The notes under the pieces are model-generated. The model was given only the letters and a program-made list of their open reading frames with translations, was not told where the DNA came from and did not search any database. Source: Bacteroidota bacterium (GTDB taxonomy: Bacteria > Bacteroidota > Bacteroidia > AKYH767-A > 2013-40CM-41-45). Taken from it: a DNA stretch of 61,380 nucleotides. The DNA lies in contig PLYJ01000033.1 of the NCBI GenBank assembly GCA_003151745.1, forward strand, positions 1-61,380, written 5' to 3'. This document shows positions 1-61,380 of the stretch, piece by piece. The translations under genes were made by a program, and so were the position numbers. Each line of letters begins with the position of its first letter. Position 1 is the stretch's first letter.

Positions 1-158
1 AGATGTGGGTACACAGTAGCTCCTTGAGGAGAGGGGCCGGGGTGAGGTTTTTCAAAGCAAAACTATATTTTTTATATGAAATAAGAGACAAGGATGTTTC
101 TTTTTTTACCTTATCTCCAACCCTTCTCCTTCAGGAGAAGGGGGAAGGAAAACATAAC

Positions 159-659
159 TCACTTACTCTTGTATATAGGCACCGTTGAACAGGGTTCACC
201 ATACATGATACTCTTTGCAACAGGGCGAAGCAAAGCCGTTATTTCAATATAAGCGGAAGCAGGCACTTCCACCTTGCTGCATCCTTTGATAACAATGCGT
301 TGGTTGCGATAGTTTTCAAAATTTAGCTTTTGTATCTGTTCATGAAAAAGCGTTTCCTCTAATTTATTTAAATCGCCGGAGACAATCTTTTTTGCAAACG
401 GTTCAAGCTTAGTTGCAATGAGCATAAAGGCCCATGTAGGAACGATGGCATCGGCAGTACAAGTGAGTGCAACCAGCTTGTTTTGATATTGAGACCAATT
501 GTGATTTTTTATCTGTTCGCGAAAATCCTTTTCCTTCAGAATAAGCTCTTCAAACAGCCAACCTTTCAAATCAAACAAAAAACGATCTCCCGGAATATAT
601 AACTCCTCCAGATCAATGGTAACGAGACCGCTTTCGGCAACTTTATTAATGATTTCCAT
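159..659 (-). CDS. DUF2480 family protein
   Basis: MEIINKVAESGLVTIDLE start, CTADAIVP, and YGEPCSTVP end; last gene of the suf run. Confidence 0.85.
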   Translation of the reverse strand: MEIINKVAESGLVTIDLEELYIPGDRFLFDLKGWLFEELILKEKDFREQIKNHNWSQYQNKLVALTCTADAIVPTWAFMLIATKLEPFAKKIVSGDLNKLEETLFHEQIQKLNFENYRNQRIVIKGCSKVEVPASAYIEITALLRPVAKSIMYGEPCSTVPIYKSK

Positions 660-719
660 AATTCAGATGTGAGATGTGAGATAGTCTCATGTCTCAATAC
701 TCACGTCTCAAATCTCTTT

Positions 720-1109
720 TCACCACATTCCTAATTCAAGCTTCGCTTCCTCGCTCATCATATCCTTATTCCATGGCGGATCGAAGGTGATTTCAACTTT
801 CGCAGAGTTTACATCAGGAATGGTTTTTATTTTTTGCTCCACTTCAACAGGAAGTGTTTCAGCAACAGGGCAGGCAGGAGAAGTGAGTGTCATTTTCACA
901 AACACATCATTCCCTTCGTTGATCTTTGTTTCATATATCAACCCAAGCTCATATATATTGACAGGAATTTCAGGATCATAGCATGTCTTCAGGACATCCT
1001 TTACCCGTTCTTCCAGTGATTTAACAGGCCCCTCCAAACCTCCCCCAAGGGGAGGCTTATGCTCGCTTGAGCTTTCAGTAGTTATTTTATTTATTTCTTC
1101 AGAGGTCAT
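720..1109 (-). CDS. sufT: SUF system Fe-S assembly protein (DUF59/SufT-like)
   Basis: DPEIPVNIYELGL, TLTSPACP and DPPW motifs. The N-terminus carries a palindrome-derived peptide. Confidence 0.85.
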   Translation of the reverse strand: MTSEEINKITTESSSEHKPPLGGGLEGPVKSLEERVKDVLKTCYDPEIPVNIYELGLIYETKINEGNDVFVKMTLTSPACPVAETLPVEVEQKIKTIPDVNSAKVEITFDPPWNKDMMSEEAKLELGMW

Positions 1110-1119
1110 TTTAATTTTT

Positions 1120-1566
1120 TTAAAGCCCTCCCTTTGGGATGGTTGGGTGGGCCTGGTAACCTACTGCAAATAATTTCATTTGCTTAATCATATTTGACAA
1201 ACCGTTCGCTCTTGTGACTGCTATATGCTGACGTAATCCTATCTTATCAATGAAGCTAAGCTCGGTGTTCACTATATCCTGTGGCTTCTGCCCGCTCAAC
1301 ACACGAATCAGCAATGCAATTTCTCCCTTCACAAATGTTGAATCACTGTCTGCTTCAAAATAAACTTTGTCGTCTTTTATATAACTGTTCAACCACACAC
1401 TGCTCTGGCAGCCTTTTATTTTATTCTCATCTACCTTATGCTTTCCATTCAACTCAGGAAGCTTCTGTCCCAGTTCGATGATGTATTGGTATTTATCTTC
1501 CCATGCATCAAAGAGTTCGAACTCTTCGACAATTTCCTTTTCGATATTTTGTATTGAACTACTCAA
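1120..1566 (-). CDS. sufE: Cysteine desulfuration protein SufE
   Basis: KGCQSSVW, ADSD and RANGL motifs; directly downstream of sufS. Confidence 0.93.
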   Translation of the reverse strand: MSSSIQNIEKEIVEEFELFDAWEDKYQYIIELGQKLPELNGKHKVDENKIKGCQSSVWLNSYIKDDKVYFEADSDSTFVKGEIALLIRVLSGQKPQDIVNTELSFIDKIGLRQHIAVTRANGLSNMIKQMKLFAVGYQAHPTIPKGGL

Positions 1567-1567
1567 T

Positions 1568-2827
1568 TTAATTTTTCTTTTTCAGTAAGGCTATTGCCTT
1601 CTTTACTCCTTCAACCATCACATCAATTTCTTCCTTCGTATTGTAAAACAAAAATGAAGCACGTATAGTTCCCGGAATTTTAAACCTGTCCATCACCGGT
1701 TCCGTGCAATGATGTCCCGTGCGGACTGCAATTCCCATCGTATCTAAATACATACCGGCATCAAGTGCATTAACTCCTTCAATAATAAAAGAAACAACAC
1801 TTGCCTTTTCCTTTGCTGTTCCGATTAAACGAATGCTTTCTATATCCTTCAACTTTGCGGAAGCATATTCTGTCAATTCACTTTCATAATCAGCAATCGC
1901 TTTTCTGTTGAGCGATTGTATATAATCAAATGCCGTTCCCAATGCAATCACGTCAGCAATATTCGGAGTGCCCGCTTCAAATTTAAAAGGTACTTCGTTG
2001 TAAGTCGTTTTTGCAAAGCTTACAGAGTGAATCATTTCTCCTCCTCCTTGATATGGAGGCATATCTTCCAGCAAATGTAATTTACCATACAGGCACCCGA
2101 TGCCTGTAGGACCAAACATTTTATGTCCGGAAAAAGCAAAGAAATCGCAATCCAGTTCCTGCACATCAACGGGTGTGTGAACGACTGATTGTGCACCATC
2201 CACCAGCACAGGAATATTGTGCTGATGCGCTTTGACAATGATTTGCTTGACGGGATTAATTGTTCCGAGCGAATTTGAAATATGAACGACAGCAATGAAT
2301 TTTGTTTTTGGCGAGATGAGTTTTTCAAATTCATCTATCAGCAATTCCCCGTTGTCATTCATTGGAATCACTTTCAACACCACTTTCTTTTCTTCACACA
2401 GCATTTGCCAGGGCACAATGTTGCTATGATGCTCCATGGCAGAGATGATGATTTCATCCCCTGCTGATATATTTTTTCTTCCGTAAGAAGAAGCCACTAA
2501 GTTGATCGCCTCAGTAGTTCCCCGAACAAAAACAATTTCCTTTTGAGATTGCGCATTGATGAACTGCTGTGCTTTTACACGCACGTCATCGAATTCTTGT
2601 GATGCCTTTTGACTCAGGTAATGAACACCACGATGAATGTTCGCATTATATTCAGTGTAGTACTTTGTCAATTCATCAATCACCATCTGCGGTTTCTGCG
2701 AGGTTGCAGCATTGTCAAAATAAATTAGGGGCTTACCGTAAGCGGTTTGCTTTAACAGCGGAAAGTCGCGTCTCGCCTTTTGAGGATCGAAGGTTGTTTT
2801 CTTTTCTATGGCAGTATCTGGCAACAT
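1568..2827 (-). CDS. sufS: Cysteine desulfurase SufS
   Basis: YFDNAATSQKP, FSGHKM (PLP lysine) and RTGHHC. Confidence 0.96.
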   Translation of the reverse strand: MLPDTAIEKKTTFDPQKARRDFPLLKQTAYGKPLIYFDNAATSQKPQMVIDELTKYYTEYNANIHRGVHYLSQKASQEFDDVRVKAQQFINAQSQKEIVFVRGTTEAINLVASSYGRKNISAGDEIIISAMEHHSNIVPWQMLCEEKKVVLKVIPMNDNGELLIDEFEKLISPKTKFIAVVHISNSLGTINPVKQIIVKAHQHNIPVLVDGAQSVVHTPVDVQELDCDFFAFSGHKMFGPTGIGCLYGKLHLLEDMPPYQGGGEMIHSVSFAKTTYNEVPFKFEAGTPNIADVIALGTAFDYIQSLNRKAIADYESELTEYASAKLKDIESIRLIGTAKEKASVVSFIIEGVNALDAGMYLDTMGIAVRTGHHCTEPVMDRFKIPGTIRASFLFYNTKEEIDVMVEGVKKAIALLKKKN

Positions 2828-2828
2828 A

Positions 2829-4139
2829 TCATACCTCTACGGTTTTCAGTTTCGTGGAAAGAAAGGTGATGAGATTATTTTTTAACTCGTCAATTGTAAT
2901 ATGATTGATAACATCAGAAGCAAAGGCGGTGTTGAGCAATGCTCTTGCAGTTTCTTCGCCAATACCCCTTGAACGAAGGTAGAACAAAGCTTCTTCGTCA
3001 ATCTGACCGGTAGTTGCACCATGAGAGCACTTCACATCATCTGCAAAGATTTCCAATTGCGGCTTGGCATTCATGGAAGCATCGTTGCTGAGCAGAATGT
3101 TTTTATTCGATTGATAGGCATTCGTTTTCTGCGCATCCTGTCGAACAAATATTTTTCCGTTGAATACTCCATGCGCCTTGTCATCAATGATTCCTTTGTA
3201 TAATTCATTGCTGTAGCAATTCGGCTTTGCATGGTCAACCAATGTATGATTGTCTACGAGCTGACTACCATTCAATAAATACAAACCATATAGATGAGCA
3301 GTGCCGTTTTCATCATTCAGCACAATATGAAGATTGTTTCGAACAATTTCTCCGCCAAGGGTGATAGTATTAATATTAAAGGTGCTGTTCTTACTAAGGT
3401 ATGCTTCTGTGTGATTGATATGAAAAGCTTCAGCCGTCTCATTTTGAATCTTGTTGAATTCAATCAAAGCATTTTCTTTCACCACAATTTCTGTCACGCT
3501 GTCGGTGAAGTTGTGATTGTCCGCTTGCATGCAATGAAAGCTCTCTACAATCTTTACCTGTGAGCTTTTCTCAGCCACAACCAGGTTTCTCGGATAAGCA
3601 ACTGATGCTGCATTTCTCGCATCACTTACATACAACAAGTGAATCGGCTGTTCAACAACTGCGTTTCCCGGAACGTGAATAAAAGCGCCGTCATGGCTAA
3701 ACGCTGTGTTGAGGGCAATAAAGCTTTCAGTCTTTATAGAAGCATATTTGCCGAAGTGTTCTTTCACTGCAGCGTCATTCAACGATGAGGCAAGCGAAGC
3801 AACAACAACATTCTTCGGAAGATTATTTAAAACAGAAAGTGATTCGTTGTAATGACCGTTTTCAAATACGAGAATAGTAGCCGAAGATCCGCAGATTAAA
3901 AAATCTTTAATGTCTTCCCGCGTTAACTTAAATTTATCTGCAGGAGTGCTACTGCGGAAATCAACCTTGGTAATCGGTAAAACGTTCGTGTATTTCCACT
4001 CCTCATTCTTTGTGGTCGGAAATCCAAGCTCGGCAAAACGCTGAATGGATTCCTTACGCAACAAAGCATGGGAATCTTTCTTCAGATACAAATCCGAGAA
4101 CGAATTAAATTTATTTAGATATTGATCTTTACTTTCCAT
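2829..4139 (-). CDS. sufD: Fe-S cluster assembly protein SufD
   Basis: PQLEIFADDVKCSHGAT and FYLRSRGI. Confidence 0.95.
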   Translation of the reverse strand: MESKDQYLNKFNSFSDLYLKKDSHALLRKESIQRFAELGFPTTKNEEWKYTNVLPITKVDFRSSTPADKFKLTREDIKDFLICGSSATILVFENGHYNESLSVLNNLPKNVVVASLASSLNDAAVKEHFGKYASIKTESFIALNTAFSHDGAFIHVPGNAVVEQPIHLLYVSDARNAASVAYPRNLVVAEKSSQVKIVESFHCMQADNHNFTDSVTEIVVKENALIEFNKIQNETAEAFHINHTEAYLSKNSTFNINTITLGGEIVRNNLHIVLNDENGTAHLYGLYLLNGSQLVDNHTLVDHAKPNCYSNELYKGIIDDKAHGVFNGKIFVRQDAQKTNAYQSNKNILLSNDASMNAKPQLEIFADDVKCSHGATTGQIDEEALFYLRSRGIGEETARALLNTAFASDVINHITIDELKNNLITFLSTKLKTVEV

Positions 4140-4154
4140 TAAAACCTCAAAACT

Positions 4155-4236
4155 TTACCACATAGACACAATAGATACATAGGTTACACATAGACTATGT
4201 GTTTCTTCTATGTTTTCTATTGTGTCTATGTGGTAA
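4155..4236. repeat. Intergenic hairpin between sufC and sufD
   Basis: Perfect 21-bp outer arms, ttaccacatagacacaataga and tctattgtgtctatgtggtaa. Confidence 0.92.
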
Positions 4237-4254
4237 TTTTTCATTTAAACGTCT

Positions 4255-5007
4255 TTAAACTGCTACTTCTTCTTTTATCCAGTCGTATCCCTTTTCTTCC
4301 AGTTCAAGCGCAAGCGCTTTGGTTCCGCTCTTTACTATTCTTCCATTATATAATACATGCACAAAATCAGGAACAATATAATCGAGCAAACGTTGATAAT
4401 GCGTGATCACAATAAATGAACGTTCCTTATTTCGCAAAGCATTCACGCCATTTGCAACAATGCGCAATGCATCAATATCAAGGCCGGAATCCGTTTCATC
4501 AAGCACAGCAAGAGTAGGTTCCAGCATAGCCATCTGGAAAATTTCATTGCGTTTCTTTTCTCCTCCACTGAATCCTTCATTCACCGAACGCTGCGTCATG
4601 GCTTTATCCATCTCCACCAGTTTCATCTTCTCGCGCATCAGAATGAGAAAATCTTTTGAATCAAGAGGTGCTAATCCTTTTGATTTGCGAACTTCATTGA
4701 GAGCCGTCTTCAGAAAGTTAGCATTGCTCACTCCGGGAATTTCCACAGGATATTGAAATGCCATAAACAACCCTTTGCGCGCCCTGTCTTCAGGAGACAT
4801 ATCAAGAATATTTTCTCCATCAAAAAGAACTTCTCCTCCTGTTACTTCATATTCCTTACGACCTGAAAGTACAGATGCCAATGTACTCTTGCCTGAACCA
4901 TTCGGTCCCATGATAGCATGTACTTCACCTGCTTTTACTTCGAGGTTTATTCCATTGAGAATTTGCTTCTCGTCTACTTTGGCTCTTAAATTTTTTATCT
5001 TTAACAT
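4255..5007 (-). CDS. sufC: Fe-S cluster assembly ATPase SufC
   Basis: GPNGSGKST, GFSGGEKKR and LDETDSGLD. Start moved to ATG 5007 because the track's 5019 start lies inside a repeat arm. Confidence 0.96.
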   Translation of the reverse strand: MLKIKNLRAKVDEKQILNGINLEVKAGEVHAIMGPNGSGKSTLASVLSGRKEYEVTGGEVLFDGENILDMSPEDRARKGLFMAFQYPVEIPGVSNANFLKTALNEVRKSKGLAPLDSKDFLILMREKMKLVEMDKAMTQRSVNEGFSGGEKKRNEIFQMAMLEPTLAVLDETDSGLDIDALRIVANGVNALRNKERSFIVITHYQRLLDYIVPDFVHVLYNGRIVKSGTKALALELEEKGYDWIKEEVAV

Positions 5008-5013
5008 ACAATT

Positions 5014-5505
5014 GTTCAAAGTTCAAAGTTATTCAGTTCAATGTTTAGTTATGGCTGGCTGTGATGTAATCAGGTGCATCCTCTTTAAATTTACTTCCCT
5101 TCATTTCTGAGTTTTGTAAATAACTCATCAGACCGCCAATTAATTTTGATGTTTCCGTTACGAGATGGAATATAGTATCAAATTGACTTTTGTCAATATA
5201 ATTTAAGTCTAAAGCAACATACAATTGCGCTCTTACTTCAGCCGATGATGCTTTTGCAATAGAAAGAAACTGAAGAAATTCCTTGTTACCATTTCTTTCA
5301 AAACCTTCAGCAATATTGGATAGTATTGAAATGCTTGCTCTTCTTATCTGATCCCTCAATCCGAAGTCTCTTACAAAGTTTCCGCTATTAGACACTTTAT
5401 ATATTTCAATGTTAAGCACTCTCGCCTTTTGCCAACAAACCAATTCTTCAAAACTTTTAATCGTACTCATAACATTGAACTTTGAACTGAGTAACCTTGA
5501 ACTAA
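5014..5505. mobile_element. Heptamer-repeat hairpin arms enclosing the four-helix-bundle gene
   Basis: (GTTCAAA)n arm at 5014-5045 and (TTGAACT)n arm at 5471-5505 abut the stop and start codons. Confidence 0.7.
5045..5470 (-). CDS. Four helix bundle protein (23S rRNA IVP family) inserted between sufB and sufC
   Basis: FEEL.CWQKA, LRDQIRRASISILSNIAEGFER and IAKASSAEVRAQL signature. Confidence 0.92.
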   Translation of the reverse strand: MSTIKSFEELVCWQKARVLNIEIYKVSNSGNFVRDFGLRDQIRRASISILSNIAEGFERNGNKEFLQFLSIAKASSAEVRAQLYVALDLNYIDKSQFDTIFHLVTETSKLIGGLMSYLQNSEMKGSKFKEDAPDYITASHN

Positions 5506-5508
5506 TTT

Positions 5509-6960
5509 TTATCCCACACTTCCTTCCAATGAAATCGCAAGCAATTTCTGCGCTTCCACAGCAAATTCCATCGGCAGTTGGTTAAATACTTCCTTACAAT
5601 ATCCGTTCACAATCAATCCTACTGCATCTTCCGTAGATATGCCACGTTGATTGCAATAGAATATCTGATCTTCACCAACCTTTGATGTCGTTGCTTCATG
5701 TTCCACCTTTGCTGTCTTGTTGGAACATTCTAAATAAGGGAATGTATGTGCGCCGCATTTATCCCCAAGCAACAATGAGTCGCACTGCGAGAAGTTACGG
5801 GCATTATCGGCTTTCTTATTAATCTTTACTAATCCGCGGTAGCTGTTATTGCTTTTTCCTCCGCTGATACCTTTTGAAATAATGGTGCTGCGCGTGTTCT
5901 TGCCAAGGTGAATCATCTTTGTGCCTGTGTCTGCCTGCTGATAATTATTAGTTACCGCAACAGAATAAAACTCACCGATTGAATTATCCCCTTTCAAAAT
6001 CACACTTGGATATTTCCATGTGATGGCAGAACCTGTTTCCACCTGCGTCCAGCTTATCTTGGAATTTTCACCGTGACACAAGCCTCTCTTAGTAACGAAG
6101 TTATATATGCCGCCTTTTCCTTCTTTATTTCCGGGATACCAATTCTGCACCGTTGAATATTTCACCTGCGCGTCCTTGTGCGCATAGATTTCTACCACTG
6201 CAGCATGCAATTGGTTTTCATCACGCATCGGTGCTGTGCATCCTTCCAGGTAACTTACAAACGCACCTTCATCAGCAATGATTAATGTTCTTTCAAATTG
6301 TCCTGTTCCTGCAGAGTTGATGCGGAAGTAAGTGCTCAGCTCCATCGGGCAGCGAACGCCTTTTGGTATATAGCAAAAAGAACCATCGCTGAATACAGCG
6401 CTGTTCAAAGCTGCATAAAAGTTATCCGTCATCGGCACTACAGAACCAAGGTATTGCTTGATCAGTTCAGGATGTTCCTGAACAGCTTCACTGAATGAAG
6501 AGAAAAAAATTCCAAGCTTCGACAGCTCATCCCTGAAAGTGGTCTTCACAGAAACGCTGTCAATCACTGCATCCACAGCAACATTTGCCAAACGCTTCTG
6601 CTCTTCAAATGAAATACCGAGCTTATCAAACGTGGCTTTAATTTCAGGATCTAACTCATCGAGGCTTTTCAACTCAGGCTTTTTCTTTGGAGCAGAATAA
6701 TAAATGATGTTTTGGAAATCAATCTGAGGATGATGAATGTTTGCCCATGTTGGCTCTTCCTGGTTTAAGGTAAGCCAATGACGAAACGCCTTCAAACGCC
6801 ATTCCAGCAACCATTCCGGCTCATTCTTCTTAGCTGAAATAAAACGCACAGTGCTCTCGTTAAGACCAATGGGAGCATTATCCGATTCAATGTTGCTCAC
6901 AAAGCCCCACTTGTAATCACTTTGAATGACGTCTTCTAATATTTTTAAGTCCTCAGACAT
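5509..6960 (-). CDS. sufB: Fe-S cluster assembly protein SufB
   Basis: [17 protein letters not shown] and EHEATTSK. Confidence 0.97.
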
Positions 6961-6963
6961 TAT

Positions 6964-7050
6964 TTAGTTCAAAGTTGCTCAGTTCAAAGTTCAAAGTTTG
7001 GTTCAAGGTGTTTTCAACTTTGAACTGATAAACATTGAACTTTGAACTAA
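6964..7050. repeat. Gene-less GTTCAAA-family hairpin
   Basis: 6964-6998 matches the reverse complement of 5471-5505 at 32/35 positions. Confidence 0.9.
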
Positions 7051-7098
7051 CCTTCCTTATTTGGATTGATTCTAAATTAGAAATTCCGGCAAAAAAAA

Positions 7099-7425
7099 TT
7101 ACACGGAGAAACTCTCTCCGCAGCCGCAGGTTCTTGAAGCATTGGGGTTGATGAACTGAAACCCTTTGCCATTAAGCCCGTCGCTGAAATCAAGCTCCGT
7201 TCCTACTAAGTAGAGAAAACTCTTTTTATCCACCACAATTTTCACCCCTTTATCTTCAAACACCTTGTCATCGGGCTTGGTCAGGCTGTCAAACTCCAGC
7301 TTATACGTTAAGCCGGAACATCCTCCGCCTTCCACTCCCACACGAATAAACGAATCAGCAGGACTTTTTTCCTTGCTCATCAGTTCTATGGCTTTTTCTT
7401 TAGCCCTTTCCGTTACGGTAATCAT
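7099..7425 (-). CDS. sufA: A-type Fe-S carrier (HesB/IscA/SufA)
   Basis: GGGCSG and CGCGESF. Confidence 0.92.
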
Positions 7426-7437
7426 TTTTTAAAATAT

Positions 7438-7520
7438 TTAGTTCAAAGTTTCCCAGTTCAAGGTTTGGAAACACAGTCATTACCCCTAACTTTGAACTGA
7501 ACAACATTGAACTTGGAACT
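7438..7520. repeat. Gene-less GTTCAAA-family hairpin
   Basis: ttagttcaaagtttcccagttcaaggtt ... aactttgaactgaacaacattgaacttggaact. Confidence 0.88.
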
Positions 7521-7532
7521 CATTTACAGCCA

Positions 7533-7540
7533 CAAAGGTA
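7533..7540 (-). promoter_or_regulatory. Bacteroidota -7 promoter element for the suf operon
   Basis: TACCTTTG on the minus strand matches TAnnTTTG. Confidence 0.7.
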
Positions 7541-7715
7541 CGGTTTTTAAGGGGGTTTAACAAATGATTTATAGCCTCAAACCGGCTGATTTCGATCACC
7601 ACCATTGGTACTGTTCCTAACGGATGAAGATAGTTATTATAAAATCCATATTTATAGATCGCCCGATTTAACCCACAAAAGCATTAAAGGCACTAAAATT
7701 TGTCGTGCAACATTT

Positions 7716-8030
7716 TACAAGGTGAGTCGCCCATGTTACATGGTGATGCGACAATTTCATAAAGCGACATCATCATGTATTAGGGCGATATGACGATGTT
7801 AGATGGTGATTTCTCCATGATTTATGGCGACATGACCATTTTTTAAGGCTATATGCCCATGATTTGAGGTGATGCCGCCATTTTTCATAGTCATTCCTCC
7901 TTGTTTCATGGTTATTCCGCCTTACAACATGGCGATACCGCCTTATTTCATGGTCATATACCCTCTTCACATGGTTATGCTGGCATGTTTCATGGTTATA
8001 TTACTTGGTATTATGGTTATAGCCGAATTT
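7716..8030. repeat. Degenerate tandem array, 15 x 21 bp
   Basis: Units such as ttcatggttattccgccttac and ttcatggtcatataccctctt stay in phase without indels. Confidence 0.88.
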
Positions 8031-8218
8031 GAAAGATGTTGCAAAAATCTATTTCAAAAATGTAATATCGCGCAAGTTTAATACTACGAATGGGTTAAAG
8101 AAGACGCAGATGTTATTCTTTAAAGGGAAGTTTAATCTGTGCTTTTGAAGTTAAACGGAATGCATAAAAAGCAGGTAATGGTTATTTTGATTACTTTTGA
8201 AAAACAAAATTGAAAGGC

Positions 8219-10032
8219 ATGAGAAAAAATATTCTACACGTTTTCGCATTGGTAGTTTTGTTAATCTGCACACTATCAACAAATGCTCAATGGGTGCAGA
8301 CGAACGGGCCTTATGGCGGCGGGGTTAACTGCTTTGCCGTCAGCGGAAGTAACATTTTTGCAGGTACTGATATAGGCGCGTATATATACAATAACAATAG
8401 CAGCAAATGGACGGAAGTATATAACGGTTTGCCATTTAATACTCCTGTCAGTTCATCTGCAATCAGCGGGAGCAACATTTTTGCAGGTACTCAAAAAGGC
8501 GTGTTCTTATCCATCGATAGCGGCAATAGTTGGACGGCTGTGAATAATGGCTTGACTAATCTTTTAGTCAATTCTTTATCTGTCAGCGGAAGCAAAATTT
8601 TTGCAGGAACTGCAGGGGGTGGAGTGTTTGTGTCATACGATAGCGGTTCCAGTTGGTGGACTCTGAATAACGGTTTGACAAATGCTTATGTTGGGCCATT
8701 TGCCTTCAGCGGAAATAATATTTTTGCAGGAACTGACGGTGGTGGCGTGTTTTTATCTACGAACAATGGCAGCAGTTGGGCGGCAGTAAATAACGGCTTG
8801 CAATCAGATACTATTGTTAATTCATTAGCCATAATTGGGAGCAACATTTTTGCAGCAACTTTTAGCGGCGTGTATTCATCCACCAACAACGGCAGTAGCT
8901 GGACAGCAGTTAATATAGGTTTGACAAGTAATGCTGCCTTATCATTAGCCTTTAGCGGGAGCAACATCCTTGCAGGAACTATTCGCAGTGGAGTGTTTTT
9001 TCCACCGACAGCGGCAGCAGTTGGACGAGAGTGAATAACGGCTTGACATATTATACGTGGGTCAATTCATTAATCACCAGCGGTGCCAACATCTTTGCAG
9101 GAATGCGTGGCGGCGGCGTGTTTTTATCTACCGACAGCGGTAGCAGTTGGACGGCAGTGAATAATGGATTAACAGGTACTATTGTATTTTCATTAGCCAT
9201 TAGCGGAAGCAACATCTTTGCAGGAACTGAAGAAGGTGTCTTTTTATCCAATAACAATGGCAGCAGTTGGACGCCAGTGAACAACGGATTGACAAATGCT
9301 ATTGTCTTTTCATTAGCCATTAACGGGAACAGCATTTTTGTAGGAACTGACGGAGGCGGTGTGTTTTTATCCACTAATAACGGCAGCAGTTGAACGGCAG
9401 TAAATAACGGCTTGACAGATACCATTGTCACTTCATTTGCCTTCAGCGGAAGTAACATCTTTGCAGGAACTTATTATGGTCATAGTGGTGTATTTTTATC
9501 CACCAACAATGGCAGCAGTTGGACGGCTGTGAATAATGGCTTAACATTTACTTCTGTTTCGTCATTAGCCATCAGCGGGAGCAATATTTTTGCCGGTGGT
9601 GCCGGTGTGTTTTTATCAACCGACAATGGTAGTAGTTGGACGGCCGTGAATAATGGATTAATAAATCATGATGTCAAATCATTAGCCATTAGTGGAAGCA
9701 ACATTTTTGCAGGAATCTGGGCTGGCGGCGTTTGGAAACGTTCCTTATCAGATATTTTAGCAGTAGAAAACATCACTGCTAATGATAATGACTTTAGTAT
9801 ATATCCCAACCCCGCCACCGACCAACTCACCATTTATACTTCATCTTTTCACAACGAAGTGGTAACGGTTTCGGTGATGAATGTGCTTGGGCAGGAGGCC
9901 TCACCCCCGGCCCCTCTCCTAAGGAGAGGGGAGGATGCGGTGCTTGATGTCAGCAAGCTTGCGTCAGGTATGTATTTTCTTCAATTGAAATCGGAGAGTG
10001 AAAGTGTGGTAAAGAAGTTTGAGAAAGAGTGA
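8219..10032 (+). pseudogene. BNR/Asp-box repeat T9SS cargo protein, disrupted
   Basis: STNNGSSW repeats and a CTD (YPNP...GMYFL). A 1-bp loss near 9000 (GTGTTTTTTCC versus the usual GTGTTTTTATCC) and TGA at 9391-9393 in place of the repeat Trp. Confidence 0.85.
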
Positions 10033-10062
10033 ATGCGTGCTAATCGTTAATCATCAAATGAA

Positions 10063-12057
10063 ATGAAAGGACAAGTATTCCTGTTAACATTTATAATCAG
10101 CATAAACTTTACAAATGCACAATGGCAGCAAACCAATGGACCTTATGGAGGCATTATTTATTGTATGGCTGCAAGCGGAACAAATATTTTTGCAGGGAGC
10201 TTCAACGGTGTGTTTTTATCTACTAATAATGGTGCAAGTTGGACTGCTGTTAATAACGGTTTGCCAAATTCCAAGATTTTAACCTTAACGATAAGCGGAA
10301 CGAATATTTTTGCAGGCTCCAGCGATGGTATATATGTATCTTTCAATAACGGGTCAAGCTGGAGGGCAGTTAATAACAACCTGATTAGTACTTTGATTAT
10401 CTCAATGGTTATAAGCAATGGAAATATTTTTGCGGGAACCAGCAGCGGGGTCTTTTTATATTCAGACAATGGAAGCATCTGGACGGCAGTAAATAACGGA
10501 TTATCCAGTAAACATGTTGAAGCAATGGCTGCAATGGGAACAAGCATTTTTGTTTCCACCTGGAGTGGAGTTTATTTGTCCACTGATAGTGGAGCGACCT
10601 GGAAGCTTAGCGAAAATGGATTGGCCGATCCTAACGTGAGATCATTTTCTGTAAACGGAACAACTATTTACGCAGCAACTCCTTTTCACGGGGTGTATTT
10701 ATCTATTGATGCAGGGGCAAACTGGGCACCTGCTAATAATGGCTTGACATTTCCCTCAGTTTTTTCATTCGCAATAAGCGGATCGAATATTTTTACTGGA
10801 ACCAAGGGCGGTGTATTTTTATCAACTAATGGTGGGGCAAGCTGGACAGAGGCTGATAGCGGTTTAACCGGCACAAATGTTTCCTGCTGCACTTCAATCG
10901 GAACCGATATTTTTGCTGCAACAAATGGAAGCGGTATCTTTTTAACTTCGGACAGCGGAGCAAGTTGGACGCCTGTTAATACCGGCTTGACTACTATTAA
11001 TCCAATGGGCGGTGAGACGGGTTCCGATGTATCTTCATTGACTGCATGCGGAACGAATGTTTTTGCAGGAAGTAGTAGTGACGGAATGTTTGTAACAAGT
11101 AATAATGGATCAAGCTGGACGATGGATAGCAAGGGCTTAACAGACTCCTTCTATGTAACCATGGCAATTTATTCAATACTTGCAACCGGAACGAATATTT
11201 TTGCGGCAACAGATGTCGGCATCTTTTTATCCCGCGACACAGGATCAAGCTGGACACCGGTTACTAATGGTTTGCCGCCGGACACAGCTTCTTCCAACAC
11301 GACTATTTTTTTGTCATTAGCATCCTTTGGGGCAAATATTTTTGCAGGGACGTATCAACATGGCATGTTTTTATCCATTGACAGCGGTGCAAGTTGGAAG
11401 GCCGTTACAAGCTTACCAGACAGTATTGATATTTTTGCATTAGCAGTAATTGGAAGAAATGTTTTTGCAAGCAATAATGGACAGGTATTCTTATCCCAAG
11501 ATACCGGTACAAGCTGGACACTGATTGATAATGGGTTACCGGGAAGCGGCATTTCATCATTCGTTGTATATGGTACGAATATTTTTGCGGGAACGGAAGG
11601 TGGCGGCGTTTATTTGTCGTCCAATAACGGAGCACTTTGGACGTCTGTTAATGATGGTTTAACATTCCCCAATGTTCAATCATTATATATAAGCGGAACG
11701 AATATTTATGCAGGGACAACCGGTGAAGGAACCTGGAAACGTTCCTTATCAGATATTTTAACTTCAACAGTGAATATCAGTGTTGACAATATTGGCTTTA
11801 ATATTTTCCCTAACCCCGCCACCAACCGACTCACTATTCATACTACATCTTTTCACAATGAAGCAGTGATGGTTTCGGTGATGAATGTGCTTGGGCAGGA
11901 GGCCTCACCCCCGGCCCATCTTTCCCGAAAAATCGGGACAGGCACCGGAGAAGGGGAGGATGCGGTGATTGATGTTTCGAAGCTTACGGCGGGAATGTAT
12001 TTTCTTCAATTGAAGTCATTGGATGGATCGTTTATAAAGAAGTTTGTAAAGGAATAA
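10063..12057 (+). CDS. BNR/Asp-box repeat beta-propeller protein with T9SS type A sorting domain
   Basis: Signal peptide ending AQW, SxDxGxxW repeats and a CTD (FPNP...GMYFL...KKFVKE). Confidence 0.9.
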   Translation: MKGQVFLLTFIISINFTNAQWQQTNGPYGGIIYCMAASGTNIFAGSFNGVFLSTNNGASWTAVNNGLPNSKILTLTISGTNIFAGSSDGIYVSFNNGSSWRAVNNNLISTLIISMVISNGNIFAGTSSGVFLYSDNGSIWTAVNNGLSSKHVEAMAAMGTSIFVSTWSGVYLSTDSGATWKLSENGLADPNVRSFSVNGTTIYAATPFHGVYLSIDAGANWAPANNGLTFPSVFSFAISGSNIFTGTKGGVFLSTNGGASWTEADSGLTGTNVSCCTSIGTDIFAATNGSGIFLTSDSGASWTPVNTGLTTINPMGGETGSDVSSLTACGTNVFAGSSSDGMFVTSNNGSSWTMDSKGLTDSFYVTMAIYSILATGTNIFAATDVGIFLSRDTGSSWTPVTNGLPPDTASSNTTIFLSLASFGANIFAGTYQHGMFLSIDSGASWKAVTSLPDSIDIFALAVIGRNVFASNNGQVFLSQDTGTSWTLIDNGLPGSGISSFVVYGTNIFAGTEGGGVYLSSNNGALWTSVNDGLTFPNVQSLYISGTNIYAGTTGEGTWKRSLSDILTSTVNISVDNIGFNIFPNPATNRLTIHTTSFHNEAVMVSVMNVLGQEASPPAHLSRKIGTGTGEGEDAVIDVSKLTAGMYFLQLKSLDGSFIKKFVKE

Positions 12058-12154
12058 AGATCGGTTCTTGATCATTTTCGGTCATTTTTTCGACCTTACT
12101 GTAATTTAAAATGATAAAAAGAGGCTGCTTGTTTGGTTATTTACATGCTTTTAC

Positions 12155-12162
12155 TACATTTG
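12155..12162 (+). promoter_or_regulatory. Bacteroidota -7 promoter element for rplU
   Basis: TACATTTG, with TTTG upstream at 12132. Confidence 0.75.
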
Positions 12163-12209
12163 CAACCCCAATTTAGAAAGGGGTATTAGAAACATTAAAT
12201 TTTTCGAAA

Positions 12210-12554
12210 ATGTACGCAATTGTAAACATAGCGGGTCAGCAATTTAAGGTGGAGAAAGACCAACAGATAATCGTTCACCGTTTAGCTACGGAAGAAGGGA
12301 AGAGCGTTGACTTCAAAGACCTTGTTATGGTTGATGATAAAGGCAAAATAAAAATGGGGGCAGATGCGTTGAAGGGTGCATTTATTTCGGCCAAGGTGAT
12401 CTCTCATCTTCGCGGTGATAAAGTAATTATCTTCAAAAAGAAAAGAAGAAAAGGATATCAGAAGCAGACAGGTCACAGGCAGGATCTTACCAAGATTCAA
12501 ATCGAATCTATTTCTTTAAAATCAAAAGAAAGCAAGGCAACTAAAGAGGCGTAA
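12210..12554 (+). CDS. rplU: 50S ribosomal protein L21
   Basis: MYAIV..GQQFKV and KKKRRKGY...GHRQ. Confidence 0.98.
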   Translation: MYAIVNIAGQQFKVEKDQQIIVHRLATEEGKSVDFKDLVMVDDKGKIKMGADALKGAFISAKVISHLRGDKVIIFKKKRRKGYQKQTGHRQDLTKIQIESISLKSKESKATKEA

Positions 12555-12582
12555 TAACTTTAAACTTTAAACTCATTTTAAG

Positions 12583-12849
12583 ATGGCACATAAGAAAGGC
12601 GTTGGTAGTTCAAGAAATGGACGCGAATCTCACAGCAAAAGATTGGGCATAAAAATATTCGGCGGACAAAAAGTAGTTGCCGGAAACATTATCGTTCGCC
12701 AACGCGGCACCAAGCATCACCCGGGTGATAACGTAGGCATTGGAAAAGACCATACGCTTTTTTCATTGATTAACGGAGTGGTTGTTTTCAAAAAGAAAGC
12801 AAACGACAAGACCCACGTTTCAGTTCTTCCTGTTCAGGCAGAAGCTTAA
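12583..12849 (+). CDS. rpmA: 50S ribosomal protein L27
   Basis: [16 protein letters not shown]. Confidence 0.98.
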
Positions 12850-12875
12850 AAACATTTTTTGGTTTTAAATGAGAG

Positions 12876-12899
12876 ATCCCGCACATGCGGGATTTTTTA
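12876..12899 (+). terminator. Intrinsic terminator formed by a TCCCGCACRTGCGGGA palindrome
   Basis: atcccgcacatgcgggat followed by a T run, just after rpmA. Confidence 0.7.
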
Positions 12900-12912
12900 T
12901 TTGTGGCCATCG

Positions 12913-12993
12913 GAACGCGGATTTTTATGATGGTTATGCTTTACGCTGATAAAAAATCATACTGTATCTTAATCATCATAAAAATCCGCGTTC
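12913..12993. repeat. 81-bp palindromic element, GAACGCGG family
   Basis: gaacgcggatttttatgatg ... catcataaaaatccgcgttc. Confidence 0.93.
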
Positions 12994-12995
12994 TA

Positions 12996-15098
12996 TTATC
13001 TTACAGTACCACCATTGTCAATAACCTTGGTGGGAGCAACAAAAGCTAATTCACCATTTGCATTCTCCGCCATCAATATCATGCCTTGCGATTCAATGCC
13101 TTTAATTTTTCGTGGTTCAAGGTTTACTAAAATGCTCACCTGCTGACCAATTATTTTCTCAGGTTCATAAAAAGCGGCAATGCCTGAAACAACAATACGT
13201 TTGTCAATGCCTGTATCAATAGTCAACTTTAAAAGCTTATCCGTTTTCGGAACACGCTCAGCAGCGAGAATGGTTCCAATGCGAATATCCATTTTTGAAA
13301 ACTCATCAAACGTAGTGCTGGACTTCGCGCTTGCTTCGGCGGGGGGTGCATTTGATGCGGCATTTGTTGGTTCGGATTGATTCAGGGTTTTAGAGGAATT
13401 AAGTTTTTGAATTTGTTTTTCAATGACGTCGTCTTCCACTTTTTCAAATAGTAATGCAGGAGTGCCAAGCTGATGACCGGGTTTAAGCACCTGTCCCTCC
13501 AAATGAGTCCATTGCATTTTTTCGATGTTGAGCATCTTAAGAATATTGGCTGAAGTATCTGGTAAAAACGGCTCAGCGAGAACAGCTAAGTAAGCCGTGA
13601 TCTCCAATGACATATATAGAATAGTAGCAACACGATCAGGATCTGTTTTAACTAGCTTCCAGGGTTCCGTATCGGCAAGATATTTATTTCCTGTGCGGGC
13701 CAAATCAATCAGTTCTGCCAATGCTTCACGAAAACGATATTTTTCGATGGCCTCACCGATATTTTTCTTTGCCCGCTTCATGGCAGCAACACACTCTTTT
13801 TCAAGATCGGTGGCGTTGCCATGTTGCGGTACCTTGCTTTCATAATAGTTCTTTGTCAGCACCAGTGTCCTGTTCACGAAGTTTCCGAAGATGGCAACCA
13901 GCTCATTATTCACTCTTGCCTGGAAATCTTTCCAGGTGAATTCACTGTCCTTTGTTTCCGGTGCAATCGAAGTGAGCACGTAACGCAATTCATCCTGCTT
14001 GTTCGGAAACGCTTCCAAATATTCATGCAGCCAAACAGCCCAGTTGCGTGAAGTGGAAATTTTATCTCCTTCCAGATTCAGAAACTCATTAGCCGGAACA
14101 TTTTCCGGTAAAATAAATTCTCCTTCTGCCTTAAGCATGGCGGGAAAAATGAGGCAATGAAAAACAATATTATCCTTCCCTATAAAATGAATCAACTTAG
14201 TTTCAGGATCGCACCAATAGTTTTTCCATTGCTCTTTAAATTTCGGATTTCGTCCCGCACGTGCGGGATCGGATTTCGGATTTTTTTCAAATAATGCTTT
14301 TGTTGCAGATATATAACCAATAGGTGCATCAAACCAGACATATAGCACCTTGCCCTTTGCATCAGGCAATGGAACAGGAACGCCCCAATCAAGATCGCGC
14401 GTTACGGCTCTTGGCTGCAAGCCCTGATCTAACCAGGATTTACATTGTCCCAATACATTATTCTTCCACTCTCCTTCCTTGCTTCTTATCCATTTGTCAA
14501 GCCACTCGTTCTGCATTTTATCAAGAGGCAGATACCAGTGTTTTGTTTTCTTTAATATCGGCGGCTTTCCGCTAAGCTGTGAATGAGGATTAATAAGATC
14601 GCGCGGAGATAAACTCGTTCCGCATTTTTCGCATTGATCGCCGTATGCATTCGAGTTGCCGCAATTGGGACAGGTACCTACTATGTAACGATCAGCCAAA
14701 AACATTTGCGTCTCTTCATCAAAATACTGTTCACTTTCTTCTGTGATGAAAACATTTTTGTCGTACAAGGTTGTGAAAAAGGCAGAAGCTGTTTCATAAT
14801 GTATCTTATCGCTTGTGCGGTGATATATATCAAATGAAATGCCGAAGTCGGCAAAGCTCTTTTTAATGATGCCATGATATTTATCTACTACTTGCTGAGG
14901 AGTGATGCCTTCCTTCCGTGCGCGTAAAGTAATGGGCACTCCATGTTCATCCGAGCCGCAGATGAAGATTACATCTTCCCCTTTCAGACGAAGATACCGC
15001 ACAAAAATATCAGCAGGAAGATAAGCACCGGCAAGATGACCTATATGGATTGGACCGTTGGCGTATGGCAGTGCAGCGGTGACGGTGTATCGGGACAT
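12996..15098 (-). CDS. metG: Methionine--tRNA ligase
   Basis: HIGH, zinc knuckle, KISTS and a C-terminal tRNA-binding domain. Confidence 0.98.
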
Positions 15099-15205
15099 AA
15101 AGATGTTTAAGGTTTAATATTTAAGGTCTAGGGTTGTTTTGTGCAATAACATTAAACGTTAAACCTTAAACTTTAAATTTTAAATTCGCGCCAAAGATAC
15201 TAAAC

Positions 15206-16114
15206 GTGATTACTCCTCCATATTTGAAAGCCGGAGACGGTGTTGCCATCATTGCCACTGCACGTAAAGTGAAGAAGGCAGAGGTTAAAGCTGCTATAAG
15301 CATACTTGAATCGTGGGGGCTTGACGTGAAGCCCGGAAAAAATCTTTTCAAAGATCAAAACCAATTTGCCGGAAGCGATGAAGAACGTTTGGATGATTTG
15401 CAACGCGCGCTGAATAATAAAAATGTCAAGGCTATTCTTGTTGCACGCGGTGGTTACGGTTCGGTAAGGGTCATTGACAAAGTTGAATTCAAGCGATTCA
15501 TTAATAATCCAAAATGGATTATCGGCTTCAGCGACATCACGGTTCTTCATTCTCATGTTCATACGCATTGTGGTGTGGAGACCATACATGCACCCATGTT
15601 GCTCAATATTCCTAATCTCAGCGAACAGGCGCTTAATGTTTATAAGGATGCATTATTCGGTAAGCGGTTGAGCTATGCCGTCTCCAAGCAAACTCCCCTC
15701 CAGTTGAAGATGAACAGGGCAGGTGCTGGCAAGGGGATGTTAGTGGGTGGAAATCTTTCACTGCTTTATTCTCTGATTGGATCGCCATCTGATATAGACA
15801 CCAACGGCAAAATTCTTTTCATCGAGGACCTTGATGAATATCTCTACCACATTGACCGCATGATGATGAACCTGAAACGCACAGGCAAACTACAAAACCT
15901 TGCAGGGCTTGTCGTTGGAGGCATGACAGAAATGAAGGATAATGAGATTCCGTTTGGCAAAACAGCAGAGGAAATTATTTTAGATGTAGTGGCTGAATAC
16001 AATTACCCTGTGTGTTTTGGATTCCGTTCCGGGCATTTGAAGGATAACTATCCTTTGATTTTCGGAAGGGAGGTTTCATTGAAGGTAGGTGAGAAGATTG
16101 AGTTGATCTTTTAA
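15206..16114 (+). CDS. LD-carboxypeptidase (peptidase S66)
   Basis: RGGYG, IGFSDIT, GGNL and FIED. Confidence 0.93.
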   Translation: MITPPYLKAGDGVAIIATARKVKKAEVKAAISILESWGLDVKPGKNLFKDQNQFAGSDEERLDDLQRALNNKNVKAILVARGGYGSVRVIDKVEFKRFINNPKWIIGFSDITVLHSHVHTHCGVETIHAPMLLNIPNLSEQALNVYKDALFGKRLSYAVSKQTPLQLKMNRAGAGKGMLVGGNLSLLYSLIGSPSDIDTNGKILFIEDLDEYLYHIDRMMMNLKRTGKLQNLAGLVVGGMTEMKDNEIPFGKTAEEIILDVVAEYNYPVCFGFRSGHLKDNYPLIFGREVSLKVGEKIELIF

Positions 16115-16122
16115 TTTAAACC

Positions 16123-16482
16123 ATGACGAAAGAAGAACTTGGCAAACTCGGTGAAGAACTGGCTTGTGAAATGCTTAGTAAAAAGGGCTATTTCATTAAG
16201 AAACGCAACTATCGTTTCGATAGAGCTGAGGTGGACATCATCGCAGAGAAAGATAAGATGATTGTGTTTGTGGAAGTGAAAGCACGAGAGTCAGATTATT
16301 TGAGTGATGCAGCGTTATTGGTTCCCATGAAAAAGCAAAAGCAAATCATTAAAGCAGCTGATGCTTACCTGAAAGAGAATGATCTTGACAATGAAGGACG
16401 TTTTGATATCGTAATCGCCATCATCAACAGTAAATATAAAAAGCTGGATCATTTAGAGGATGCTTTCTATCCAACCCTCTGA
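16123..16482 (+). CDS. YraN family protein
   Basis: GKLGEELA, EVDII, VFVEVK and RFD. Confidence 0.92.
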   Translation: MTKEELGKLGEELACEMLSKKGYFIKKRNYRFDRAEVDIIAEKDKMIVFVEVKARESDYLSDAALLVPMKKQKQIIKAADAYLKENDLDNEGRFDIVIAIINSKYKKLDHLEDAFYPTL

Positions 16483-16548
16483 TTTACTGCATATTTAGTG
16501 CCCTCTGCCTCCTTTATTTGGCTACCTTTGACGCCCAATTAATTATAT

Positions 16549-18336
16549 ATGAGTCCCAGAAAGAATTTTTCATCTGCCAAAGGCAGGGATGATAAACCCA
16601 AAAGAGCATTTAAAGGCAATCCCGCACGTGCGGGAGGCGACAAGCCTGCATTCAAAAAAAGCTATAGCAGCGATAGCAGCTTCTCTAAAGACAAAGAAGA
16701 GAAGGGCAGTTTCCGCAACCCTTCCACCCGCAGTTCACGCCCGGACTACAGGGAACGCAAACCATTCCGCCGACCTGAAGGTAAATTCGGTGACGATAAA
16801 AGAAGAAGTGGTTCAAAACCTGCACACAGCCCAAGAAATCCAAAATGGGAAGCAAGACCGGATTGGAAAAGAGATAATAATCCTGTAACTCCAAAGGAAG
16901 CACGCGGAACGTACTCCCGTGATAAACGAAGTGATGAATGGGAGAGTAAACCATTCCGCAGACCAGGCAATAAATTCGGAGATGACACCCGACCGACTGA
17001 ACGGTCGTTCGGGCGGGGAAGAAGAGATGCTCCAAGAACAGAAGAAGGCAGAGAACGCAACCGGGAAGACAGACCGGAAAGAACTACAGGAGACGATGCA
17101 CGTGCACCAAGAGTGCGCGAATCCCGCGATGCACGTCCTGACAGAGAAAGCAAGCCATTCAGAAAACCAACCCGTAAATCTAATGGTGATTCAAGACCAT
17201 CGTATAAAGATTTCAAATCAGAAGAGAGACCGGAAAGAACTTCAGGAGAAGACACACCTGCACCAAGAGTTCGCGAATCGCGTGATGCTCGTCCTGATGA
17301 CAGAGAGCGCAAACCATATAGAAAGCCCGAGGGCAGGTTTGGCGATGACACCCGCCCGCCCGGACGATCATTCGGGCAGGGAAGAGCTCCAAGGGAAAGG
17401 ACTTCCTTTTCAAGAGATGCTCGTCCGGAAGACGGAGAGAAAAAATGGAATCGCAAAGCTGACAGTGAATTTTACGGTGACAAAAGAAAAGCAGCACCGC
17501 GCGGACGAGGTTTCGATAAAAAGCCGGGAAAGCGCAATTCCACTCCGCTTGGTGGTGAGGCCGATGACGGACTCATTCGCCTCAACAAATTCATTTCCAA
17601 TGCAGGCATTTGTTCCAGGAGAGAAGCAGATGAGATGATTGAAGCGGGAGTGGTTTCTGTGAATGGAGAAGTGGTTGTACAGCTTGGCTACAAAGTGAAG
17701 CCTGAAGACGTTGTGAAATACAACAACGAAGTCCTCAAATCAGAAAAGATGGTTTACCTTCTGCTCAACAAGCCAAAAGATTTCATCACCACTGCCGACG
17801 ATCCTGAAAAGCGCAAGACGGTGATGACGTTAATCGCTAATGCCTGCAAGGAAAGGGTGTATCCTGTAGGTCGTTTGGACCGTAACACAACAGGCTTGTT
17901 GCTGATGACGAACGACGGCGACTTAACACGCAAGCTCACACATCCGAGCTTTGAAGTGCAGAAAATATACCAGGCAGAATTAGACAGGGCATTTAAACCT
18001 GCTGACATGATGGAAGTTGAAAAGGGACTTCACCTCGAAGACGGCTTTGTCAAAGTAGATGCCATCAGTTATGTAGGCACAGGACAAGATAAAGCTGTGC
18101 TTGGCGTGGAACTTCATTCCGGCAAGAACAGAATCGTACGCCGCATTTTTGAACACCTCGGCTATGAAGTAAAGAAACTTGACCGCGTTTATTTTGCAGG
18201 CATCTCCAAAAAAGATTTACCCCGCGGACGCTGGAGATTTCTCAGCGACCTTGAAGTGGCAAGCTTAAAGATTATGACAGGAAGCAAGAAGTTTAAGAAC
18301 CTTGCTCCGGTGGAAGAGACGCAGGAATTAGAATAA
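16549..18336 (+). CDS. rluB: rRNA pseudouridine synthase (RluB/RsuA family) with long low-complexity N-terminus
   Basis: S4 domain RLNKFISNAGICSRREAD, then VGRLDRNTTGLL and GKNRIVRR. Confidence 0.88.
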   Translation: MSPRKNFSSAKGRDDKPKRAFKGNPARAGGDKPAFKKSYSSDSSFSKDKEEKGSFRNPSTRSSRPDYRERKPFRRPEGKFGDDKRRSGSKPAHSPRNPKWEARPDWKRDNNPVTPKEARGTYSRDKRSDEWESKPFRRPGNKFGDDTRPTERSFGRGRRDAPRTEEGRERNREDRPERTTGDDARAPRVRESRDARPDRESKPFRKPTRKSNGDSRPSYKDFKSEERPERTSGEDTPAPRVRESRDARPDDRERKPYRKPEGRFGDDTRPPGRSFGQGRAPRERTSFSRDARPEDGEKKWNRKADSEFYGDKRKAAPRGRGFDKKPGKRNSTPLGGEADDGLIRLNKFISNAGICSRREADEMIEAGVVSVNGEVVVQLGYKVKPEDVVKYNNEVLKSEKMVYLLLNKPKDFITTADDPEKRKTVMTLIANACKERVYPVGRLDRNTTGLLLMTNDGDLTRKLTHPSFEVQKIYQAELDRAFKPADMMEVEKGLHLEDGFVKVDAISYVGTGQDKAVLGVELHSGKNRIVRRIFEHLGYEVKKLDRVYFAGISKKDLPRGRWRFLSDLEVASLKIMTGSKKFKNLAPVEETQELE

Positions 18337-18356
18337 AAAATTTAGCTACACATAAC

Positions 18357-18548
18357 TCATTTATTTTCTTTGCTATCCTTCCTTAGTTTCATTTTCACTT
18401 CTTCCCACGTATAATTCTTTCCTTTGCCCTGTTTATATTCTTCAAGTCTCCTGTCAAGTTCGGCTTTTTGCTCATTACTAAGCAACGACTGGCTTTCAAA
18501 CTTGTGAATAAACCGCTGAAGATTTTTGCTTAGTCGGGTGCTTGTCAT
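18357..18548 (-). CDS. Putative addiction-module antitoxin, orphan
   Basis: LSNEQKAELDRRLEEY...YTWEEVK. ATG 18548 lies just downstream of TATCTTTG at 18553-18560. Confidence 0.72.
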   Translation of the reverse strand: MTSTRLSKNLQRFIHKFESQSLLSNEQKAELDRRLEEYKQGKGKNYTWEEVKMKLRKDSKENK

Positions 18549-18694
18549 AGAGCAAAGATAATTGATTGTTTGCAGTTTTTCTAATTGTGATGAGTAAATA
18601 CATCCAACAGATGCTGCGTGACTGGTGGGTCGCACACAGTCTTAAATAATAAAGCGCGCGGGATTGACAATCAAAGTAAGTGAGCAAGCAGAAA

Positions 18695-19300
18695 ACCATG
18701 CATATCCTCATTAAATCCATGCCTAACCTTTTTGAAGCTATGCATGATCTTTTCAGTGTTTGAGCAACCTTATCAGTTTCATGTGTAATCTTATTAATTT
18801 CATGTGTAACTTTTCAAATTCTTCACGCATCTCAATTAATTCATGCATAACCTCATCAATTTCATGCGTAATCTTTGAAGTTTCATACATAACTTTTTAA
18901 ATTCTTCGCATGAAATTGATGTGGTTAGTGCAAACCCGTTAATTTCATGTGCAACCTTAAAAATTCTTCACATGAACACGACAAGCATTCGTATAACCTT
19001 AGAAAGCCCATCAATAATCTTGATAAAGCTTCACATGAATGCAACAAAGTCATGCATGACTTCATCAGTGTTATGCATGCTTTCAATAGAGTCATGCATG
19101 GAATCGTTAAAGTTATGCATGAATTCAACAGTGTCATGCATGAAATTGGTAAGATCATGCATGGATTCAATAGAGTCATGCATGCTTTTGATAGAGTCAT
19201 GCATGGAATCGTGAATGTCATACATGAAATCAATAGAGTGATGCATGGTATTATTAAAGTCATGTATGAAATTAATAAAGTCATGCATGGATTTTGCCTG
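18695..19300. repeat. Degenerate ~21-bp tandem array with CATGCATG core
   Basis: 12 cores exactly 21 bp apart from 19051 to 19282. More degenerate units with small slips extend back to about 18695. Confidence 0.9.
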
Positions 19301-19534
19301 AATAGTACGTTTTTTATGAAAATTTGAGAGGTTTTTGAAAAATGTGATAGAAATTTAGTTATGGAGGAATGTATACGATACACCCCTAAAGGATTATTTT
19401 TATCTCTTAAGAGTTTGGGGTTCAAAAACATTCCTACTTTTGACAATGCTTTGAATACTATTCGAGCTAAGCACAATAAATTATTCTTCTGCATTTCTTT
19501 ATTTGTAATCTTAGTGAACAAGAATATGAAATAA

Positions 19535-21043
19535 ATGGATCACCAATCTTTTAGATATTTAATTCCCGGAATAATCTTCATGGTGCCAATTTACTTTGTA
19601 ATATGTTGGATTACCATTTATCATTACGATGATAAAAGTTTACGAGAGTTTGTTTTAATTGGAGGGATTACCACGCTGCCTGCAATAGCTTTGCCTGCTG
19701 GATGGTGGATTTATAATTCGTACAGAACTATTTGGATAGGATTAGAAAAGGGATATGAAAAGAAGGATTTTATTAAACTTGTAAACAGGGATTTAAAGCC
19801 TTTCTTCTCTCCGTTAATAAACGCCGTGTTAATTGACTTTTCTCAAATTAAAGGAATTGGCAGTTGGATTAAAATTGATATTGATATTTTTTTAAAAACA
19901 TTTTATCCATTTACCAGCAAACAAAGGTCTTTATCAGAAATAGAGCAGTTGGGTATTCATCCTGAATTTACAGAACATGTTTCTGACTCCATTCTATTTA
20001 AAGATAGCAGCTATGATTATGCAAGAAGTATTTCTTCTGTCAGATATGGAATTGAAAGCAGCATTTATGCAGCTTTACTAAGCCTTCCTTATGCTTTTGG
20101 GTTAAAAGCTATCTGGCTTTTTGGTTTACATGTCAGAGATAACGAAGTTGTATTATGGACATGGATTTTAGTCCTTATAGTGCTTACTTCATATATTATG
20201 ATGACTATTTACTTGCGGCGTAAATATGCTAACATGGAATATGATGCACGATTAAACCTGACAACATTAACTTCTGCCCGTTCAAATTATTTTGACACTA
20301 AATTTTTCGAGACAAAAATATCTCAAGAAATTATTAATCAAATTAATTTAATCCCCAATCTAAATTCTTCTTATGCTGCGTTTGATTTAGACAATACATT
20401 GTTAATTGACGATATTGGAGAAGCGGTATTTGCTTCTTTAATAAAAGGAGGATTAGTTAAGGATTTTGGATGGAATGATTATTTGAATCTTCTAAAAGAA
20501 AATCGGGAAGCTGCTTATAAAAGGGTAATTAGTGTAATGGATGGTCTTGAACTAAGCAAACTCAAGCAAATTACGCACGAAATTATAGACAGCAATGAAT
20601 TATATATAGAGATTGGAGAAAATAGAATTGCTATACCAAAACCAAATCCTATTATGCAATCAATGATTTCACTGCTAAAAACAAAGCATGTGGACGTTTA
20701 TGTTGTTACTGCAAGTAACAAAATTTCGGCTGAAATTGTTTGCTGGAAATACTTCGGCACACCTTCGTCGAATGTCTTTGGCATAGACGTTAAAAGTGAT
20801 AGTAGCGGAAGAATTTGTTATCAATCACCTGAAATCCCATTTGGCGAAGGAAAAGTTAACGCACTTAAAAAGACATTAAAAAGCAGACCAATTGTAACAG
20901 GTGGGGATGGCGTTTGGGATAGGTTTTTACTTGATTACACAACTTCTGATGGAATTAGATTATGGTTAGGACACGACAAAAACGAATATCAAAAACTTAA
21001 ACAAGAGTTTTACAAAGACTTAAACTTTTTCCATATACTCTGA
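19535..21043 (+). CDS. Membrane protein fused to a HAD-family phosphatase domain
   Basis: About four hydrophobic segments, then FDLDNTL, VVTAS, GEGK and GDGVWD (HAD motifs I-IV). Confidence 0.8.
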   Translation: MDHQSFRYLIPGIIFMVPIYFVICWITIYHYDDKSLREFVLIGGITTLPAIALPAGWWIYNSYRTIWIGLEKGYEKKDFIKLVNRDLKPFFSPLINAVLIDFSQIKGIGSWIKIDIDIFLKTFYPFTSKQRSLSEIEQLGIHPEFTEHVSDSILFKDSSYDYARSISSVRYGIESSIYAALLSLPYAFGLKAIWLFGLHVRDNEVVLWTWILVLIVLTSYIMMTIYLRRKYANMEYDARLNLTTLTSARSNYFDTKFFETKISQEIINQINLIPNLNSSYAAFDLDNTLLIDDIGEAVFASLIKGGLVKDFGWNDYLNLLKENREAAYKRVISVMDGLELSKLKQITHEIIDSNELYIEIGENRIAIPKPNPIMQSMISLLKTKHVDVYVVTASNKISAEIVCWKYFGTPSSNVFGIDVKSDSSGRICYQSPEIPFGEGKVNALKKTLKSRPIVTGGDGVWDRFLLDYTTSDGIRLWLGHDKNEYQKLKQEFYKDLNFFHIL

Positions 21044-21079
21044 AATAAATAAACATAGAAAAACTAAAACCATAACCCC

Positions 21080-24000
21080 ATGCACAACAAATTATTCTAT
21101 TCCATTTCCCTGTTTCTTTTTTTGGCAATTAATCCCACGATTAGCCATGCACAATGGCAGCAAACCAACGGTCCTTATGGAGGTACTATTGTTTGCATGG
21201 CTGTCAGCGGAACAAATATTCTTGCAGGAACTCACAGCGGTATATTTTTATCCACGAATAACGGTGGAAACTGGACTGCAGTTAATAACGGTTTGCCATT
21301 CGATACTATTGTTTCAGAATATGCCACTATTAATTCATTTGCTGTCAGCGGAACAAACATTTTTGCAGCAACTGGCGGCCGTGGCATGTTTTTATCTATC
21401 AACAATGGCAGCAGTTGGACAGCAGTGGATAACGGCTTGACTAATTTTTATGTTAATGCAATAACCATCAGCGGAACAAACATTTTTGCAGCAACTGAAG
21501 GCGGCGGAGTGTTTTTATCCACGAACAACGGCAGCAGTTGGATACCAGTTAATAGTGGCTTGACAAATCTTGAAGTCTATTCATTAGTTGCGTCGGGAAC
21601 AAAGATTTTTGCCGGGACTTATGGTGGTGTTTTTTTATCCACCAACAATGGCAGCAGTTGGACAGCAGTGAATAACGGCTTGACAAATACTTTTATCTAT
21701 TCATTAGCCATCAGCGGAACAAATATTTTTGCGGCAACTGATGGTGGCGGCGTGTTTTTATCCACTAACAATGGCAGCAATTGGACGGCAGTCAATAGTG
21801 GCTTGACAAGTGGTATTGTTTGGTCATTGGCTATCAGCGGGACAAACATTTTTGCTGGGACTGACGATGGAGGCGTGTGCTTATCCAGCAACAATGGCAG
21901 CAGTTGGACGGCGATGAATAGCGGCTTGACAAATACTACTGTCTTATCATTAGTCACCAGTGGGACAAACATTTTTGCTGGAACCAATGGTGGTGGCGTG
22001 TGTTTATCCATCAACAATGGCAGTAGTTGGACAGCGATGAATAGCGGCTTGACAAATACTTCTGTCTTATCATTAGCTGCCAGTGGGACAAACATTTTTG
22101 CGGGAACTGATGGCGGTGATGCGTTTTTATCCAGCAACAATGGTAGCAGTTGGACGGCGATGAATAGCGGACTGACAAATACTTATGTCTATTCATTAGC
22201 CATCAGCGGGGCAAATATTTTTGCCGGGACTCTTAACGGTGTGTTTCTATCCGCCAACAATGGTGACAGTTGGACGGCAGTGAATAGTGGCTTGCCACAA
22301 TATACTTTTGTTTTTTCAATAGCCATCAATGGGACAAACATTTTTGCGGGAACTGAAGTCAGCGGCGTGTTTTTATCCACCAACAATGGCGCAAACTGGA
22401 CAGCGGTTAATACCGGTTTGACAAATACTCAAGTTAATTCACTGGCTGTAAGTGGAAGCAATATATTTGCCGGAACTTATGGTGGCGGCGTGTTTTTATC
22501 AACAAATAATGGCAACAGTTGGACGGCTATCAATACTGGCTTGACTCATACTTATGTTTGGTCATTAGCCATCATAGGGACAAACATTTTTGCCGGGACT
22601 GATGGTGGCGTATTCTTATCCACTAATAACGGTAGCACTTGGACAGCAGCCAATAATGGAATGGTCGGTGTAAGTGTAAGTGCGTTGGCCATCACAGGGA
22701 CAAACATTTTTGCGGGAACTAATGCTGGCGTGTTTTTATCCACCAATAATGGTGCAAACTGGACAGCGGTTAATGACAGTTTGATAAGTGCTCAAGTTAA
22801 TTCATTAGCTTTAAGCGGAACAAATATTTTTGCAGGAACTGTTGGTGGTGGAGTGTGGGAACGTCCTTTATCTGATTTTGTAGTTTATCCGCCGCAGCTT
22901 GATCATATCGGCCCTACACAAGGAGGAAATACAGGTGACGTGACTATTACATTTTTCGGCAGAGCGTTTGGTGATAGCACACAAGTTAAGCTGACAAGGA
23001 GCGGGTATGCTGATATTGTTGCGCCCGATTCATTGACAACACTTACCGCAGATGGAAACGAGGTAGTAGCTACATTTAACCTAAGAGGTCAGCAAGTGGG
23101 TTTATGGAATGCGGTAATGACTATACCGAATGATACGGAAATGACACTTACTAATGCGTTTAATATAATACAAGGCAGCCCTGCACAGGTTTGGTGTAAC
23201 ATTTTAGGTCCGTCACAAATAAGAGTAAATCAATTTGGCAATTTTTCACTAAACTTTGGCAACACAGGCATTGTGGATGCTACGGCTGTTCCATTATGGC
23301 TTGCCATACCCGACAGCATGGTTTCTGATTTCAGCTTTCAAATAACTAATCCGCAGGATACTTTATTCGATTATGATACTATACCTAATTTCGCCCATGC
23401 AGATACCGTATTAGGAGAAAGTTTTAGTGGAAACGTATATCAGTTTTTAGTAAGAAGAATTCCGCCAGGGCAAACTGCTTCACTCAACTTTCGCTTAAAG
23501 ATGCCCTTTTCAGGTAGCAAAAAATTGATGGCTGGTATTCGGCCGCCTCTATATGCTTCTCCTTTAAATCCACAATTGGAAGAGTGCTATACGGCAGTTT
23601 TTAAAGAAATAGATGATAAATTAGGTGATTTACTTGGCCTGCCTGTTGTAGATTGCTTTAACGATTCATGGGATAACGTATATAAGATATGGAAAGATTC
23701 TCCTTGGTTTGATAACAATCCAGATTATGGAACTCTTCCTTACATACTCGACTATTCAAAAAGTCTTTTTTCAATGGTAGCGGATTGTGTTATTGATGTT
23801 TCAGGCACAAGATTATCTGCGATTGAAAATATGGCAAAGGTTGCGTATGAGTTTAGCGGGTATGTTCATCTTGCTTCTTCATGTATTCCATATATATTCA
23901 CTACTGTTCATGGAGATAAAAACTTTAGTACGGTTATTTCCGTTGATCCGAATGAAAAATACGGACCAACAGGTTTGGATTCTTTAAATACAATTAATGC

Positions 24001-25069
24001 TAAGAACCCGCTTAGCTATGTAATAAAATTTGAGAATGATACGGCTTCCACAGCAGCAACACAAAACATACTGATCATTGATTCATTAAATAAATCTCTT
24101 TTAAATTTAAACTCTTTCAGATTTGGAAACATAATGGTTGGCACGAATACATTATATCCTGTTACCAGTTTAAGTAGCTATCAGGATGAAATTGATTTAA
24201 GACCGGCTATAGATTTATTAGTACGTGTAACTGCTACTCTTGACACGGCAAGCGGTGTTGCGCAATGGCTGTTTCAATCTATAGACCCTCTTACTGATTC
24301 TGTAACAACTAATCCGTTGCTTGGTTTTTTACTTCCTGATACTATTCCTCCAAATGGCGAAGGTTTTGTTTCTTATTCCGTGCTTATAAAAGATTCTATA
24401 AAGCTGAATTCAGTAGTCAGTAATACAGCTTATATTTATTTCGATAGCAATCCTGCCGTGCAAACAAATAATTGGACTAACAGAATTGACAATGTTAAAC
24501 CTGTGAGCAAGGTTGATTCATTACCTCCTTTTGAAACAGACAGTTTGTTTACTGTAAGTTGGGCAGGCAGTGATACGAGTTCAGGATTGTTGGATTACAC
24601 AATTTATTATTCTGTGAACGGCGGTACGTATAAAGTTTGGATAAGTGATACGAGAACAACGTCTGCAACATTTTCAGGCACTGTTGATTCAACATACCAT
24701 TTTTATAGCATTGCGCGTGATAGCGCTTATAACGTTGAAGATGCACCTGCTACTCCAGATGCTTCTACCACAATTGAAGTTCCTGCCGGAATTAAATCAT
24801 TTGATATGGCTTCGGGTAATTTGCTTGTGTATCCGAATCCTGCAAACACAGAAATTTATTTCGTTTATAATTTACCTGCTTCTTCACAAGTATATTTGAG
24901 AATTTTTAACCTCCTTGGGCAGCAATCTTACGATATAATGAATGAAACCCAATCCCAAGGAATTCATAAATTCAGAACTGATGCAAGCAATATAGCCCAA
25001 GGAACATATCTCTGCGAATTGAGATATGGTAATTCTGTCAAGAGAAGCAAGCTCGTGATTATAAAATGA
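21080..25069 (+). CDS. Large BNR/Asp-box repeat T9SS cargo protein
   Basis: Signal peptide, about 13 STNNGSSW repeats, SVDPNEK/FEN/IYFD domain, and a CTD (YPNP...GTY). Confidence 0.9.
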   Translation: MHNKLFYSISLFLFLAINPTISHAQWQQTNGPYGGTIVCMAVSGTNILAGTHSGIFLSTNNGGNWTAVNNGLPFDTIVSEYATINSFAVSGTNIFAATGGRGMFLSINNGSSWTAVDNGLTNFYVNAITISGTNIFAATEGGGVFLSTNNGSSWIPVNSGLTNLEVYSLVASGTKIFAGTYGGVFLSTNNGSSWTAVNNGLTNTFIYSLAISGTNIFAATDGGGVFLSTNNGSNWTAVNSGLTSGIVWSLAISGTNIFAGTDDGGVCLSSNNGSSWTAMNSGLTNTTVLSLVTSGTNIFAGTNGGGVCLSINNGSSWTAMNSGLTNTSVLSLAASGTNIFAGTDGGDAFLSSNNGSSWTAMNSGLTNTYVYSLAISGANIFAGTLNGVFLSANNGDSWTAVNSGLPQYTFVFSIAINGTNIFAGTEVSGVFLSTNNGANWTAVNTGLTNTQVNSLAVSGSNIFAGTYGGGVFLSTNNGNSWTAINTGLTHTYVWSLAIIGTNIFAGTDGGVFLSTNNGSTWTAANNGMVGVSVSALAITGTNIFAGTNAGVFLSTNNGANWTAVNDSLISAQVNSLALSGTNIFAGTVGGGVWERPLSDFVVYPPQLDHIGPTQGGNTGDVTITFFGRAFGDSTQVKLTRSGYADIVAPDSLTTLTADGNEVVATFNLRGQQVGLWNAVMTIPNDTEMTLTNAFNIIQGSPAQVWCNILGPSQIRVNQFGNFSLNFGNTGIVDATAVPLWLAIPDSMVSDFSFQITNPQDTLFDYDTIPNFAHADTVLGESFSGNVYQFLVRRIPPGQTASLNFRLKMPFSGSKKLMAGIRPPLYASPLNPQLEECYTAVFKEIDDKLGDLLGLPVVDCFNDSWDNVYKIWKDSPWFDNNPDYGTLPYILDYSKSLFSMVADCVIDVSGTRLSAIENMAKVAYEFSGYVHLASSCIPYIFTTVHGDKNFSTVISVDPNEKYGPTGLDSLNTINAKNPLSYVIKFENDTASTAATQNILIIDSLNKSLLNLNSFRFGNIMVGTNTLYPVTSLSSYQDEIDLRPAIDLLVRVTATLDTASGVAQWLFQSIDPLTDSVTTNPLLGFLLPDTIPPNGEGFVSYSVLIKDSIKLNSVVSNTAYIYFDSNPAVQTNNWTNRIDNVKPVSKVDSLPPFETDSLFTVSWAGSDTSSGLLDYTIYYSVNGGTYKVWISDTRTTSATFSGTVDSTYHFYSIARDSAYNVEDAPATPDASTTIEVPAGIKSFDMASGNLLVYPNPANTEIYFVYNLPASSQVYLRIFNLLGQQSYDIMNETQSQGIHKFRTDASNIAQGTYLCELRYGNSVKRSKLVIIK

Positions 25070-25088
25070 TTTGAGGTAAATTAGTTTT

Positions 25089-27101
25089 TTATTTCAGCAC
25101 ATCAATCCCTAACTCCTTAGAAAGCTCCATTTTAACTTTCTCCAGTTGCTGTTGCGTTTCAAGGAGTGAGCCTATTTCCTTTCCTGATTGGTATTCATCC
25201 TTTATCTTATCACGATTCTCTTTCAAAAGCTTCATCACGCTTCTGATTTTAATAGCATTAATAGAGCCTTTCACGGCACTGTTTAATACAAACTCTTCGG
25301 AGGGAACGGCAATACGGTGCATCGTTGCCCAGTTGTCGCTCAATAAATAAGGAGAGGAGATGAGACTGATTGCGAGGTTTGCAATCTCAGCATCGGTGTG
25401 ATGTATGAAATATTGCTGATCCAGCAATTCCTGTTGTTGAATGAGCGAAAATATTTCAGTAAATACTTTTTGATAAAGAATATTTTCAATAACGATGCCA
25501 TCTTTTTCAAGTTCATTTAAAATGAATCGTGAAACTTTTATCGTTGTTTCTTTTACTTCTCCGGCGGAGCCCGTATGGACAGGCTTGCCTTCTTCTGTTT
25601 GTATTATGTCAACAAAGTGGAGATCGTGATTTGCGAAAATTAAAAGCAAGCGTACAATTTCCCGCTCCTGGTGTTCTGCATCTTCGTCTGCAAGAGGCTG
25701 GTAAACGGGAAGCAGATCGAGCGGGATTGATTCTGCTTCTTCCCTGTCTGTTTGTTTCTTTAACTGGGAGCGCCTGATCTTATTCAGCTCGGCAATCAGT
25801 ATCTGCTCTTGTATGTCAAGCAGGGCGCTGCATTTCTTTGTATAAGTTGAACGAATGATTGGATCGGGAATCTTTGCAATGCTCTCCACCACATCCCTGA
25901 TCAGCAATGCCTTCTTTACAGGATCATCTTTTACTTCTTCAACAAGCAGGCTGGTTTTAAAGACGATGAAATCCTTTGCATTGGTTTTGAGAAACTGCTG
26001 CACTTCACTGCTGCTGTGATTTTTAGAAAAGGAATCGGGATCTTCGCCTTGAGGAAACAAAACGACTTTCACATTCAATCCTTCTTCCAGTATCATGTCA
26101 ATACCGCGAAGAGATGCTTTGATGCCGGCAGGATCGGCGTCGTAGAGGACAGTTACATTTTTTGTGTAGCGCGCTATCAGCCGAATCTGTTCTGTTGTTA
26201 ATGCCGTGCCGCTCGATGCAACCACATTTTCTATTCCTGCCTGGTGAAGTGAAATAACATCGGTATATCCTTCCACGAGATAACAGTTATCCTGCTGAAC
26301 GATGCCGTTTTTGGCAAAGTAGATTCCATAAAGCACCTTGCTTTTATGGTACACTTCGCTCTCTGGAGAGTTCAGGTACTTCGCTGTCTTCTCATCTTTC
26401 TTTAAGATGCGTCCGCCAAAAGCAATGACGCGTCCGGCAAGATTATGAATCGGAAACATGACGCGCCCTTTGAAGCGGTCAAACAGCCCCTCTCCGCCTC
26501 TTCCGCCAATTGGCGGAGAGAGCGATTTGTCTTTTGCAATGGACAAACCTGTTTTAACCAAGAATTCTTCAGCGTATCCATTTTTCAAAATGGCATCACT
26601 AAATGCATTCCACTCATCAAGTGAATAGCCAAGTTGGAATTTTTTTATCGTCGCTTCCGTAAAACCTCTTTCTTTAAAATATGGAAGAGCAATGCTCTTG
26701 CCTTCCGGCCTGTCAAAGAGATTATCGCTGAAATACTTTTGTGCAAAAGCATTCACCAGCAGCATGCTTTCTTTTTCGTCACGTATCGCTGCCTGTTCAG
26801 GCGTTTGATTTTCTTCTTCTATCTCAATGTTATACTTCTTTGCAAGGGAGCGCAGCGCATCAGGATAGGTGTAATGCTCATGCTCCATCAAAAACGTCAC
26901 GGCATTCCCTGCTTTACCACAGCCAAAACACTTATATATATTACGTGCAGGGTTTACATTAAACGAAGGAGTCTTCTCATTATGAAAAGGGCAAAGACCA
27001 AGCAGGTTCACTCCCCGCTTCTTGAGGTGAACAAACTCACCCACGACGTCTTCCACGCGGGCAGTTTCTGTGATTCGGTCTATGGTGGACTTACTGATCA
27101 A
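25089..27101 (-). CDS. dnaG: DNA primase
   Basis: CPFH..CFGC zinc finger, KYLNSPES, EGYTD and DADPAG. Confidence 0.97.
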   Translation of the reverse strand: MISKSTIDRITETARVEDVVGEFVHLKKRGVNLLGLCPFHNEKTPSFNVNPARNIYKCFGCGKAGNAVTFLMEHEHYTYPDALRSLAKKYNIEIEEENQTPEQAAIRDEKESMLLVNAFAQKYFSDNLFDRPEGKSIALPYFKERGFTEATIKKFQLGYSLDEWNAFSDAILKNGYAEEFLVKTGLSIAKDKSLSPPIGGRGGEGLFDRFKGRVMFPIHNLAGRVIAFGGRILKKDEKTAKYLNSPESEVYHKSKVLYGIYFAKNGIVQQDNCYLVEGYTDVISLHQAGIENVVASSGTALTTEQIRLIARYTKNVTVLYDADPAGIKASLRGIDMILEEGLNVKVVLFPQGEDPDSFSKNHSSSEVQQFLKTNAKDFIVFKTSLLVEEVKDDPVKKALLIRDVVESIAKIPDPIIRSTYTKKCSALLDIQEQILIAELNKIRRSQLKKQTDREEAESIPLDLLPVYQPLADEDAEHQEREIVRLLLIFANHDLHFVDIIQTEEGKPVHTGSAGEVKETTIKVSRFILNELEKDGIVIENILYQKVFTEIFSLIQQQELLDQQYFIHHTDAEIANLAISLISSPYLLSDNWATMHRIAVPSEEFVLNSAVKGSINAIKIRSVMKLLKENRDKIKDEYQSGKEIGSLLETQQQLEKVKMELSKELGIDVLK

Positions 27102-28101
27102 GCTGCGCTAATTTTTTATTCCTTACTGTCTTTGTCTTTTTCGGAATGGATTGGTTAATGAAAGCCATGATCTCATTGTAATATTCTCCGCCGCCTTTTT
27201 CGTCAATGTCTGAGTGCCCTGCACCCTGCACAGTCATAAAATTCTTTATTCGCGCACCGGAGGAATCGGAAAGTACAGAAGTTTCTTTCGGGTCAACTAT
27301 ATTGTCATCACTCCCGGCAATGAAGAGTGTAGGAATGGAGTCGTATTTAATGATGTCAGCAAAATCGAGAGCGCTGACGTCATATCCCATTTGCCTCTTG
27401 AGCCTGATCTTAAGCGAAGGGATCAGAAACTTTTCAAACGAGCCCCACTGCTTATCAGCAAAAATACGAACATATTTTTCATAGCTGTTAAAACCGCTTT
27501 GAACGATGAACACACTCGGCCGATTGTCTTTAGCAAACAGTTGAATGCCGATGGCAGCGCCTGTCCCAATTCCGAACAGGGCTACATGCTTTGTTTCAGG
27601 CCTTCGATACAGGCTGTCGAGGATAATTTTTACATCTTCAACGGCAGGACTACCTATGCTGAATGTCTCTCCGTCACTGTTGCCATGTGCCCGCATATCT
27701 ACAATGCAAACATGAAAGCCCCTGTCATGAAACGGTTTTATCATATCCAGGCAGGTGATTTTGCTTTCGTTAAGATCATGCAATATGAGGATAGTGGTTG
27801 CTTCTTCATCATTGACAGGAATGTACCATCCGCGTAATATGAGGCTGTCCTTCGTTCTTACATTAAAGTTTTCGTAATATAGATTAACAGATGACGGGTT
27901 AAACAAAAATATCTTAGCGTTCTGGACGTTTGCGCCTTTTTCCTCTAAGGAAGTTTTTACCTGTTCATTATGCACATAAAGAGAATCAACCCTGACAGGA
28001 TATATAAGCGAAGGCATCATGAGATATGGAGACAGGAAAATGAATCCCGCAACTCCAATCAAGGCAAAATCAAATAAAAAAGAGAGGCTCGTGAGTTTCA
28101 T
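27091..28101 (-). CDS. Membrane-anchored alpha/beta hydrolase fold protein
   Basis: N-terminal TM segment, LRGWY, DMRAHGNSDG, GSDD and GAGH. The nucleophile elbow reads GIGTG. Confidence 0.85.
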   Translation of the reverse strand: MKLTSLSFLFDFALIGVAGFIFLSPYLMMPSLIYPVRVDSLYVHNEQVKTSLEEKGANVQNAKIFLFNPSSVNLYYENFNVRTKDSLILRGWYIPVNDEEATTILILHDLNESKITCLDMIKPFHDRGFHVCIVDMRAHGNSDGETFSIGSPAVEDVKIILDSLYRRPETKHVALFGIGTGAAIGIQLFAKDNRPSVFIVQSGFNSYEKYVRIFADKQWGSFEKFLIPSLKIRLKRQMGYDVSALDFADIIKYDSIPTLFIAGSDDNIVDPKETSVLSDSSGARIKNFMTVQGAGHSDIDEKGGGEYYNEIMAFINQSIPKKTKTVRNKKLAQLDQ

Positions 28102-29075
28102 TAGTATTCCCGTTCAATAGTAAATGCTATCAATTGCTCTAACGAGTTTTTATAAATATTATTCTCAAACTCATTAAGTAAATTCAATGCTTTATCCCTG
28201 TATATCTTCATTTGCTCATGGGCATAATGAATGCCACCACCGCTAACAACAAACGCTATTGCCTCTTTCACCTTTTTATTGTCCTTATTGTGATTGCGGA
28301 TGATGTTGACGATCCGTTTCCTGTCGCTATAGCTTGCATTGCTCAACGCATATATTAACGGAAGGGTCATCTTGCTTTCTTTAATATCAATGCCGGTAGG
28401 CTTGCCTATCTTTCCGTCAGGTCCGTAGTCAAATAAATCATCTTTTATCTGGAAAGCGATGCCGATCAGCTCGCCAAAGCGGTGCATTTTATCAATCACC
28501 TCTTCACGGCATCCTGCTGAAGCAGCACCGCAGGCGCAACAGGCGGCAATAAGCGAAGCTGTTTTCTGGCGGATGATTTCAAAATAAATATCTTCTTTAA
28601 TATCGAGCCGTCTTGCTTTTTCAATCTGCAATAATTCTCCCTCGCTCATTATCTTCACAGCATTACTTACGATTTTCAGTAGGTTATGGTCGTTGTTCTC
28701 CACAGAAAGAATTAATCCTTTTGACAACAGATAATCCCCAACCAATACAGCAATTTTATTTTTCCATAATGCATTAATAGAAAAGAAACCTCTGCGCTCA
28801 TTGCTATCATCCACCACATCATCATGCACGAGCGTAGCCGTGTGCAGCAGCTCGATCAGCGAAGCTGCCCGATAGCTTGTGTCTGTAATGCCTCCGCACA
28901 TGCCTGCTGAGAAAAACACAAACATTGGCCGCATCTGTTTGCCTTTTCTTTTCACAATGTAGTGCGTAATGCGGTCGAGCAAAGGCACAGCGCTGCTCAT
29001 AGACTCTCTGAATTTATATTCAAAGTCCTCCATGACCTGCGCAATGGGCTCCTTTATCTTCTCAAGTGTCAGCAT
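28101..29075 (-). CDS. ispB: Polyprenyl diphosphate synthase
   Basis: HDDVVD...RRG and FQIKDDLFD. Confidence 0.92.
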   Translation of the reverse strand: MLTLEKIKEPIAQVMEDFEYKFRESMSSAVPLLDRITHYIVKRKGKQMRPMFVFFSAGMCGGITDTSYRAASLIELLHTATLVHDDVVDDSNERRGFFSINALWKNKIAVLVGDYLLSKGLILSVENNDHNLLKIVSNAVKIMSEGELLQIEKARRLDIKEDIYFEIIRQKTASLIAACCACGAASAGCREEVIDKMHRFGELIGIAFQIKDDLFDYGPDGKIGKPTGIDIKESKMTLPLIYALSNASYSDRKRIVNIIRNHNKDNKKVKEAIAFVVSGGGIHYAHEQMKIYRDKALNLLNEFENNIYKNSLEQLIAFTIEREY

Positions 29076-29189
29076 TGATTTTTGGAAGATGCGAATGTAA
29101 TTGAAAAAAAATGTTTAAAGATTAAGGTTCAATGTCTAAAGTTAGCGGTCATGAACATTAAACATTGAACCTTAAACTTTAAACCGGAA

Positions 29190-30263
29190 TTAATACACTC
29201 TTCCCTTATATAAAATCTTATTATCGTTCGTCCCCAGCTTATACCAAATCACATTGCCCCTGAGAAGGAACTTAGCAGGGCGCTCAACAGAAATCTCATC
29301 AACCTTGCCGTCATGAAATAGCCTGAGATGGCCGAGATCGTCCAGGTAGACAAGGGAAGATTCACTGATCTGGTAGTTGGTCAGCACATTACGTTCTATC
29401 TCTACAGGCTGGCCGTTATAAAAAACACTGAATATCCCGTTGTAAGAGTACAACACCAGGTTATTTCTTACAATAAATGAATCCGGCTCGAATGAACTAA
29501 CGGTGGTAAGAGTGCCATTGCTAAGAATTTTAAAGCTGCCGGAGTTGTCAACATAAGCAACAATGCCGTCGCCGCATTTAAATGATTTTGGCGGAAAAGT
29601 TTCCACTTTAGCAACATCGCCTCTGTAAAATATTTTAAAAAACTGCGTGTTGCTGTCCACGTATGCCGCTATGTCACTGCCGCAGGCATAGCGCGATGCG
29701 AAATTAGTTCCCAAGTCCGTTATTGAACCTTTGTAAAATATTTTCAGGTAGTCATTGGGATCTAAAAAAAGTAACGTGTTTGAACCTGCAATCATCGTAT
29801 CGGGCGGGTTGATTAAATTAGTCTCAATATCCTTAACTCTCCCCTGGTAATAAACCTGCAGCGTACGTGCATTATCATCGTAAAACCCGACAATACTGTC
29901 GCCTGCAGTGTACTTATTTATATAATACGTGAGCTGTAGTTTTTTCCCATTATCAAATACGCTCAGTATCTGGTTGATTTGGTATATAAGCAAATCCCTT
30001 GTGGCCCTGTAATTTAAATTATTTGCGTATGCCACATCTATGCTCGCCCCTTGATAATATATTTTGAATTCAGTGGTGTTATCGACGTAGCCAATACAGT
30101 TATATCCGATCTTAAACGATTGCAAGGGCATATACTCTATCTCGCGGAAAACGCCGTCTTCAAATACCTGGAACTTTTGCTGGTAATCAGTAAAAGCCAT
30201 GATGTTTTGGGAGAACGAGGTTGCGCTGCTGAAAAGAAAAACGACAAGTGTAAAAATCCTCAT
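29190..30263 (-). CDS. Secreted hypothetical protein with beta-rich internal repeats
   Basis: Signal peptide and recurring (Y/F)xD..FKIFYxG units. Confidence 0.8.
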   Translation of the reverse strand: MRIFTLVVFLFSSATSFSQNIMAFTDYQQKFQVFEDGVFREIEYMPLQSFKIGYNCIGYVDNTTEFKIYYQGASIDVAYANNLNYRATRDLLIYQINQILSVFDNGKKLQLTYYINKYTAGDSIVGFYDDNARTLQVYYQGRVKDIETNLINPPDTMIAGSNTLLFLDPNDYLKIFYKGSITDLGTNFASRYACGSDIAAYVDSNTQFFKIFYRGDVAKVETFPPKSFKCGDGIVAYVDNSGSFKILSNGTLTTVSSFEPDSFIVRNNLVLYSYNGIFSVFYNGQPVEIERNVLTNYQISESSLVYLDDLGHLRLFHDGKVDEISVERPAKFLLRGNVIWYKLGTNDNKILYKGRVY

Positions 30264-30275
30264 ATATAAAAAGTG

Positions 30276-31193
30276 TTACAGTTTGCCTTGCGTTAATTGC
30301 TGGAAAGCCTCTTCCAGGCTGTGTTCTTCTTTGTTCATAGACAAAACGGCTAAATTATTCTGCACTGCAAATTGAAAAATGCTGCTGCGAATGTCCTGTT
30401 CACCTTCTGCTGTAATACGCCAGATAGTATCTTTAATGTGTTCTGCCTTTGATACGCCGTTAATGCTTTCTAACTTTTGCATTGAAGTGCTTTGATCAAA
30501 CTCCACCAGCACGGCATTTCCCGAAGATGTTTTTTGTTGCAGCACAGCCGCACTGTCATCTGCTACAATCTTTCCTTTATTGATTATGATAACACGGTCA
30601 CAAATAGCTTTCACCTCCTGCATGATGTGCGTAGAGAGGATGATGGTTTTTGTTTTGCCAATCTCTTTAATGAGGTTCCTGATCTCCACCAATTGGTTAG
30701 GATCAAGTCCGGAAGTAGGTTCATCCAGAATCAACACTTCAGGGTTATGAATGAGCGCTTGCGCAAGCCCCACCCGCTGACGAAAACCCTTTGACAAAGC
30801 GCCAATTTTCTTTTTATGCTCCACCTGCAACCCTGTCATCTCAATCATTTCATTGATGCGTTTATCTGCAGTTCCGTTCAGGTGATGAATGCCTGCAATG
30901 AAGCCGAGATATTCCTTCACATACATATCTAAATAGAGCGGATTGTTTTCAGGAAGATAGCCAACCTTCTTTTTCACTTCCATTGGCTGCTCTGTGACAT
31001 CGAAGCCGCAGACAGAAGCATTACCGTCCGTCTGGGGAATAAAGCAGGTGATGATTTTCATCATCGTTGATTTGCCCGCGCCATTGGGACCAAGAAATCC
31101 AACTACCTGGCTCGTATTTACTTCAAACGAAACAGTATCGAGCGCTTTCTGCTGCCCGTAAAGCTTAGTGATATTTTCTATTTTAACTGACAC
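30276..31193 (-). CDS. gldA: Gliding motility ABC transporter ATPase GldA
   Basis: GPNGAGKST, LSKGFRQR and a SLEEAFQQLT C-terminus. Confidence 0.85.
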   Translation of the reverse strand: MSVKIENITKLYGQQKALDTVSFEVNTSQVVGFLGPNGAGKSTMMKIITCFIPQTDGNASVCGFDVTEQPMEVKKKVGYLPENNPLYLDMYVKEYLGFIAGIHHLNGTADKRINEMIEMTGLQVEHKKKIGALSKGFRQRVGLAQALIHNPEVLILDEPTSGLDPNQLVEIRNLIKEIGKTKTIILSTHIMQEVKAICDRVIIINKGKIVADDSAAVLQQKTSSGNAVLVEFDQSTSMQKLESINGVSKAEHIKDTIWRITAEGEQDIRSSIFQFAVQNNLAVLSMNKEEHSLEEAFQQLTQGKL

Positions 31194-31223
31194 AGAAATA
31201 AATTAAGAATTGTAAATGTAAAG

Positions 31224-32789
31224 TTACTCGTTTTTCACATTATCTGTATTGTAATGCAGTCCTACATTTTTCTTTCTCGCAATGGCTTGCTTAACAATAA
31301 GGTATGCCACATTGATGAGGTTGCGCAATTCGCAAAGCTTCGGCGAAAGAATTGTCTTTTCATAAATCGCCTCCGTCTCACCATATAAGATACGAAGGCG
31401 GTCTTTAGCACGTTTCAGACGCACATTGCTGCGCACAATGCCAACGTAGTTACTCATTACATCCTGCAATTCCTTCAGGTTGTGCGTGATGAGGACTAAC
31501 TCTTTCGGATGGGTAGTTCCTTCCGCATTCCATTCAGGTACTTCCAATTTATAGGTAATGGAAGCAAATTTCCTTTTACCTTCTTCCGCAGCGCGGTGTG
31601 CAAATACCAATGCTTCAAGCAATGAATTAGAAGCAAGCCTGTTGGCGCCATGCAAGCCCGTACATGAGCATTCGCCCGCAGCATATAAATTATTGATATT
31701 TGCCCTTGCGAACTCATCCACTTTAATGCCGCCGCATATATAATGAGCAGCAGGCACTACAGGAATCATCTGCTTTGTCATATCAATGCCGATGCTTTTG
31801 CATTTTGCATAGATGGTTGGAAAATGTTCGGTTAGCGCCTTCGCATCAAGATGCGTACAATCAAGATAAACATAATCATCACCGCTCATTTTCATTTCAT
31901 TGTCAATGGCGCGGGCAGTGATGTCGCGCGGAGCTAATGATTTGCGGGCATCATAGTTCTGCATAAATTCTTTTCCATCTTTCGTTTTCAAAATGCCGCC
32001 AAAACCCCGCACTGCCTCACTGATAAGAAAAGAGGGATGAGCACCGGGGTTATATAAAGCTGTAGGATGAAACTGGACAAACTCCATATTCTCTACAATT
32101 CCCTTCGCGCGATATACCATCGCTATGCCATCGCCAGTTGCAATTAAAGGATTCGTGGTAGTGCGATATACCTGGCCTGCACCGCCGGTTGCAATTAGCG
32201 TAATGCGTGAAAGCACTGTTTCAATCTTTCCTGTGCGTGTATTCAATACATATACACCGTAACACTCAATGCCGGGGGTATGGCGCGTCACTTCTTCGCC
32301 CAAATGATGCTGCGTGATAATATCAATGGCAAAATAATGCGTGTACATTTCAATGTTGGGATGATTGCGCACTTTACTTAGCAGCGCACGCTCAATTTCA
32401 TTGCCCGTATTGTCCTTGTGATGCAGCACACGATGTTCGGAGTGTCCGCCTTCCCTCGCCAGGTCATAATCCCCTTTTTCGTTTTTGTCAAAATCCGCAC
32501 CCCATTGAATAATCTCTTTGATGCGCTCCACGCCCTCCTTCACTACCATCCGTACGATGCGTTTATTGCAAAGCCCGTCACCGCATTCAAGCGTATCCTG
32601 AATATGCTTTTCAAATGTGTCGGGGGCATTCATCACTCCTGCAATACCGCCCTGCGCATACTTTGTGTTCGACTCATCAGCGCTGGCTTTGGTAATTATC
32701 ATCACTTTGCCCTCCTCAGCCACCTTCAGCGCATACGTCAATCCCGCAATGCCGGAACCAATTACTAAAAAATCAACCTCTTTATGCAT
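31224..32789 (-). CDS. nadB: L-aspartate oxidase
   Basis: GSGIAG, YAQGGIA and GLHGANRLASNSL. Start placed at ATG 32789, just after TACATTTG. Confidence 0.96.
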   Translation of the reverse strand: MHKEVDFLVIGSGIAGLTYALKVAEEGKVMIITKASADESNTKYAQGGIAGVMNAPDTFEKHIQDTLECGDGLCNKRIVRMVVKEGVERIKEIIQWGADFDKNEKGDYDLAREGGHSEHRVLHHKDNTGNEIERALLSKVRNHPNIEMYTHYFAIDIITQHHLGEEVTRHTPGIECYGVYVLNTRTGKIETVLSRITLIATGGAGQVYRTTTNPLIATGDGIAMVYRAKGIVENMEFVQFHPTALYNPGAHPSFLISEAVRGFGGILKTKDGKEFMQNYDARKSLAPRDITARAIDNEMKMSGDDYVYLDCTHLDAKALTEHFPTIYAKCKSIGIDMTKQMIPVVPAAHYICGGIKVDEFARANINNLYAAGECSCTGLHGANRLASNSLLEALVFAHRAAEEGKRKFASITYKLEVPEWNAEGTTHPKELVLITHNLKELQDVMSNYVGIVRSNVRLKRAKDRLRILYGETEAIYEKTILSPKLCELRNLINVAYLIVKQAIARKKNVGLHYNTDNVKNE

Positions 32790-33030
32790 CGCCGCAAATG
32801 TAATCAGTTTATAGAAGTTCAACGTTCGTGGTTATCCAAAGCCCGGATTGATATGGTTACGTTAAATACTAAATATATATCCCCCTCTTTCTATGAATTT
32901 TAAGGAATTATATAGACATGAATGCTAATAAACTACTTTTTGTAAGATTTTGGCATAAAATGTCCAAACCCTAAAACGAAATATTAGTTCAACCTGTTAT
33001 TCAAATTTATATATCCAATAAAAAACACTT

Positions 33031-33519
33031 ATGAAAAAAATCAATACACTAATTACAGGCATTTGCATTCTTCTATGGAGTGCAACTGATCTGAAAGCTC
33101 AGCAAGGGTCTGCCGCCACAGGAGGCGAAGCTGCCGGAGCAGGAGGAACTGTTAGCTACACCATCGGGCAGATGGATTACATTACCACTACGGGTAATGG
33201 AGGCACCATAAGCCAGGGTTTACAGCAACCCTATCAAATTAATGTGGCTACAGGCATGCAAGAAACGGGCATTAATCTTACCTGTGCTTTGTATCCTAAT
33301 CCTACCACTGATTTTGTGGTGCTTACGGTTCAAAAGGAGGATGTAGAAAATATGAGTTTCAGCCTTTTAGATGTGCAGGGCAAACTCATACAGCATCAAA
33401 AGTTAAGCAGCAGCAGCACTACCATATCTATGGTGAATTATGCTGACGCGCTTTATCTTATAAAAGTCTTTAATAATAATACAGAAGTAAAATCATTTAA
33501 AATAAATAAAAATAAATAA
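33031..33519 (+). CDS. Small T9SS type A sorting domain protein
   Basis: Signal peptide, SYTIGQ, QGLQQP and a YPNP CTD. Confidence 0.85.
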   Translation: MKKINTLITGICILLWSATDLKAQQGSAATGGEAAGAGGTVSYTIGQMDYITTTGNGGTISQGLQQPYQINVATGMQETGINLTCALYPNPTTDFVVLTVQKEDVENMSFSLLDVQGKLIQHQKLSSSSTTISMVNYADALYLIKVFNNNTEVKSFKINKNK

Positions 33520-33548
33520 TAAACATAAACAAATAAAAATAACTCAGT

Positions 33549-36071
33549 ATGAAAAAAATAATTACAATTATTGCAGCGGTTATAATCTCTGCAAATGTGT
33601 TTGCCCAGGCTCCGGCAAAAATGAGCTACCAGGCTGTTATCCGAAATACGAGTAACACACTTGTTACAACTACAACTGTTGGAATGCGCATAAGCATTAT
33701 GCAAGGTTCTCTTAACGGCACTGTGGTATATGTAGAAACTCAATCGCCTTTAACAAATGCCAATGGTCTTGCAACTATTGCAATAGGCAACGGCACTGTA
33801 GTAAGCGGCGACTTTTCTGCCATTGATTGGTCAAATGGTACATACTTTATAAAAACAGAAACTGATCCTAACGGTGGTACAAGTTATGATATCGCAGGAA
33901 CAAGTCAGTTAATGAGTGTGCCTTATGCATTGTATGCAAAAACTTCAGGCAGTTCAATTCCCGGCCCGCAAGGAGCAACAGGCCCGCAAGGTGAAATTGG
34001 TTTTACAGGGCCAACAGGTCCACAAGGTCCGGGAGGAGCAAGAGGTCCACAAGGTCCGATTGGTTTAACAGGTGCAACTGGTCTTCAGGGTCCGCAAGGT
34101 GCGATTGGTTTAACAGGCGCAACAGGTGCACAAGGCCCGCAAGGTCCTGCCGGTACTGATGGTGCAACAGGTCCGCAAGGAACAACAGGCCCGCAGGGTC
34201 TTAAAGGTAATGATGGAGAAGTTGGTGGTCAGGGTCCGCAAGGCCCTGCAGGTAGCGATGGAGCGACAGGTCCGCAAGGCCCCATTGGTTTAACAGGTGC
34301 AACAGGTGCTCAAGGTCCGCAAGGCAATGCGGGTAATGACGGAGCAACTGGCCCTCAAGGTCCTGCCGGTAATGATGGTGCCAATGGAATGGATGGTGCG
34401 CAAGGCCAGACAGGATTTCTTCAGTCAGGTTCAACCGCAGGTAACACTCCTTATTGGGATGGTTCGAATTGGGTCACTACTACAAGCAATATATTTAATA
34501 GTGGAGGCAATGTAGGAATAGGTACTGCAACCCCAGGTGCGCAATTAGATGTAAATGGAAATGCAAATGTTTCCGGTAATTTAGATGCAACCAGCTTTAT
34601 AGTTCTCGGCGGTACAAATGCTCAATTCTTAAAAGCTGACGGATCGGTTGATACCAATACCTATTTAACAACAGCACAACAGGGAGCAACTACGCTTGCC
34701 CCTATTGATACCAATCCGAATACTAAAGGTGCTACACTAAACGGTATCACATTAAGCTTAGAGCCTGCATCAACAAGCTTTGGCGGTGTGGTTACTACCG
34801 GTGCGCAATCATTAGCAGGTGCTAAACACTTCGTTGATTCTTTAACTACAGAAGGAACATTAACGGTTGGCAATGGTTTTTCAGGAAACGGCAGAGTAAA
34901 TATAATTAGTAATAATAATAATTTCACTAATCCTATCGGTGTGCAGTTAAACATCGGCAGTTATGTGAAAACATTTACGGGTGCAGCTGACACCACTTTA
35001 CCGTTCTACAGTGTTGCTGATATTGATGCCTCTTATCTTGGTAACGGCAACAACGTAACCTTTACCGATGCCACAGCACTTCATTTAAGGTCCCCTTGGG
35101 GCGGTGGTTTTACTAACGGATGGGCTTTAACAACTGACGGATCAGTAAAAGTGAATGGCAACATTAATACTTCCGGCACTCTTACAATCGGTTCTGTAAC
35201 TTACCCAAATAGTGACGGCGGATCAGGACAGGTATTAACAACTAATGGTAATGGAACTCCATCATGGCAGACTTTACCTACTATTTCAGGTCCAACGGGT
35301 CCACAAGGTCCTACAGGATTACTTACCAGCGGCACTGCTACAGGAGTAACTCCTTATTGGGATGGCAGTTCATGGGTTGTGAGCAGTACAAATGTTTATA
35401 ACAATGGCACCAGCATTGCCATTGGTACGACCACTCCAGATGCTTCAGCCAAGTTGGACGTGAGTTCTACAACACAATTATTTTTACCTCCAAGAATGAC
35501 TACTGCTCAAAGAGATGCAATCAGTTCACCTGCAAGCGGAGGTATCTTATATAATACCACAACTAAGAAGCTTCAGTCGTACGTTGCAGCAGTTTCTCCG
35601 TCTGTTGATGGTACAGGCACCGATGGTACATGGGCACTCTGGGATGGTCCGGCACAAGGACAAACCATTCAACCTTTGTCAACAGGTACGCTTATATCAG
35701 TAGTTGCACAGGTTGCAATCAGAGCTTCTACAGGAGATATCCAGGCAAAAGTTTACAATAGTGTAAACGGTACTTTAATCGCTACCTCAGATAACACCGT
35801 TACAGCTCCATGGGCGGGTTCGGAATTCAACTTTGTGCCCGGCACCTGGACATTTAACGGCGCTGCTTTAACGCTTAACTCAGGCACTACGTATTACATT
35901 GAGTTTACTGCAACAAACGGAAACCGCTTCTTTATAGGAAGTTCACAATCTTACCCGCGTGGTGACATTTACACCGGCAATCCAGGAAGCGTAAGCATAC
36001 ATTCAGGTTATGATATTGACTTCATCGTTAACTACGGAGGCTCTTCTGCATCCTGGAACGATCTTTATTAA
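33549..36071 (+). CDS. Secreted collagen-like repeat protein
   Basis: MSYQAVIRN and SVPYALYA N-domain, long Gly-X-Y run (~33960-34410), GIGT..P and LPPRMTTAQRDAI motifs. Confidence 0.88.
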   Translation: MKKIITIIAAVIISANVFAQAPAKMSYQAVIRNTSNTLVTTTTVGMRISIMQGSLNGTVVYVETQSPLTNANGLATIAIGNGTVVSGDFSAIDWSNGTYFIKTETDPNGGTSYDIAGTSQLMSVPYALYAKTSGSSIPGPQGATGPQGEIGFTGPTGPQGPGGARGPQGPIGLTGATGLQGPQGAIGLTGATGAQGPQGPAGTDGATGPQGTTGPQGLKGNDGEVGGQGPQGPAGSDGATGPQGPIGLTGATGAQGPQGNAGNDGATGPQGPAGNDGANGMDGAQGQTGFLQSGSTAGNTPYWDGSNWVTTTSNIFNSGGNVGIGTATPGAQLDVNGNANVSGNLDATSFIVLGGTNAQFLKADGSVDTNTYLTTAQQGATTLAPIDTNPNTKGATLNGITLSLEPASTSFGGVVTTGAQSLAGAKHFVDSLTTEGTLTVGNGFSGNGRVNIISNNNNFTNPIGVQLNIGSYVKTFTGAADTTLPFYSVADIDASYLGNGNNVTFTDATALHLRSPWGGGFTNGWALTTDGSVKVNGNINTSGTLTIGSVTYPNSDGGSGQVLTTNGNGTPSWQTLPTISGPTGPQGPTGLLTSGTATGVTPYWDGSSWVVSSTNVYNNGTSIAIGTTTPDASAKLDVSSTTQLFLPPRMTTAQRDAISSPASGGILYNTTTKKLQSYVAAVSPSVDGTGTDGTWALWDGPAQGQTIQPLSTGTLISVVAQVAIRASTGDIQAKVYNSVNGTLIATSDNTVTAPWAGSEFNFVPGTWTFNGAALTLNSGTTYYIEFTATNGNRFFIGSSQSYPRGDIYTGNPGSVSIHSGYDIDFIVNYGGSSASWNDLY

Positions 36072-36122
36072 TCTTTCCTGCTCAATGGCTAATTGCTGAA
36101 TTGAAGTAATTGCAAGAATTAT

Positions 36123-36157
36123 AAAAAACTCCCTTTCTTTCGGAAGGGAGTTTTTTA
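36123..36157 (+). terminator. Intrinsic terminator
   Basis: aaaaaactccct ... agggagtttttt. Confidence 0.8.
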
Positions 36158-36294
36158 TTTGTAGGATCAGGTATCTATCAATCCCGATGAGGCTTGATGT
36201 CACCATTAGGGCAAATTTTGTTTAAACAAAGAACCCTAAATCCTCAATAGTCAAAATTTCGTAATTTAGTGTACGATAAATTAAATCTCCAAAA

Positions 36295-36924
36295 ATGAAA
36301 TCATTAATATTAATAATTGCATTTGCTGCCATTTCTTCCTGCACGCAAAATAAAAGCCTTGAGTTTCCTGTCGGATCAAAAACTCCGTTACCAAACGAAG
36401 CCATTGCCACTTTCGCAGAAGGTTGTTTCTGGCATGCGGAAGTTGTTTTTCAAAGTCTCGTGGGTGTACGTGATGCCGTATCAGGATATTCAGGCGGAAC
36501 GGATCCTAACCCTACGTATGACAAGGTATGCACAGGCACAACAGGGCATGCAGAAAGTGTGCAGATGTATTATGATCCTTCAAAAATATCCTACGAGACG
36601 CTAGTGAAAGCCTTCTTCGCAAGCCTCGATCCAACTACGTTGAACAGACAGGGAAATGATGAAGGAACTCAATACCGTTCCATTACATTTTACAGGAATG
36701 AAAAAGAAAAGGAAATTATTGAAGCTGAAATAAAACAGGTTAACGATTCAAAAAAATACAAGGACAAAATTGTAACGGAAGTTATTCCGTTTAAAAAGTT
36801 TTATCCTGCCGAAGATTATCACCAGGAGTATATTCATTTTCATCCTGACAATGGTTATGTGCAGGGTGTTTCCATTCCTGATTTCCTTGAATTTAAAAAG
36901 GAGTTCAAAGGGAATTATAAATAA
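36295..36924 (+). CDS. msrA: Peptide methionine sulfoxide reductase A, probable lipoprotein
   Basis: GCFW, GHAE and AEDYHQ; N-terminal SSC lipobox-like sequence. Confidence 0.95.
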   Translation: MKSLILIIAFAAISSCTQNKSLEFPVGSKTPLPNEAIATFAEGCFWHAEVVFQSLVGVRDAVSGYSGGTDPNPTYDKVCTGTTGHAESVQMYYDPSKISYETLVKAFFASLDPTTLNRQGNDEGTQYRSITFYRNEKEKEIIEAEIKQVNDSKKYKDKIVTEVIPFKKFYPAEDYHQEYIHFHPDNGYVQGVSIPDFLEFKKEFKGNYK

Positions 36925-36963
36925 CGCCTGATCGAATTACCTGCAATCTCTTATCTTTGCACT

Positions 36964-37551
36964 ATGCAAGATGTAAAGACTCCTGTTTCGGTTTATGCCG
37001 AGAGTACACCCAACCCTACTTCGATGAAGTTTGTGGCCAGTCAGTTTTTATTGCAGGAAGGCAGTGTTGAATATCCGACAAAAGAAAGTGCGGCTAACTG
37101 CCCGTTGGCTGTTCAGTTATTCAGCTTTACGGGAGTGAGCAGCGTTTTTATCACCAGCAACTTTGTTACTATCAACAAGACACCTGATATTGACTGGTAC
37201 GACATCACGAACATTCTGCGTGAATTCATCAAAGGATATATACAGTCAGGAGAAAAGATTTTCATTGGTCCGCTGGAGCAAAAGGCTGACCTAACAGTAG
37301 AGCATACTTTTAGTTCGTCCAAAGTAGAAAGCAAGATCATTGAAATGCTGGATGAATATGTAAGACCTGCAGTGGAAGGAGATGGCGGCGCCATTCATTT
37401 TAAATCATTCAATGAAGGTGTGGTAACACTAACGCTAAAAGGTTCGTGCAGCGGTTGCCCAAGTTCAACCGTTACTTTGAAAAACGGCATTGAAAACTTG
37501 CTTAAGAAGATGATTCCTGAAGTGACTGAAGTGGTTGCAGAAGGAGAATAG
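36964..37551 (+). CDS. nfuA: NifU/NfuA family Fe-S carrier
   Basis: ESTPNP and GSCSGCPSS. Confidence 0.9.
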   Translation: MQDVKTPVSVYAESTPNPTSMKFVASQFLLQEGSVEYPTKESAANCPLAVQLFSFTGVSSVFITSNFVTINKTPDIDWYDITNILREFIKGYIQSGEKIFIGPLEQKADLTVEHTFSSSKVESKIIEMLDEYVRPAVEGDGGAIHFKSFNEGVVTLTLKGSCSGCPSSTVTLKNGIENLLKKMIPEVTEVVAEGE

Positions 37552-37631
37552 AACACGTATTATTATGATGGTTATGATTTAAGCAGATTTAAAATCATAA
37601 TTGATCTTAATCATCATGAAGATTAGCGTTC
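37551..37631. repeat. 81-bp palindromic element, GAACGCGG family (diverged copy)
   Basis: Aligns with 12913-12993 at the same length and overlaps both flanking stop codons. Confidence 0.88.
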
Positions 37632-38205
37632 ACTTTTTATAAAAATTCATCTCCTTAATATACTCCCACACAGCCTCAGGCGTCATGTAATGCACATCCT
37701 TTTTGTCTTTGATAGCATTGCGAATAAAGCTGGCTGAGATTTCCATCAACGGTGCATCTACCACTTTTACATTTTTATGATGCAGTAAGTTGCCACCTGT
37801 ACTTCCTTTGCGCGGATATACATATAGTTCATGCTCAGCTAAAATCTGCTCGTAATTTTTCCACTTGTGAAAAGTATCCAGGTTGTCGCTGCCGAGAATA
37901 AGTGCAAACGTATGTTGCGGAAACTTTTCTTTCAGATGAGCAAGTGTGGTAACCGTATAGCTTGGTTGCGGCAATTTGAATTCAATGTTGCTTGCTTTTA
38001 GTTTTCTATAATAACCAACAGCATGCCTCACTAAAGCAAGGCGATGGACATCGGGGAGCAGTGTGGCCTTCGGCTTCAACGGGTTTTGCGGTGACACGAC
38101 CAACCACACCTGTTCAAGATCAGTAAACTCAGCCATGTACTGTGCAATCACCATGTGACCGTTATGCACAGGATTGAATGAGCCGAAGAAAAGACCGATC
38201 TTCAT
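37630..38205 (-). CDS. nadD: Nicotinate-nucleotide adenylyltransferase
   Basis: GSFNPVHNGH and ISASFIR. Confidence 0.96.
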   Translation of the reverse strand: MKIGLFFGSFNPVHNGHMVIAQYMAEFTDLEQVWLVVSPQNPLKPKATLLPDVHRLALVRHAVGYYRKLKASNIEFKLPQPSYTVTTLAHLKEKFPQHTFALILGSDNLDTFHKWKNYEQILAEHELYVYPRKGSTGGNLLHHKNVKVVDAPLMEISASFIRNAIKDKKDVHYMTPEAVWEYIKEMNFYKK

Positions 38206-38280
38206 TAGAAAATGAATAAAGAATAAGGAATAAGGAATAAAGAGGTCATTGCTTTTTTATTCATTATTCATTCCTACTTT

Positions 38281-38847
38281 TTACTTACTTAAAAAATCAT
38301 CTACAAGTTTCTCCGCAGCAGCCAGCGCGTCTTCCAGTTTGTCATTAATGATGACATGGTCAAACTTATCTGCATACGTCATCTCATGTTCTGACTTCTC
38401 CGTGCGTGCCCTAAATGTGTCCGGTGTTTCTGTAGCGCGTGCCTTGAGGCGATGATGAAGCTCATCCATAGATGGCGGCATCACGAACACAGCAAGCAAC
38501 CGATCATTGTATTGCTTCTTGATATTAATACCTCCTTCCACATCCACATCGAAGATGGCAACTTTGTCTTTTCTCCAAATGCGTTGCAGTTCAGATTTCA
38601 ATGTTCCATAATAACCGTTTTGATATACTTCTTCCCATTCAATGAACTCATCATTCTCTTTTCTTCTCTTAAATTCATCCACGCTCATGAAGTAGTAATC
38701 CTGTCCGTCACTTTCATTCGTGCGCTTATTACGCGTAGTAGCTGAAACGGAAAAGCTCAGCTGCGGATATTTCTTAAGCAGGTGATGAACAATGGTCGTT
38801 TTGCCACTACCTGATGGTCCGCAAAAGAGTAATAGTTTATTATTCAT
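38281..38847 (-). CDS. gmk: Guanylate kinase
   Basis: GPSGSGKTT and YYGT; start at ATG 38847. Confidence 0.96.
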   Translation of the reverse strand: MNNKLLLFCGPSGSGKTTIVHHLLKKYPQLSFSVSATTRNKRTNESDGQDYYFMSVDEFKRRKENDEFIEWEEVYQNGYYGTLKSELQRIWRKDKVAIFDVDVEGGINIKKQYNDRLLAVFVMPPSMDELHHRLKARATETPDTFRARTEKSEHEMTYADKFDHVIINDKLEDALAAAEKLVDDFLSK

Positions 38848-38924
38848 TCGTTGTTGGGTAATTGAGGTAATTTGGAAATTAAGGAAAGGGTACCAATTAC
38901 CCAATTACCTTAATTACCTTTTCA

Positions 38925-39797
38925 TTAAATAACATTCATCAACTGTTCCTTTATCTTCTCCAATTCATCTTTCATGTCCACCACATGCTTCTGCATTTCG
39001 GCATCGTTGGCTTTTGAACCGATGGTATTTACCTCTCGTCCTATCTCCTGTGCAATGAAAGAAAGTTTTTTCCCATTTGATGTGGGCTCGTTCATGGAGC
39101 TGATAAAATAATCACAGTGGCTTTTCAATCGTGTCTTCTCTTCACTGATGTCATTCTTCTCGATGTAGTAAATCATTTCCTGTTCTAAACGGTTGCGGTC
39201 AATGTTGGCTGCCTTAATAAATTCTTCCAACGAAGAAGTCAACTTCTTTCGGACTGCTTCTGCACGAGACGCTTCAAACTTTTCAACGCCTGATAATAAT
39301 TTAGAGATAACGCTGATGCGGTTCTTCAGATCATTTTCCAAAGCCTTTCCTTCTGTATCGCGAAAAAGAAGGTATGCTTTCTTCGTCTGGTCAATAACTG
39401 TTTTGATCTGGCTCCACTCATTTTCATCAACTTCTCTTTTCTCTGTATTAAATACTTCGGGAAAACGCATGATGATGTTCAGGTAATCCGAAGAAGAAAT
39501 TTTGTAATCGGCATCCAGCGATTTCAGTTCATCAAAATAAGCTTTGATGAGGGTTTTGTTGATGGTGACTTTTGTTGTTTCTTCGGAATACTCAATCGTT
39601 ACATATATGTCAATCTTGCCGCGTTCAAGCTCTTTCGACAGCTCGTTACGCAATTCAAGGTCTTTGTCTTTGTAGCTGGAAGGCAGGCGCAGGTTGAGAT
39701 CAAGGAACTTGCTGTTTACAGAACGCATCTCAACCGTGATAATTTTATTATCAACTTCTGAAACTGCGCTTCCGAAACCGGTCATGGAACGAATCAT
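38925..39797 (-). CDS. yicC: YicC/YloC family endoribonuclease
   Basis: MIRSMTGFG and QEIGREVNTIGSK. Confidence 0.95.
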   Translation of the reverse strand: MIRSMTGFGSAVSEVDNKIITVEMRSVNSKFLDLNLRLPSSYKDKDLELRNELSKELERGKIDIYVTIEYSEETTKVTINKTLIKAYFDELKSLDADYKISSSDYLNIIMRFPEVFNTEKREVDENEWSQIKTVIDQTKKAYLLFRDTEGKALENDLKNRISVISKLLSGVEKFEASRAEAVRKKLTSSLEEFIKAANIDRNRLEQEMIYYIEKNDISEEKTRLKSHCDYFISSMNEPTSNGKKLSFIAQEIGREVNTIGSKANDAEMQKHVVDMKDELEKIKEQLMNVI

Positions 39798-39804
39798 ATT
39801 CTTT

Positions 39805-39897
39805 GGGTAATAGGGTGATTAGGGTAATTAGGGTAATTAGGGTAATTAGGGTAATTAAGGCTGTGGTACTAATTACCTCAATTACCTTAACTACTTC
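39805..39897. repeat. 9-bp repeat hairpin, (GGGTAATTA)n ... (TAATTACCT)n
   Basis: Directly visible; related copies at 38856-38920 and 53396-53444. Confidence 0.9.
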
Positions 39898-39938
39898 TTG
39901 CAGACAAAAGTAATTTTATTTGATGAATAACTCTTAGG

Positions 39939-40850
39939 CTACTCTACAACGGATATCTTTCGTTTTGTATTCCTGCTTGCAAGATACACACCTGCAAAAA
40001 TCAACAACGCTGCAAAAACTTTCATCCAGTTAACCGAATCATGTCCTGTGGAAATAGCGATAGCTGCAGTGAGCAATGGCTGGAGATAGATGTAAGCACT
40101 TACCACAGACGCGCTCAGCGAATTCAAGGCATATACATTCAGGATGTAAGCAATAAAGGTGGTGCCGACAGCCATAAACGCTATATATAGCCAGACGGTT
40201 GATCCGAGCGAACTCCAATGCACGCTCGTCAGGTCTCGGAATCCGATAGGGAACACGAGGATCAGTCCAAAAGTGAATATCCATTTAAGGATGGTGACGG
40301 TGTGATATTTTTTCATCATCGGCTTCACCATCACGAGGTAGGTGCCCCATGCAGCGGCATTAATAAAAATCATCAGGTCGCCGATTGGATTATCCGATCT
40401 GCCGGAAGCATTCATCCCGCTGTTCAGCATGAGGACGGCAGCGCCTGCAAAGCCCAACACAATGCCAACCGTCTTTACCACAGTGATGCGCTCTTTTATT
40501 AAAAGAACGGAAATGATGAGTACCAGGATGGGCGTGGTAATCATCATGATGGCAGCGCTGATGGGAGAAGTTAAGCTGAGCCCTTCGATAAAAAGCGTCT
40601 GGTTGATGGCAACACCGAAAACGGCAAGCAGCAGGAACTTCGGCAAATCCTTTTTGTCGACTTTTTCCTTCGCAAACAGAAACCCTGTGATCCAAAACAA
40701 AGGAGTAGCCACCAGAATCCTCACCAGCACCAATGCAAGCGGAGGCAGATAGCTTGCCGTGAGAATCTTACCAACAATAAAGCTGATGGAAGATATAACC
40801 TGTGCTACGAAAAGAGCAATGTGCGCTTTAGAGTTCGGGTGTGATTTCAC
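39939..40850 (-). CDS. DMT/EamA family transporter
   Basis: About ten TM helices in two repeats; YLQP motif. Confidence 0.92.
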   Translation of the reverse strand: MKSHPNSKAHIALFVAQVISSISFIVGKILTASYLPPLALVLVRILVATPLFWITGFLFAKEKVDKKDLPKFLLLAVFGVAINQTLFIEGLSLTSPISAAIMMITTPILVLIISVLLIKERITVVKTVGIVLGFAGAAVLMLNSGMNASGRSDNPIGDLMIFINAAAWGTYLVMVKPMMKKYHTVTILKWIFTFGLILVFPIGFRDLTSVHWSSLGSTVWLYIAFMAVGTTFIAYILNVYALNSLSASVVSAYIYLQPLLTAAIAISTGHDSVNWMKVFAALLIFAGVYLASRNTKRKISVVE

Positions 40851-40936
40851 TATATATGAGTAGCAGTGGCAGTAGCACTAAGCAGTGCTGCCAACTGCCA
40901 TTGCCAACTGCCACTTGTATATTTTTTCATATTTTA

Positions 40937-41290
40937 TTATTGAGCCATTGCCTCTTTCGCTGCTGCTACTGTTTTAGGTGCATTGCCAATAAAAATTTGC
41001 TTGCCTATAATGATGACCGGGCGTTTGAGAAACGTGTACTCGTCAAGAATGTATTTACGGTAATCCTTTTCTGTAAGCTTCATAGCATTCAGCCCCATGC
41101 TCCGATATTTCAATGCCACGCGGCTGAACAAGCTTTCATAAGAACCGGCAAGCTCCTTCATTTCATCAATTTGTGCGGGAGTAATCTTTTCAGTTTTTAT
41201 ATCCTGCATGATAAAATCCTTGCCGGGCTTTAACTCTTTAAGGATTCGCTGGCAGGTGGTGCAGGTGCCTAAGTGATAAATCTTTTTCAT
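40937..41290 (-). CDS. ArsC/Spx family protein
   Basis: IYHLGTCTTC and FLKRPVI; start at ATG 41290. Confidence 0.88.
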   Translation of the reverse strand: MKKIYHLGTCTTCQRILKELKPGKDFIMQDIKTEKITPAQIDEMKELAGSYESLFSRVALKYRSMGLNAMKLTEKDYRKYILDEYTFLKRPVIIIGKQIFIGNAPKTVAAAKEAMAQ

Positions 41291-41544
41291 AATTAAGGAA
41301 TGGAATCCCGCACATGAGGGAATGACTCGGATAAGCCGAATCGCACACGTGCGGGATGCTATTAGCGCGCAAATATACCCCGCAAACAAACAATGAAATA
41401 ACATCGTCATTTCTTTATTTCAACATCAGTCCCCTTTCATAATTCACTGAGAATTATCAGAAGAAAGTTAAATAATACAACGCATCATTCCACCATCCCA
41501 ACTTTTCTTCTCCTTTTTATTCAAAAAGCGCTGTTAACTAACAG

Positions 41545-41796
41545 GTGATTACCGATAACTAAATCACGATTACCGGTAACCATAGTTTAGGTATCTTTCC
41601 CTATTTGGTGGCTACAGGTAATCACCATTTAGGTACCTTTCCCTATTACGCGATTACTAACCATCACGCAAAAAGTACCGGTAACCACAGTTTAGGTACC
41701 TTTCCCTATTTGGAGATTACGGGTAATCATCATGTGATTGCCGGTAATCACACATTAGGTACCGCTCCCTATTAGGTGGTTGCTAATCATCTTTGG
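41545..41796. repeat. Tandem array, 12 x 21 bp, with two unit types
   Basis: P units of consensus GTGATTACCGGTAATCAC and Q units TTAGGTACCTTTCCCTATT, all in phase. Confidence 0.92.
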
Positions 41797-42273
41797 TCTG
41801 TTTCCGGCGAATTGGAGAGGAAAATTGGGATTCTATCCCTTTTCGCAGGTAAAAAGATAATATAAACTCATTTGCCGGTATTACTTAAAGGTTATATTTT
41901 AAAAAAACGATTGAATTAAGAAAGAGGGATAGTGAAAAAACGCGAATTCTTAATTTGTTTCAGAGTATTTCAATCTTGAATTTGCATAAAAAAGTAAAAA
42001 GCGAATTGGACAAGGTGAGGAGAAGTTGCTTTTTTGCGGGAATTGGAAAAGTTGGGTGATGGGTTGGGTTTGTTTAGGGAATTGGGGAAATGGTTTGATA
42101 ATTTGCCATTTGTATAATAACCTACACCGTTTTGAAAGAACAAGCAACGTATTGTTTTTATTGTTTTTTGCCAACACACAAGCTCAACAAAAAAATTAGT
42201 GTGTATTTTCTCCAACGCGCTGCTTGTTGATAAATATTCCCCCTTTTGCAAGTGTTAACTCGAATCAGAGCTT

Positions 42274-42295
42274 TACATTTGTCAAAATTTGACAA
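42274..42295 (+). promoter_or_regulatory. -7 promoter overlapped by a palindromic operator
   Basis: TACATTTG at 42274-42281 and TTGTCAAA-A-TTTGACAA at 42279-42295. Confidence 0.72.
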
Positions 42296-42310
42296 GTCAA
42301 ATAAAAGAGG

Positions 42311-42616
42311 ATGAATTATTTCGGAGAAAAAATAAAAGAGTTGAGAGAGCAAAAAGGTTTACTTCAAAAACACATTGCCAGCCGACTTGACATTGATACT
42401 CCAATGTTGAGTAAAATTGAAAGAGGAGAACGCAAAGCGAAACGAGAACAAGTTCCCATTCTTGCAAAAGTATTGACAACTGACAAAGATGATTTGCTTT
42501 CGCTTTGGTTAGCCGACAAAGTTTACGATATTGTGAAAGATGAGAATGTGGCTTTGAGAGCAATGCAAGTAGCAGAAGAAGAAATAAAATATGAAACAAC
42601 TAAAAAAACTAAATGA
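42311..42616 (+). CDS. XRE-family HTH regulator (controller-like)
   Basis: FGEKIKELRE...LSKIERGER. Confidence 0.92.
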   Translation: MNYFGEKIKELREQKGLLQKHIASRLDIDTPMLSKIERGERKAKREQVPILAKVLTTDKDDLLSLWLADKVYDIVKDENVALRAMQVAEEEIKYETTKKTK

Positions 42617-43995
42617 GTTTTAATCCAGACATACAATATCGTTGCACAATTATCAGAGGTAAATCTATTTCAAGAATGGATGACTACCTTCCTGTTTATG
42701 CAGAAATTCTAAACGAAATTTGTCCAATACCTTCAAACCAGTTTGACGAAACGTTTGACAAAAAACTTTCTCACTACATCAAAGATGATTACAAGACAAT
42801 TAAAAATCATCGCACCGAAAATGTAGATAAACTTTTAGGAATGTATTTTGAAAAAGACGATATCATTTATATTTCCGAGAGAACAAAAAAGTTTTTAGAG
42901 GACAATGACCAACCTGCATTTTTCAAAAGTGTTTGCTTCAAGTTTCAGCAACCAAATGGCTCTCAAAAAATCAATACAACAGCCGACAAGGTTCAGCACG
43001 AAATAAATTTTAAACCTTATCATTTTATTTTGGCACTTTTAAAATCAGCCGCTACAAAAAGTATCGTTTTCACAAAAGATGAAGTTGCATACTATGTTTT
43101 AAATGCACTTCAAGTTTTACAAGGAAGTGTTTCGGTTGACGAAGTGCTAAAAACAATTCTTTCGGACAGAGCAAAAAAAGTTCACAAGAAAGTTGAAACC
43201 CCTGGCAAAGCATACTCTTATTCGTTTCAACATATCAATGAGCAGTTTGATTATTTAGAACTTGCAAACCTCATTCGTAAAGACGGAAAATCTATTTGGC
43301 TTAATTCTAGGGAAACAACATCAACGGAATTATTCGTAAGAGATTTATCAAAGCCATTAGCGATTGATTTTTCCAAATACAATTTTGATGAAAAAGGAAT
43401 TGGAAAAATAGTTGAACTTGAGTGGCAAGAATATTTCGGTGCAATTTCAGAGAAGGAATCTCTTGCCTTTGCAACTAGTATTTCAAGTTTAGAAACTGCT
43501 TTACCTACTGATGTATCTCCGAAAGTTCCAACAGTTTCAACTATTGAAATTGGTGATGAAGGTGAAAATTTTGTTTTACAAATTGAAAGAAACCTTGTAA
43601 AAGCATTCAACCCAAGATTAGTAAACAAAGTAAATTTTCACGGCAAGCAAAGAGGTTTGGGTTACGACATTACATCTATTGAGGCAAGCAGAAATAAAAA
43701 GAATCCTGAATACTTACGATACATTGAAGTTAAGGCAACAAAGCGTGTTCATCCGCCTGACTTTACAGATACATTAGACACAATAAACCTTACAAGAAAC
43801 GAATGGGTTGCAGCAGAGCAGCAATCAAATCACTTTTACATTTATAGAATTTACTTCACAACAAAAGGAACTTTCATTAGTATCATCAAAGACCCAGTGA
43901 AGAAAAATGATGATGGACTTTTGTATGCAACCCCGACAGTTTACAGATTAGAATTTGGTGATAAAGCCGTTGACGAAAAACTAATATTCGCCTAA
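42613..43995 (+). CDS. Putative restriction endonuclease with C-terminal DUF3883 PD-(D/E)xK domain
   Basis: GDEGE, GYDITS, YIEVKAT and LTRNEW; lies next to two methyltransferases. Confidence 0.78.
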   Translation: MSFNPDIQYRCTIIRGKSISRMDDYLPVYAEILNEICPIPSNQFDETFDKKLSHYIKDDYKTIKNHRTENVDKLLGMYFEKDDIIYISERTKKFLEDNDQPAFFKSVCFKFQQPNGSQKINTTADKVQHEINFKPYHFILALLKSAATKSIVFTKDEVAYYVLNALQVLQGSVSVDEVLKTILSDRAKKVHKKVETPGKAYSYSFQHINEQFDYLELANLIRKDGKSIWLNSRETTSTELFVRDLSKPLAIDFSKYNFDEKGIGKIVELEWQEYFGAISEKESLAFATSISSLETALPTDVSPKVPTVSTIEIGDEGENFVLQIERNLVKAFNPRLVNKVNFHGKQRGLGYDITSIEASRNKKNPEYLRYIEVKATKRVHPPDFTDTLDTINLTRNEWVAAEQQSNHFYIYRIYFTTKGTFISIIKDPVKKNDDGLLYATPTVYRLEFGDKAVDEKLIFA

Positions 43996-45431
43996 TGGAA
44001 CCAACAAAAACATACGGAAAAAATTATTTCAGCGACTTTGAATTATCTGTTTTAAACGAACCGATAGGAGAAACAATTCCATTGTTTGAAGGCACCACTT
44101 CTAATGTTCAAACAGAACAATTTGAAATTTTCAAGTCGTTAGAAAAAAATGCTCCATTCATAAATGCAGGCTCTTTCAGTAACCAAGTTCATTTTCAAAA
44201 CGCGTATCAAACACCAGTGCAAAGATGGTTTCCTTATCGGGAAGGATATTCAACACGGCTTGTAAATACTTTCATCAAAGAATTAAAAATCACAGGAAAT
44301 ATTTTTGACCCATTCTCCGGCAGTGGCACAACTTTACTTGCATCAAGACAACAGAATCTCAATTCCTTTGGCATTGATGTAAACCCGATTTCAGTTTTAG
44401 TTGCAAAAGTTGAGAATGAAAAATATAGCAACAGCGACCTTGGAAACCTCAATTCTGAAATTGAAAAACTAAAAGCAATTTCAAAATCAAAAGAAGTTTT
44501 TCAAACTTGTTTTGACCTTGCTGATAAAGTTTTCAATTCTGAAATTCTTCAAACGCTTTTGCAGTTGAAGCTTCACATCAAGAAAATTGAAAACAAGAAA
44601 ACGCAAAACATTTTTTTTGTTGCGTGGCTTGCAATCATTGAAGATGTTTCCAACATCAAGAAGGAAGGCAATGGAATTAAATATAAAAACAGAAAGAGAA
44701 CACCCAACGGCTACATAAACATTGATAAAGATGTTTGGGAAAAACAAGTTTTCCCCGAAGACAAATTCAATTTTGTAAAAACAAAATTGATAAAACATCT
44801 TGAAATGATTTCGGTAGACATCAGAAATGATTTCGGTAGTTGTGAAAAGCAACCACAAATTTTTAAAGGAAGTTGTTTAGAGTTTGATAAATTATTTTCA
44901 GACGAAATAGAGTTTACTTTTTTCTCTCCACCTTACTGCAATTGCTTTGACTACTTTGAAATTCATAAAGTGGATTTATGGCTTGGTGATTTTGTTGCAG
45001 TCAAAGAAGAATTCAGATTGCTTCGCAATACTGGTTTTCGTTCAAACACAAATTCATTAAACCACAAGCCGATAATTTACAAGAATGAACACCTTGAAAA
45101 TTTGGTTTCTCTTTTTGACAGCGATAAACTTTGGAACACAAGAATACCGAGTGTTGTAAGAGGGTATTTTGACGACACACATACTTTGCTGAATAAACTT
45201 TATCAGCAAACAACAAAAGGAGGAAGTGTTGGGATTGTAGTTGGCAACTCTGCATATTCAGGAGTAATAATTCCAAGCGATGTTTTGATTGCTGACATTG
45301 CAAGAAAAATTGGTTTCAAAGTGAAAAACATTTTTGTTACACGACACTTGACGACAAGTTCACAACAGAAACAAGAATTAGAAATTCTAAAAAACTATTT
45401 GCGAGAAAGCATTGTATTACTTGAAAAATGA
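43995..45431 (+). CDS. DNA methyltransferase, probably N4-cytosine
   Basis: DPFSGSGTT, then FSPPY. Confidence 0.88.
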   Translation: MEPTKTYGKNYFSDFELSVLNEPIGETIPLFEGTTSNVQTEQFEIFKSLEKNAPFINAGSFSNQVHFQNAYQTPVQRWFPYREGYSTRLVNTFIKELKITGNIFDPFSGSGTTLLASRQQNLNSFGIDVNPISVLVAKVENEKYSNSDLGNLNSEIEKLKAISKSKEVFQTCFDLADKVFNSEILQTLLQLKLHIKKIENKKTQNIFFVAWLAIIEDVSNIKKEGNGIKYKNRKRTPNGYINIDKDVWEKQVFPEDKFNFVKTKLIKHLEMISVDIRNDFGSCEKQPQIFKGSCLEFDKLFSDEIEFTFFSPPYCNCFDYFEIHKVDLWLGDFVAVKEEFRLLRNTGFRSNTNSLNHKPIIYKNEHLENLVSLFDSDKLWNTRIPSVVRGYFDDTHTLLNKLYQQTTKGGSVGIVVGNSAYSGVIIPSDVLIADIARKIGFKVKNIFVTRHLTTSSQQKQELEILKNYLRESIVLLEK

Positions 45432-46834
45432 TTGACACACCGGAATATCAATTTGTTAAAGAAATTATCCCGACAGAAATTGAAGAAAATTCAATTCTGA
45501 ATATCGTAACCCGCGATGTAAACACACATACACACGGGTTTCATAAATATCCAGCGAAATTTATTCCTCACATTCCTAAATGGGCAATCGGAAAATACTT
45601 GAACGGCAACAAAGACAAAAATATTCTTGACCCATTTTGCGGTTCGGGAACGACTTTAGTTGAAGGAGTATTAGCAGGATACAATGTCATCGGGGTTGAC
45701 ATTGACCCATTGTCAGCAATGATTTCAAAAGTAAAAATAACAAGAGTTGATAAAAAAACACTGAAAGAAATTTCAGTTTGGTTGGTGAAAGAAATTAAAA
45801 CCAACAGGAAAGGAACATTCAAACCCGATTGTGAAACGATTGAACATTGGTTTACAAAAAGTACAATCAAAAAACTTTCTGCAATCAGGACCTTGATAAA
45901 TCAAATTCCTCAAAAGTTTGGCAACGGCAAAAAAGTAAAAGACATTCAAGACCTTTTGCTGATTTGCTTTTCATCAATCATTCGCAGGGTTTCAAATGCA
46001 GACAATGAATCACAGAAAACATACGTATCGCATACAAAAGTGAAAGAGCCAGTTGAAGTAAATTCACTTTTCTTTTCTCAACTTGATTTGTTTGTTGACA
46101 GAGCAACAAAGTTTTCTTCAGTAACAAATTCCAAAACGAAAAACAAAATTATTCATTCGTCAAGCGCCGCATCATTAGAAAAGAAATTAAACGGATTGCA
46201 AATTGATTTAGCAGTAACATCACCGCCATACATCAAGGCGATTGATTACATCTACAATCAAATGGTAGAACTGTTTTGGATTGGCGACTTGTTTCAAATG
46301 CAGACACAAACGAAACAGAACGAAAAGAAAATTCAGTACATAGGCAACAAGCAAATTTCAAAAACTGAGTTCAATAAATACACTCCTTATAATACAATTT
46401 TAAGTATTGACAAATTAGATGAGAAGTTAAAAGAGATTTACGACACCGATACAAAGAATGGACACAAGCATTCTTATATAACCTTTAAATATTTTGCTGA
46501 AATGGAAAAGCATTTTGCTGAAATGTCAAAGTGTTTGACAACAGGAACTCATTATGTTGTAGTTGTTGGAGATAGTAATGTAAGCGATATTTTTATTAAT
46601 ACCGCAGATTTTCTAATTGACATTGCAGAGAGAAATGGATTTAGAATTACAAACAAGTGGGGGTATAAAATCAAAAATCGTTTTATGAGGTTTGATAGAA
46701 AAGGTAGAGGTGGAATAATTGAAATTGATTGGGTACTGGACTTTGAAAGGAAAAGCCAACTCACAAAAAAATACAATCTTAAAAAACGCACAAACCTTGA
46801 ACCATCACCTCCCTTGCCTTCTGACTTTTTTTAG
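45428..46834 (+). CDS. DNA methyltransferase, probably N4-cytosine
   Basis: HKYPAKF, DPFCGSGTT and TSPPY. Confidence 0.88.
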   Translation: MIDTPEYQFVKEIIPTEIEENSILNIVTRDVNTHTHGFHKYPAKFIPHIPKWAIGKYLNGNKDKNILDPFCGSGTTLVEGVLAGYNVIGVDIDPLSAMISKVKITRVDKKTLKEISVWLVKEIKTNRKGTFKPDCETIEHWFTKSTIKKLSAIRTLINQIPQKFGNGKKVKDIQDLLLICFSSIIRRVSNADNESQKTYVSHTKVKEPVEVNSLFFSQLDLFVDRATKFSSVTNSKTKNKIIHSSSAASLEKKLNGLQIDLAVTSPPYIKAIDYIYNQMVELFWIGDLFQMQTQTKQNEKKIQYIGNKQISKTEFNKYTPYNTILSIDKLDEKLKEIYDTDTKNGHKHSYITFKYFAEMEKHFAEMSKCLTTGTHYVVVVGDSNVSDIFINTADFLIDIAERNGFRITNKWGYKIKNRFMRFDRKGRGGIIEIDWVLDFERKSQLTKKYNLKKRTNLEPSPPLPSDFF

Positions 46835-46890
46835 CTATGTTTGTCCGATAGGACTTCGCTTTATTTGAGTCCTGTTTATACTAACGAAAC

Positions 46891-47628
46891 GTGGAAAAAG
46901 CATTTGAAATAAAACTACCGCAGTTTGAAGGCCCTTTTGACCTGCTGCTGTTCTTCATCGAGCGCGATGAGGTGGATATTAATAACATCCCCATTGCCAG
47001 GATCACTAACGATTTCCTGGAATATATACATCAGTTCAGCGAGCTGAACATGGAGGTGGCAAGCGAGTTCATTTTAGTGGCTGCCACGCTGATGCGCATC
47101 AAAGCCAAGATGCTCATCCCGCGGCCTGAGATGGATGAACAAGGCAATGAAATTGATCCGAGAAAAGATTTGGTGGACCGGCTGATGCTTTACCGCCAAT
47201 TCAAAGAAGCTACGCATGATCTTAGCGTGCTTGAAGAAGACCGCTCGCTGAAAACCATTCGCGGCAACATACAGCGCGACCTTGCAGAGATTGCCAAGAG
47301 CACTACTTATGCTGATGAGCTACAAAGCCTCACGCTTTACCACCTGCTCAATTCTTTTGAAAAAGTATTGAAGCGCTTCGATGCCGAACAGAACAAGACT
47401 ATACATACGGTAGTGCCTTATCCTTACACCATCGAGGAGCAGCGCGATTTCGTCATTAACCAAATTCGTTCCCGCGAAAAACTTTCTTTCACCGATGTGC
47501 TGTATGCCTGTAAGAATAAGGTGCAGACGATATTTACCTTTCTCGCCATCCTTGAACTTCTCCAGACGCAGACGATAAAGATTACGCTTGGTCTTGGCTT
47601 TAATAATTTCTGGCTCACGGAAAATTAA
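46891..47628 (+). CDS. scpA: Segregation and condensation protein A
   Basis: FEGPFDLLL and FLAILEL. Confidence 0.93.
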   Translation: MEKAFEIKLPQFEGPFDLLLFFIERDEVDINNIPIARITNDFLEYIHQFSELNMEVASEFILVAATLMRIKAKMLIPRPEMDEQGNEIDPRKDLVDRLMLYRQFKEATHDLSVLEEDRSLKTIRGNIQRDLAEIAKSTTYADELQSLTLYHLLNSFEKVLKRFDAEQNKTIHTVVPYPYTIEEQRDFVINQIRSREKLSFTDVLYACKNKVQTIFTFLAILELLQTQTIKITLGLGFNNFWLTEN

Positions 47629-47633
47629 AAATC

Positions 47634-47716
47634 AGTTCAAAGTTCAATGTTTCTCAGTTCAATGTTAGCGAATTTACTGAGGTTACCTTTGAACATTGAA
47701 TTGAGCAACTTTGAAC
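47634..47716. repeat. Gene-less GTTCAAA-family hairpin
   Basis: agttcaaagttcaatgtttctcagttcaatgtt ... tttgaacattgaattgagcaactttgaac. Confidence 0.88.
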
Positions 47717-47725
47717 CGAAGTAAA

Positions 47726-48814
47726 ATGGATCAAGACGCCAAACAGATATTACGCACTTTTCGTCCGGTACGGATCATGCTGCCTGTCATCATTGGTCTT
47801 GGTGTAGTCATCTATCTGCTCTGGCACGATTCCGATAAGCAAGCCCTGTTGAACATCAGGTGGACGTGGAACTCTTCGGCATGGCTGGGTGTTGCTCTTT
47901 TCATGATGGTGGTGCGCGATTTTTCTTACATGATCCGCATACGGGTGCTCACCGACAACCAGCTTGACTGGTATCGCAGCTTCATCGTCATCATGTTGTG
48001 GGAGTTTGCATCGGCGCTTGCTCCCGGCATCATCGGAGGAGGATTTTTCTTTGCCATGTTCATCCTGAACCGCGAAGGCGTGAATATGGGCAAGAGCATT
48101 ACTGCCATTATGAACTCTTCTTTTTTGGACGGCATTTTTCTCGCCATCATGGCTCCGATTGTTTATTGGGTTGTCGGTAAAGAGTTGCTCTTCTCAGGTC
48201 TCAACCTCCATGGCGTCTTTGGCGGCGGTATTTTTTACGCTTTCTGGCTTATCTATTTTATCATTCTTGCTTACAAACTTTTTGTCGCCTATGCGCTTTT
48301 TGTCAATCCCTATTTTGTAAAGATTCTGATTGTAAAATTATTTTCATTTCCCTTCCTGGTCCGGTTCAAGCGTAAAGCCATCGAAACCGGCAACCAGCTG
48401 ATCATTGCTTCCGAAGAATTGAAAAAACAAAACTGGAAGTACTGGATGAATTCACTCGGCGCCACTTTTGCTTCGTGGACGGCACGCTTCATCATCGTCA
48501 ACTGTCTTGTGCATGCTTTCAATCCTGCATCGCTCGGATTTATGGATAACCTTGCTATATATGGCAAGCAGGTTATCATGGGCATTATTATCATCACCAG
48601 CGTAACGCCGGGAGGAAGCGGCATTGCAGAGCTTATGTTCGTGCGGCTGCTAAATGAATTTATTGCCACAGGGCTTGCACCAACGCTAAGCTTTCTCTGG
48701 CGCCTGCTCAGCTATTATCCTTACCTCATCATCGGCGTCATCATCCTGCCGCGATGGATACGGCAGAAATTCACGAAGGCTGAAATCATCAGCAGTGATA
48801 TAAAGATTGTTTAA
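47726..48814 (+). CDS. Lysylphosphatidylglycerol synthase TM / flippase-like protein
   Basis: Polytopic; TPGGSGIAE and WRLLSYY. Confidence 0.85.
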   Translation: MDQDAKQILRTFRPVRIMLPVIIGLGVVIYLLWHDSDKQALLNIRWTWNSSAWLGVALFMMVVRDFSYMIRIRVLTDNQLDWYRSFIVIMLWEFASALAPGIIGGGFFFAMFILNREGVNMGKSITAIMNSSFLDGIFLAIMAPIVYWVVGKELLFSGLNLHGVFGGGIFYAFWLIYFIILAYKLFVAYALFVNPYFVKILIVKLFSFPFLVRFKRKAIETGNQLIIASEELKKQNWKYWMNSLGATFASWTARFIIVNCLVHAFNPASLGFMDNLAIYGKQVIMGIIIITSVTPGGSGIAELMFVRLLNEFIATGLAPTLSFLWRLLSYYPYLIIGVIILPRWIRQKFTKAEIISSDIKIV

Positions 48815-48894
48815 ACATTGGTCCTTTTTATACAAAGACGTTTCACAATCCACTTCCTGCGTTTTTAAAATAAAATGATTTGCCCTTCCGGAAA

Positions 48895-49881
48895 TTACAA
48901 TCCTAACAAATTAAAAAGATAGTAAATAACTGCTCCCAATAAAGCAGACACGGGTATTGTGAGCAACCATGCCCATAGCAGTTCAATTGTTACACCCCAG
49001 CGAACCGCTGAGACTCTCTTTGTAATGCCTACGCCGATAATCGAACCTGTAATGGTGTGAGTAGTGCTTACCGGAATTCCTAAACGACCTGTGGCAAACA
49101 AGGTGATAGCGCCAGCCGTTTCTGCTGCGAACCCCTCAAAAGGCGTGAGCTTGGTGATTTTACTTCCCATTGTTTTTACAATGCGCCATCCGCCTGACAA
49201 TGTGCCCAGTGCAATGGATGAGTAGCAGGCAATCTCAACCCAGTGTGGCAATTCTTTAATGTCTCCAATAGAATGATTCACAATCATAGCAGCGCCAATA
49301 ATGCCCATTACTTTCTGTGCATCGTTTCCTCCATGCCCGAGGCTGAATGCCGCTGAGGAAACGAGCTGCAATATGCGAAAGAGCTTATCAACCTTTTTCG
49401 GATGAGCGTTCTTGCAAAGATTCAGCGTGATGACAGATATGATATATGAAATGACCATGCCGATAACCGGCGCAAGCAAAATAAAATATAACACAGGGGC
49501 AACTTTATCCATCTTCACTACATGAAAGCCGACATGGGCAATGGCAGCTCCCCCAAAACCGCCGATAAGTGCGTGCGAAGAACTGGATGGAATTCCTTTC
49601 CACCATGTTATCAGGTTCCAGATGATGGCTGCAATCACGCCACATAAAATTACATTCAGCGTAATGGCTTCTACATTCACTGTTTTGGAAACAGTATCCG
49701 CCACGCTGAACTTGAAAAGTGCATAGGCAAGAAAATTAAAACCTGCCGCCCACAGAACAGCAGTTAAAGGAGAAAGAACCTTGGTGGAAACAATAGTAGC
49801 AATAGAGTTGGCGGCATCATGAAACCCGTTGATGAAGTCGAAGATGAGGGCGAGTATTACGACGAGAATGAATAAGGACAT
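48895..49881 (-). CDS. pit: Inorganic phosphate transporter (PiT)
   Basis: GFHDAAN, GGNDAQK and PVSTTH. Confidence 0.95.
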   Translation of the reverse strand: MSLFILVVILALIFDFINGFHDAANSIATIVSTKVLSPLTAVLWAAGFNFLAYALFKFSVADTVSKTVNVEAITLNVILCGVIAAIIWNLITWWKGIPSSSSHALIGGFGGAAIAHVGFHVVKMDKVAPVLYFILLAPVIGMVISYIISVITLNLCKNAHPKKVDKLFRILQLVSSAAFSLGHGGNDAQKVMGIIGAAMIVNHSIGDIKELPHWVEIACYSSIALGTLSGGWRIVKTMGSKITKLTPFEGFAAETAGAITLFATGRLGIPVSTTHTITGSIIGVGITKRVSAVRWGVTIELLWAWLLTIPVSALLGAVIYYLFNLLGL

Positions 49882-49969
49882 AAAGCAGTTTACGATTACA
49901 ATTTACGGTTACAGCAAATCGAAGTGCAAACTGTTAACCGCAGACTGTAAACTGTAAACAAGATTTTTA

Positions 49970-50617
49970 TTATGAGAATTTAACAATCACTGACTCCATA
50001 ACGTTGGCAGCATCTTCGCATTTATCAGTTGCTGTTTCAAGAGCTGACAAAACTTCTTTGATTTTAATTACTTCGATGGCGCTGGTATTGTCGTCAAACA
50101 AACGGGCAATGGCATTATCGAAAATATCGTCAGCATGATTTTCCAGGCTATTCACCTTGACAAGTGCTTCACGCACCTTCATGTAGTTGCGCCTGTTCCG
50201 TAACCCGCGCACAGCAATATTCACCTGCTCGGAGCTTAGTACAATCAGTTCCGCCAACTTTATCATGGCAGGATGAATGGGGTCTATCTTGTATAATTCC
50301 ACCCGCTTGGAAGCGCCGTGAATGAAGTCGAGTACGTCGTCCAAAACAGATGCAAGGCGTTGGATGTCTTCGCGGTCAAATGGAGTTATGAAAGTTGTTT
50401 CCACGTCATGGAAAATCTGGTGCGTAATATCATCACCTACGTGTTCCAGCTTTTCAATCTGCCTGATGTGCTGTATGCGTTTTTCTTTTGAAGGAGTCGT
50501 GAGCGCTTCATAAAGCTCTTTCGAAATAGCTACCAGGTTGGCAGAAGCTTGCTCGAATAAAGGATAAAACTTTTTGTCTTTAGGAATGAAATACTGCAGA
50601 ATGTCATCGATACCCAT
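49970..50617 (-). CDS. DUF47 phosphate transport regulator
   Basis: FITPFDRED; directly upstream of pit. Confidence 0.92.
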   Translation of the reverse strand: MGIDDILQYFIPKDKKFYPLFEQASANLVAISKELYEALTTPSKEKRIQHIRQIEKLEHVGDDITHQIFHDVETTFITPFDREDIQRLASVLDDVLDFIHGASKRVELYKIDPIHPAMIKLAELIVLSSEQVNIAVRGLRNRRNYMKVREALVKVNSLENHADDIFDNAIARLFDDNTSAIEVIKIKEVLSALETATDKCEDAANVMESVIVKFS

Positions 50618-50791
50618 TTGTGAACTAATTATTAATTTTATATTACAAAATTATGAAGGCGCAAAGTAGAGAAAAAAATAATGTTGCGAATGCGAAGATG
50701 TGCAGATATGCAAATGCCATCGGTCAATCCGCACATTTTCACATTTTCACATCTTCACATCTATTTCTATCTTTGTTGAAAAGACATTAAG

Positions 50792-52096
50792 ATGAAATAC
50801 CTGCCAATAGACAAAAAGTTATTTATTGAGAACCGCAAACGTTTTACGGCTCACCTCCAAAAAGACTCCGTTGCCATTTTTAACAGCAATGATGAGATGC
50901 CGCGCAATGGTGATAATAATTTCCCTTTTCGTCAGAACTCTGATTTGTTCTGGCTTAGCGGTATTGACCAGGAACAAACAGTGCTGGTCATCGCTCCCGA
51001 ACATCCGTTACCTGAATATCGCGAAGCTCTTTTTCTCCGCAAAACAAACGAACACATCGTAATATGGGAAGGCCATAAATACACGAAGGAAGAAGCCCGC
51101 GCTGCATCGGGTGTGCAGCATGTATATTGGATTGAAGACCTGAAGGCTATGCTGCCGGTGATCATACATCATTCTAAAACCATTTATATTAACCTGAATG
51201 AGAACGACCGTTTTTCCACTGAAATCGTTTACCGCGATGAACGCTTTGCACAAGAGTTGCGCGCTAAATATCCTAACCATCATTATGAACGCTCCGGGAC
51301 TATCCTGGCTAAGCTTCGTGCAATTAAGTCGGATGCAGAGATTCAACAACTGAGCATTGCCTGTGATATTACGGATAAGGCATTCAGAAGGGTGTTGAAA
51401 TTTGTTAAGCCAGGCGTGATGGAGTATGAGATTGAAGCAGAAGTTACGCATGAATTTATTCGCAACCGCGCGAACGGACATGGTTACACTCCCATCATTG
51501 CAAGCGGAGCAAACGCTAATGTGCTTCATTATATTCAGAACAACAACGAATGCAAAAGCGGCGAAGTGGTATTGCTTGATTTCGGTGCAGAGTATGCTAA
51601 TTACTCTGCGGATATGACGCGCAGCATCCCGGTGAACGGCAAATTCACCAAGCGGCAAAAAGAAGTTTACAATGCTGTGCTCAAGGTGGTGCGTGAGGCA
51701 ATTAAAATGCTTGTTATCGGGAATACGATTCCGAAATATCATGAAGAAGTTGGCAGGATAATGGAGCAGGAACTATGCGGGTTAGGTTTACTGAAAGCCG
51801 AAGAAGTTAAAAAGCAGGATCCCAAACAACCTTTATATAAGAAATATTTCATGCATGGCACCTCTCATTTTCTTGGTCTTGATGTGCATGACATCGGTAA
51901 TCGTTATGAACCAATGATGGCAGGTATGGTTTTCACCTGCGAACCGGGCATTTATATTCCTGAAGAGAGTTTAGGCATCCGCATTGAGAATGATATTCTT
52001 ATCACAGAAAAGGGGCCAGTTGATTTGATGGCTAAGATTCCTATGGAGGCGGAGGAGATTGAAGAGATGATGGGGAAGCGCGCTGTTGCAGTTTAA
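50792..52096 (+). CDS. pepP: Xaa-Pro aminopeptidase
   Basis: HFLGLDVHD, EPGIY and GIRIEND. Confidence 0.93.
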   Translation: MKYLPIDKKLFIENRKRFTAHLQKDSVAIFNSNDEMPRNGDNNFPFRQNSDLFWLSGIDQEQTVLVIAPEHPLPEYREALFLRKTNEHIVIWEGHKYTKEEARAASGVQHVYWIEDLKAMLPVIIHHSKTIYINLNENDRFSTEIVYRDERFAQELRAKYPNHHYERSGTILAKLRAIKSDAEIQQLSIACDITDKAFRRVLKFVKPGVMEYEIEAEVTHEFIRNRANGHGYTPIIASGANANVLHYIQNNNECKSGEVVLLDFGAEYANYSADMTRSIPVNGKFTKRQKEVYNAVLKVVREAIKMLVIGNTIPKYHEEVGRIMEQELCGLGLLKAEEVKKQDPKQPLYKKYFMHGTSHFLGLDVHDIGNRYEPMMAGMVFTCEPGIYIPEESLGIRIENDILITEKGPVDLMAKIPMEAEEIEEMMGKRAVAV

Positions 52097-52168
52097 GGTT
52101 CGAAGTTTGAAGTCTAAAGTTAGGGTGAGCGTAATCTCAAACTTCAAACCTCAAACAATTTATTTTTT

Positions 52169-52660
52169 ATGAAATCACTCCTTCTCAATTACACCAACTA
52201 TAATGTTTGGGCTAATGATCGTATCATCACTTTCCTGAAAGATAATGTAAGCGATGAACAATTAGACAAAGAAATCGTCAGCAGCTTTCCGTCACTTCGC
52301 AAAACATTATTTCATATTTGGGATGCAGAAGGCATCTGGCTTGCCAGATTAAATGGCAACTCATCCTCTTTGGGTTCAAGTCATGGCTTCAACGGAAATA
52401 CCGAAGACGGTTACAGTGCAATTCTTTCCAACTCAAAAAAATTCGTTGCACTCGTTGAAGCGAAAGAAGAAACATATTTTCAACAACTTTTGCTTTACGC
52501 AAATATTAAAGGTGATAAGTTTGAAAACATTATTCATGATGCTATACAACATTGCATGAATCACAGCACCTTTCATCGCGGACAGATTATCATGATGCTT
52601 CGTCAGCTTGGGTTCACCAAACTATTTGCAACTGACTACATAGCTTTTCGGAGACAATAA
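52169..52660 (+). CDS. DinB family protein
   Basis: YNVWAN, HIWDAE and NHSTFHRGQ. Confidence 0.9.
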   Translation: MKSLLLNYTNYNVWANDRIITFLKDNVSDEQLDKEIVSSFPSLRKTLFHIWDAEGIWLARLNGNSSSLGSSHGFNGNTEDGYSAILSNSKKFVALVEAKEETYFQQLLLYANIKGDKFENIIHDAIQHCMNHSTFHRGQIIMMLRQLGFTKLFATDYIAFRRQ

Positions 52661-52666
52661 AGATGT

Positions 52667-53365
52667 TTAATCTTTGAGGTAAGGAATAAGCATCTTTTTC
52701 CAAATATCATATCCGAAGGCGTTTATGTGCACACCGTCAAAGCTTAAATGAGGATCAAGAGCGTTGTCTTTTACAAAGTGATCATACAAATTAATATATG
52801 TAACATCATATCTTTGAGCGAGCTTTTTTAATTGCTCATTCTGTTCCCTTACAATTTTATTTAAAGCATCACAAGAGGTAAAAAAGCTCTTTCTCAATAC
52901 CGGCAGATTCGATTGAATATAAATTTTAGTTTTCGGAGATTCTGTTTTTATCCGTTTAATAATCTTCTCGTAGTTTTCATTGATCTCGTCCGTCGAAACC
53001 TTTTCAAAGATGTCATTAATTCCAATCTCGATGAAGAGCTTTCCTGGTTGAAGAGAAATTACTTCGTCTATGCGCTTCAACAGCCCTTCTGTAAAGTCGC
53101 CTCTTATGCCCCGGTTAATAATAGAAGAATCACCAAATATAGAGAGGTTAAAAGACTCCGTGAGGCTATTTCCAAAAAAAACAATTCCTCCTTTTGTTCT
53201 TGGTTCCTTCAAAAAGCCATTATACCTGCTAACCCAGTAATTTGATGAAAGTGTTTCTGCTATCGCATGGCGCATAGTAATATTCCTGTATATTTTTAAT
53301 CCCGCTATTGCAAGTACGATTAAAACAAGAAGAAATAATAAAATTCTTTTATACAGGAATCTCAT
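52667..53365 (-). CDS. GDSL/SGNH hydrolase
   Basis: GNSLT, NRGI.GD, GIND and DGVH. Confidence 0.9.
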   Translation of the reverse strand: MRFLYKRILLFLLVLIVLAIAGLKIYRNITMRHAIAETLSSNYWVSRYNGFLKEPRTKGGIVFFGNSLTESFNLSIFGDSSIINRGIRGDFTEGLLKRIDEVISLQPGKLFIEIGINDIFEKVSTDEINENYEKIIKRIKTESPKTKIYIQSNLPVLRKSFFTSCDALNKIVREQNEQLKKLAQRYDVTYINLYDHFVKDNALDPHLSFDGVHINAFGYDIWKKMLIPYLKD

Positions 53366-53441
53366 GGAGAGATTTAAGAGTAAATGAAAGTAAGCAAGGT
53401 AATTGAGGTTATTTAAAAATGCTAAAAGAAAGTAACCTCAA

Positions 53442-54461
53442 TCACAATGAAGTAAACTGCTTCAAAAACCTCACATCATTCTCTGAAAAAATCCTGAGAT
53501 CATTGATTTGATAACGGAGCATGGCTATACGCTCAATGCCCATACCAAAAGCGAAGCCTGAATATTTCTTTGAATCAATCTTGCAATTTTCAAGCACGTT
53601 GGGATGAACCATGCCGCAACCGAGTATCTCTACCCATCCGCTGTACTTGCACACATTGCATCCTTTGCCTCCGCAGATGTTGCAGGAAATATCCATCTCA
53701 GCGCTTGGCTCAGTGAATGGAAAGTAAGACGGTCGAAAACGCACCTGTGTTTTTTCGTCAAACATTTGCTGAGCGAAGTAATAAAGTGTTTGCTTAAGAT
53801 CAGCAAATGAAACTCCTTCATCAACATACAAGCCTTCTATTTGATGAAAGAAGCAATGAGCACGCGCTGAGATAGCTTCATTGCGATACACGAGACCGGG
53901 AGCAAGTATGCGTATAGGTGGCTTTGTCGTTTCCATCACACGAACCTGCACGGATGAAGTGTGTGTGCGTAATGCAATGTCAGGATTTTTCTCAATGAAA
54001 AACGTATCCTGCATATCGCGTGCCGGATGATTGTCAGGAAAATTGAGAGCGGAGAAGTTGTGCCAGTCGTCTTCAATTTCCGGACCGTAAGCAACTGTGT
54101 AACCAATGCGACCGAAGATATCAATGATATCTCTGCGTACAATTGAAAGCGGATGACGGGCACCTAATTCATTCGGTTCACCGGGCAAAGTGAAATCAAT
54201 ATCTGCCTCTCCTGTATCACTTGAGGATTCCAGTTCTTCGGCACCGATGCGAAGCTTTTCCTCTGCCTTATTCTTTAGTTCATTTACCCATTTACCAACA
54301 TCCTTTCGTAATGCCGGCTCAATGGATTTCATTTCAGAGAAAACTTCTGCAAGTATTCCTTTCTTGCTTAGAAATTTCAAACGGAAACTCTCAAGCTGTT
54401 CCTTCGATTCGACACGGAACGCATCTACTTCTTCAATAAGATGCTTTATTTTCTCTTCCAT
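53442..54461 (-). CDS. pheS: Phenylalanine--tRNA ligase alpha subunit
   Basis: HPARDMQDTF, YFPFTEPS and GFAFGMGIER; start at ATG 54461. Confidence 0.98.
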   Translation of the reverse strand: MEEKIKHLIEEVDAFRVESKEQLESFRLKFLSKKGILAEVFSEMKSIEPALRKDVGKWVNELKNKAEEKLRIGAEELESSSDTGEADIDFTLPGEPNELGARHPLSIVRRDIIDIFGRIGYTVAYGPEIEDDWHNFSALNFPDNHPARDMQDTFFIEKNPDIALRTHTSSVQVRVMETTKPPIRILAPGLVYRNEAISARAHCFFHQIEGLYVDEGVSFADLKQTLYYFAQQMFDEKTQVRFRPSYFPFTEPSAEMDISCNICGGKGCNVCKYSGWVEILGCGMVHPNVLENCKIDSKKYSGFAFGMGIERIAMLRYQINDLRIFSENDVRFLKQFTSL

Positions 54462-54470
54462 TCTGACCTT

Positions 54471-54537
54471 GTCATTGCGAACGAAGTGAAGCAATCCCCA
54501 ACTATGAGATGAGGATGGCTTCGTTCCTGGCCATGAC
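54471..54537. repeat. REP/RPE-like palindromic element
   Basis: gtcattgcga..gaagcaatcc ... ggatggcttc..tggccatgac, with nested stems. Confidence 0.75.
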
Positions 54538-54550
54538 GCTTTAAACTTGT

Positions 54551-55237
54551 TTATTTAATCACCTTTACCGTCATCCAAACATCTTTCACAGGGCGGTCGC
54601 CTGGTGCAGTTTGTACGGCAGCGATCTTGTCAATGACATCTAATCCTTCAACCACCTGACCATACACCGTGTAGTTGCGATCAAGGAAAGGCACGCCTCC
54701 GACAGTCTTATATTCATTACGCTGCTTTTCGGAATATTTGAAATTACCGCGTTGTTCTATTGAGTTAAGGTCTGCATCTGTCTGCACTTTTCCCTGCACA
54801 ATATAAAACTGGCAGCCGCTGGATGCCTTTGTTGGATTCTCTGTTCGTGCAGCACAAAGCGCCCCTTTCTTATGAATAAGCGAATCATTAAATTCAGCGG
54901 GAATGGTATAACCGATGTCTCCCCCGCCCAACTGCTGTCCTGCAGGTGCATTCTTACTTTGCGGATCACCGCCTTGTATCATAAACCCTTTAATAACGCG
55001 GTGAAATAATAAGCTGTCGTAAAATCCTTTTTCTGTGATCTTGATAAAATTATCACGATGCTGAGGCGTCAGATCGTATAATTTCACCTTCATATCCCCA
55101 TAAGCGGTATGGATTAAAACCATTCTTGCTTTCCCGGAAGCATCCTTTTTTGCAACATTTGTTGCAGTTTTAGCATTTTGTCCGTAACTTGCTACCGCAA
55201 ACAGCAGTAACAAGGGTAATAAAATCTTTTTTATCAT
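54551..55237 (-). CDS. Cyclophilin-type peptidylprolyl isomerase
   Basis: FHRVIKGFMIQGGDP; signal peptide. Confidence 0.95.
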   Translation of the reverse strand: MIKKILLPLLLLFAVASYGQNAKTATNVAKKDASGKARMVLIHTAYGDMKVKLYDLTPQHRDNFIKITEKGFYDSLLFHRVIKGFMIQGGDPQSKNAPAGQQLGGGDIGYTIPAEFNDSLIHKKGALCAARTENPTKASSGCQFYIVQGKVQTDADLNSIEQRGNFKYSEKQRNEYKTVGGVPFLDRNYTVYGQVVEGLDVIDKIAAVQTAPGDRPVKDVWMTVKVIK

Positions 55238-55354
55238 ATACTTTTACGTTTAAATTTGGTGGCTTTTTTTGATGGGGCAATATTAATTATTTTATTGATT
55301 CCCTTTTCAAATAGTTAAGCAAGTTCATTCATTCTTAATATCACTCATAAAAAC

Positions 55355-55708
55355 ATGAAAAGGAGTTTATTTGTCATTGTGCTCGTCGCTATCATCTACT
55401 GTGGAACAACCCTCACTTCCTGCAAGAAAAACGGGCCCACTGTAGCTTCCATCACTGTGCTTGACACTCTTGGCCTTTCTGTTCCCCTTGCCACGGTTAC
55501 CCTTTGGCAGGATACGGCACACAATACTGTTACGGGAGCTCAGAGTACAGTTCGCGTAAGCGGAACTACCGGCGCAAACGGCAACGTCCAATTTACTTTT
55601 GCAAACGAAGCCTTTTTGAATATTTGGGCCATTAGAGGCATTGACACTGCCTTCGGTTTTATCCGGCTTGTTCAATATCAAACGACTCCGGCAACTGTTC
55701 GCTTTTAA
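55355..55708 (+). CDS. Putative lipoprotein
   Basis: Hydrophobic leader followed by LTSCKK. Confidence 0.78.
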   Translation: MKRSLFVIVLVAIIYCGTTLTSCKKNGPTVASITVLDTLGLSVPLATVTLWQDTAHNTVTGAQSTVRVSGTTGANGNVQFTFANEAFLNIWAIRGIDTAFGFIRLVQYQTTPATVRF

Positions 55709-56052
55709 ATTTCCTTTTCAAAATACTCAATCACTGCCTGTTTCAAAAGTGTATCCTGTTCACGCAACGTTAGCGGAGGCAGTTGCTTTAAGAGTGCCCA
55801 ATGCGGCCATCCATCCTGGTCTTTTCCTTCCAATGCATAATAGCCAAACTGACTTAACAGCTTGCATGTAGCAATGTGCATGAGGTCTTGCTTTTCGTCC
55901 TTACTGAATTTCTGCGGACCTCTTCCTAATTCCTGAACACCAATCAGGAAGATGACAGCCTGCAAATCAGGCTCCTCTCCAAAATCATCTGCAAGCCGCA
56001 TTACTAATGCTCTCCACTTATCTTTAAAAATAGCTAATTCTACTGCATCCAT
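55705..56052 (-). CDS. Hypothetical protein of a type typical in Bacteroidota
   Basis: LIGVQELG, KDEKQDLMH and DGWPHW. Confidence 0.8.
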   Translation of the reverse strand: MDAVELAIFKDKWRALVMRLADDFGEEPDLQAVIFLIGVQELGRGPQKFSKDEKQDLMHIATCKLLSQFGYYALEGKDQDGWPHWALLKQLPPLTLREQDTLLKQAVIEYFEKEI

Positions 56053-56140
56053 TCTGAAAGCAAAATTACCATAATATCTCCGAATTGTTTATTGCAGTAT
56101 TTTCGCGCCTTTGATTAAACGCACAGATAGCAATCTTCAA

Positions 56141-56857
56141 ATGTCAAGTTGGAATAAATGGATTTTAGGAAGTTTAGGCTGGGCTTTAGGTGGTCCGATT
56201 GGAGGCATATTGGGCTTTGCTTTAGGTGCCATTTCAGAAGATGCAACCAAATCATATAAACCGGACACTAAGGCGCTCCCTAATGATTTCAGCGCTGCCA
56301 TGCTGGTATTATGCGCTGCGGTAATGAAAGCTGATAACCGCATACTCAAGTCAGAATTGGATTATGTGCGCCAGTTTTTTATCCGTCAATTCGGTTCCGC
56401 TATTGCAGGCAACATGATGCTTTTACTAAGGGAACTCCTCAAGCAGGATATTCCTGTTGCCGAGGTCTGTACACAGATAAAGCAAAATGTTGATCTCTCT
56501 TCCCGTCTTCAATTATTGCATCTGCTCTTTGGTGTTGCAGCAGCAGATGGCAATGTTAATAATGAGGAAACATCCACAATCCGTCAAATTGCTTACCTGC
56601 TTGGTATTTCAGAAAGGGATTACGTGAGAATACAAAGCATGTTTGTGCAAGACGATAACGCTGCGTATAAAATACTTGAAATTGACAAGTCTGCATCTGA
56701 TGATGACGTAAAGAAAGCCTACCGAAAGATGGCCATGAAATATCATCCCGATAAAGTTTATAATCTTGGCGCAGACTATCAGAAAGATGCGCAGGAAAAG
56801 TTTAAGAAGATCAACGAAGCTTACGAACAAATTAAAAAGAAGCGGGGAATTAATTAG
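56141..56857 (+). CDS. djlA: DjlA-like TerB + DnaJ domain protein
   Basis: GGPIGG TM segment, TerB-like middle region and an HPD J-domain. Confidence 0.85.
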
Positions 56858-56997
56858 GTTTACGGTTTACAAGTTTACAGTTTACGGTTCGCACGGAACA
56901 AGATCACAACTAATAACGTAAACCTTGCAATAGGGCTGTGACAGTCAATCAAGCACAAACTGTAAACTTGTAAACCGCAAACCGTAAACTGTCTTAT

Positions 56998-57507
56998 ATG
57001 AATACATTCGACATCATCGTTATCATTCTGCTGCTTGTCGGCGCAGTGCGCGGCTTCATGAAAGGCTTTGTGTATGAAATAGCAACGCTTGGCTCGCTTT
57101 TTCTTGGAATATTCGTCGCGTTTAAGCTGGCATACCTTGCCCAACCTACGCTTCGCAAGATCGGAAATATGGATCCGCATTTACTGGCAGTCCTTTCATT
57201 TATATTAATGTTCCTGGCTGTGGTTGTTGGCATGTATTTTCTGGCTAAGCTGTTTACATCCCTTATTGATAAAGCAGGGCTTGGTATTTTTAATAAGCTG
57301 ATGGGCGCATTGTTCGGCATATTGAAGTTTGCATTCATCATCAGCATACTCATTTATTTCTTTAACCACTTCAACGAAAAGCATCATTACGTTTCGCAGG
57401 AGAAGAAATCAATGTCAAAACTATATCAACCCATTGCTGATATTGCGCCTGCCATATTACCTGTGCTGAAAGAGGCAAGAGAAAAAGTGGAAAAGAAATT
57501 AGAGTAA
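56998..57507 (+). CDS. cvpA: CvpA family membrane protein
   Basis: RGFMKGFVYE and NKLMGALFG. Confidence 0.88.
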   Translation: MNTFDIIVIILLLVGAVRGFMKGFVYEIATLGSLFLGIFVAFKLAYLAQPTLRKIGNMDPHLLAVLSFILMFLAVVVGMYFLAKLFTSLIDKAGLGIFNKLMGALFGILKFAFIISILIYFFNHFNEKHHYVSQEKKSMSKLYQPIADIAPAILPVLKEAREKVEKKLE

Positions 57508-57513
57508 GAGGAA

Positions 57514-58179
57514 ATGAAGAAGTACGCAATCATCGTGGCAGGAGGCAGTGGAACACGTATGTCCTCAAAATTGCCAAAGCAATTTATGAAGGTTGCTGGC
57601 AAACCTTTGCTTATGCATACCATTCAGCGTTTTTATGAAGCAGACAAGTCTGCTTTAATTATAGTTGTCCTTCCAAAGGAATATATAAAGGAATGGGATA
57701 AGTTGATTCATAAATTTAAAAGTCTTATCCCTCATGTAGTTATTGAAGGAGGCAGCACGCGTTTTCAATCTGTGAAAAACGGATTATCGCTTGTAAAAGA
57801 GAAGGGCATTGTAGCCGTGCATGATGGTGTGCGCCCGCTGGCAAGCAAGGCGCTCATCAATAAATGTTTTAATGAAGCAAATAAAAAAGGCAACGCTATT
57901 CCTGCTATTCCTTTAAATGAATCTTTGAGGAAGACTTCAGGAGGAAGAAGCGAAGTCGTTGATCGCTCCTCCTACTCTATCATCCAAACGCCGCAATGCT
58001 TTCTTTCTGAAATTATATTAAAAGCGTATCAGCAACGTTTCAAAAAATCATTTACTGATGATGCAACAGTAGTTGAGAGCATTGGTAAAAAAATTCACCT
58101 CGTTGAAGGCGAGCGAGAAAACATCAAGATCACCTTTTCTGTTGATCTTAAAATAGCGGAACTGTTTTTAAAGAAATAA
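57514..58179 (+). CDS. ispD: 2-C-methyl-D-erythritol 4-phosphate cytidylyltransferase
   Basis: AGGSGTRM, PKQF, HDGVRP, QTPQ and NIKIT. Confidence 0.96.
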   Translation: MKKYAIIVAGGSGTRMSSKLPKQFMKVAGKPLLMHTIQRFYEADKSALIIVVLPKEYIKEWDKLIHKFKSLIPHVVIEGGSTRFQSVKNGLSLVKEKGIVAVHDGVRPLASKALINKCFNEANKKGNAIPAIPLNESLRKTSGGRSEVVDRSSYSIIQTPQCFLSEIILKAYQQRFKKSFTDDATVVESIGKKIHLVEGERENIKITFSVDLKIAELFLKK

Positions 58180-58182
58180 ATG

Positions 58183-58263
58183 GAACGCGGATTTTCATGA
58201 TGGTTATGATTTACGCGGATAAGAAATCATAATTTATCATAATCATCATAAAAATCCGCGTTC
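58183..58263. repeat. 81-bp palindromic element, GAACGCGG family
   Basis: Close match to 12913-12993. Confidence 0.93.
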
Positions 58264-58299
58264 AATCTTTCCTGAATCACGACATCGATGATCTTGATT

Positions 58300-58646
58300 T
58301 TTTAAGTTTTTTATATTCAGAAGCATGCCAACTTCAATTTCTGTTGCCTTGAGGTAATTGATTAGCTGGGCTTCATGTGGCTCGCAAAGTGCCTCCGCAG
58401 CTTTTACTTCAATAATGACACAATTATTTAAATTATATCTGCAACATAAAATCTAACCTCAGCATCTGCATAATAAACTTTGATTTGCTGTTACGCTAAA
58501 ACAAGAAGTCCCAGGTTTCGCAATTCAATAACTAATGCATTCTCATAAACCTTCTCCAAAAAACCATATCCCAACGTGTTATACACATTGTAATATGCTT
58601 TAATAATCAAATCCGTAATTTCTGAATGAACAAAATTATATTTCAT
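58300..58646 (-). pseudogene. GxxExxY (PD-(D/E)xK-like) protein pseudogene, absent from the ORF track
   Basis: Manual translation: MKYNFVHSEITDLIIKAYYNVYNTLGYGFLEKVYENAL...*...ADII / NNCVIIEVKAAEALCEPHEAQLINYLKATEIEVGMLLN. Stop at 58491-58493, frameshift near 58430. Confidence 0.9.
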
Positions 58647-58649
58647 AAC

Positions 58650-58679
58650 AAATCATAATCATCATGAAAATCCGCGTTC
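58650..58679. repeat. Half GAACGCGG element just before the GxxExxY start codon
   Basis: Minus strand reads gaacgcggattttcatgatgattatgattt-gtt-ATG. Confidence 0.9.
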
Positions 58680-58692
58680 TATTTTTTTAGAA

Positions 58693-59574
58693 TCACGATT
58701 CAGATCTTTTGATGATTGGCAATACTCCCGCCATTTCACCGATCACGTTAATTAATTCCTTATCAGAGGGAACAATGATCTTGGAGTTATTACTAAGAGC
58801 TGTTTCCAGCGCCTCCAGCTTGCGGAGGGTTTGTGCATTACCTACAAAATACTTTTCAGCCGCTTCATTCACGAGGGCAATTGCCTGAGCTTCACCTTCT
58901 GCTTCCAATATCTTTGCCTGGCGGATACCTTCCGCTTTCTTGATCTCTGCACGCTTTTCTCCGTCAGCTCGGGTTTCAACAGCAGTTGCAAAATCAACGG
59001 CAGCGACTTTTTCATTTTCCGCCTTCACAATTTTATTCATTGTTTCCTGCACATCCTTGGGAGGATCTATTTCCTTCAATTCCGTACGCACGATTTCCAC
59101 ACCCCAGCCGGCAGTTTCCTCAATCAACGTGGTATATAAGTTTTTATTTATCCTGCCGCGCTCGCTGTTGGCGCTTTTCAGCGTCATGGTGCCGATGATG
59201 TTGCGTAGCGTAGTGCGCGCCAGGTTCACAATCTGGTAGTTGATGATGTTTACGTTGTACTGTGAATTCTTCACGCTCTCCTCGTCAGGACGGATTTTAA
59301 AATACACCTGTGCATCCACGCTGGCATTCAGATTATCGTTGGTGATGATTTCCTGTTTTTCGGCATTGATCATCTGCTCGGTAGTATTGATCTGGTACAT
59401 GCGGTCAATGAAAGGAATGATCCAGTGAAAGCCGGGTTCAGCATAATGATGGTATTTTCCTAAGCGCTCAATCAAGGCGCGATGCGTGGGGCGCACAATG
59501 CGCGCGCCAAGAAAGAATAAAACGATAAGCCCGATAATGATTGGGGTTATTCCAAGTGTTGTTTGAGAATCCAT
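58693..59574 (-). CDS. SPFH / band 7 domain protein
   Basis: N-terminal TM segment, ERLGKY..PG, ARTTLRNIIG and AE-rich coiled coil. Confidence 0.93.
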   Translation of the reverse strand: MDSQTTLGITPIIIGLIVLFFLGARIVRPTHRALIERLGKYHHYAEPGFHWIIPFIDRMYQINTTEQMINAEKQEIITNDNLNASVDAQVYFKIRPDEESVKNSQYNVNIINYQIVNLARTTLRNIIGTMTLKSANSERGRINKNLYTTLIEETAGWGVEIVRTELKEIDPPKDVQETMNKIVKAENEKVAAVDFATAVETRADGEKRAEIKKAEGIRQAKILEAEGEAQAIALVNEAAEKYFVGNAQTLRKLEALETALSNNSKIIVPSDKELINVIGEMAGVLPIIKRSES

Positions 59575-59694
59575 AGTGAATTGTTTTTTGTAAATGTAGG
59601 ATAAATTTTAAGAGTCAAAGATCAGTCGTGTAAATAGAAAAAATCCTGATACAGTATAAACAGATATCAGGACGTGATTTCACAAACGCTATGT

Positions 59695-59955
59695 TTATGA
59701 ATAATGTCCATGACAAGATACAATAGTAATATTTTCGTCGGTGATTTTATATATAAGACGATGCTCGTCTGTGATTCTTCGACTCCAATAACCCTTCCAA
59801 TTTCCTTTGAGGGGTTCAGGCTTTCCGATGCCTTTAAAAGGATCACGCGAAATATCTATTATGAGTTCATTGATTTTACCAAACACTTTTTTGTTTTGCG
59901 TACTCCACTCCACATAATCCTTAAATGCGGTGGGGAAAAAGAGAACTGATCTCAT
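59695..59955 (-). CDS. yoeB: Txe/YoeB family toxin
   Basis: GIGKPEPLK, WSRRITDEHRL and GHY end. Confidence 0.95.
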   Translation of the reverse strand: MRSVLFFPTAFKDYVEWSTQNKKVFGKINELIIDISRDPFKGIGKPEPLKGNWKGYWSRRITDEHRLIYKITDENITIVSCHGHYS

Positions 59956-59957
59956 TC

Positions 59958-60227
59958 TTACTGTTTAGATACAGCTTTTGCAAACGCTTCAAACTCCTGT
60001 CCTGTAAATGAAATGAGATTAGCAGAACCGCTTTCAATCTCAGCAATCGCTTTATCAATACGGGCTTTGACTTGCTTAGGGGCTTCCTTCCGTAATGATG
60101 CAGATGCTTTTTTCGTTGATAGATTTATACTGATATTATTAAAGCCTTTTGTTTTTATTAGATTTCGCAACATCTCAAGAACATGCTCATTTAATTCATT
60201 TGGCTTTAATGTGATGGTCGTTTCCAT
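59958..60227 (-). CDS. Putative antitoxin
   Basis: 89 aa, ending 2 bp before yoeB. Confidence 0.65.
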   Translation of the reverse strand: METTITLKPNELNEHVLEMLRNLIKTKGFNNISINLSTKKASASLRKEAPKQVKARIDKAIAEIESGSANLISFTGQEFEAFAKAVSKQ

Positions 60228-60310
60228 AATTGATAAAATTTTATCTTACAAAGATATGAAACCCGGTTTATTACTAAAAACCCAGGTTTATAAAACCTGT
60301 TGCGGGGCAG

Positions 60311-61229
60311 TTATTCCTTCACAAACTTCTTTGTAAAAGAACCGCTCGCTGTTTTTATTTGAAGGAAATACATCCCTGCGTGAAGCTTAGAAACATCAAT
60401 CGAAGCGCTCCCCTCTCCTCCAGGAGAGGGGTTGAGGGTGAGGTTGAACGGCGGTGAGGCCTCCTGCCCAAGCACATTCATTATTGAAACCGTTACTGCT
60501 TCATTGTGAAAAGATGAAGTGTGAATGGTGAGTTGGTTGGTGGCGGGGTTGGGAGAAAGTGAAATATAGTTGTTTGTAGAGAATGCATTAACCCCCGTAG
60601 TTGTAGTTGCGGCAAGCTCTATCAGGTTAGTAAAAACTGGATTGAACCCATTTATTGCTCCCCCAAAAGCAAGCAAATCAGAATAAGTGTGGGTGAAAGG
60701 ATTAAATTGAAACAAACCTCCTCCATTATTTGTCCCACCTCCAGAAGTCATTCCATAGAGATTCCCATCAGATGCCTGCATTAGAGATCCTCCCGATCGC
60801 CTCCATTTTTTGCCCACACAAAATCAAACCTATCCACATAGGTGGAGTCAGCAAGATTATATTGAAACAAAACGCCATAACCATGTGCACCACCTCCATC
60901 AGTCATTCCATAGAGATTTCCATCCGAGGCCTGTATTAAAGAGCATTGTGGATACGCTCCTTTTGTTCCATACGCAAAATCGAGCTTTTTAGTATAGGTG
61001 GTGGTAGCAGGATTATATTGAAACAAAACACCATCATTATTTACTCCACCAAAAGAAGTCATTCCATAGAGATTTCCATCCGATGCTTGGATTAAAGAGC
61101 CATTAGGAATACTTCCAGGATGGTTCCCTGTTATCCCTGTAAAATTAATCTCAACAGAATCAGTGGAGTCAGTAGGGTTATATTGAAACAAAACACCATC
61201 ATTATTTGCTCCACCTGAAGAAGTCATTC
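60311..61229 (-). pseudogene. GloVer (Gloeo/Verruco) repeat T9SS protein, 5'-truncated and frameshifted
   Basis: LIQASDGNLYGMT.GG..GVLF repeats and a CTD. Frame change near 60795; no N-terminus or signal peptide. Confidence 0.8.
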
Positions 61230-61380
61230 TGTATTCGAATTTATGCTGATAAGGACAAACGGGCTTAATACCCTTGGCTGTCAGTGCTCTGCCGTTGCGG
61301 GTAAACAAGCCGAAGCGACTTTCATCCTGACAGCAGACATTAATGGATTCAAAGTATTGAGCTACCCCGGCTATTTTATC
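61230..61380 (-). mobile_element. IS630-family transposase fragment running off the window end
   Basis: Reads ...INVCCQDESRFGLFTRNGRALTAKGIKPVCPYQHKFEY; the QDESRFG motif is typical of IS630. Confidence 0.8.

What the first reader, a model, noticed from the sequence alone, without database searches (positions are those of the whole stretch)
5014..5505. Four-helix-bundle gene fills the loop of a directional hairpin that also exists as three empty copies
Seen: on the minus strand, arm A (5505-5471) is followed immediately by the ATG, and the TAA touches arm B (5045-5014). The same A and B arms, with only a short spacer, occur at 6964-7050, 7438-7520 and 47634-47716. Arm A matches the 6964 copy at 32/35 positions. 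The non-heptamer interruption sits at different positions in A and B, so the element has a direction. Known: this family (23S rRNA IVP) shares its fold with bAvd, the accessory protein of diversity-generating retroelements, and has no recognised transposase motif. Inference: these are filled and empty forms of one minimal mobile unit that enters operons without breaking them, possibly via an RNA hairpin intermediate.
Basis: partly seen in the sequence, partly recalled or inferred. Interest (0 to 1): 0.88.

Follow-up and report, generated by a model that had tools for sequence, protein, structure and literature searches.

The report
Gene cassette inside a repeat hairpin
A small four-helix-bundle gene sits exactly in the loop of a repeated DNA hairpin between two iron-sulfur assembly genes, and the same gene-in-hairpin design recurs in many bacterial phyla, pointing to an undescribed kind of operon-dwelling selfish element.

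Summary
On the minus strand a 141-aa PF05635/TIGR02436 gene (5470-5045) lies between sufB and sufC. It is bracketed base-for-base by two complementary arms of GTTCAAR heptamers (5505-5471, 5045-5014). ORF-less hairpins with the same arms occur three times in the window and at about 56-90 loci in the genome.

This is a general design. All six paralogs in this genome have heptamer or octamer arms of differing sequence. Across several phyla, 47 of 64 homologous genes have such inverted arms, against 6 of 170 neighbouring genes.

The sufB|sufC junction is filled in 6 of 30 relatives. Those occupants come from at least two protein lineages (AU p 0.017). The hairpin before sufB is an insertion that the closest relatives lack. 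The protein is under purifying selection. GTTY heptamer arrays were found almost only in genomes that carry the gene.

My reading: an IVS-like cassette, the mRNA-operon counterpart of the 23S rRNA intervening sequence, tied to a MITE-like hairpin family.

Movement on evolutionary time is supported. The mechanism, the RNA-intermediate idea and any recent excision are not. Two of the three "empty" copies lie in the opposite orientation to the cassette.

The parts
5471..5505 (-). Arm A: 5' arm of GTTCAAR units (GTT spacing 7,8,7,7). It begins 3 nt after the sufB stop and ends at the ATG.
5045..5470 (-). PF05635/TIGR02436 four-helix-bundle gene, 141 aa, with a disordered basic tail at 121-141. It fills the loop exactly.
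5014..5045 (-). Arm B: 3' arm complementary to arm A. It starts at the stop codon and ends 6 nt before the probable sufC ATG (5007).
5509..6960 (-). sufB, intact (483 aa, aligns 1-483 with relatives), upstream host gene.
4255..5019 (-). sufC (ABC ATPase), downstream host gene. The ORF list starts it at TTG 5019; the ATG at 5007 is the likelier start.
6964..7050 (+). ORF-less hairpin of the same family in the sufA|sufB spacer. It is inverted relative to the cassette and is an insertion absent from the closest relatives.
7438..7520 (+). ORF-less hairpin upstream of the sufA-like gene, inverted relative to the cassette.
47634..47716 (-). ORF-less hairpin of the same family, in the same orientation as the cassette.
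7099..7425 (-). sufA-like gene (Fe-S_biosyn), first gene of the operon stretch examined.

Best explanation
The locus is an IVS-type cassette in a protein-coding operon. A gene for an Avd-fold four-helix-bundle protein, of the family found inside 23S rRNA intervening sequences, exactly occupies the loop of one member of a genome-wide family of heptamer-repeat hairpin elements.

SHOWN
- The gene-in-hairpin architecture.
- Its recurrence across phyla with a conserved GTT-Y-N-N-R unit.
- Purifying selection on the protein.
- Patchy gain and loss of both ORF-bearing and ORF-less forms at the same intercistronic sites.
- Occupation of one junction by more than one protein lineage.
- Homologous cassettes at different junctions of the suf operon.
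- GTTY heptamer arrays found almost only in genomes that carry the gene.

INFERRED
(a) The ORF-bearing cassettes and the ORF-less hairpins relate like autonomous elements and MITEs. The protein, by analogy with the RNA-binding Avd pentamer, would be the trans-acting factor that recognises the repeat units and is needed to spread or keep them.
(b) In the polycistronic transcript the arms pair into a ~26-bp stem like the 28-bp stem of the 23S IVS that RNase III cuts. That would let the cassette sit between sufB and sufC without polar damage, and it places the cassette's AUG at the stem's inner edge.
(c) Movement may use recombination between the arms and resident hairpins. No chemistry for movement is known.
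For: Architecture.

All six paralogs in this genome have repeat arms. They sit between co-directional, functionally linked genes: sufB|sufC, nrd small|large, thyA|folA, sdh cyt b|flavoprotein, S7|EF-G and GNAT|amino-acid kinase.

Generality:
- Arm score >=12 in 47/64 homologues, 6/170 neighbouring ORFs and 0/64 shuffles. Both neighbours are co-directional in 49/64.
- (GTT-N4)x3 occurs upstream in 29/74 and (AAC-N4)x3 downstream in 36/74. At period 6 the counts are 0/0. The reversed arrangement occurs in 2, against 36.

Turnover:
- sufB|sufC is filled in 6/30 relatives, with differences inside genera g3 and g9.
- The own sufA|sufB hairpin is an insertion.
- 28/80 subfamily loci lie at three different suf junctions.
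- The five same-family sufB|sufC proteins are rejected as one clade (AU p 0.0166).
- The L037 (sufA|sufB) and L039 (sufB|sufC) cassettes are 78% identical over 472 nt, covering the ORF plus 13-28 nt of each arm.

Functionality: dN/dS is 0.05-0.11 in the 7 of 12 pairs with unsaturated dS.

Co-occurrence:
- Arrays (>=5 matches) are present in 29/119 genomes with the gene and 0/32 without it (Fisher 4e-4).
- Among 41 relatives Spearman rho is 0.63. I read these counts from the tables.

Stem: arm A pairs with arm B in both the MFE and the centroid fold of the 521-nt RNA.

Fold: the model has pLDDT 88.9. Foldseek gives TMt 0.91-0.95 to 2GSC and TMt 0.88, rmsd 1.8 A to Avd 4DWL.

Literature (passages read):
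- The Coxiella IVS is 428-444 nt, has a 28-bp terminal stem cut by RNase III and carries an S23p ORF; mobility has been hypothesised (PMC4990558).
- Avd is an RNA-binding pentamer (10.1101/2023.10.23.563531).
- Genes of this family were noted inside cas operons (PMC3936711).
Against: - There is no recent copying in this genome. Its paralogs are 28-39% identical to the window's protein and each has different arms.
- Only 1 of roughly 78-90 GTTCAA-type loci holds the gene.
- Three paralogs (C41, C75, C224) have arm types seen at only 2, 6 and 1 loci. Conversely, abundant hairpin families have no cognate gene.
- In the wider family only 8 of 27 paralogs of relatives reach the arm score. Some have one-sided arrays and some have none.
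- Two genomes have arrays but no gene match at E<=1e-5: G028 with 28, and G052 with 13 of the reversed control type.
- Kin are not independent, so the co-occurrence tests overstate the association.
- Arm mismatches show no sense-RNA wobble bias (61 vs 53, p 0.51). Hairpins occur in convergent, divergent and co-directional contexts alike (18/19/47). This argues against a purely RNA-level rationale.
- The whole-cassette fold has z of only -1.76.
- Homology between cassettes in different contexts often stops exactly at the ATG and the stop (L043/L050, L102 vs L075/L069/L111). The arms may therefore not travel with the ORF.
- I named the AU-test group after seeing the tree, and the tree is short (134 columns).
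- The family has no recognised catalytic motif.
Confidence: 0.5

Rival explanations
1. Domesticated regulator. The protein is a host RNA- or DNA-binding factor whose regulon is the set of heptamer hairpins in intergenic spacers, controlling mRNA stability, translation coupling or processing. Its own gene is autoregulated by the flanking arms. The hairpins arise by slippage or other host processes, and the gene is not involved in any mobility.
For: - Strong purifying selection.
- Long-term residence in housekeeping operons, with 28/80 subfamily loci in suf.
- The arms abut the start and stop codons: the stop-to-arm distance is <=12 nt in 38/54 and the median arm-to-start distance is 17.5 nt.
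- Avd-type proteins bind structured RNA.
- Co-occurrence of the gene and the arrays.
- Heptamer direct repeats next to start codons have been proposed as regulator sites in other bacteria (PMC4679880).
Against: - A regulator would not be expected to come and go between congeners at one junction.
- It would not be expected to appear there from different lineages, or to sit at three different junctions of one operon.
- Broken copies occur (stops inside matches; the C90 copy).
- There are up to 17-19 copies per genome.
- The same family sits in rRNA IVSs and in cas operons.
Confidence: 0.22
2. Unrelated neighbours. The hairpins are an independent REP/MITE-like repeat class moved by another enzyme, for example a Y1 (RAYT/IS200-type) transposase. 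The four-helix-bundle genes are passengers, or simply lie in spacers that the repeats favour.
For: - The hairpins vastly outnumber the genes and occupy all intergenic contexts.
- The own sufA|sufB hairpin inserted without any ORF.
- The genome has 7 Y1_Tnp matches.
- G028 has arrays without the gene.
Against: - The six Y1_Tnp genes inspected are flanked by their own non-heptamer palindromes, not by heptamer arms. One has a hairpin about 105 nt downstream.
- Neighbouring genes in the same loci lack such arms (6/170 vs 47/64), so the spacers are not generally filled.
- The association holds in Bacteroidota, Acidobacteriota, Planctomycetota, Verrucomicrobiota, Chloroflexota and a Paceibacterota MAG.
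- The ORF fills the loop to the base.
Confidence: 0.1
3. Ancient vertical resident. The gene is an old component of the Bacteroidota suf operon, inherited vertically and lost many times. The arms are simply a conserved processing or attenuation structure.
For: - 28/80 closest homologues lie in suf operons.
- Context labels cluster on the tree more than in shuffles (15 changes vs 29.3).
- The Flavobacteriaceae sufA|sufB copies form one starred clade.
Against: - One clade for the five same-family sufB|sufC copies is rejected (p 0.0166).
- Three different junctions are used.
- Close homologues in other phyla are outside suf.
- The other paralogs of this genome sit in nrd, thyA-folA, sdh and rpsG-fusA operons.
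- Arm sequence, and even period (7 vs 8), differs between lineages at the same junction.
Confidence: 0.08

Closest known systems
23S rRNA intervening sequences carrying an S23p/IVP ORF (Leptospira, Coxiella, Brucella, Xanthomonas type)
   Same: - The same protein family in the loop.
- An element of about 430-490 nt.
- Complementary termini predicted to make a ~26-28-bp stem.
- Sporadic distribution among relatives.
- The host transcript stays functional.
- A suspected but unproven mobile nature.

Sources.
   Different: - It sits between protein-coding genes of an mRNA operon, not in an rRNA helix.
- Its arms are built of tandem heptamers with a conserved GTT core.
- Dozens of ORF-less copies of the same hairpin are dispersed in the genome.
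- RNase III cutting has not been tested here.
REP/BIME elements with RAYT, and MITEs with their autonomous parents
   Same: - Short palindromic intergenic repeats in tens of copies.
- One protein gene flanked by inverted copies of the repeat.
- Presence/absence polymorphism at orthologous spacers.
   Different: - The flanked gene is not a Y1 transposase and has no known catalytic motif.
- The genome's Y1 genes carry other palindromes.
- No target-site duplication could be defined.
- The repeat is internally periodic.
bAvd, accessory protein of diversity-generating retroelements
   Same: - The same fold (Foldseek TMt 0.88, rmsd 1.8 A).
- A weak NCBIfam match at E 5e-4, below the cut-off.
- Avd is a basic pentamer that binds structured RNA.

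Sources.
   Different: - There is no reverse transcriptase, template repeat or variable repeat beside it.
- The genome's single RVT_1 match lies on another contig.
Tandem heptamer repeats of Beggiatoaceae, Cyanobacteria and Bacteroidetes (TAACTGA; MacGregor 2015)
   Same: - Period-7 intergenic arrays close to start codons.
- Patchy phylogenetic spread.
- No known mechanism.
   Different: - Those are direct arrays of a single heptamer.
- Here the arrays are inverted pairs of many heptamer types and are linked to a specific gene family. That paper's text does not mention the family: my search of it for 'intervening sequence', 'four helix' and 'S23' found 0 occurrences.

Membership tests
PF05635 / TIGR02436 (23S rRNA IVP, four helix bundle protein) | Profile match above the curated cut-off | tested here: met
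   Pfam 123.5 bits against a cut-off of 33.8. TIGR02436 117.6 bits against 24.
PF05635 / TIGR02436 (23S rRNA IVP, four helix bundle protein) | Up-down four-helix bundle like 2GSC/2RLD | tested here: met
   The AF2 model has pLDDT 88.9 with helices at 11-27, 36-58, 62-88 and 94-120. Foldseek gives TMt 0.91-0.95 to 2GSC.
PF05635 / TIGR02436 (23S rRNA IVP, four helix bundle protein) | Conserved motif GxxRxxxSxxxNxxE (as given in PMC3936711) | tested here: met
   R44-x3-S48-x3-N52-x2-E55 is present. S48, N52 and E55 are invariant in 58 sequences. The first position is an invariant Q41 in this subfamily, not G.
PF05635 / TIGR02436 (23S rRNA IVP, four helix bundle protein) | Homopentameric ring | not testable with these tools
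   Both solved homologues have five chains per entry. The complex tool takes at most 4 copies, so I did not run it.
23S rRNA intervening sequence (IVS) | Inserted in a helix of a 23S (or 16S) rRNA gene | tested here: not met
   It lies between sufB and sufC. Rfam finds no family in the window. None of 20 non-suf homologous loci contains rRNA.
23S rRNA intervening sequence (IVS) | Complementary termini forming a long stem that encloses the ORF | tested here: met
   Arm A pairs with arm B in the MFE and centroid folds. The Coxiella stem is 28 bp.
23S rRNA intervening sequence (IVS) | Excision from the transcript by RNase III without ligation | not testable with these tools
   No RNA run holds the stretch.
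23S rRNA intervening sequence (IVS) | Sporadic distribution among close relatives | tested here: met
   6 of 30 junctions are filled, and congeners differ.
REP-RAYT / MITE-type repeat | Dispersed short palindromic copies in intergenic DNA | tested here: met
   56 hairpins at the strict criterion and 90 at the looser one.
REP-RAYT / MITE-type repeat | Cognate Y1 transposase flanked by the repeat | tested here: not met
   The Y1_Tnp genes are flanked by other palindromes.
REP-RAYT / MITE-type repeat | Target-site duplication | tested here: inconclusive
   At the sufA|sufB insertion an AAATAA stands on both sides, but in AT-rich sequence and as a single case. I saw no consistent flank in the list.
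Diversity-generating retroelement | Adjacent reverse transcriptase with template and variable repeats | tested here: not met
   The only RVT_1 match is on contig C19. I did not search for TR/VR.
Integron gene cassette (attC) | Single attC downstream of the ORF, with an integrase nearby | not tested
   The arms lie on both sides of the ORF. I did not run an integrase search.

The most novel reading that the evidence does not exclude
The four-helix-bundle pentamer and the heptamer hairpins together form a new class of mobile element without a classical transposase. Autonomous gene-in-loop cassettes would colonise intercistronic spacers and rRNA helices. Their ORF-less hairpin derivatives would be spread or maintained in trans by the protein, each subunit reading one GTT-Y-N-N-R unit (five subunits x 7 nt is about one arm). 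If so, this would give a function to the 23S IVS ORF, unexplained since 1993. It would also give an origin for the enigmatic tandem heptamer repeats of Bacteroidota and perhaps Cyanobacteria and Beggiatoaceae.
Probability: 0.3. Interest if true: 0.92.

Novelty: new variant of a known kind. Interest (0 to 1): 0.78.

Why it matters
[quoted passage not shown] It is still called functionally uncharacterised in the papers I read.

This work ties most members of one large subfamily to a defined, polar nucleic-acid architecture with a conserved GTT core. Those architectures turn over at fixed operon junctions. Together this turns an annotation blank into a testable hypothesis: a repeat-binding ring protein that lives in, and perhaps propagates, periodic hairpins.

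It also suggests a source for tandem heptamer repeats, for which no mechanism is known. It explains why these genes keep turning up inside unrelated operons such as cas, suf, nrd and ribosomal-protein operons, where they can be mistaken for system components.

Named cultured carriers exist for experiments, for example the Flavobacterium, Christiangramia, Aequorivita, Hymenobacter and Nibrella isolates.

Tried and rejected
- **Excision in populations.** Nine DNA metagenome runs hold the stretch and no RNA holder is listed. I laid four runs. One contig joins 5045 to 5469, but with 15 foreign letters between and only 25 nt on the shorter side. The 'opposite strand' joints are of the same kind. 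These are other hairpin copies, not excision products.
- **Rfam.** There is nothing at gathering scores in the window. Only sub-threshold chance hits to plant miRNA hairpins appear at E 0.1-0.7.
- **RAYT as driver.** Rejected.
- **Sense-RNA wobble bias in arm mismatches.** None found. The ungapped register inside repeats makes this test weak.
- **Orientation of canonical hairpins relative to co-directional flanking genes.** 6 are in the same direction and 3 opposite, by my reading. There is no clear bias.
- **Target-site duplication.** Inconclusive.
- **A second cassette between sufB and sufC in Flavobacteriaceae.** I first assumed this from gap sizes. In fact 8 of 10 gaps hold a lipoprotein-like ORF, and only L091 and L116 hold a family member.
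- **C177.** A 124-aa ORF lies between a GTTCAA hairpin and a solo reverse array. It has no significant Pfam match, so I do not count it as a second cargo.
- **L117.** Two identical copies 2659 nt apart have identical flanks. This is a segmental duplication and says nothing about mobility.
- **Close-pair locus alignments.** They show small indels at the arrays but no clean insertion event.
- **Literature.** Seven searches found no paper linking this family to heptamer arms or hairpin repeats. Subscription journals and supplements were not visible, and TIGRFAM or CDD curators' notes may say more.
- **Rows dropped.** Of the 80 loci, L114 and L098 (contig edges) and four ORFs under 100 aa were dropped, leaving 74. 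Ten more lacked a neighbour on one side, leaving 64. own_C75 was left out of the AU-test tree because of its long branch.
- **Unpublished genome G038.** It contributes one unfilled row (L030) to each junction table and one row. Without it 6/30 becomes 6/29, and nothing else changes.
Full report
**The locus.** On the minus strand the window carries a suf operon:
- a sufA-like gene (7425-7099)
- sufB (6960-5509)
- a 141-aa ORF (5470-5045)
- sufC (5019/5007-4255)
- sufD (4139-2829)

The 141-aa ORF is a clear member of PF05635/TIGR02436 (123.5 and 117.6 bits).

Reading the sequence:
- sufB stops at 5511-5509.
- Three bases later a 35-nt arm of GTTCAAR units begins. It ends at 5471, directly before the ATG.
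- The TAA (5047-5045) runs into a 32-nt complementary arm ending at 5014.
- That arm ends 6 nt before the probable sufC ATG.

The repeat finder confirms that the arms pair with each other and that arm A matches the 6964 copy at 32/35. They fold far better than shuffles on both strands (z -3.4 to -5.1).

**The hairpin family.**
- The genome (4.6 Mb, 279 contigs, 40% G+C) has 76 clusters of three or more GTTCAA/TTGAAC. Of these, 56 are forward-then-reverse hairpins, 20 are one-sided and none is reverse-then-forward.
- With GTT[CT]AA there are 90 hairpins. They lie in co-directional (47), divergent (19) and convergent (18) contexts, usually filling the spacer.
- The canonical member has GTT spacing 7,8,7,7 in both arms when read along one strand, so the element is polar. 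By my reading of the table, 13 lie one way and 8 the other.
- The cassette has exactly this architecture on the minus strand.
- The 6964 and 7438 copies are inverted relative to it. The 47634 copy is co-oriented.
- This family is one of many. There are 522 period-7 runs falling into 144 canonical heptamers.
- 581 of 753 strong short-loop inverted-repeat hits are period-7. Overlapping registers are counted separately.

**All paralogs have arms.** The genome has five further family matches. Each is flanked by inverted arrays of short repeats, but of a different unit in each case:
- GAGATNT (C37)
- AGTAYWR (C41)
- the octamer GTTCAWTR (C75)
- AAATTGN (C224)
- ATTTCGG plus a 14-nt palindrome in the broken C90 copy

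Each sits between co-directional, functionally linked genes.

Three arm types belong to abundant hairpin families (78, 43 and 13 loci). Three are nearly private (2, 6 and 1 loci).

**Generality.** A scan of one genome per species with the suf-type subfamily returned 80 loci. They come from Bacteroidota, Acidobacteriota, Planctomycetota, Verrucomicrobiota, Kiritimatiellota, Chloroflexota and a Paceibacterota MAG.
- An ungapped inverted-match score between the 80 nt before the start and the 80 nt after the stop reaches 12 or more in 47 of 64 genes. The same score is reached by 6 of 170 other ORFs in those loci and by 0 of 64 shuffles.
- Some of those six controls are further family members or their neighbours.
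- 49 of 64 have both neighbours co-directional.
- The arms are periodic and polar. GTT recurs three times at period 7 upstream in 29 of 74, and AAC downstream in 36 of 74. At period 6 this never happens. At period 8 it happens in 5 and 3. The reverse arrangement occurs in 2, against 36.
- The unit consensus is GTT-Y-N-N-R.
- Median arm length is 29.5 nt. The 3' arm starts within 12 nt of the stop in 38 of 54 and overlaps the ORF end in 25.
- In the wider family the rule is looser. Of 27 paralogs from relatives, 8 reach the score, several have one-sided direct arrays and some have nothing.

**Turnover at orthologous sites.** I examined 30 loci from the window's family and order.

*sufB|sufC*
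- The junction holds a family member with inverted arms in 6 loci: own, G023, G017, G021, G020 and G027.
- The other 24 have spacers of 2-174 nt, some with heptamer repeats.
- Genus g3 has two filled and two unfilled genomes. Genus g9 has one filled and two unfilled.
- In G027 the arms are GACGAGT units.
- One protein clade (G017, G021 and three named MAGs) has octamer arms. Octamer arrays are abundant in G017 and G023 (128 and 116 matches) but not in this genome, which has 6.

*sufA|sufB*
- Most of the family share a ~44-nt spacer core.
- This genome has the core plus a ~94-nt insertion that is the 6964-7050 hairpin.
- Seven close relatives have 43-45 nt and no hairpin.
- Genus g7 has a different heptamer hairpin there.

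*Subfamily loci across Bacteroidota*
- 28 of the 80 subfamily loci lie in suf operons: 16 at sufA|sufB, 10 at sufB|sufC and 2 at sufC|sufD.

*Phylogeny and homology*
- On a quick tree of 83 proteins the context labels need 15 changes.
- Forcing the five same-family sufB|sufC proteins into one clade costs 74.8 log-likelihood units (AU p 0.0166). I named the group after seeing the tree, and only 134 columns were available.
- A sufA|sufB cassette (L037) and a sufB|sufC cassette (L039) are 78% identical over 472 nt, covering the ORF plus 13-28 nt of each arm.
- In other pairs the homology starts exactly at the ATG and ends at the stop, with unrelated flanks.

**The protein.**
- The AF2 model (pLDDT 88.9) is a four-helix bundle with a disordered basic tail.
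- It superposes on 2GSC and 2RLD, both with five chains per entry, and on Avd of the Bordetella phage DGR (TMt 0.88).
- dN/dS is 0.05-0.11 in the seven pairs with unsaturated dS. The protein is therefore maintained by selection, although broken copies exist.

**Link between gene and arrays.**
- Among 41 relatives, gene count and GTTY-array count correlate (rho 0.63).
- In a sample of 151 Bacteroidota genomes, arrays (five or more matches) occur in 29 of 119 genomes with the gene and in 0 of 32 without it. I read these counts from the tables.
- Exceptions are G028, and G052 for the control-type array.
- Relatedness inflates these tests, and the pattern captures only one class of unit.

**How it may work.**
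- The 521-nt RNA folds with arm A paired to arm B, closing the ORF in a ~26-bp stem with the AUG at its inner edge.
- This is the geometry of the Coxiella 23S IVS. That element has a 28-bp stem cut by RNase III in mid-stem and an S23p ORF in the loop. Its authors repeat the old idea that the ORF serves mobility (PMC4990558, passages read).
- Avd binds a structured RNA element as a pentamer (preprint 10.1101/2023.10.23.563531, passages read).

I therefore read the locus as the operon counterpart of an IVS, and the ORF-less hairpins as its MITE-like relatives, with the protein as the likely repeat-binding factor.

Against an RNA-only rationale:
- Arm mismatches show no sense-strand wobble excess.
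- Hairpins lie in all contexts and in both orientations.

Against recent activity:
- The paralogs are old.
- No excision was seen.
- Only one of the GTTCAA-type loci is filled with the gene.

The data do not settle whether the ORF travels with its arms or enters resident hairpin loops.

**What is known.**
- Papers in the searchable library call the family uncharacterised.
- They note its members inside cas operons and in rRNA insertions of CPR bacteria.
- They describe heptamer direct repeats without a mechanism.
- None of seven searches found the link described here. Supplements and subscription journals were not visible.

Noticed in passing
window 7051-7098: A ~44-nt core of the sufA|sufB spacer (a T-run, then a TTTAGAAT...AAATAAG-like block) is conserved in most genomes of the family. 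It may be a regulatory or promoter site of the suf operon.
   Followed up: no
window 12913-12993 and 58183-58263: Two copies of a different, non-periodic palindromic repeat with 24-28-nt arms at 93-96% complementarity. This is a second hairpin repeat family.
   Followed up: no
window 39819-39890: Four tandem nonamers (TTAGGGTAA) are followed by a partly complementary array. This is a period-9 relative of the heptamer hairpins.
   Followed up: no
window 15105-15187, 29113-29184, 50690-50760, 56857-56983: Further heptamer hairpins of other unit types (GTTTAAR, GTGAAAA-like, GGTTTAC). The last has a 73-nt loop.
   Followed up: partly
G000:C90:3292-3459 (L006): The family copy between rpsG and fusA is broken. 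It carries three copies of a 14-nt GC-rich palindrome, one of them inside the reading frame.
   Followed up: partly
G000:C177:1081-1590 (L145): A complete GTTCAA hairpin is followed by a 124-aa ORF with no significant Pfam match, then a solo reverse array of six units. It may be a second kind of cargo, or not a gene at all.
   Followed up: partly
G000 contigs C154, C58, C107, C238, C120, C34: Y1 (IS200/RAYT-type) transposase genes are flanked by their own short GC-rich palindromes. This is a separate REP-like system in the same genome.
   Followed up: partly
L069, L075, L085, L090, L096, L107, L110, L111 (about 4370-4950): In Flavobacteriaceae the sufB|sufC spacer holds a conserved 128-140-aa ORF with a lipoprotein-like signal peptide, not the four-helix-bundle gene.
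   Followed up: no
G018 and G078: G018 has 493 matches to the reversed control pattern. G078 has one array of about twenty GTTTTTG units. These are lineage-specific blooms of other heptamers.
   Followed up: no
L117 (G006:C7) 1557-1904 and 4216-4563: Two identical family genes lie 2659 nt apart with identical flanks, which indicates a segmental duplication.
   Followed up: no
L042 vs L045: Two Pirellulaceae MAGs carry proteins 85% identical in flanks that do not align (58% identity overall). The same gene therefore sits in different contexts.
   Followed up: partly

Follow-up and report, generated by a model that had tools for sequence, protein, structure and literature searches.

How do three arrays of 21-bp units, each with its own consensus, come to stand in the intergenic DNA of a single bacterial contig? 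The window analysed here, meaning the whole stretch of 61,380 nucleotides, is one contig of a 4.6-Mb Bacteroidota assembly (G000, this genome). The initial annotation had noted the three arrays and proposed that a single mechanism makes or uses fixed-length 21-mers. Printing in a gapless 21-base register places array 1 at ~7716-8030 (15 units), array 2 at ~18690-19298 (29 units) and array 3 at ~41541-41796 (12 units), with the following parts:

7716..7883, unstranded: array 1, left sub-array, ~8 units of 21 bp in the orientation opposite to the right sub-array (in-register print; TRF 7815-7869, period 21)
7884..8030, unstranded: array 1, right sub-array, ~7 units of 21 bp (in-register print; TRF 7868-7954, period 21, 4.1 copies)
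18690..18990, unstranded: array 2, left arm, ~14 degenerate 21-bp units, an inverted copy of the right arm (TRF; in-register print)
19026..19298, unstranded: array 2, right arm, ~13 units (TRF 19034-19293, period 21, 12.4 copies; in-register print)
41541..41796, unstranded: array 3, ~12 units of 21 bp of two alternating types (in-register print)

The period-21 rows reported by TRF in the window are 7815-7869, 7868-7954, 18769-18821, 18840-18893 and 19034-19293, the last of which scores also at periods 42 and 63. Array 3 was not picked up by TRF even at its lowest threshold; its direct-repeat spacings of 21, 42, 63, 63, 147 and 168 bases are all multiples of 21, and since two unit types alternate in it, one of them a 14-base perfect palindrome, its effective period is 42/63. 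The common 21-bp period of the three arrays is thus borne out by TRF rows, gapless register and repeat spacings together. Inverted symmetry is present in array 2, whose arms (18692-18964 and 19034-19294) are 70-83% complementary and whose right-arm unit has a conserved 10-base palindromic core with a variable remainder (in-register print), in array 1 as a single inverted pair (38-nt arms at 7832-7869 and 7920-7957, 71% complementary), and in the palindromic units of array 3. As described initially, each array has a minus-strand gene to its left and a plus-strand gene to its right, and lies upstream of the start of the latter, by 180, 237 and ~519 bp, respectively. A search of the whole window against Rfam at gathering thresholds gave no match; a CRISPR array was considered and rejected on this ground and because the units are contiguous and their variable halves alike.

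The array class across the genome

Across the whole assembly, TRF detects 328 merged arrays of period 21, 42 or 63, with a total length of 41.7 kb. Among rows of at least 2.5 copies, 217 have period 21, 112 period 42 and 27 period 63, whereas periods 20 and 22 account for only 13 and 4 rows, respectively, a sharp excess over other periods of the kind suspected from the three arrays of the window. Most arrays of at least 120 bp are intergenic, lying outside long ORFs (130 of 140 overlap coding sequence by less than 10%). By unit consensus, 160 arrays fall into 104 sequence clusters. The three window arrays had been described as unrelated, and their units are indeed distinct, but they are not wholly unrelated, since a common profile over 105 arrays reaches 4.2 bits, compared with 3.0 when the columns were shuffled (five controls). 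Inverted arms that match perfectly over 5 bases or more occur in 45% of 105 unit consensus sequences and in 13% of shuffles, while a large inverted self-match is found in only 2 of 110 long arrays, the units running head-to-tail as direct repeats. The dyad symmetry claimed for the window is therefore confirmed in part.

Within arrays, identity is 0.62 at lag 21 and at background at lags 7 and 14 (0.25 and 0.245), so that the 21-bp units are not triplets of heptamers. Identity at lags 42, 84 and 126 exceeds that at lags 21, 63 and 105, and the gain of lag 42 over lag 21 is larger than 0.05 in 47 of 78 arrays. Column conservation has a 3-base, codon-like periodicity in none of 78 arrays; the conserved columns form contiguous cores (mean lag-1 autocorrelation of 0.22), and the match between units is imperfect (57-93%). 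The arrays are DNA-level elements, neither genes nor multiples of heptamers.

That the arrays might be products of k = 21 de Bruijn assembly, or genes for heptad-repeat peptides, was considered, as 21 is often the smallest k-mer that assemblers use, contig edges account for 50 of the 130 long arrays, and some arrays are open in one frame. However, the imperfect units are not the perfect cycles of an assembly product, and array 2 is matched without differences by Logan contigs X1 (18848-19063 and 19097-19261) and X2 (18696-18927 and 19167-19357), whose runs come from two different studies (one run may be the source sample). Assemblies that other groups produced contain the same arrays, two of the contigs concerned being 2.7 Mb and 713 kb long, while a coding origin is contradicted by the missing codon-like periodicity and by the contiguous cores. 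This explanation is refuted for practical purposes, and we give it next to no probability. Copy-number variation between samples was looked for in Logan contigs from four runs; these are short, with little depth, and show only two joints, both probably from paralogous arrays.

Divergent intergenic regions contain 32 arrays, compared with 21 expected by length (p = 0.015), a modest excess; convergent regions are not depleted (10 observed, 11.8 expected). A family of ~225-aa proteins, in which no Pfam domain was found, is enriched beside arrays, with an array upstream of 17 of its 51 members, and no common DNA-binding gene was found among array neighbours. A family of secretion-tail proteins was rejected as a partner, its 16 neighbours being about as many as expected from more than 200 paralogs by a rough estimate. 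A large mobile element surrounding the arrays was likewise rejected, as repeated segments are only a little commoner in the flanks (35% within 0-100 bp, down to 11-18% at 400-1000 bp) than among random segments (129/600). Two members of a small RAYT-like family lie 126 and 643 bp from arrays (contigs C58 and C107), the C58 protein matching PF01797 with E = 4.6e-28. TRF also reports 347 period-7 rows in this genome, and period-7 rows are present in relatives too.

Insertion-sequence ends and array flanks

Arrays of this class adjoin the ends of an insertion sequence (IS) of ~1.6-1.7 kb, with TG...CA tips, an orfA and an orfB that encodes an rve DDE domain. Its right arm is non-coding, ~390 bp long and made of ~31-bp (31-32-bp) repeats resembling the element's own tip. 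A complete element is present on a metagenome contig (L029), where orfA (73-456) and orfB (489-1355) occupy two consecutive frames between tips TGT... and ...ACA, an arrangement of the IS3 type, which also has imperfect terminal inverted repeats that end in 5'-TG...CA-3'. Its OrfB matches the IS3 family model NF033516 with 235.6 bits (cut-off 160) and its OrfA weakly matches the N-terminal part of the same model. Judged by these matches, the linked insertion sequence is a member of the IS3 family.

An rve family search of the whole assembly of this genome gave only two weak matches (C162 and C100), neither on the window contig; no IS body seen in the assembly exceeds an 844-base fragment on C162, and the listing of contigs under 3.5 kb includes none below 2.5 kb. 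Tips lie within 60 bases of a contig end in 26/28, 37/37, 19/19, 18/21 and 3/8 occurrences for the five tip sets. Arrays and IS copies break short-read assemblies and longer IS bodies are not seen in the bin, and a single contig thus hides the link between the two. The initial statement that no integrase gene lies nearby is accordingly true for the window but misleading, since IS bodies longer than 844 bases are unseen in the assembly and their tips stand at contig ends.

A flank was scored as periodic if the first 126 bp outside the tip exceeded the 99th percentile of random windows. By this measure, the flank is periodic at 27 of 28 right ends of the element (IS-1) and at all 8 occurrences of a second tip type (End E), compared with 10 of 37 IS-1 left ends, 1 of 19 occurrences of End C and 0 of 23 of End D, an unrelated IS used as control. 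The arrays start at the first base outside the right tip, with their units in register from there (offset zero), and are far rarer outside the left tip. A short start motif is common to the flanks outside right tips across different arrays. No gradient of similarity is seen at the junction in 36 flanks (identity of 0.59 between units 1 and 2, 0.62 between 2 and 3, and 0.63 between 3 and 4). A strict 25-base tip pattern gives only 8 matches because contig ends cut the tips, and ~36 further arrays adjoin tips at contig ends. In one array family the units look like the IS tip, and the tip profile matches 8-9 of 130 long arrays, compared with 1 of 238 control windows, and none of the window arrays. 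On one contig pair (C190/C162), a GTT duplication flanks the IS and an array unit is restored across it. When three distal flanks were used to look for IS-free alleles inside the assembly, no allelic contig turned up, and the matches were to other dispersed repeats of ~90 bp.

The window arrays connect to these tips through their relatives. The left arm of array 2 has 81% identity over 188 bp with the array adjoining an End-E tip on contig C247. Relatives of array 3, which is in the same family as C233:47494-47723, adjoin IS right ends on C51 and C242 and one IS left end on C20. For the right sub-array of array 1, only a weak 30-bp match was found, to the flank of an IS left end on C119. By sequence similarity, arrays 2 and 3 are IS-free members of families that adjoin IS tips elsewhere in the genome.

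The association extends to other genomes, where 40 related loci were collected, both ends being located by regular expression in 13. In these Bacteroidota loci, 11 of 12 right flanks and 3 of 13 left flanks are periodic. A target-site duplication of 3-4 bp is characteristic of the IS3 family. Among the 12 loci with both flank triplets (L029 left out), exact 3-bp repeats across the IS are present in 3 (L055, L071 and L083) and absent from the remaining 9. At L055, the duplication is ATG and array lies on both sides of the IS; at L071, the left flank holds a degenerate or partial unit. The period is 21 beside IS copies with OrfB identity of at least 61%, and beside more distant relatives it is 22 (L071, 51% OrfB identity, and L088, 38%), 40 (L076) or 55 (L073). 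Arrays beside IS copies in different genomes, and within the genome G066, have short motifs in common when compared by eye.

Beyond this genome, ~1.1 Mb from seven other genomes was sampled. In G066, 200 kb of random sequence contains one 68-bp period-21 array, and a solo right arm adjoins an array of 14.9 copies (89% matches); a 35-base copy of the tip precedes a right arm, and two full IS copies are 100% identical, one of them without an array. Solo right tips also stand next to arrays of 9.8 copies (G067) and 12.5 copies (G068), and in G068 the tip has one additional tandem copy of 26 bases. Samples of 100 kb from each of four relatives in the same family contain no true period-21 arrays. 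IS-1 DNA has only short partial matches, none longer than 158 bp and with 69-91% identity, in 8 of the 53 other genomes of this family, and no match in the remaining 45. At orthologous flanks in relatives of G066, which at ~66-71% identity are too distant to decide between models, an array is present in 0 of 4 loci.

Origin of the arrays

Since arrays sit against the right end of one IS family both here and in other bacteria, this jumping gene probably makes or uses them. The original proposal of a mechanism that makes or uses fixed-length 21-mers gains from the period-21 excess and from this right-end tie, while the divergent-region preference that accompanied it is weak. Tentatively, and at somewhat short of an even chance, we favour the explanation that the donor end of the IS drives array formation or expansion and that later insertions re-use the arrays. 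The transposition complex at the donor end would promote tandem duplication of about two helical turns of the adjacent DNA, the protein complex acting as the ruler, so that an array would take its unit from whatever DNA lay beside the tip. Unequal exchange could then expand and homogenise the array, giving the A/B (42-bp) alternation; arrays would outlive the IS as orphans, as in the window, and later insertions would re-use them at a preferred position within the unit. All three window arrays may accordingly be IS-free orphans of a genome-wide class of intergenic satellites with a 21-bp period, mechanistically coupled to the IS3-family right (donor) end, an assignment we make with a confidence still below even. 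The specific notion that the complex is a molecular ruler, each round at the right end adding or re-amplifying a tandem copy of ~21 bp and making the transposon a minisatellite generator, is given a slightly lower probability. We know of no IS3 chemistry that yields a 21-bp duplication, and this mechanism is our inference. Several findings speak against generation by the IS: an IS tip cannot be recognised at most arrays of this genome, some insertions clearly entered pre-existing arrays (L055, C190/C162 and the left flank of L071), the units nearest the IS have no extra similarity, short motifs shared between arrays are not predicted by purely local templating, and one of the two identical IS copies in G066 lacks an array.

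In the main rival account, which we consider less likely, the arrays are independent of the IS in origin and serve only as landing pads. This IS3 lineage would prefer them as targets, inserting with fixed orientation at a favoured unit position and mostly near one array edge. Hundreds of arrays without any IS tip, the matched 3-bp duplications with array on both sides (L055 and C190/C162), the partial unit to the left of the IS in L071 and the flat similarity at the junction would all follow, the start motif common to right-tip flanks of different arrays is what target preference would give, and IS3-family elements inserting at one REP position are a precedent in the available text of PMC1525189. 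However, the asymmetry (27/28 against 10/37 here, 11/12 against 3/13 elsewhere) then needs an unexplained preference for one edge, and the origin of the fixed period is left unexplained. Arrays are rare in the G066 sample, yet the large ones seen lie at IS right tips, solo tips included, and the solo tips of G067 and G068 adjoin arrays as well. The tip itself is copied in tandem, the period changes with the IS lineage, and 9 of 12 loci lack an exact 3-bp duplication across the IS.

Alternatively, the arrays could be phased operators, dyad sites two helical turns apart that act as a promoter-upstream scaffold or insulator, with a host regulator, a nucleoid protein or OrfA of the IS as the putative binder, the IS link being secondary. 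The 21-bp period with its 42-bp super-period has the appropriate spacing, and the dyad arms, the clustering of conserved columns into contiguous cores, the modest divergent-region excess and the ~225-aa protein family downstream of arrays are all consistent with binding. It is nevertheless improbable, as 104 clusters among 160 arrays would require very many binders, convergent regions are not depleted, arrays are missing from four sampled relatives, and neither the offset-zero start at right tips nor the left/right asymmetry is explained. Of the three options named initially, insertion hotspot and templated addition both remain candidates, and a phased scaffold to which an IS protein binds would agree with either of them. 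Movement of REP/BIME-like units by RAYT (IS200-like Y1) transposases, suggested by the two RAYT-like genes near arrays and by the many units that are short palindromes, is very improbable: units are direct and head-to-tail rather than alternating, with a large inverted self-match in only 2/110 arrays, the unit families number over 100 where one or a few would be expected, and the association measured is with IS3 tips. A strict contiguous 21-bp period is, to our knowledge, not a feature of REP.

Insertion sequences that home to repeated intergenic elements are already known. A full-text literature search found no IS lineage in which, across several orders of Bacteroidota, nearly every right end adjoins a strict 21-bp-period array of variable sequence. 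If the IS makes the arrays, a transposon would here be writing repetitive DNA by a fixed ruler, which would be new and would explain more than 300 such arrays in one genome. The ruler reading, if true, would mean that minisatellites outlive the transposon, make up ~1% of the genome sequence, remodel promoter-proximal intergenic DNA and provide safe landing pads for later copies. Should the arrays be no more than landing pads, they would represent a new kind of safe-harbour target.

Comparison with known systems

Plasmid iterons and the centromere repeats of ParR/omega-type systems are direct repeats of ~20-22 bp in helical phase, cooperatively bound by dimeric proteins, and occur once or a few times per replicon beside the gene of their binder. 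The arrays described here differ in numbering hundreds per chromosome, in having many sequences and in their link to an IS. Heptamer tandem repeats (TAACTGA and others) in Beggiatoaceae, Cyanobacteria and five Bacteroidetes, as described in the available part of PMC4679880, resemble them as abundant intergenic short-period arrays of unknown origin. They differ in unit, the 21-bp units being without similarity at lags 7 and 14, and 21-bp arrays are not treated in that part of PMC4679880. IS1202-group elements, which according to the accessible portion of bioRxiv 10.1101/2022.12.17.520857 adjoin XerCD sites, are likewise found repeatedly beside one class of short host sites, but they belong to a different IS family and those sites are single recombination sites, whereas here they are tandem arrays.

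For IS2, another member of the IS3 family, the sections of PMC3299598 available to us describe the right end as the exclusive donor, the only end cleaved and transferred in the first step, and the left end as the recipient. By analogy, this asymmetry offers a known reason why the right end may differ from the left; a flanking tandem duplication as seen here is not described for IS2 in those sections. IS1397, ISKpn1 and ISPsy8 are IS3-family elements that insert into the palindromic units of REP/BIME, according to the part of PMC1525189 at hand. As in that group, an IS3-family element lies here at a fixed position in short, repeated, often palindromic and clustered intergenic units; at least some of the copies studied here stand inside arrays with a 3-bp duplication. 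While REP/BIME units are of one or few types and alternate, the units here are strict head-to-tail 21-bp repeats of more than 100 types, and, unlike in the IS1397 group, the array lies almost only on the right-end side, with solo tips and tandem tip copies adjoining arrays as well.

Period-21 arrays in the window and the genome

The initial annotation described three intergenic arrays in the window with a common 21-bp period, dyad symmetry and divergent placement, and set them at island edges. Apart from the island-edge placement, which is at most putative, this observation is confirmed, on a far larger scale than is visible from the window. The period is borne out by a gap-free 21-base register print at each locus:

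Array 1, about 7716-8030: about 15 units, between a SufA-like gene and a BNR/secretion-tail gene
Array 2, about 18690-19298: about 29 units, between an antitoxin-like gene and a HAD-like gene
Array 3, about 41541-41796: about 12 units, between an ArsC-family gene and an XRE regulator followed by a BpuJI-like nuclease

Each array is bracketed by a minus-strand gene on one side and a plus-strand gene on the other. Period-21 rows are returned by TRF at 7815-7954, 18769-18893 and 19034-19293; array 3 is undetected by TRF, and its copy spacings are 21, 42, 63, 63, 147 and 168 bases. The dyad symmetry takes the form of two sub-arrays of opposite orientation in array 1 and likewise in array 2, and of palindromic units in array 3.

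TRF analysis of the whole parent assembly (G000; 4.6 Mb, 279 contigs, G+C 40%, with the window as the entire contig C50), counting rows with at least 2.5 copies, gives 217 rows of period 21, 112 of period 42 and 27 of period 63, an excess at period 21 over periods 20 (13 rows) and 22 (4 rows). Merging yields 328 arrays (41.7 kb in total, median 95 bp, the longest mostly about 230-330 bp); clustering by sequence divides the 160 arrays that reach 100 bp into 104 groups. Of the 140 arrays that reach 120 bp, crude ORF calls (84% coding) place 130 in intergenic DNA (50 of these at contig edges) and give a coding share above 90% for 6, one of which is the collagen-like gene of the window. Within-array identity reaches 0.62 at lag 21 and stays at the background level of 0.25 for lags 7 and 14. 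Lags 42, 84 and 126 give higher values than lags 21, 63 and 105, and 47 of 78 arrays show alternation of two unit types. Conserved unit columns are clustered in these 78 arrays, and 45% of unit consensus sequences (13% in shuffles) contain perfectly inverted arms 5 or more bases long. Large palindromes resembling arrays 1 and 2 occur in only 2 of 110 arrays.

Several genes of the window carry a type IX secretion sorting domain, a feature that assigns it to Bacteroidota. Secretion-tail proteins with 123-bp coding repeats (BNR/sortilin-like propeller blades) are encoded at 8210-10032 and 21080-25069; the former gene is broken into three ORFs (8210-9034, 9031-9393 and 9412-10032), which suggests frameshifts or collapsed repeats. 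The collagen-like 840-aa ORF at 33549-36071, with 9/45/63-bp repeats at 33971-34147, belongs to the small number of coding period-63 rows and has no relation to the intergenic arrays. Downstream of array 3, the region 42311-46834 encodes an XRE-type regulator and three proteins of about 460-480 aa, the first with a BpuJI N-terminal nuclease domain and a NOV_C domain, and may be a restriction or defence cluster. A nine-base tandem repeat (6 copies, 93% matches) lies between two minus-strand ORFs at 39805-39857. A flank query led by chance to a dispersed intergenic repeat about 90 bp long, which is present at 12913-12997, 37547-37631 and 58164-58266 and in at least 20 copies across contigs; it matches both strands and is thus palindromic. 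A second dispersed family has a length of about 98 bp.

Elsewhere in the assembly, 51 paralogous proteins (about 225 aa each, without a Pfam domain; e.g. C25:22588-23274, C47:15074-15751, C87:7406-8095) form a family in which 17 members have a period-21 array within 800 bp upstream; of the array-less members, 11 are under 500 bp away from a contig end. Two IS200-like Y1 (RAYT-type) transposase genes, C58:10079-10579 and C107:14592-15101, lie 126 and 643 bp from period-21 arrays.

An IS3-family element and its tips

The same few terminal sequences recur at many contig ends of G000, an assembly broken by at least three insertion sequences; among the contigs listed under 3.5 kb, none is below 2.5 kb. 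The first 126 bases outside each tip were scored by lag-21/42 identity, with the 99th percentile of 2000 random windows as the threshold.

Recurrent contig ends and adjoining arrays in G000
End A (right tip of IS-1): 28 occurrences, 25/28 within 100 bp of an array; periodic flanks 27/28
End B (left tip of IS-1): 37 occurrences, 9/37 near arrays; periodic flanks 10/37
End C: 19 occurrences, 0/19 near arrays; periodic flanks 1/19
End D (unrelated IS, control): 21 occurrences, 0/21 near arrays; periodic flanks 0/23
End E: 8 occurrences, 7/8 near arrays; periodic flanks 8/8

A complete IS-1 element is present in a 1772-base metagenome contig (L029), in the order End B, orfA (127 aa), orfB (288 aa, rve), a terminator-like hairpin read by eye, non-coding repeats and End A. 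Its OrfB passes the curated IS3-family model, and its right arm comprises about 390 non-coding bases of about 31-32-bp repeats resembling its own tip. The longest IS body seen in the G000 assembly is an 844-base fragment (C162:5810-6653), and an rve search of G000 returned only this fragment and a weak match on C100. A second IS may terminate in Ends C and E, judging from a miniature element on C67 with one E-like and one C-like end.

Outward from the right tip, the array units follow in register, beginning with the first base (offset zero), and right-tip arrays of differing sequence share a short start motif. Array 2 has 81% identity over 188 bp to an array adjoining End E on C247, array 3 is akin to arrays adjoining End A (C51, C242) and End B (C20), and array 1 gives only a weak 30-bp match. 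The proposal in the initial annotation that one mechanism handles fixed-length 21-mers is supported, and points to an IS3-family element that is itself absent from the window.

On the downstream-gene side, the sequences flanking arrays 1 and 2 (8031-8075 and 19299-19350) resemble, by eye, a T-rich/A-rich motif similar to the inner part of the End E tip; the tip profile gives no score at either flank. The strict form of the motif has 12 occurrences genome-wide, and 9 of these lie no more than 100 bp from an array.

An OrfB search gave 40 loci in other Bacteroidota assemblies and a few bins labelled as other phyla. In most loci of at least 61% identity, TRF places the start of a period-21 array 226-470 bases past the orfB match, with a different unit sequence at each locus, and the array begins at the tip wherever the tip is visible. 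Both tips were located by regular expression in 13 loci (the other 27, with one tip missing or unmatched, are unscored), and the right flank is periodic in 11/12 and the left in 3/13. Distant IS relatives adjoin arrays of other periods (22 in L071 and L088, 40 in L076, 55 in L073).

Genome G066, which has a 2.7-Mb contig, contains two IS copies with 100% identity across 1709 bases; an 11-copy array follows one of them, and the other is array-less and followed by a gene. This genome also has a solo right arm, with an extra 35-base tip copy ahead of it and a 14.9-copy array (89% matches) behind it; that array merges gradually into an older, related one. A random 200-kb sample of the genome contains one period-21 array, of 68 bp. 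In G068, a solo right arm has an extra 26-base tandem tip copy and then a 12.5-copy array. A solo tip in G067 adjoins a 9.8-copy array, and the 80 kb around a full IS copy contains no further period-21 row.

Origin of the arrays

We tentatively favour the reading that the IS drives the formation or expansion of arrays, which are later re-used as targets; the transposition complex would measure 21 bp and duplicate that stretch. This is consistent with the strong right/left asymmetry seen again in independent genomes, the zero offset from the tip, the variation of period with IS lineage, and the tandem copying of the tip itself, with tip-like repeats in the right arm and tip-like units in one G000 array family. 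In G066, the only genome sampled as array-poor, large arrays are seen at right tips alone, solo ones included, and true period-21 arrays are absent from four same-family relatives (100 kb sampled from each), which have at most short partial IS matches. A possible reason for the one-sidedness comes from IS2, an IS3-family element whose right end is the sole donor end (PMC3299598, in part). Alternatively, the arrays might be purely pre-existing landing pads for the IS, which we regard as rather unlikely. This would fit the lack of a recognisable tip at most G000 arrays (tip profile matches at 8-9 of 130 and in 1 of 238 control windows, with arrays 1-3 all unmatched), the 3-bp duplications with array on both sides in L055 and the C190/C162 pair, the degenerate unit left of the IS in L071, and IS-adjacent units no more alike than interior units; against it, exact duplication across the IS is absent in 9 of 12 scored loci. 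A search for IS-free alleles in the G000 assembly and relatives of G066 found none to settle the two readings.

Host operator arrays are an improbable explanation; divergent intergenic regions are mildly over-represented (32 arrays, where region length predicts 21; p = 0.015), and arrays are not depleted in convergent regions. A REP/RAYT origin is very improbable, and an artefact or coding origin can be given almost no credence. Parts of array 2 are matched exactly in Logan contigs (runs from two studies, one run possibly the source sample), so the arrays were not created by the G000 assembly; the runs in which the window sequence occurs are peat metagenomes. A codon-like conservation pattern along the unit is found in 0 of 78 arrays.

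Comparison with known systems

A separate TRF peak at period 7 (347 rows genome-wide in G000) includes the window heptamer arrays at 6966-7048, 15105-15186, 38214-38272, 56857-56992 and 49928-49959, several of which consist of two neighbouring arrays with complementary heptamers and could fold into long intergenic hairpins. Heptamer arrays are also numerous in two of the four sampled family relatives (15 per 100 kb in G013, 8 in G007). Heptamer repeats are described for some Bacteroidetes in the excerpted text of PMC4679880; they are present in G000 too, yet form a class separate from the 21-bp arrays, to whose units they are unrelated (lag-7/14 identity at background).

Full-text searches of the literature, outside subscription-journal papers and ISfinder notes, gave no description of IS-linked 21-bp arrays. 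The closest known cases are IS3-family elements homing to REP/BIME units; compared with these, as portrayed in the excerpted text of PMC1525189, the present arrays differ in their strict contiguous period, their many unit types, their one-sidedness and the tip duplications.

Follow-up and report, generated by a model that had tools for sequence, protein, structure and literature searches.

A hairpin-prone array of 21-bp units between divergent genes of a Bacteroidota bacterium, probably non-coding and belonging to a dispersed family

An array of 21-bp repeats in the DNA of a Bacteroidota bacterium, lying within an analyzed stretch of 61,380 bases (the window), is open to translation in three of its six frames, which raises the question of whether it acts as DNA or encodes a peptide. 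The sequence-only reading had offered both answers, a DNA-level array or a His/Met-rich heptad peptide, and had placed the array between an antitoxin gene and a gene for a membrane HAD protein. Family matches of the two adjacent ORFs agree with this placement:

18357-18635, minus strand: antitoxin-family ORF (PF09720, E 1.6e-8)
19535-21043, plus strand: membrane HAD-family ORF (PF12710 HAD, E 4.2e-9)

The element sits between these divergently oriented genes, and no rep, par or regulator gene was found among the two adjacent ORFs scanned, which matched PF09720 and PF12710 only. The genes that flank the element are unique to its locus and are not repeated at its sister copies. The HAD neighbour protein was found in 0 of 40 relatives, and a DNA search of 40 relatives returned a single match, to the antitoxin part only, in one genome.

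The periodicity of the array was analyzed with TRF. Between 19034 and 19293 it found 12.4 copies of a period-21 unit, at 67% matches, and it also gave 42 and 63 as higher-order periods. In a 21-bp register laid from 19051 the core is present in 12/12 units, as exact CATGCATG in seven of the twelve and as exact ATGCAT in ten, the other two carrying one mismatch. Seven of the eight CATGCATG occurrences in the 61,380-base window fall inside the array. The spaced pair ATGCAT-N15-ATGCAT gave 7 matches against a mean of 0.03 in 100 shuffles, and TCATGCATGA with at most one mismatch gave 15 matches, 11 of them inside the array, against 3.9 expected. TRF, the phased core count and the shuffles therefore agree with the earlier description of about 600 bp of 21-mers with a palindromic core, and with its claim of 12 exactly phased cores, all of which are in register at 19051-19302; the 600-base array is confirmed, and chance is far from accounting for it. 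The core is a conserved 10-12-bp perfect palindrome, TCATGCATGA in the module and TTCATGCRTAA in the older units, and the linkers are variable, so that each 21-nt period is split into a conserved part of 8-12 nt and a variable part of 9-13 nt. The units were also said to be quasi-self-complementary, and so they are: 25 inverted unit pairs are 71-87% complementary, although one unit taken alone lacks a stem-loop.

Positions 18340-19560 were used as a BLAST query against the organism's own 4.6-Mb, 279-contig genome, and the copies recovered were aligned. The following anatomy was obtained:

18689-19353, no strand assigned: whole element (own-genome BLAST and 14-copy alignment; homology with copy C224 to about 19353)
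18689-18703, plus strand: left terminal inverted repeat, degenerate with respect to the family consensus CAGGCAAAAAYCATG (left boundary from the 14-copy alignment)
18689-18945, no strand assigned: left arm, made of some 12 decayed 21-bp units, most of them in the orientation opposite to that of the right arm
18848-18927, no strand assigned: strongest local hairpin, with 32-nt arms that are 81% complementary and 16 nt apart, present in the minimum-free-energy fold
18944-18968, plus strand: centre motif, with 2 mismatches here to the family consensus TTCATGCGTAAYCTTAAAAATTCTT; 10 centre copies in the genome
18969-19050, plus strand: four decayed right-arm units, 21-bp register kept
19051-19302, plus strand: twelve 21-bp units in exact phase, with TCATGCATGA as their palindromic core
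19286-19300, minus strand: right terminal inverted repeat, CAGGCAAAATCCATG, with 1 mismatch to the left-end consensus (motif scan)
19303-19353, plus strand: right terminal module with T-runs, common to copy C224 and partly to C70

The terminal inverted repeats are about 15 nt long and match at 14 of 15 positions, and further inverted arms at 18696-18751 and 19151-19206 are 73% complementary. The left arm is the best-conserved part among copies (70-81% identity), and its longest ORF has 46 aa. The right arm starts past the centre motif, and its phased units show higher-order structure at shifts of 63, 84, 105 and 147 bp (74-80% identity). The earlier description of a decayed left part was right as to the decay, but missed that these units are mostly inverted with respect to the right part and that they include two 41-bp steps, which break every frame; its end point of 19300 falls short, as homology with the sister copies continues to about 19353. 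Folded as a single strand, the whole element reaches -98.8 kcal/mol against -68.4 kcal/mol in shuffles (z -7.3, 20 shuffles). No Rfam family was matched, the best hits being sub-threshold plant microRNA hairpin models (E 0.058), and the locus scan returned 0 terminator-like sites. Promoter-like sites numbered 5, with 6.2 in shuffles, in a scan for the sigma-70 type, which leaves Bacteroidota promoters out.

The BLAST search located further family members at 18 places spread over 16 contigs (E<=1e-3); at E<=1e-16 there were still 12. The left arms of the sister copies are 70-81% identical to that of the window copy, and the 14 aligned copies start at one sharp left boundary and are spaced alike, down to the two frame-breaking 41-bp steps. 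The only indels in the aligned left stretch are two 21-nt deletions, in copies C277a and C64. Right arms diverge far more between copies than left arms do: the window right arm is 74-80% identical to itself at shifts of 63-147 bp and 65-70% identical to any sister, from which we read an amplification in place, by whole-unit steps. As a counter-point, a gene family would have this same layout if its upstream region and N-terminus were conserved and its repeat body variable.

The distribution of the family was then followed beyond the source genome. A double-unit pattern (at most one mismatch) had 14 matches in the own genome and none in 145 other genomes of the order, and a reversed-pattern control had 0 matches. 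The exact IUPAC form of the family pattern was found in 0 metagenome contigs and 0 viral contigs, in a search from which own or near-own records were possibly left out, and BLAST of the whole element against 72,556 plasmid and 50,697 phage records returned no similarity. The idea that the variable segments are phage-derived spacers received no backing, since they had no match in phages, plasmids or viral contigs. Contigs of four metagenome DNA runs contained short pieces identical to the window and pieces of sister copies, showed no strain variation, and none of them bridges the array. Among the genomes searched, the family is found in the source genome alone.

The open frames could reflect a gene, and their presence on both strands had been correctly reported. 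They cross the array as follows:

18947-19327, plus strand: open frame of 126 aa with VMHxFxx heptads, judged incidental
19031-19288, minus strand: open frame of 85 aa with MHDxxxx heptads, judged incidental (pN/pS 1.34)
18925-19521, minus strand: open frame of 198 aa with CMTLxxx heptads, judged incidental (codon log-odds -0.146)

Among 11 units, pN/pS was 0.47 for the plus VMHxFxx frame, 0.47 for the minus CMTLxxx frame, 0.94 for a plus SCMxxxx frame and 1.34 for the minus MHDxxxx frame, so that the two lowest values belong to opposite-strand frames that have third positions in common. In the sister array C41a, pN/pS ranged from 0.5 to 1.1 over all frames, with 0.58 and 0.50 for the frames that share codon boundaries. 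A column-permutation test found no 3-periodicity in the variable columns of the window array (p=0.63). Applied to 122 arrays of the genome, the same test gave p<=0.05 in 3 against 6.1 expected, and the sole array at p<0.01 was a true secreted-protein gene with HDSGHTW repeats, a positive control which indicates that the test is able to detect coding. The lag-3 signal of real genes, whose autocorrelation is 0.286, 0.275, 0.270 and 0.277 at lags 3, 6, 9 and 12 and 0.247-0.264 at the remaining lags between 2 and 11, was not found in the arrays either. A clear codon-position bias in one frame, proposed at the outset as a test, is thus absent.

Codon log-odds trained on 1109 long ORFs placed the plus VMH frame at the 1st percentile of real gene windows (0.035) and gave the minus MHD frame a typical gene value (0.155); codon usage favours this frame and the substitution pattern favours others, so the two tests point to different frames. 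Stops were counted in fixed 336-nt (112-codon) right arms measured from the centre motif in 7 copies, and compared with a 21-column base-frequency model. The putative coding frame had 7 stops against 6.0 expected, and 3 of the 7 arms were stop-free, with a predicted P of 0.42 per arm. Four other frames gave 20 stops against 20.1 expected, 166 against 165.2, 28 against 30.4 and 115 against 106.5, and the opposite-strand frame with common codon boundaries lay above expectation (18 against 10.9). The base-frequency model could itself reflect past coding selection. With stops occurring at the rate predicted from composition, the ORFs on both strands follow from repeat composition alone, and we judge them incidental, by-products of a repeat unit that lacks stop triplets in those phases.

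Searches for homologues were in line with this judgement. Pfam gave nothing above cut-off for the three ORFs (e.g. the coiled-coil-type DASH_Dad1, 26.2 bits against a cut-off of 31), and in 5.8 billion protein clusters none of 63 word-sharing candidates reached E<=0.01. An exhaustive HMMER search returned 100 matches at E<=1e-3, of which the eight inspected (ranks 1-6, 10 and 11) are unrelated 7-residue tandem repeats, e.g. VMYGYVR, MHGSTNT and SHDITNT. The failure of an exact protein look-up to find eight array ORFs is uninformative, as the control HAD protein was absent too. Among the 10 centre copies, an ORF of at least 106 codons starts at the same ATG in five; of the other five, two are stopped early, one is frameshifted and two are truncated. 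Of the two answers offered by the sequence-only reading, the DNA-level array is supported, and the His/Met heptad peptide is not favoured by any test.

A whole-genome TRF analysis placed the window array in a wider context. Among 1363 tandem-repeat clusters, periods 7, 14, 21 and 42 were represented by 344, 121, 181 and 72 clusters, periods 20 and 22 by 17 and 15, period 35 by 1 and period 28 by none. Merging the arrays of period 21 or its multiples yielded about 176 loci that cover 36,196 bp and fall into 91 sequence families, the largest with 16, 10, 8, 8 and 5 members. Period 21 is sharply preferred to its neighbours 20 and 22, and it equals both two helical turns and seven codons. The possibility that the 21-mers are three diverged heptamers was ruled out by autocorrelation, which has its peaks at 21 and 42 alone: the 21-bp arrays have a lag-7 match of 0.254 on a background of about 0.26 and no 14-nt signal either; the values for the window array are 0.20 at lag 7 and 0.19 at lag 14. 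Open frames are absent in 30 of 141 arrays, and in only 11 of the 141 does an enclosing ORF run on for more than 300 nt past the array. The mean number of open frames per array is 1.72 against 1.07 in column-permuted controls, an imperfect control because column permutation destroys dinucleotide content and dyad symmetry.

With respect to the surrounding genes, 52 of 157 array clusters touch contig ends, and the remaining ones occupy 31 divergent, 30 tandem and 14 convergent intergenic regions, with 30 inside a crude gene call. The baseline was 412 divergent, 2088 tandem and 417 convergent regions. Divergent regions are thus over-represented: they hold 31 of the 75 classified arrays but make up 412 of all 2917 regions and 25% of the intergenic length. 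Of 148 arrays, 73 showed dyad symmetry, defined in a gapless test as at least 65% over 63 nt, whereas 4 of an equal number of column-permuted controls did; the window right arm scores 0.68. An outward-facing TTTTTG was present at 94 of 321 array ends, against 7% facing inward and 9% in random intergenic DNA. Its rate is equal at ends facing gene starts (38/130) and ends facing gene ends (24/89), which rules out a role as the neighbour's promoter and assigns the T-run to the arrays themselves. In small samples of two relatives of the same family, no period-21/42 arrays were found among 46 clusters (200 kb of genome G007) or 15 clusters (100 kb of G013), against 8 of 46 clusters in a 200-kb sample of the source genome; period-7 arrays numbered 20 and 4 in the two relatives, respectively.

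Arrays with the same core occur in other bacteria. Four ATGCAT at 21-bp spacing were found in at least 120 stretches of species-representative genomes and, among the matches listed, many are from Nostocales and some from Bacteroidota, Chloroflexota and others; recurrence of the core is partly by construction, as the search pattern required ATGCAT. Linkers in these arrays are unrelated to those of the window array, so there is no evidence of common descent among them. In an unrelated GC-rich metagenome contig, an array that follows a transporter gene on its downstream side comprises 26.7 copies of a TCATGCATGA-core unit, at a period of 22/43/65 and a mixed 21/22-bp spacing. No ORF of at least 70 aa was found over this array, which, because of its mixed spacing, cannot encode heptads and fits helical phasing.

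Taken together, these data lead us to read the array as a non-coding, hairpin-prone, dyad-symmetric mosaic repeat of REP/BIME- or MITE-like type, amplified locally in 21-bp units, and we give this reading a probability of about 0.65. The family is built on a 21-bp module with the palindromic core TCATGCATGA, its arms set mostly in opposite orientations around the centre motif. The BLAST hits and the alignment show that it has spread to at least 12-18 places and that its copies differ by indels of whole 21-bp units. The right arm may have grown where it lies, by whole units at a time, through unequal exchange or slippage during replication, and the element may persist as a selfish or near-neutral intergenic repeat. 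Strict spacing of the palindromic cores by two helical turns suggests that they all face the same side of the DNA; there they could form cruciforms or hairpins, or be bound by a dimeric protein.

This last possibility can be taken further: the cores would be the targets of a dimeric DNA-binding protein, and one DNA face would be coated by it, either in the manner of plasmid iterons and centromeres or as a nucleoid or operator array between divergent promoters. Conservation of the perfect palindrome beside variable linkers, the exact phase over 12 units, the recurrence of the core at 21-22-bp spacing in an unrelated contig, and the position of the element between divergent genes, where such arrays are enriched, all point in this direction. 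Yet 91 unit families would demand many binding proteins or a sequence-independent reader, the two neighbours scanned encode a PF09720 protein and a HAD hydrolase and no rep, par or regulator, and a family of at least 12-18 chromosomal copies without plasmid or phage match fits poorly, so that we regard both variants as unlikely. We hold it to be distinctly unlikely that the plus-strand frame at 18947-19327 and its sisters constitute a fast-evolving, His/Met-rich coiled-coil family of micro-proteins, possibly metal-binding, for which the conserved left arm would be the upstream region. Hydrophobic residues (V, F/I) do occupy a/d-like positions of the heptad and a polar or basic residue the last one, 5 of 10 variable columns fall on third codon positions when judged by eye, half of the centre copies keep the long ORF, and pN/pS is low. 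Nevertheless, the opposite-strand frame gives an identical pN/pS, variable columns lack significant 3-periodicity, stops are as frequent as composition predicts, codon usage is at the bottom of the range of real genes, half of the centre copies are interrupted early (3/10) or truncated (2/10), and the ORFs have repeat-driven homologues only and no Pfam match above cut-off.

Alternatively, the array might work as RNA: transcribed with a neighbour, its long imperfect hairpins would end or stabilize transcripts, much as REP/BIME elements and bidirectional terminators do. Such a role would account for the strong predicted folding, for the dyad symmetry of about half of the arrays and for the outward TTTTTG, which gives each strand a T-run after the hairpin. 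It is nonetheless very unlikely, given the lack of terminator-like sites at the locus and of Rfam matches, the lack of enrichment between convergent genes (14/75), and a T-run that is as frequent toward gene starts as toward gene ends. A broader reading, doubtful as we find it, takes all the 21- and 42-bp arrays as an undescribed bacterial satellite DNA, with a period set by helical phasing (two turns) and with dyad-symmetric units that a lineage-specific process or protein would create or maintain on one DNA face; sequence would then be irrelevant, as the 91 families might suggest, and phyla that are not related would each have acquired the CATGCATG-core type on their own.

These results have a practical consequence for annotation, since the long both-strand ORFs of such arrays should not be called genes. 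Favoured periods of bacterial tandem repeats have so far been discussed mainly for heptamers. The source genome, recovered from metagenome runs labelled as peat, devotes about 36 kb to about 176 arrays, nearly always of exactly 21 or 42 bp, and offers a sharp, testable case of a period equal to two helical turns. The origin of this strict 21-bp period is the most interesting part of the finding.

The element differs from CRISPR arrays in that its conserved part is too short (8-12 nt versus about 23 nt or more) and its variable parts are mutually similar. The sopC centromere of F consists of 12 x 43 bp with a palindromic core, and R6K has 22-bp iterons. The array resembles such iterons and centromeres in its tandem direct repeats of about two helical turns, its conserved core with variable linkers and its number of copies, around a dozen, but it is chromosomal, is present at no fewer than 12-18 loci and has no rep or par among the two neighbours scanned.

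A full-text search of the literature, main texts as distinct from supplements, found heptamer repeats and REPs and no 21-bp-period intergenic arrays. Passages of PMC4679880 describe TAACTGA heptamer repeats in Beggiatoaceae, Cyanobacteria and five Bacteroidetes, and cite a proposal that the 7-nt length reflects polymerase slippage; heptameric G-rich repeats are described in PMC4692102. The element shares with STRR heptamers, and with the inverted heptamer arms around PF05635 genes, the mirror-image arrangement of its repeat arms and differs from them in that it has no gene between the arms and in that a sub-period of 7 or 14 nt is absent from the 21-bp arrays. Five genes of the PF05635 family (23S rRNA IVS, four-helix bundle) were found in the genome, and at least three (in the window, on C37 and on C75) are flanked by inverted or hairpin-forming heptamer arrays. 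The window example is the following:

5045-5470, minus strand: PF05635 gene, with inverted GTTCAAA-type arms at 5014-5045 and 5469-5503

The gene on C75 has similar flanking arms and that on C37 has heptamer hairpins on each side. These arms account for part of the period-7 class of arrays and not for the 21-bp class.

MITEs are exemplified by Correia/NEMIS and RUP. The element is similar to them in being small (about 0.3-0.7 kb), non-coding, multi-copy, intergenic, confined to one lineage and bounded by terminal inverted repeats, and differs in having as its interior a tandem array of variable length. No target-site duplication was found, the bases outside both ends being different in C50 and C224, in a test that is weak because the right boundary is not sharply defined. 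Likewise, among 53 motif matches (15 in the control) there was no inverted pair 0.7-3 kb apart that would betray an autonomous partner. No empty site was found either, and mobility is inferred from dispersal only. As for the transposases associated with REPs (RAYTs), the genome has 7 matches to the Y1 (HUH) transposase family PF01797, of which 3-4 adjoin 21/42-bp arrays: on C58, C107 and C34 an array lies within about 170 nt upstream of the Y1 gene, and on C154 about 490 nt downstream. The C107 gene is about 360 nt from a copy of the element family, with another array in between. The closeness of Y1 genes and arrays may come from a choice of target or from a mechanistic link. The three closest Y1 paralogues reside in units whose inverted ends measure 25 nt and whose A-rich target is duplicated over 8 bp. 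Cognate RAYT genes are flanked by REPs; the Y1 genes of the source genome are in IS-like units and are not flanked on both sides by the element family.

REP units are short imperfect palindromes of 20-40 nt that are able to fold into a stem-loop. A GTAG or CGTC tag marks one of their ends, according to PMC3733652. Neither GTAG nor CGTC is present in the consensus units of the element on either strand, and the element differs further from REP/BIME sequences in its loop-less palindromic core and in its strict 21-bp period over at least 12 direct copies. On the other hand, it resembles them in being intergenic, non-coding and lineage-specific, in its hairpin potential, in its many dispersed copies, with 18 further intergenic places in one lineage and none in the 145 other genomes of the order, and in the short palindromic modules that it combines in both orientations inside one cluster.

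Across the 4.6-Mb genome to which the window belongs (G000; C plus a number denotes one of its contigs), TRF found about 176 arrays between genes whose period is 21 or 42. They fall into 91 sequence families, and the period distribution peaks sharply, with 181 at period 21 vs 17 at 20 and 15 at 22. The window carries the following further arrays:

7815-7954, a further period-21 array
41563-41772, member of the largest array family, GATTACAGGTAAC type

Three Y1 (IS200-like) transposase genes, 82-97% identical to one another, were found in the genome, two of which directly adjoin 21/42-bp arrays:

C58:10079-10540, Y1 transposase gene (locus L180)
C107:14592-15062, Y1 transposase gene (locus L181)
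C154:19927-20388, Y1 transposase gene (locus L179)

Many contigs of the genome terminate beside an array in either of two common sequences, GTACCTTCCTAAAAAAACCTTA or GTACCGTCCTGAAAAAACTTG... (for example C107:1-60, C140, C159, C169 and C178; C14, C116 and C163). These shared ends suggest that the array borders hold another repeat that is not resolved in the assembly, or else that the assembly is faulty there.

About six copies of the dispersed 21-bp palindrome-core element are bordered immediately beyond their left end by a distinct REP-like hairpin, GCACACGGATGATRCGG ... CCGCATCATCCGTGTGC, the hairpin's sites being C37:4195-4245, C64, C114, C272:20540-20570, C277 and C10:24306-24375; in one case, that of C10, the hairpin stands alone, accompanied by just an end motif.

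Inverted heptamer arms of the GTTCAAA type, 88-95% complementary, enclose a PF05635 gene of the window (23S rRNA IVS / four-helix-bundle), the whole unit spanning 5014-5503:

5014-5045, inverted heptamer arm
5045-5470, minus strand, PF05635 gene
5469-5503, inverted heptamer arm

The genome holds four other PF05635 genes; similar arms flank that of C75, and heptamer hairpins are located at both sides of that of C37.

The window also contains long coding repeats of 123 bp (41 residues, SGTNIFAGT... type):

8336-9715, coding repeats
21333-22856, coding repeats within a 1329-aa ORF

Judged from its sequence, the C-terminal end of this ORF resembles a T9SS sorting signal. Taken with look-alikes in a protein atlas, these features point to an organism of the Bacteroidota.

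In other organisms, an array with the TCATGCATGA core of the window array was found on a metagenome contig from a GC-rich organism (L188:7820-8397; 578 bp, 26.7 units of 21-22 bp), downstream of ORFs that, from reading their sequences, are trigger-factor-like and transporter-like. Among the matches listed, Nostocales genomes (loci L029, L049, L055 and others) harbor many short arrays, in both orientations, of a 21-bp unit starting ATGCATTAACAATG....

The units holding the three Y1 genes possess inverted ends of 25 nt, GGTTCTATCGTTAATCGTGTGAAAA, and an A-rich target duplicated over 8 bp, a combination that is unusual for the IS200-like Y1 family.

What the first reader, a model, noticed from the sequence alone, without database searches (positions are those of the whole stretch)
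58183..58679. Same architecture with a different cargo: GxxExxY nuclease gene and its own 81-bp hairpin family
Seen: a half-element ends 3 nt before the GxxExxY ATG. A possibly decayed opposite arm (~58270-58300) follows the gene, and then a complete hairpin. Complete copies at 12913-12993, 37551-37631 and 58183-58263 are all exactly 81 bp and have a roughly 9-bp internal period. Each lies between convergent genes. Known: GxxExxY proteins carry a PD-(D/E)xK-like motif and have no assigned function. Inference: the nuclease mobilises its cognate hairpin, analogous to RAYT/REP. Together with the four-helix-bundle case, this suggests a general gene-in-a-hairpin cassette system.
Basis: partly seen in the sequence, partly recalled or inferred. 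Interest (0 to 1): 0.85.

Follow-up and report, generated by a model that had tools for sequence, protein, structure and literature searches.

The report
Nuclease gene cassette inside hairpin repeats
A broken small nuclease gene sits between the two arms of a hairpin-forming repeat whose gene-less 81-base copies are scattered through the genome, and the same gene-plus-arms pairing recurs in many bacteria, so it looks like a tiny, so far undescribed selfish DNA element.

Summary
Three 81-bp hairpins (12913-12993, 37551-37631, 58183-58263) belong to a family of 19 full copies in this genome. A GxxExxY (PF13366) gene at 58297-58646 (-) has a cognate arm 3 nt from its ATG. The gene is dead: a stop, a frameshift and a 3' truncation.

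The architecture is general. All 7 of 7 GxxExxY and 5 of 5 four-helix-bundle genes in this genome lie between inverted, periodically repeated arms. In other genomes, 60 of 78 loci of the same clade and 25 of 30 of a second clade have flanking inverted repeats stronger than their controls. Each clade keeps its own arm terminus across phyla: (AATA)GAACRCRGAT versus TGTCTGAAYYNGGATT.

Genomes with the clade gene are far more likely to carry gene-less hairpins of that terminus: 19 of 35 versus 19 of 265. Syntenic relatives lack the insert.

Best reading: a compact cassette with terminal inverted repeats, plus MITE/REPIN-like hairpin derivatives, resembling 23S IVS elements with an ORF.

That the nuclease itself mobilises them is inferred, not shown. 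Non-enzymatic cargo has the same design, and some hairpin-rich genomes lack the gene. I found no target duplication, no RNA-wobble bias, no current polymorphism and no paper describing this.

The parts
58183..58263 (.). Complete 81-bp gene-less hairpin (two 29-nt arms and a 23-nt loop), 3 nt after the ispD stop codon
   Evidence: MFE -38.0, z -9.0; E 8.7e-24
58272..58302 (.). Possible decayed arm on the 3' side of the pseudogene; borderline
   Evidence: score 9.0, equal to the 95th percentile of random windows. The position matches the arm of intact orthologs
58297..58646 (-). GxxExxY (PF13366/TIGR04256-type PD-(D/E)xK) pseudogene. ATG at 58644-58646, in-frame TAA at 58491-58493, frameshift near 58431, 3' end truncated
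   Evidence: (68% and 76% identity to the intact ortholog in two pieces)
58650..58679 (.). Cognate arm (half element) 3 nt upstream of the ATG. With its flank (to 58688) it pairs 36 of 39 with 58174-58212
12913..12993 (.). 81-bp hairpin copy between convergent genes 12583-12849(+) and 12996-15098(-)
37551..37631 (.). 81-bp hairpin copy, more decayed. Its ends overlap the stop codons of convergent ORFs 36964-37551(+) and 37630-38205(-)
   Evidence: (MFE -22.1)

Best explanation
The region holds a dead copy of a compact selfish cassette. The cassette is one roughly 130-aa GxxExxY PD-(D/E)xK nuclease gene bracketed by 30-45-nt terminal inverted repeats. Those repeats are built from about 9-bp subrepeats and end in a clade-specific motif, here (AATA)GAACRCRGAT.

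The 81-bp hairpins are the two arms joined without the gene. They are non-autonomous derivatives comparable to MITEs or REPINs, and they accumulate at gene 3' ends.

Shown: the architecture; its generality; the match between gene clade and arm motif across phyla; the association of gene-less hairpins with the gene; and the lineage-specific presence at this site.

Inferred: the encoded nuclease recognises the periodic arm repeats as DNA and cuts at or near the termini, so moving the cassette and, in trans, the hairpins, by a mechanism that leaves no target duplication. In this genome the nuclease is broken, so the family is probably immobile and decaying.
For: Local anatomy.

This genome: 7 of 7 GxxExxY genes lie between inverted arms, of four different arm families.

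Other genomes, same clade: the best flanking inverted repeat has a median score of 16, against 8 in controls. 67 of 79 loci exceed the 95th percentile of 284 shifted controls and 51 of 79 exceed the control maximum. 60 of 78 exceed the 95th percentile of 114 neighbour-gene controls.

Arm motifs: arms from Bacteroidota, Ignavibacteriota and contigs labelled Planctomycetaceae, Desulfobacterales, Geobacter, Gammaproteobacteria and Nitrospirae share the GAACRCRGAT terminus and the 9-bp period. The proteins are only 59-76% identical, so this implies selection on the arms. A second clade (25 of 30 loci above control) has a different terminus, TGTCTGAAYYNGGATT. Four arm families coexist with four gene clades in one genome, which argues for specificity carried by the element rather than the host.

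Association: in the family sample, 8 of 11 gene-bearing genomes have hairpins against 4 of 43 without the gene. In the phylum sample it is 19 of 35 against 19 of 265 (odds ratio 15), and the 19 positives fall in 9 families. The reversed-pattern control gives 0 in every genome.

Insertion: 6 of 6 relatives that keep ispD next to the Band7 gene have 38-151 nt there, with no gene and no hairpin of this family.

DNA rather than RNA: among arm mismatches, G.T (136) is not enriched over A.C (167).

Protein: catalytic E, D, E and K are invariant in the 10 aligned proteins. The model is confident (pLDDT 91.6) and its nearest folds are Cas4 and lambda-exonuclease-type nucleases.
Against: No cleavage, binding or movement has been observed.

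Four-helix-bundle cassettes encode no nuclease, yet they have the same design (5 of 5) and one has 19 hairpins.

Within this genome the three intact clades have 0-2 strict hairpins, while the dead clade has 19.

G193 (17 hairpins) and G128 (14) have no clade gene. 16 of 35 gene-bearing genomes have no hairpin matching the pattern.

The 19 copies show no target-site duplication.

Contigs from four metagenome runs of four studies show the same arrangement and no joint that skips the cassette or hairpin.

The cassette gene points the same way as both neighbours in 51 of 61 loci, which also fits an RNA-level, IVS-like life style.

Related genomes are not independent, and contig-to-taxon labels of MAGs can be wrong.
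Confidence: 0.55

Rival explanations
1. RNA-level, IVS-like element. The arms matter as a long double-stranded RNA stem in host transcripts, cut by RNase III as in 23S rRNA intervening sequences. Gene-less hairpins act as terminators or 3'-end stabilisers. The nuclease has nothing to do with spread.
For: 51 of 61 cassette genes point the same way as both neighbours, and 0 of 61 point against both. Cassettes sit inside operons: between 3-hydroxyanthranilate dioxygenase and an amidohydrolase, and between suf genes. Hairpins lie at gene 3' ends, with 0 of 19 between divergent genes, and have A-runs before and T-runs after. The Coxiella IVS has the same build: an ORF, a 28-bp terminal stem and tandem heptamers; it is excised by RNase III (passages of PMC4990558).
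Against: There is no excess of G.U over A.C mismatches on the sense strand (136 versus 167). Clade-specific arm termini conserved across phyla are not what RNase III needs. In-genome copies carry uncompensated changes. The simple terminator scan did not flag the hairpin.
Confidence: 0.15
2. Passenger model. Hairpins and cassettes are moved by something else, such as a host function or the IS200/RAYT-like genes present in the genome. GxxExxY, four-helix-bundle and other small genes are cargo or hitch-hikers with another role, for example defence or addiction.
For: Non-enzymatic four-helix-bundle cargo has the same architecture and 19 hairpins. Hairpin-rich genomes exist without the clade gene (G193, G128). 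IS200/RAYT-like genes occur in this genome (recognised by eye). Clade-2 cassettes sit in restriction-modification operons (by eye).
Against: The RAYT-like genes have quite different arms. Arm terminus tracks gene clade, and four arm families coexist in one host. Gene and hairpin are associated with an odds ratio of 15-26. There is no convincing match to PADLOC defence models: 0 families for the clade-1 protein, and only weak Cas4b (E 4.9e-4) and LmuB (E 1.4e-3) matches for the clade-2 protein.
Confidence: 0.2
3. Homing model. The nuclease cuts empty hairpins, and repair from a filled copy, using the arms as homology, copies the gene in. Hairpins would then be targets, not products.
For: PD-(D/E)xK and GIY-YIG folds are used by homing endonucleases (my knowledge). 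Complete hairpins often lie next to or inside cassettes: this window, own contig C165, G047, G178, G187 and G138.
Against: The gene stays at one or two copies even where many empty hairpins are on offer: G012 has 1 gene and 30 hairpins, G047 has 2 genes and 8 hairpins. This model does not explain how the hairpins themselves spread.
Confidence: 0.08
4. Chance resemblance or assembly artefact.
For: None beyond the borderline 'decayed arm'.
Against: E-values of 1e-20 and lower. The reversed-pattern control gives 0 in 54 and in 301 genomes. Identical contigs occur in four independent runs.
Confidence: 0.01

Closest known systems
REPIN-RAYT systems (REP-associated tyrosine transposases and their hairpin doublets; PMC3116915 and PMC2817692, seen as search listing and abstracts only)
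   Same: A usually single-copy nuclease-type gene is flanked in inverted orientation by the same sequence family that is dispersed as short, gene-less, hairpin-forming extragenic elements. No target duplication was seen. The gene can be lost while the repeats stay.
   Different: The enzyme here is a roughly 130-aa PD-(D/E)xK protein (PF13366), not an HUH Y1 transposase. The arms are not themselves small palindromes with a GTAG/CGTC head; they are 30-45-nt runs of about 9-bp direct subrepeats. Copy numbers are tens, not hundreds.
23S rRNA intervening sequences with an S23p/four-helix-bundle ORF (Coxiella, Leptospira; PMC4990558, passages read)
   Same: An element of about 430-550 nt with one small ORF, enclosed by terminal inverted repeats that include tandem short repeats just upstream of the ORF. 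It points the same way as the host transcription unit, the ORF is prone to decay, and its origin is unexplained. The same genome here has four-helix-bundle cassettes of identical design.
   Different: The element here is not in rRNA. Its cargo is a nuclease. Dispersed gene-less copies exist. No RNA-wobble signature was found. RNase III excision could not be tested.
MITEs (miniature inverted-repeat transposable elements)
   Same: An element of about 80 bp made of two terminal inverted repeats, non-coding, multi-copy and intergenic, sharing its ends with a longer gene-bearing relative.
   Different: The gene-bearing partner is only about 0.5 kb and encodes no DDE transposase. No target-site duplication was found.
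Free-standing homing endonuclease genes
   Same: A small nuclease gene embedded in its presumed recognition sequence.
   Different: The gene does not fill the available empty sites. The 'target' is itself a dispersed repeat.

Membership tests
GxxExxY / PDDEXK_3 (PF13366, TIGR04256) | Match to the family model above the curated cut-off | tested here: met
   Window gene: 46.3 bits against a cut-off of 22 for codons 9-48; 60 and 47.6 bits in two frames. Intact relatives: 112-140 bits against a cut-off of 35 for TIGR04256
GxxExxY / PDDEXK_3 (PF13366, TIGR04256) | Intact reading frame with the GxxExxY motif and the D...ExK catalytic residues | tested here: not met
   The motifs are still readable (GFLEKVY, ADII, IIEVK), but the frame is broken by a stop, a frameshift and a 3' truncation. 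It is therefore a pseudogene of the family. G, G, E, Y, D, E and K are invariant in the 10 aligned proteins
REPIN-RAYT | Associated gene is an IS200-like Y1 (HUH) transposase | tested here: not met
   The gene matches PF13366 only. The fold is a PD-(D/E)xK core
REPIN-RAYT | Gene flanked by inverted copies of the dispersed repeat, and gene-less doublets that form hairpins | tested here: met
MITE | Short non-coding element bounded by terminal inverted repeats, multi-copy, sharing its ends with a coding relative | tested here: met
   19 copies of 78-82 bp. Ends are shared with cassettes in this and other genomes
MITE | Target-site duplication | tested here: not met
   Direct repeats of 2-5 nt at offsets 0-7 were no more frequent than in permuted flanks (19 copies)
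rRNA intervening sequence (IVS) | Inserted in a 23S rRNA helix and excised by RNase III | tested here: not met
   The element lies between ispD and a Band7 gene. The assembly holds no LSU rRNA, so rRNA copies could not be looked for. RNase III cutting is not testable with these tools
Known RNA families (Rfam 15) | Match at the gathering score | tested here: not met
   Only sub-threshold microRNA-precursor look-alikes: 21-34 bits against cut-offs of 58-140
Intrinsic terminator | Short GC-rich stem, 3-8-nt loop, T-run | tested here: inconclusive
A-rich and T-rich flanks are present

The most novel reading that the evidence does not exclude
GxxExxY proteins are the transposases, or end-specific nucleases, of the smallest autonomous DNA elements known in bacteria. 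Each element is about 0.5 kb: one 130-aa PD-(D/E)xK domain plus periodic terminal inverted repeats. Each protein clade is tuned to its own arm motif, and each spawns REPIN-like hairpin families. The ORF-bearing intervening sequences of 23S rRNA, and the four-helix-bundle cassettes, would then be members of the same, so far unrecognised, super-class of 'gene-in-a-hairpin' elements.
Probability: 0.3. Interest if true: 0.9.

Novelty: new variant of a known kind. Interest (0 to 1): 0.75.

Why it matters
GxxExxY/PDDEXK_3 is a large protein family found across phyla, and its function was listed as 'Unknown' (PMC3424549 table). How 23S intervening sequences with ORFs arose has been open for more than 25 years (PMC4990558).

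The finding ties this family to a precise and testable substrate: its own flanking arms and the matching dispersed hairpins. It also shows that the arrangement is conserved, with clade-specific arm motifs, in many lineages.

If the protein acts on the arms, this would define a new, minimal nuclease-repeat mobile system parallel to RAYT/REPIN. It would also explain a class of intergenic hairpin repeats in Bacteroidota and their neighbours.

Tried and rejected

Homodimer prediction for the protein: no verdict. It is not used as evidence.

Sequencing runs: no RNA holder is listed, so nothing can be said about expression.

Contigs of four DNA runs laid on 57400-59700: they carry the same arrangement (for example 58142-58636 with 0 differences). 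There is no joint skipping the hairpin or cassette; the one joint listed comes from another hairpin copy. So there is no sign of present-day polymorphism.

LSU rRNA: not in this assembly, so I could not ask whether GxxExxY or four-helix genes sit in its 23S rRNA.

PDB sequence search with the family profile: 0 hits. Fold search: no match at E <= 0.001, only generic PD-(D/E)xK cores. PADLOC: no hit for the clade-1 protein and weak Cas4b/LmuB hits for clade 2.

The 3-hydroxyanthranilate dioxygenase/amidohydrolase site occupied by the cassette in G012 and G017 does not exist in this genome. In congeners it is empty or holds other repeats. This shows gain or loss but gives no clean empty-site junction.

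The junctions of the other two window hairpins are not syntenic in the five hairpin-bearing relatives searched, so no empty/filled comparison was possible there.

Target-site duplications: none found.

'Decayed arm' at 58272-58302: borderline.

I first read the GAATCACGA repeat after both arms as a long direct duplication that included the Band7 gene's 3' end. I dropped this in favour of decayed arm copies. It is unresolved.

Literature: searches (terms: GxxExxY; PDDEXK_3; four helix bundle protein / intervening sequence / 23S rRNA / inverted repeat; family names and accessions; REP / Bacteroidetes / RAYT / hairpin) found no paper describing GxxExxY or four-helix cassettes with arms outside rRNA. 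Subscription journals and supplements were not visible.

Full report
WHAT IS IN THE WINDOW.

They fold into long hairpins of -37.2, -22.1 and -38.0 kcal/mol, with z-scores of -10.5, -4.0 and -9.0, and 0 of 200 shuffles fold as well.

All three lie between convergent genes:
- 12913: ORFs 12583-12849(+) and 12996-15098(-). By eye these are ribosomal protein L27-like and methionyl-tRNA synthetase-like; I did not test this.
- 37551: ORFs 36964-37551(+) and 37630-38205(-).
- 58183: ispD (PF01128, 57514-58179, +) and a Band7/SPFH gene (PF01145, 58693-59574, -).

Between the third hairpin and the Band7 gene, on the minus strand, lies a GxxExxY gene. Its first 51 codons match PF13366 at E 6.2e-12. The rest of the domain is found in a second frame.

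The gene is dead. It has an in-frame TAA after codon 51 and a frameshift near 58431. Compared with intact orthologs, it lacks about 16 codons at the 3' end.

A half element at 58650-58679 is 97% identical to a hairpin arm. It ends 3 nt from the ATG at 58644-58646. Together with its flank it pairs 36 of 39 with 58174-58212.

The proposed decayed arm at about 58272-58302 is borderline. Its score of 9.0 equals the 95th percentile of 1000 random windows.

THE WHOLE GENOME (279 contigs, 4.6 Mb, 40% G+C).

nhmmer finds 19 full copies (78-82 bp) and 2 partial ones.
- None of the 19 is overlapped by an ORF of 100 aa or more.
- 9 lie between convergent genes, 9 between tandem genes, 0 between divergent genes, and 1 is at a contig end.
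- Mean column identity is 85%, and differences are mostly uncompensated, as in decaying copies.
- There is no target-site duplication. Direct repeats of 2-5 nt at eight offsets are no more frequent than in permuted flanks.

The genome has 7 GxxExxY loci, of which 6 are intact by ORF length, although one (contig C69) shows a TAA inside the domain match. All 7 lie between inverted arms, and these belong to four different arm families.

All 5 four-helix-bundle (PF05635) genes are built the same way. The one in this window (gene 5135-5449, arms 5020-5053 and 5468-5503) sits between what look like sufB and sufC (gene names by eye).

An unbiased scan for inverted repeats with 200-1500-nt spacers gave 116 loci. 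It also picked up IS200/RAYT-like, GIY-YIG-like and EVE-like small genes, each with arms of its own. Many ordinary genes also appear 'enclosed' only because hairpins sit in both neighbouring intergenic regions (gene identities by eye).

Strict terminal patterns count these gene-less hairpins per arm family: clade 1, 19; clade 2, 2; clade 3, 0; clade 4, 1; the window's four-helix family, 19; two other four-helix families, 1 and 2. Reversed-pattern controls give 0.

OTHER GENOMES.

Intact orthologs of the window's pseudogene (63-69% identical to one another) were found in related genera. Each lies between arms of the same family.

In G012 and G017 the cassette sits between a 3-hydroxyanthranilate dioxygenase gene and an amidohydrolase gene, in the same orientation as both. 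The arm termini differ in matched ways between genomes:
- G012: GAACGCGGAT/ATCTGCGTTC
- G017: GACCGCAGAT/ATCTGCGGTC
- G015: GAACGCTGAT/ATCAGCGTTC.

A scan of one genome per species returned 578 relatives. The best 80 loci (59-76% identity) come mostly from Bacteroidota and Ignavibacteriota. Some are on contigs labelled Planctomycetaceae, Desulfobacterales, Geobacter, Gammaproteobacteria, Methylococcaceae, Nitrospirae, Armatimonadota and Cloacimonadota. MAG labels can be wrong.

The best inverted repeat between the two flanks has a median score of 16, against 8 in controls.
- 67 of 79 loci exceed the 95th percentile of 284 shifted-window controls.
- 51 of 79 exceed the control maximum.
- Against a stricter control, the flanks of 114 neighbouring genes, 60 of 78 exceed the 95th percentile of 11.5. 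Two neighbour controls scored 16.5 and 22.5.

The arms share the terminus (AATA)GAACRCRGAT and a 9-bp period (lag-9 identity 0.46, lag-18 0.36, baseline about 0.25). The filling of the repeats follows host composition: TTATGAT in A+T-rich genomes and GACGCGGAT in G+C-rich ones.

All 8 further clade genes fetched from the window's own family of genomes have such arms.

A second clade (query: the intact gene on contig C192) gave 30 loci from a 301-genome sample of the phylum. 25 of 30 exceed the 95th percentile of 116 controls. Their arms end in a different motif, TGTCTGAAYYNGGATT, with AGGATT subrepeats.

So gene clade and arm motif go together, and several pairs coexist in one cell.

DOES HAIRPIN PRESENCE FOLLOW THE GENE?

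In the 54 genomes of the family, a covariance model of this genome's copies finds hairpins in 9 genomes. The flavour-independent pattern GAACRCNGAT-N40-70-ATCNGYGTTC finds them in 12. The reversed-pattern control gives 0 everywhere.

The clade gene (at least 55% identity) is present in 11 genomes, and in two of these, including this one, it is broken. 8 of those 11 have at least one hairpin, against 4 of 43 without the gene (Fisher p 6e-5).

In the phylum sample (300 genomes besides this one), 35 have the gene at E <= 1e-35 and 38 have hairpins. 19 of 35 gene-bearing genomes have hairpins, against 19 of 265 without the gene. The odds ratio is 15 and p is 9e-11. The 19 positives come from 9 families.

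Related genomes are not independent, so the p-values overstate. In a few genomes the only hairpin lies next to the cassette (for example G187).

Results against a simple link:
- 16 of 35 gene-bearing genomes have no hairpin matching the pattern.
- Among the hairpin-rich genomes without a full gene, G198 (18 hairpins) has two truncated remnants, but G193 (17) and G128 (14) have no clade gene at all.

GAIN AND LOSS.

All 6 relatives that keep ispD next to the Band7 gene have 38-151 nt between them, with ordinary small stems, no GxxExxY gene and no hairpin of this family. The cassette and hairpin here are therefore specific to this lineage.

At the dioxygenase/amidohydrolase junction the cassette is present in G012 and G017. 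It is not present in their congeners: G004 has 96 nt holding a different hairpin, and G023, G010 and G002 have 66-70 nt. Another genus has 450-730 nt of other repeats there.

Contigs of four metagenome runs from four studies carry the window's arrangement unchanged, with no joint skipping it.

DNA OR RNA?

The cassette gene points the same way as both neighbours in 51 of 61 loci where both could be assigned. It is 5 of 61 for each mixed pattern and 0 of 61 against both. This fits dependence on host transcription, as for IVSs, or an orientation-specific insertion process.

Among arm mismatches in 84 cassettes, G.T (a wobble pair in the sense RNA) is not enriched over A.C (136 versus 167). So there is no signature of selection on a sense-strand RNA stem.

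Rfam has no family for the hairpin, and the terminator scan does not flag it.

THE PROTEIN.

G26, G28, E31 and Y34 (the GxxExxY motif), D70, E80 and K82 (D...ExK), and Q94 and Y98 are invariant in 10 diverse members.

The AlphaFold model is confident (pLDDT 91.6). Its nearest solved folds are Cas4 SSO0001, a Spirosoma restriction-endonuclease-like protein and lambda-type exonucleases. These are weak matches (best E 1.2e-3, TM about 0.5). The protein is a minimal PD-(D/E)xK core and has no solved relative by sequence.

LITERATURE.

PDDEXK_3 is listed with function 'Unknown' (PMC3424549, one table passage). GxxExxY occurs in three held papers, and the one passage I read mentions it only in passing.

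The Coxiella IVS paper (PMC4990558; abstract and passages) describes a 428-nt 'selfish genetic element'. It has a four-helix S23p ORF, a 28-bp terminal inverted-repeat stem, tandem GACAGAT heptamers upstream of the ORF, RNase III excision and ORF decay. It also recalls the old idea that the ORF once served mobility.

I found no paper describing such cassettes outside rRNA, or with GxxExxY cargo. Subscription journals and supplements were not visible.

READING.

The facts fit a compact cassette with clade-specific, periodically repeated terminal inverted repeats, and gene-less arm-to-arm derivatives. In layout it parallels RAYT/REPIN. In build it parallels ORF-bearing IVSs.

Arm motifs are conserved and clade-specific while the protein diverges to about 60% identity. 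Several gene-arm pairs coexist in one genome. Both points argue that the encoded protein reads its own arms.

That it also moves them is an inference, which I put at about even odds. It is weakened by the four-helix cassettes, by hairpin-rich genomes without the gene, and by the lack of any observed movement.

In this window the nuclease gene is broken, so whatever it did is over here.

Noticed in passing
window 5020-5503: A four-helix-bundle (PF05635) gene at 5135-5449(-) lies between periodic inverted arms (5020-5053 and 5468-5503). It is wedged between what look like sufB and sufC, pointing the same way as both. Its arm motif AGTTCAARGTT has 19 gene-less hairpins in the genome.
   Followed up: partly
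own genome contigs C58:9966-10671, C107:14477-15195, C154:19787-20530, C238:12844-13489, C34:591-1287, C187:22-547: IS200/RAYT-like small genes (recognised by eye from their N-terminal sequence, not scanned against Pfam), each between inverted arms of their own that are unrelated to the GxxExxY arms.
   Followed up: no
own genome contigs C65:12532-13095 and C87:12037-12543: A GIY-YIG-like and an EVE-like small gene (identified by eye) are also enclosed by 27-34-nt inverted arms. The cargo list of such cassettes may therefore be longer.
   Followed up: no
own genome C192:19827-20309 (L036, L128) and C222:9022-9411 (L037): Clade-2 GxxExxY cassettes sit inside what look like type I restriction-modification operons (HsdS-like end upstream, HsdR-like start downstream). 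At C222 the host gene's last codons (..LTEEEIKIVE..) are repeated on both sides of the cassette.
   Followed up: no
own genome C165:5343-5899 (L038); L121 (G047:C13); G178:C1:2779260-2779814; G187:C73:24467-24953; G138:C77:936-1408: A complete gene-less hairpin of the same family often lies directly beside or inside the cassette, as in this window. This suggests nested or local insertion.
   Followed up: partly
window 37551-37631; L014 (G017): The palindromic terminus ATAGAAC...GTTCTAT supplies a TAG stop on both strands. Convergent ORFs at 36964-37551 and 37630-38205 end inside the hairpin's ends, and the dioxygenase gene of G017 stops in the arm.
   Followed up: no
G012:C18:2183-2265 versus window 12913-12993: The methionyl-tRNA-synthetase-like gene has a hairpin of this superfamily right after its stop in both genomes, but of different flavours (GACGCGGAAA-type versus TTATGAT-type). 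This could be an old copy that drifted or a repeated hit at the same site.
   Followed up: no
L168-L172 (G059, G021, G015, G060): In one related genus the dioxygenase/amidohydrolase junction holds 450-730 nt of several other repeat families (GGCCCCC..GGGGG stems, ATTCGTACTTCGTA runs) and no cassette gene (L169 has only two short repeat-derived frames of 77 and 86 aa, not scanned). The site collects repeats.
   Followed up: partly
window 59695-60227: Two small overlapping-end ORFs on the minus strand (59695-59955 and 59958-60227) look like a YoeB/Txe-type toxin with its antitoxin (by eye, not scanned).
   Followed up: no
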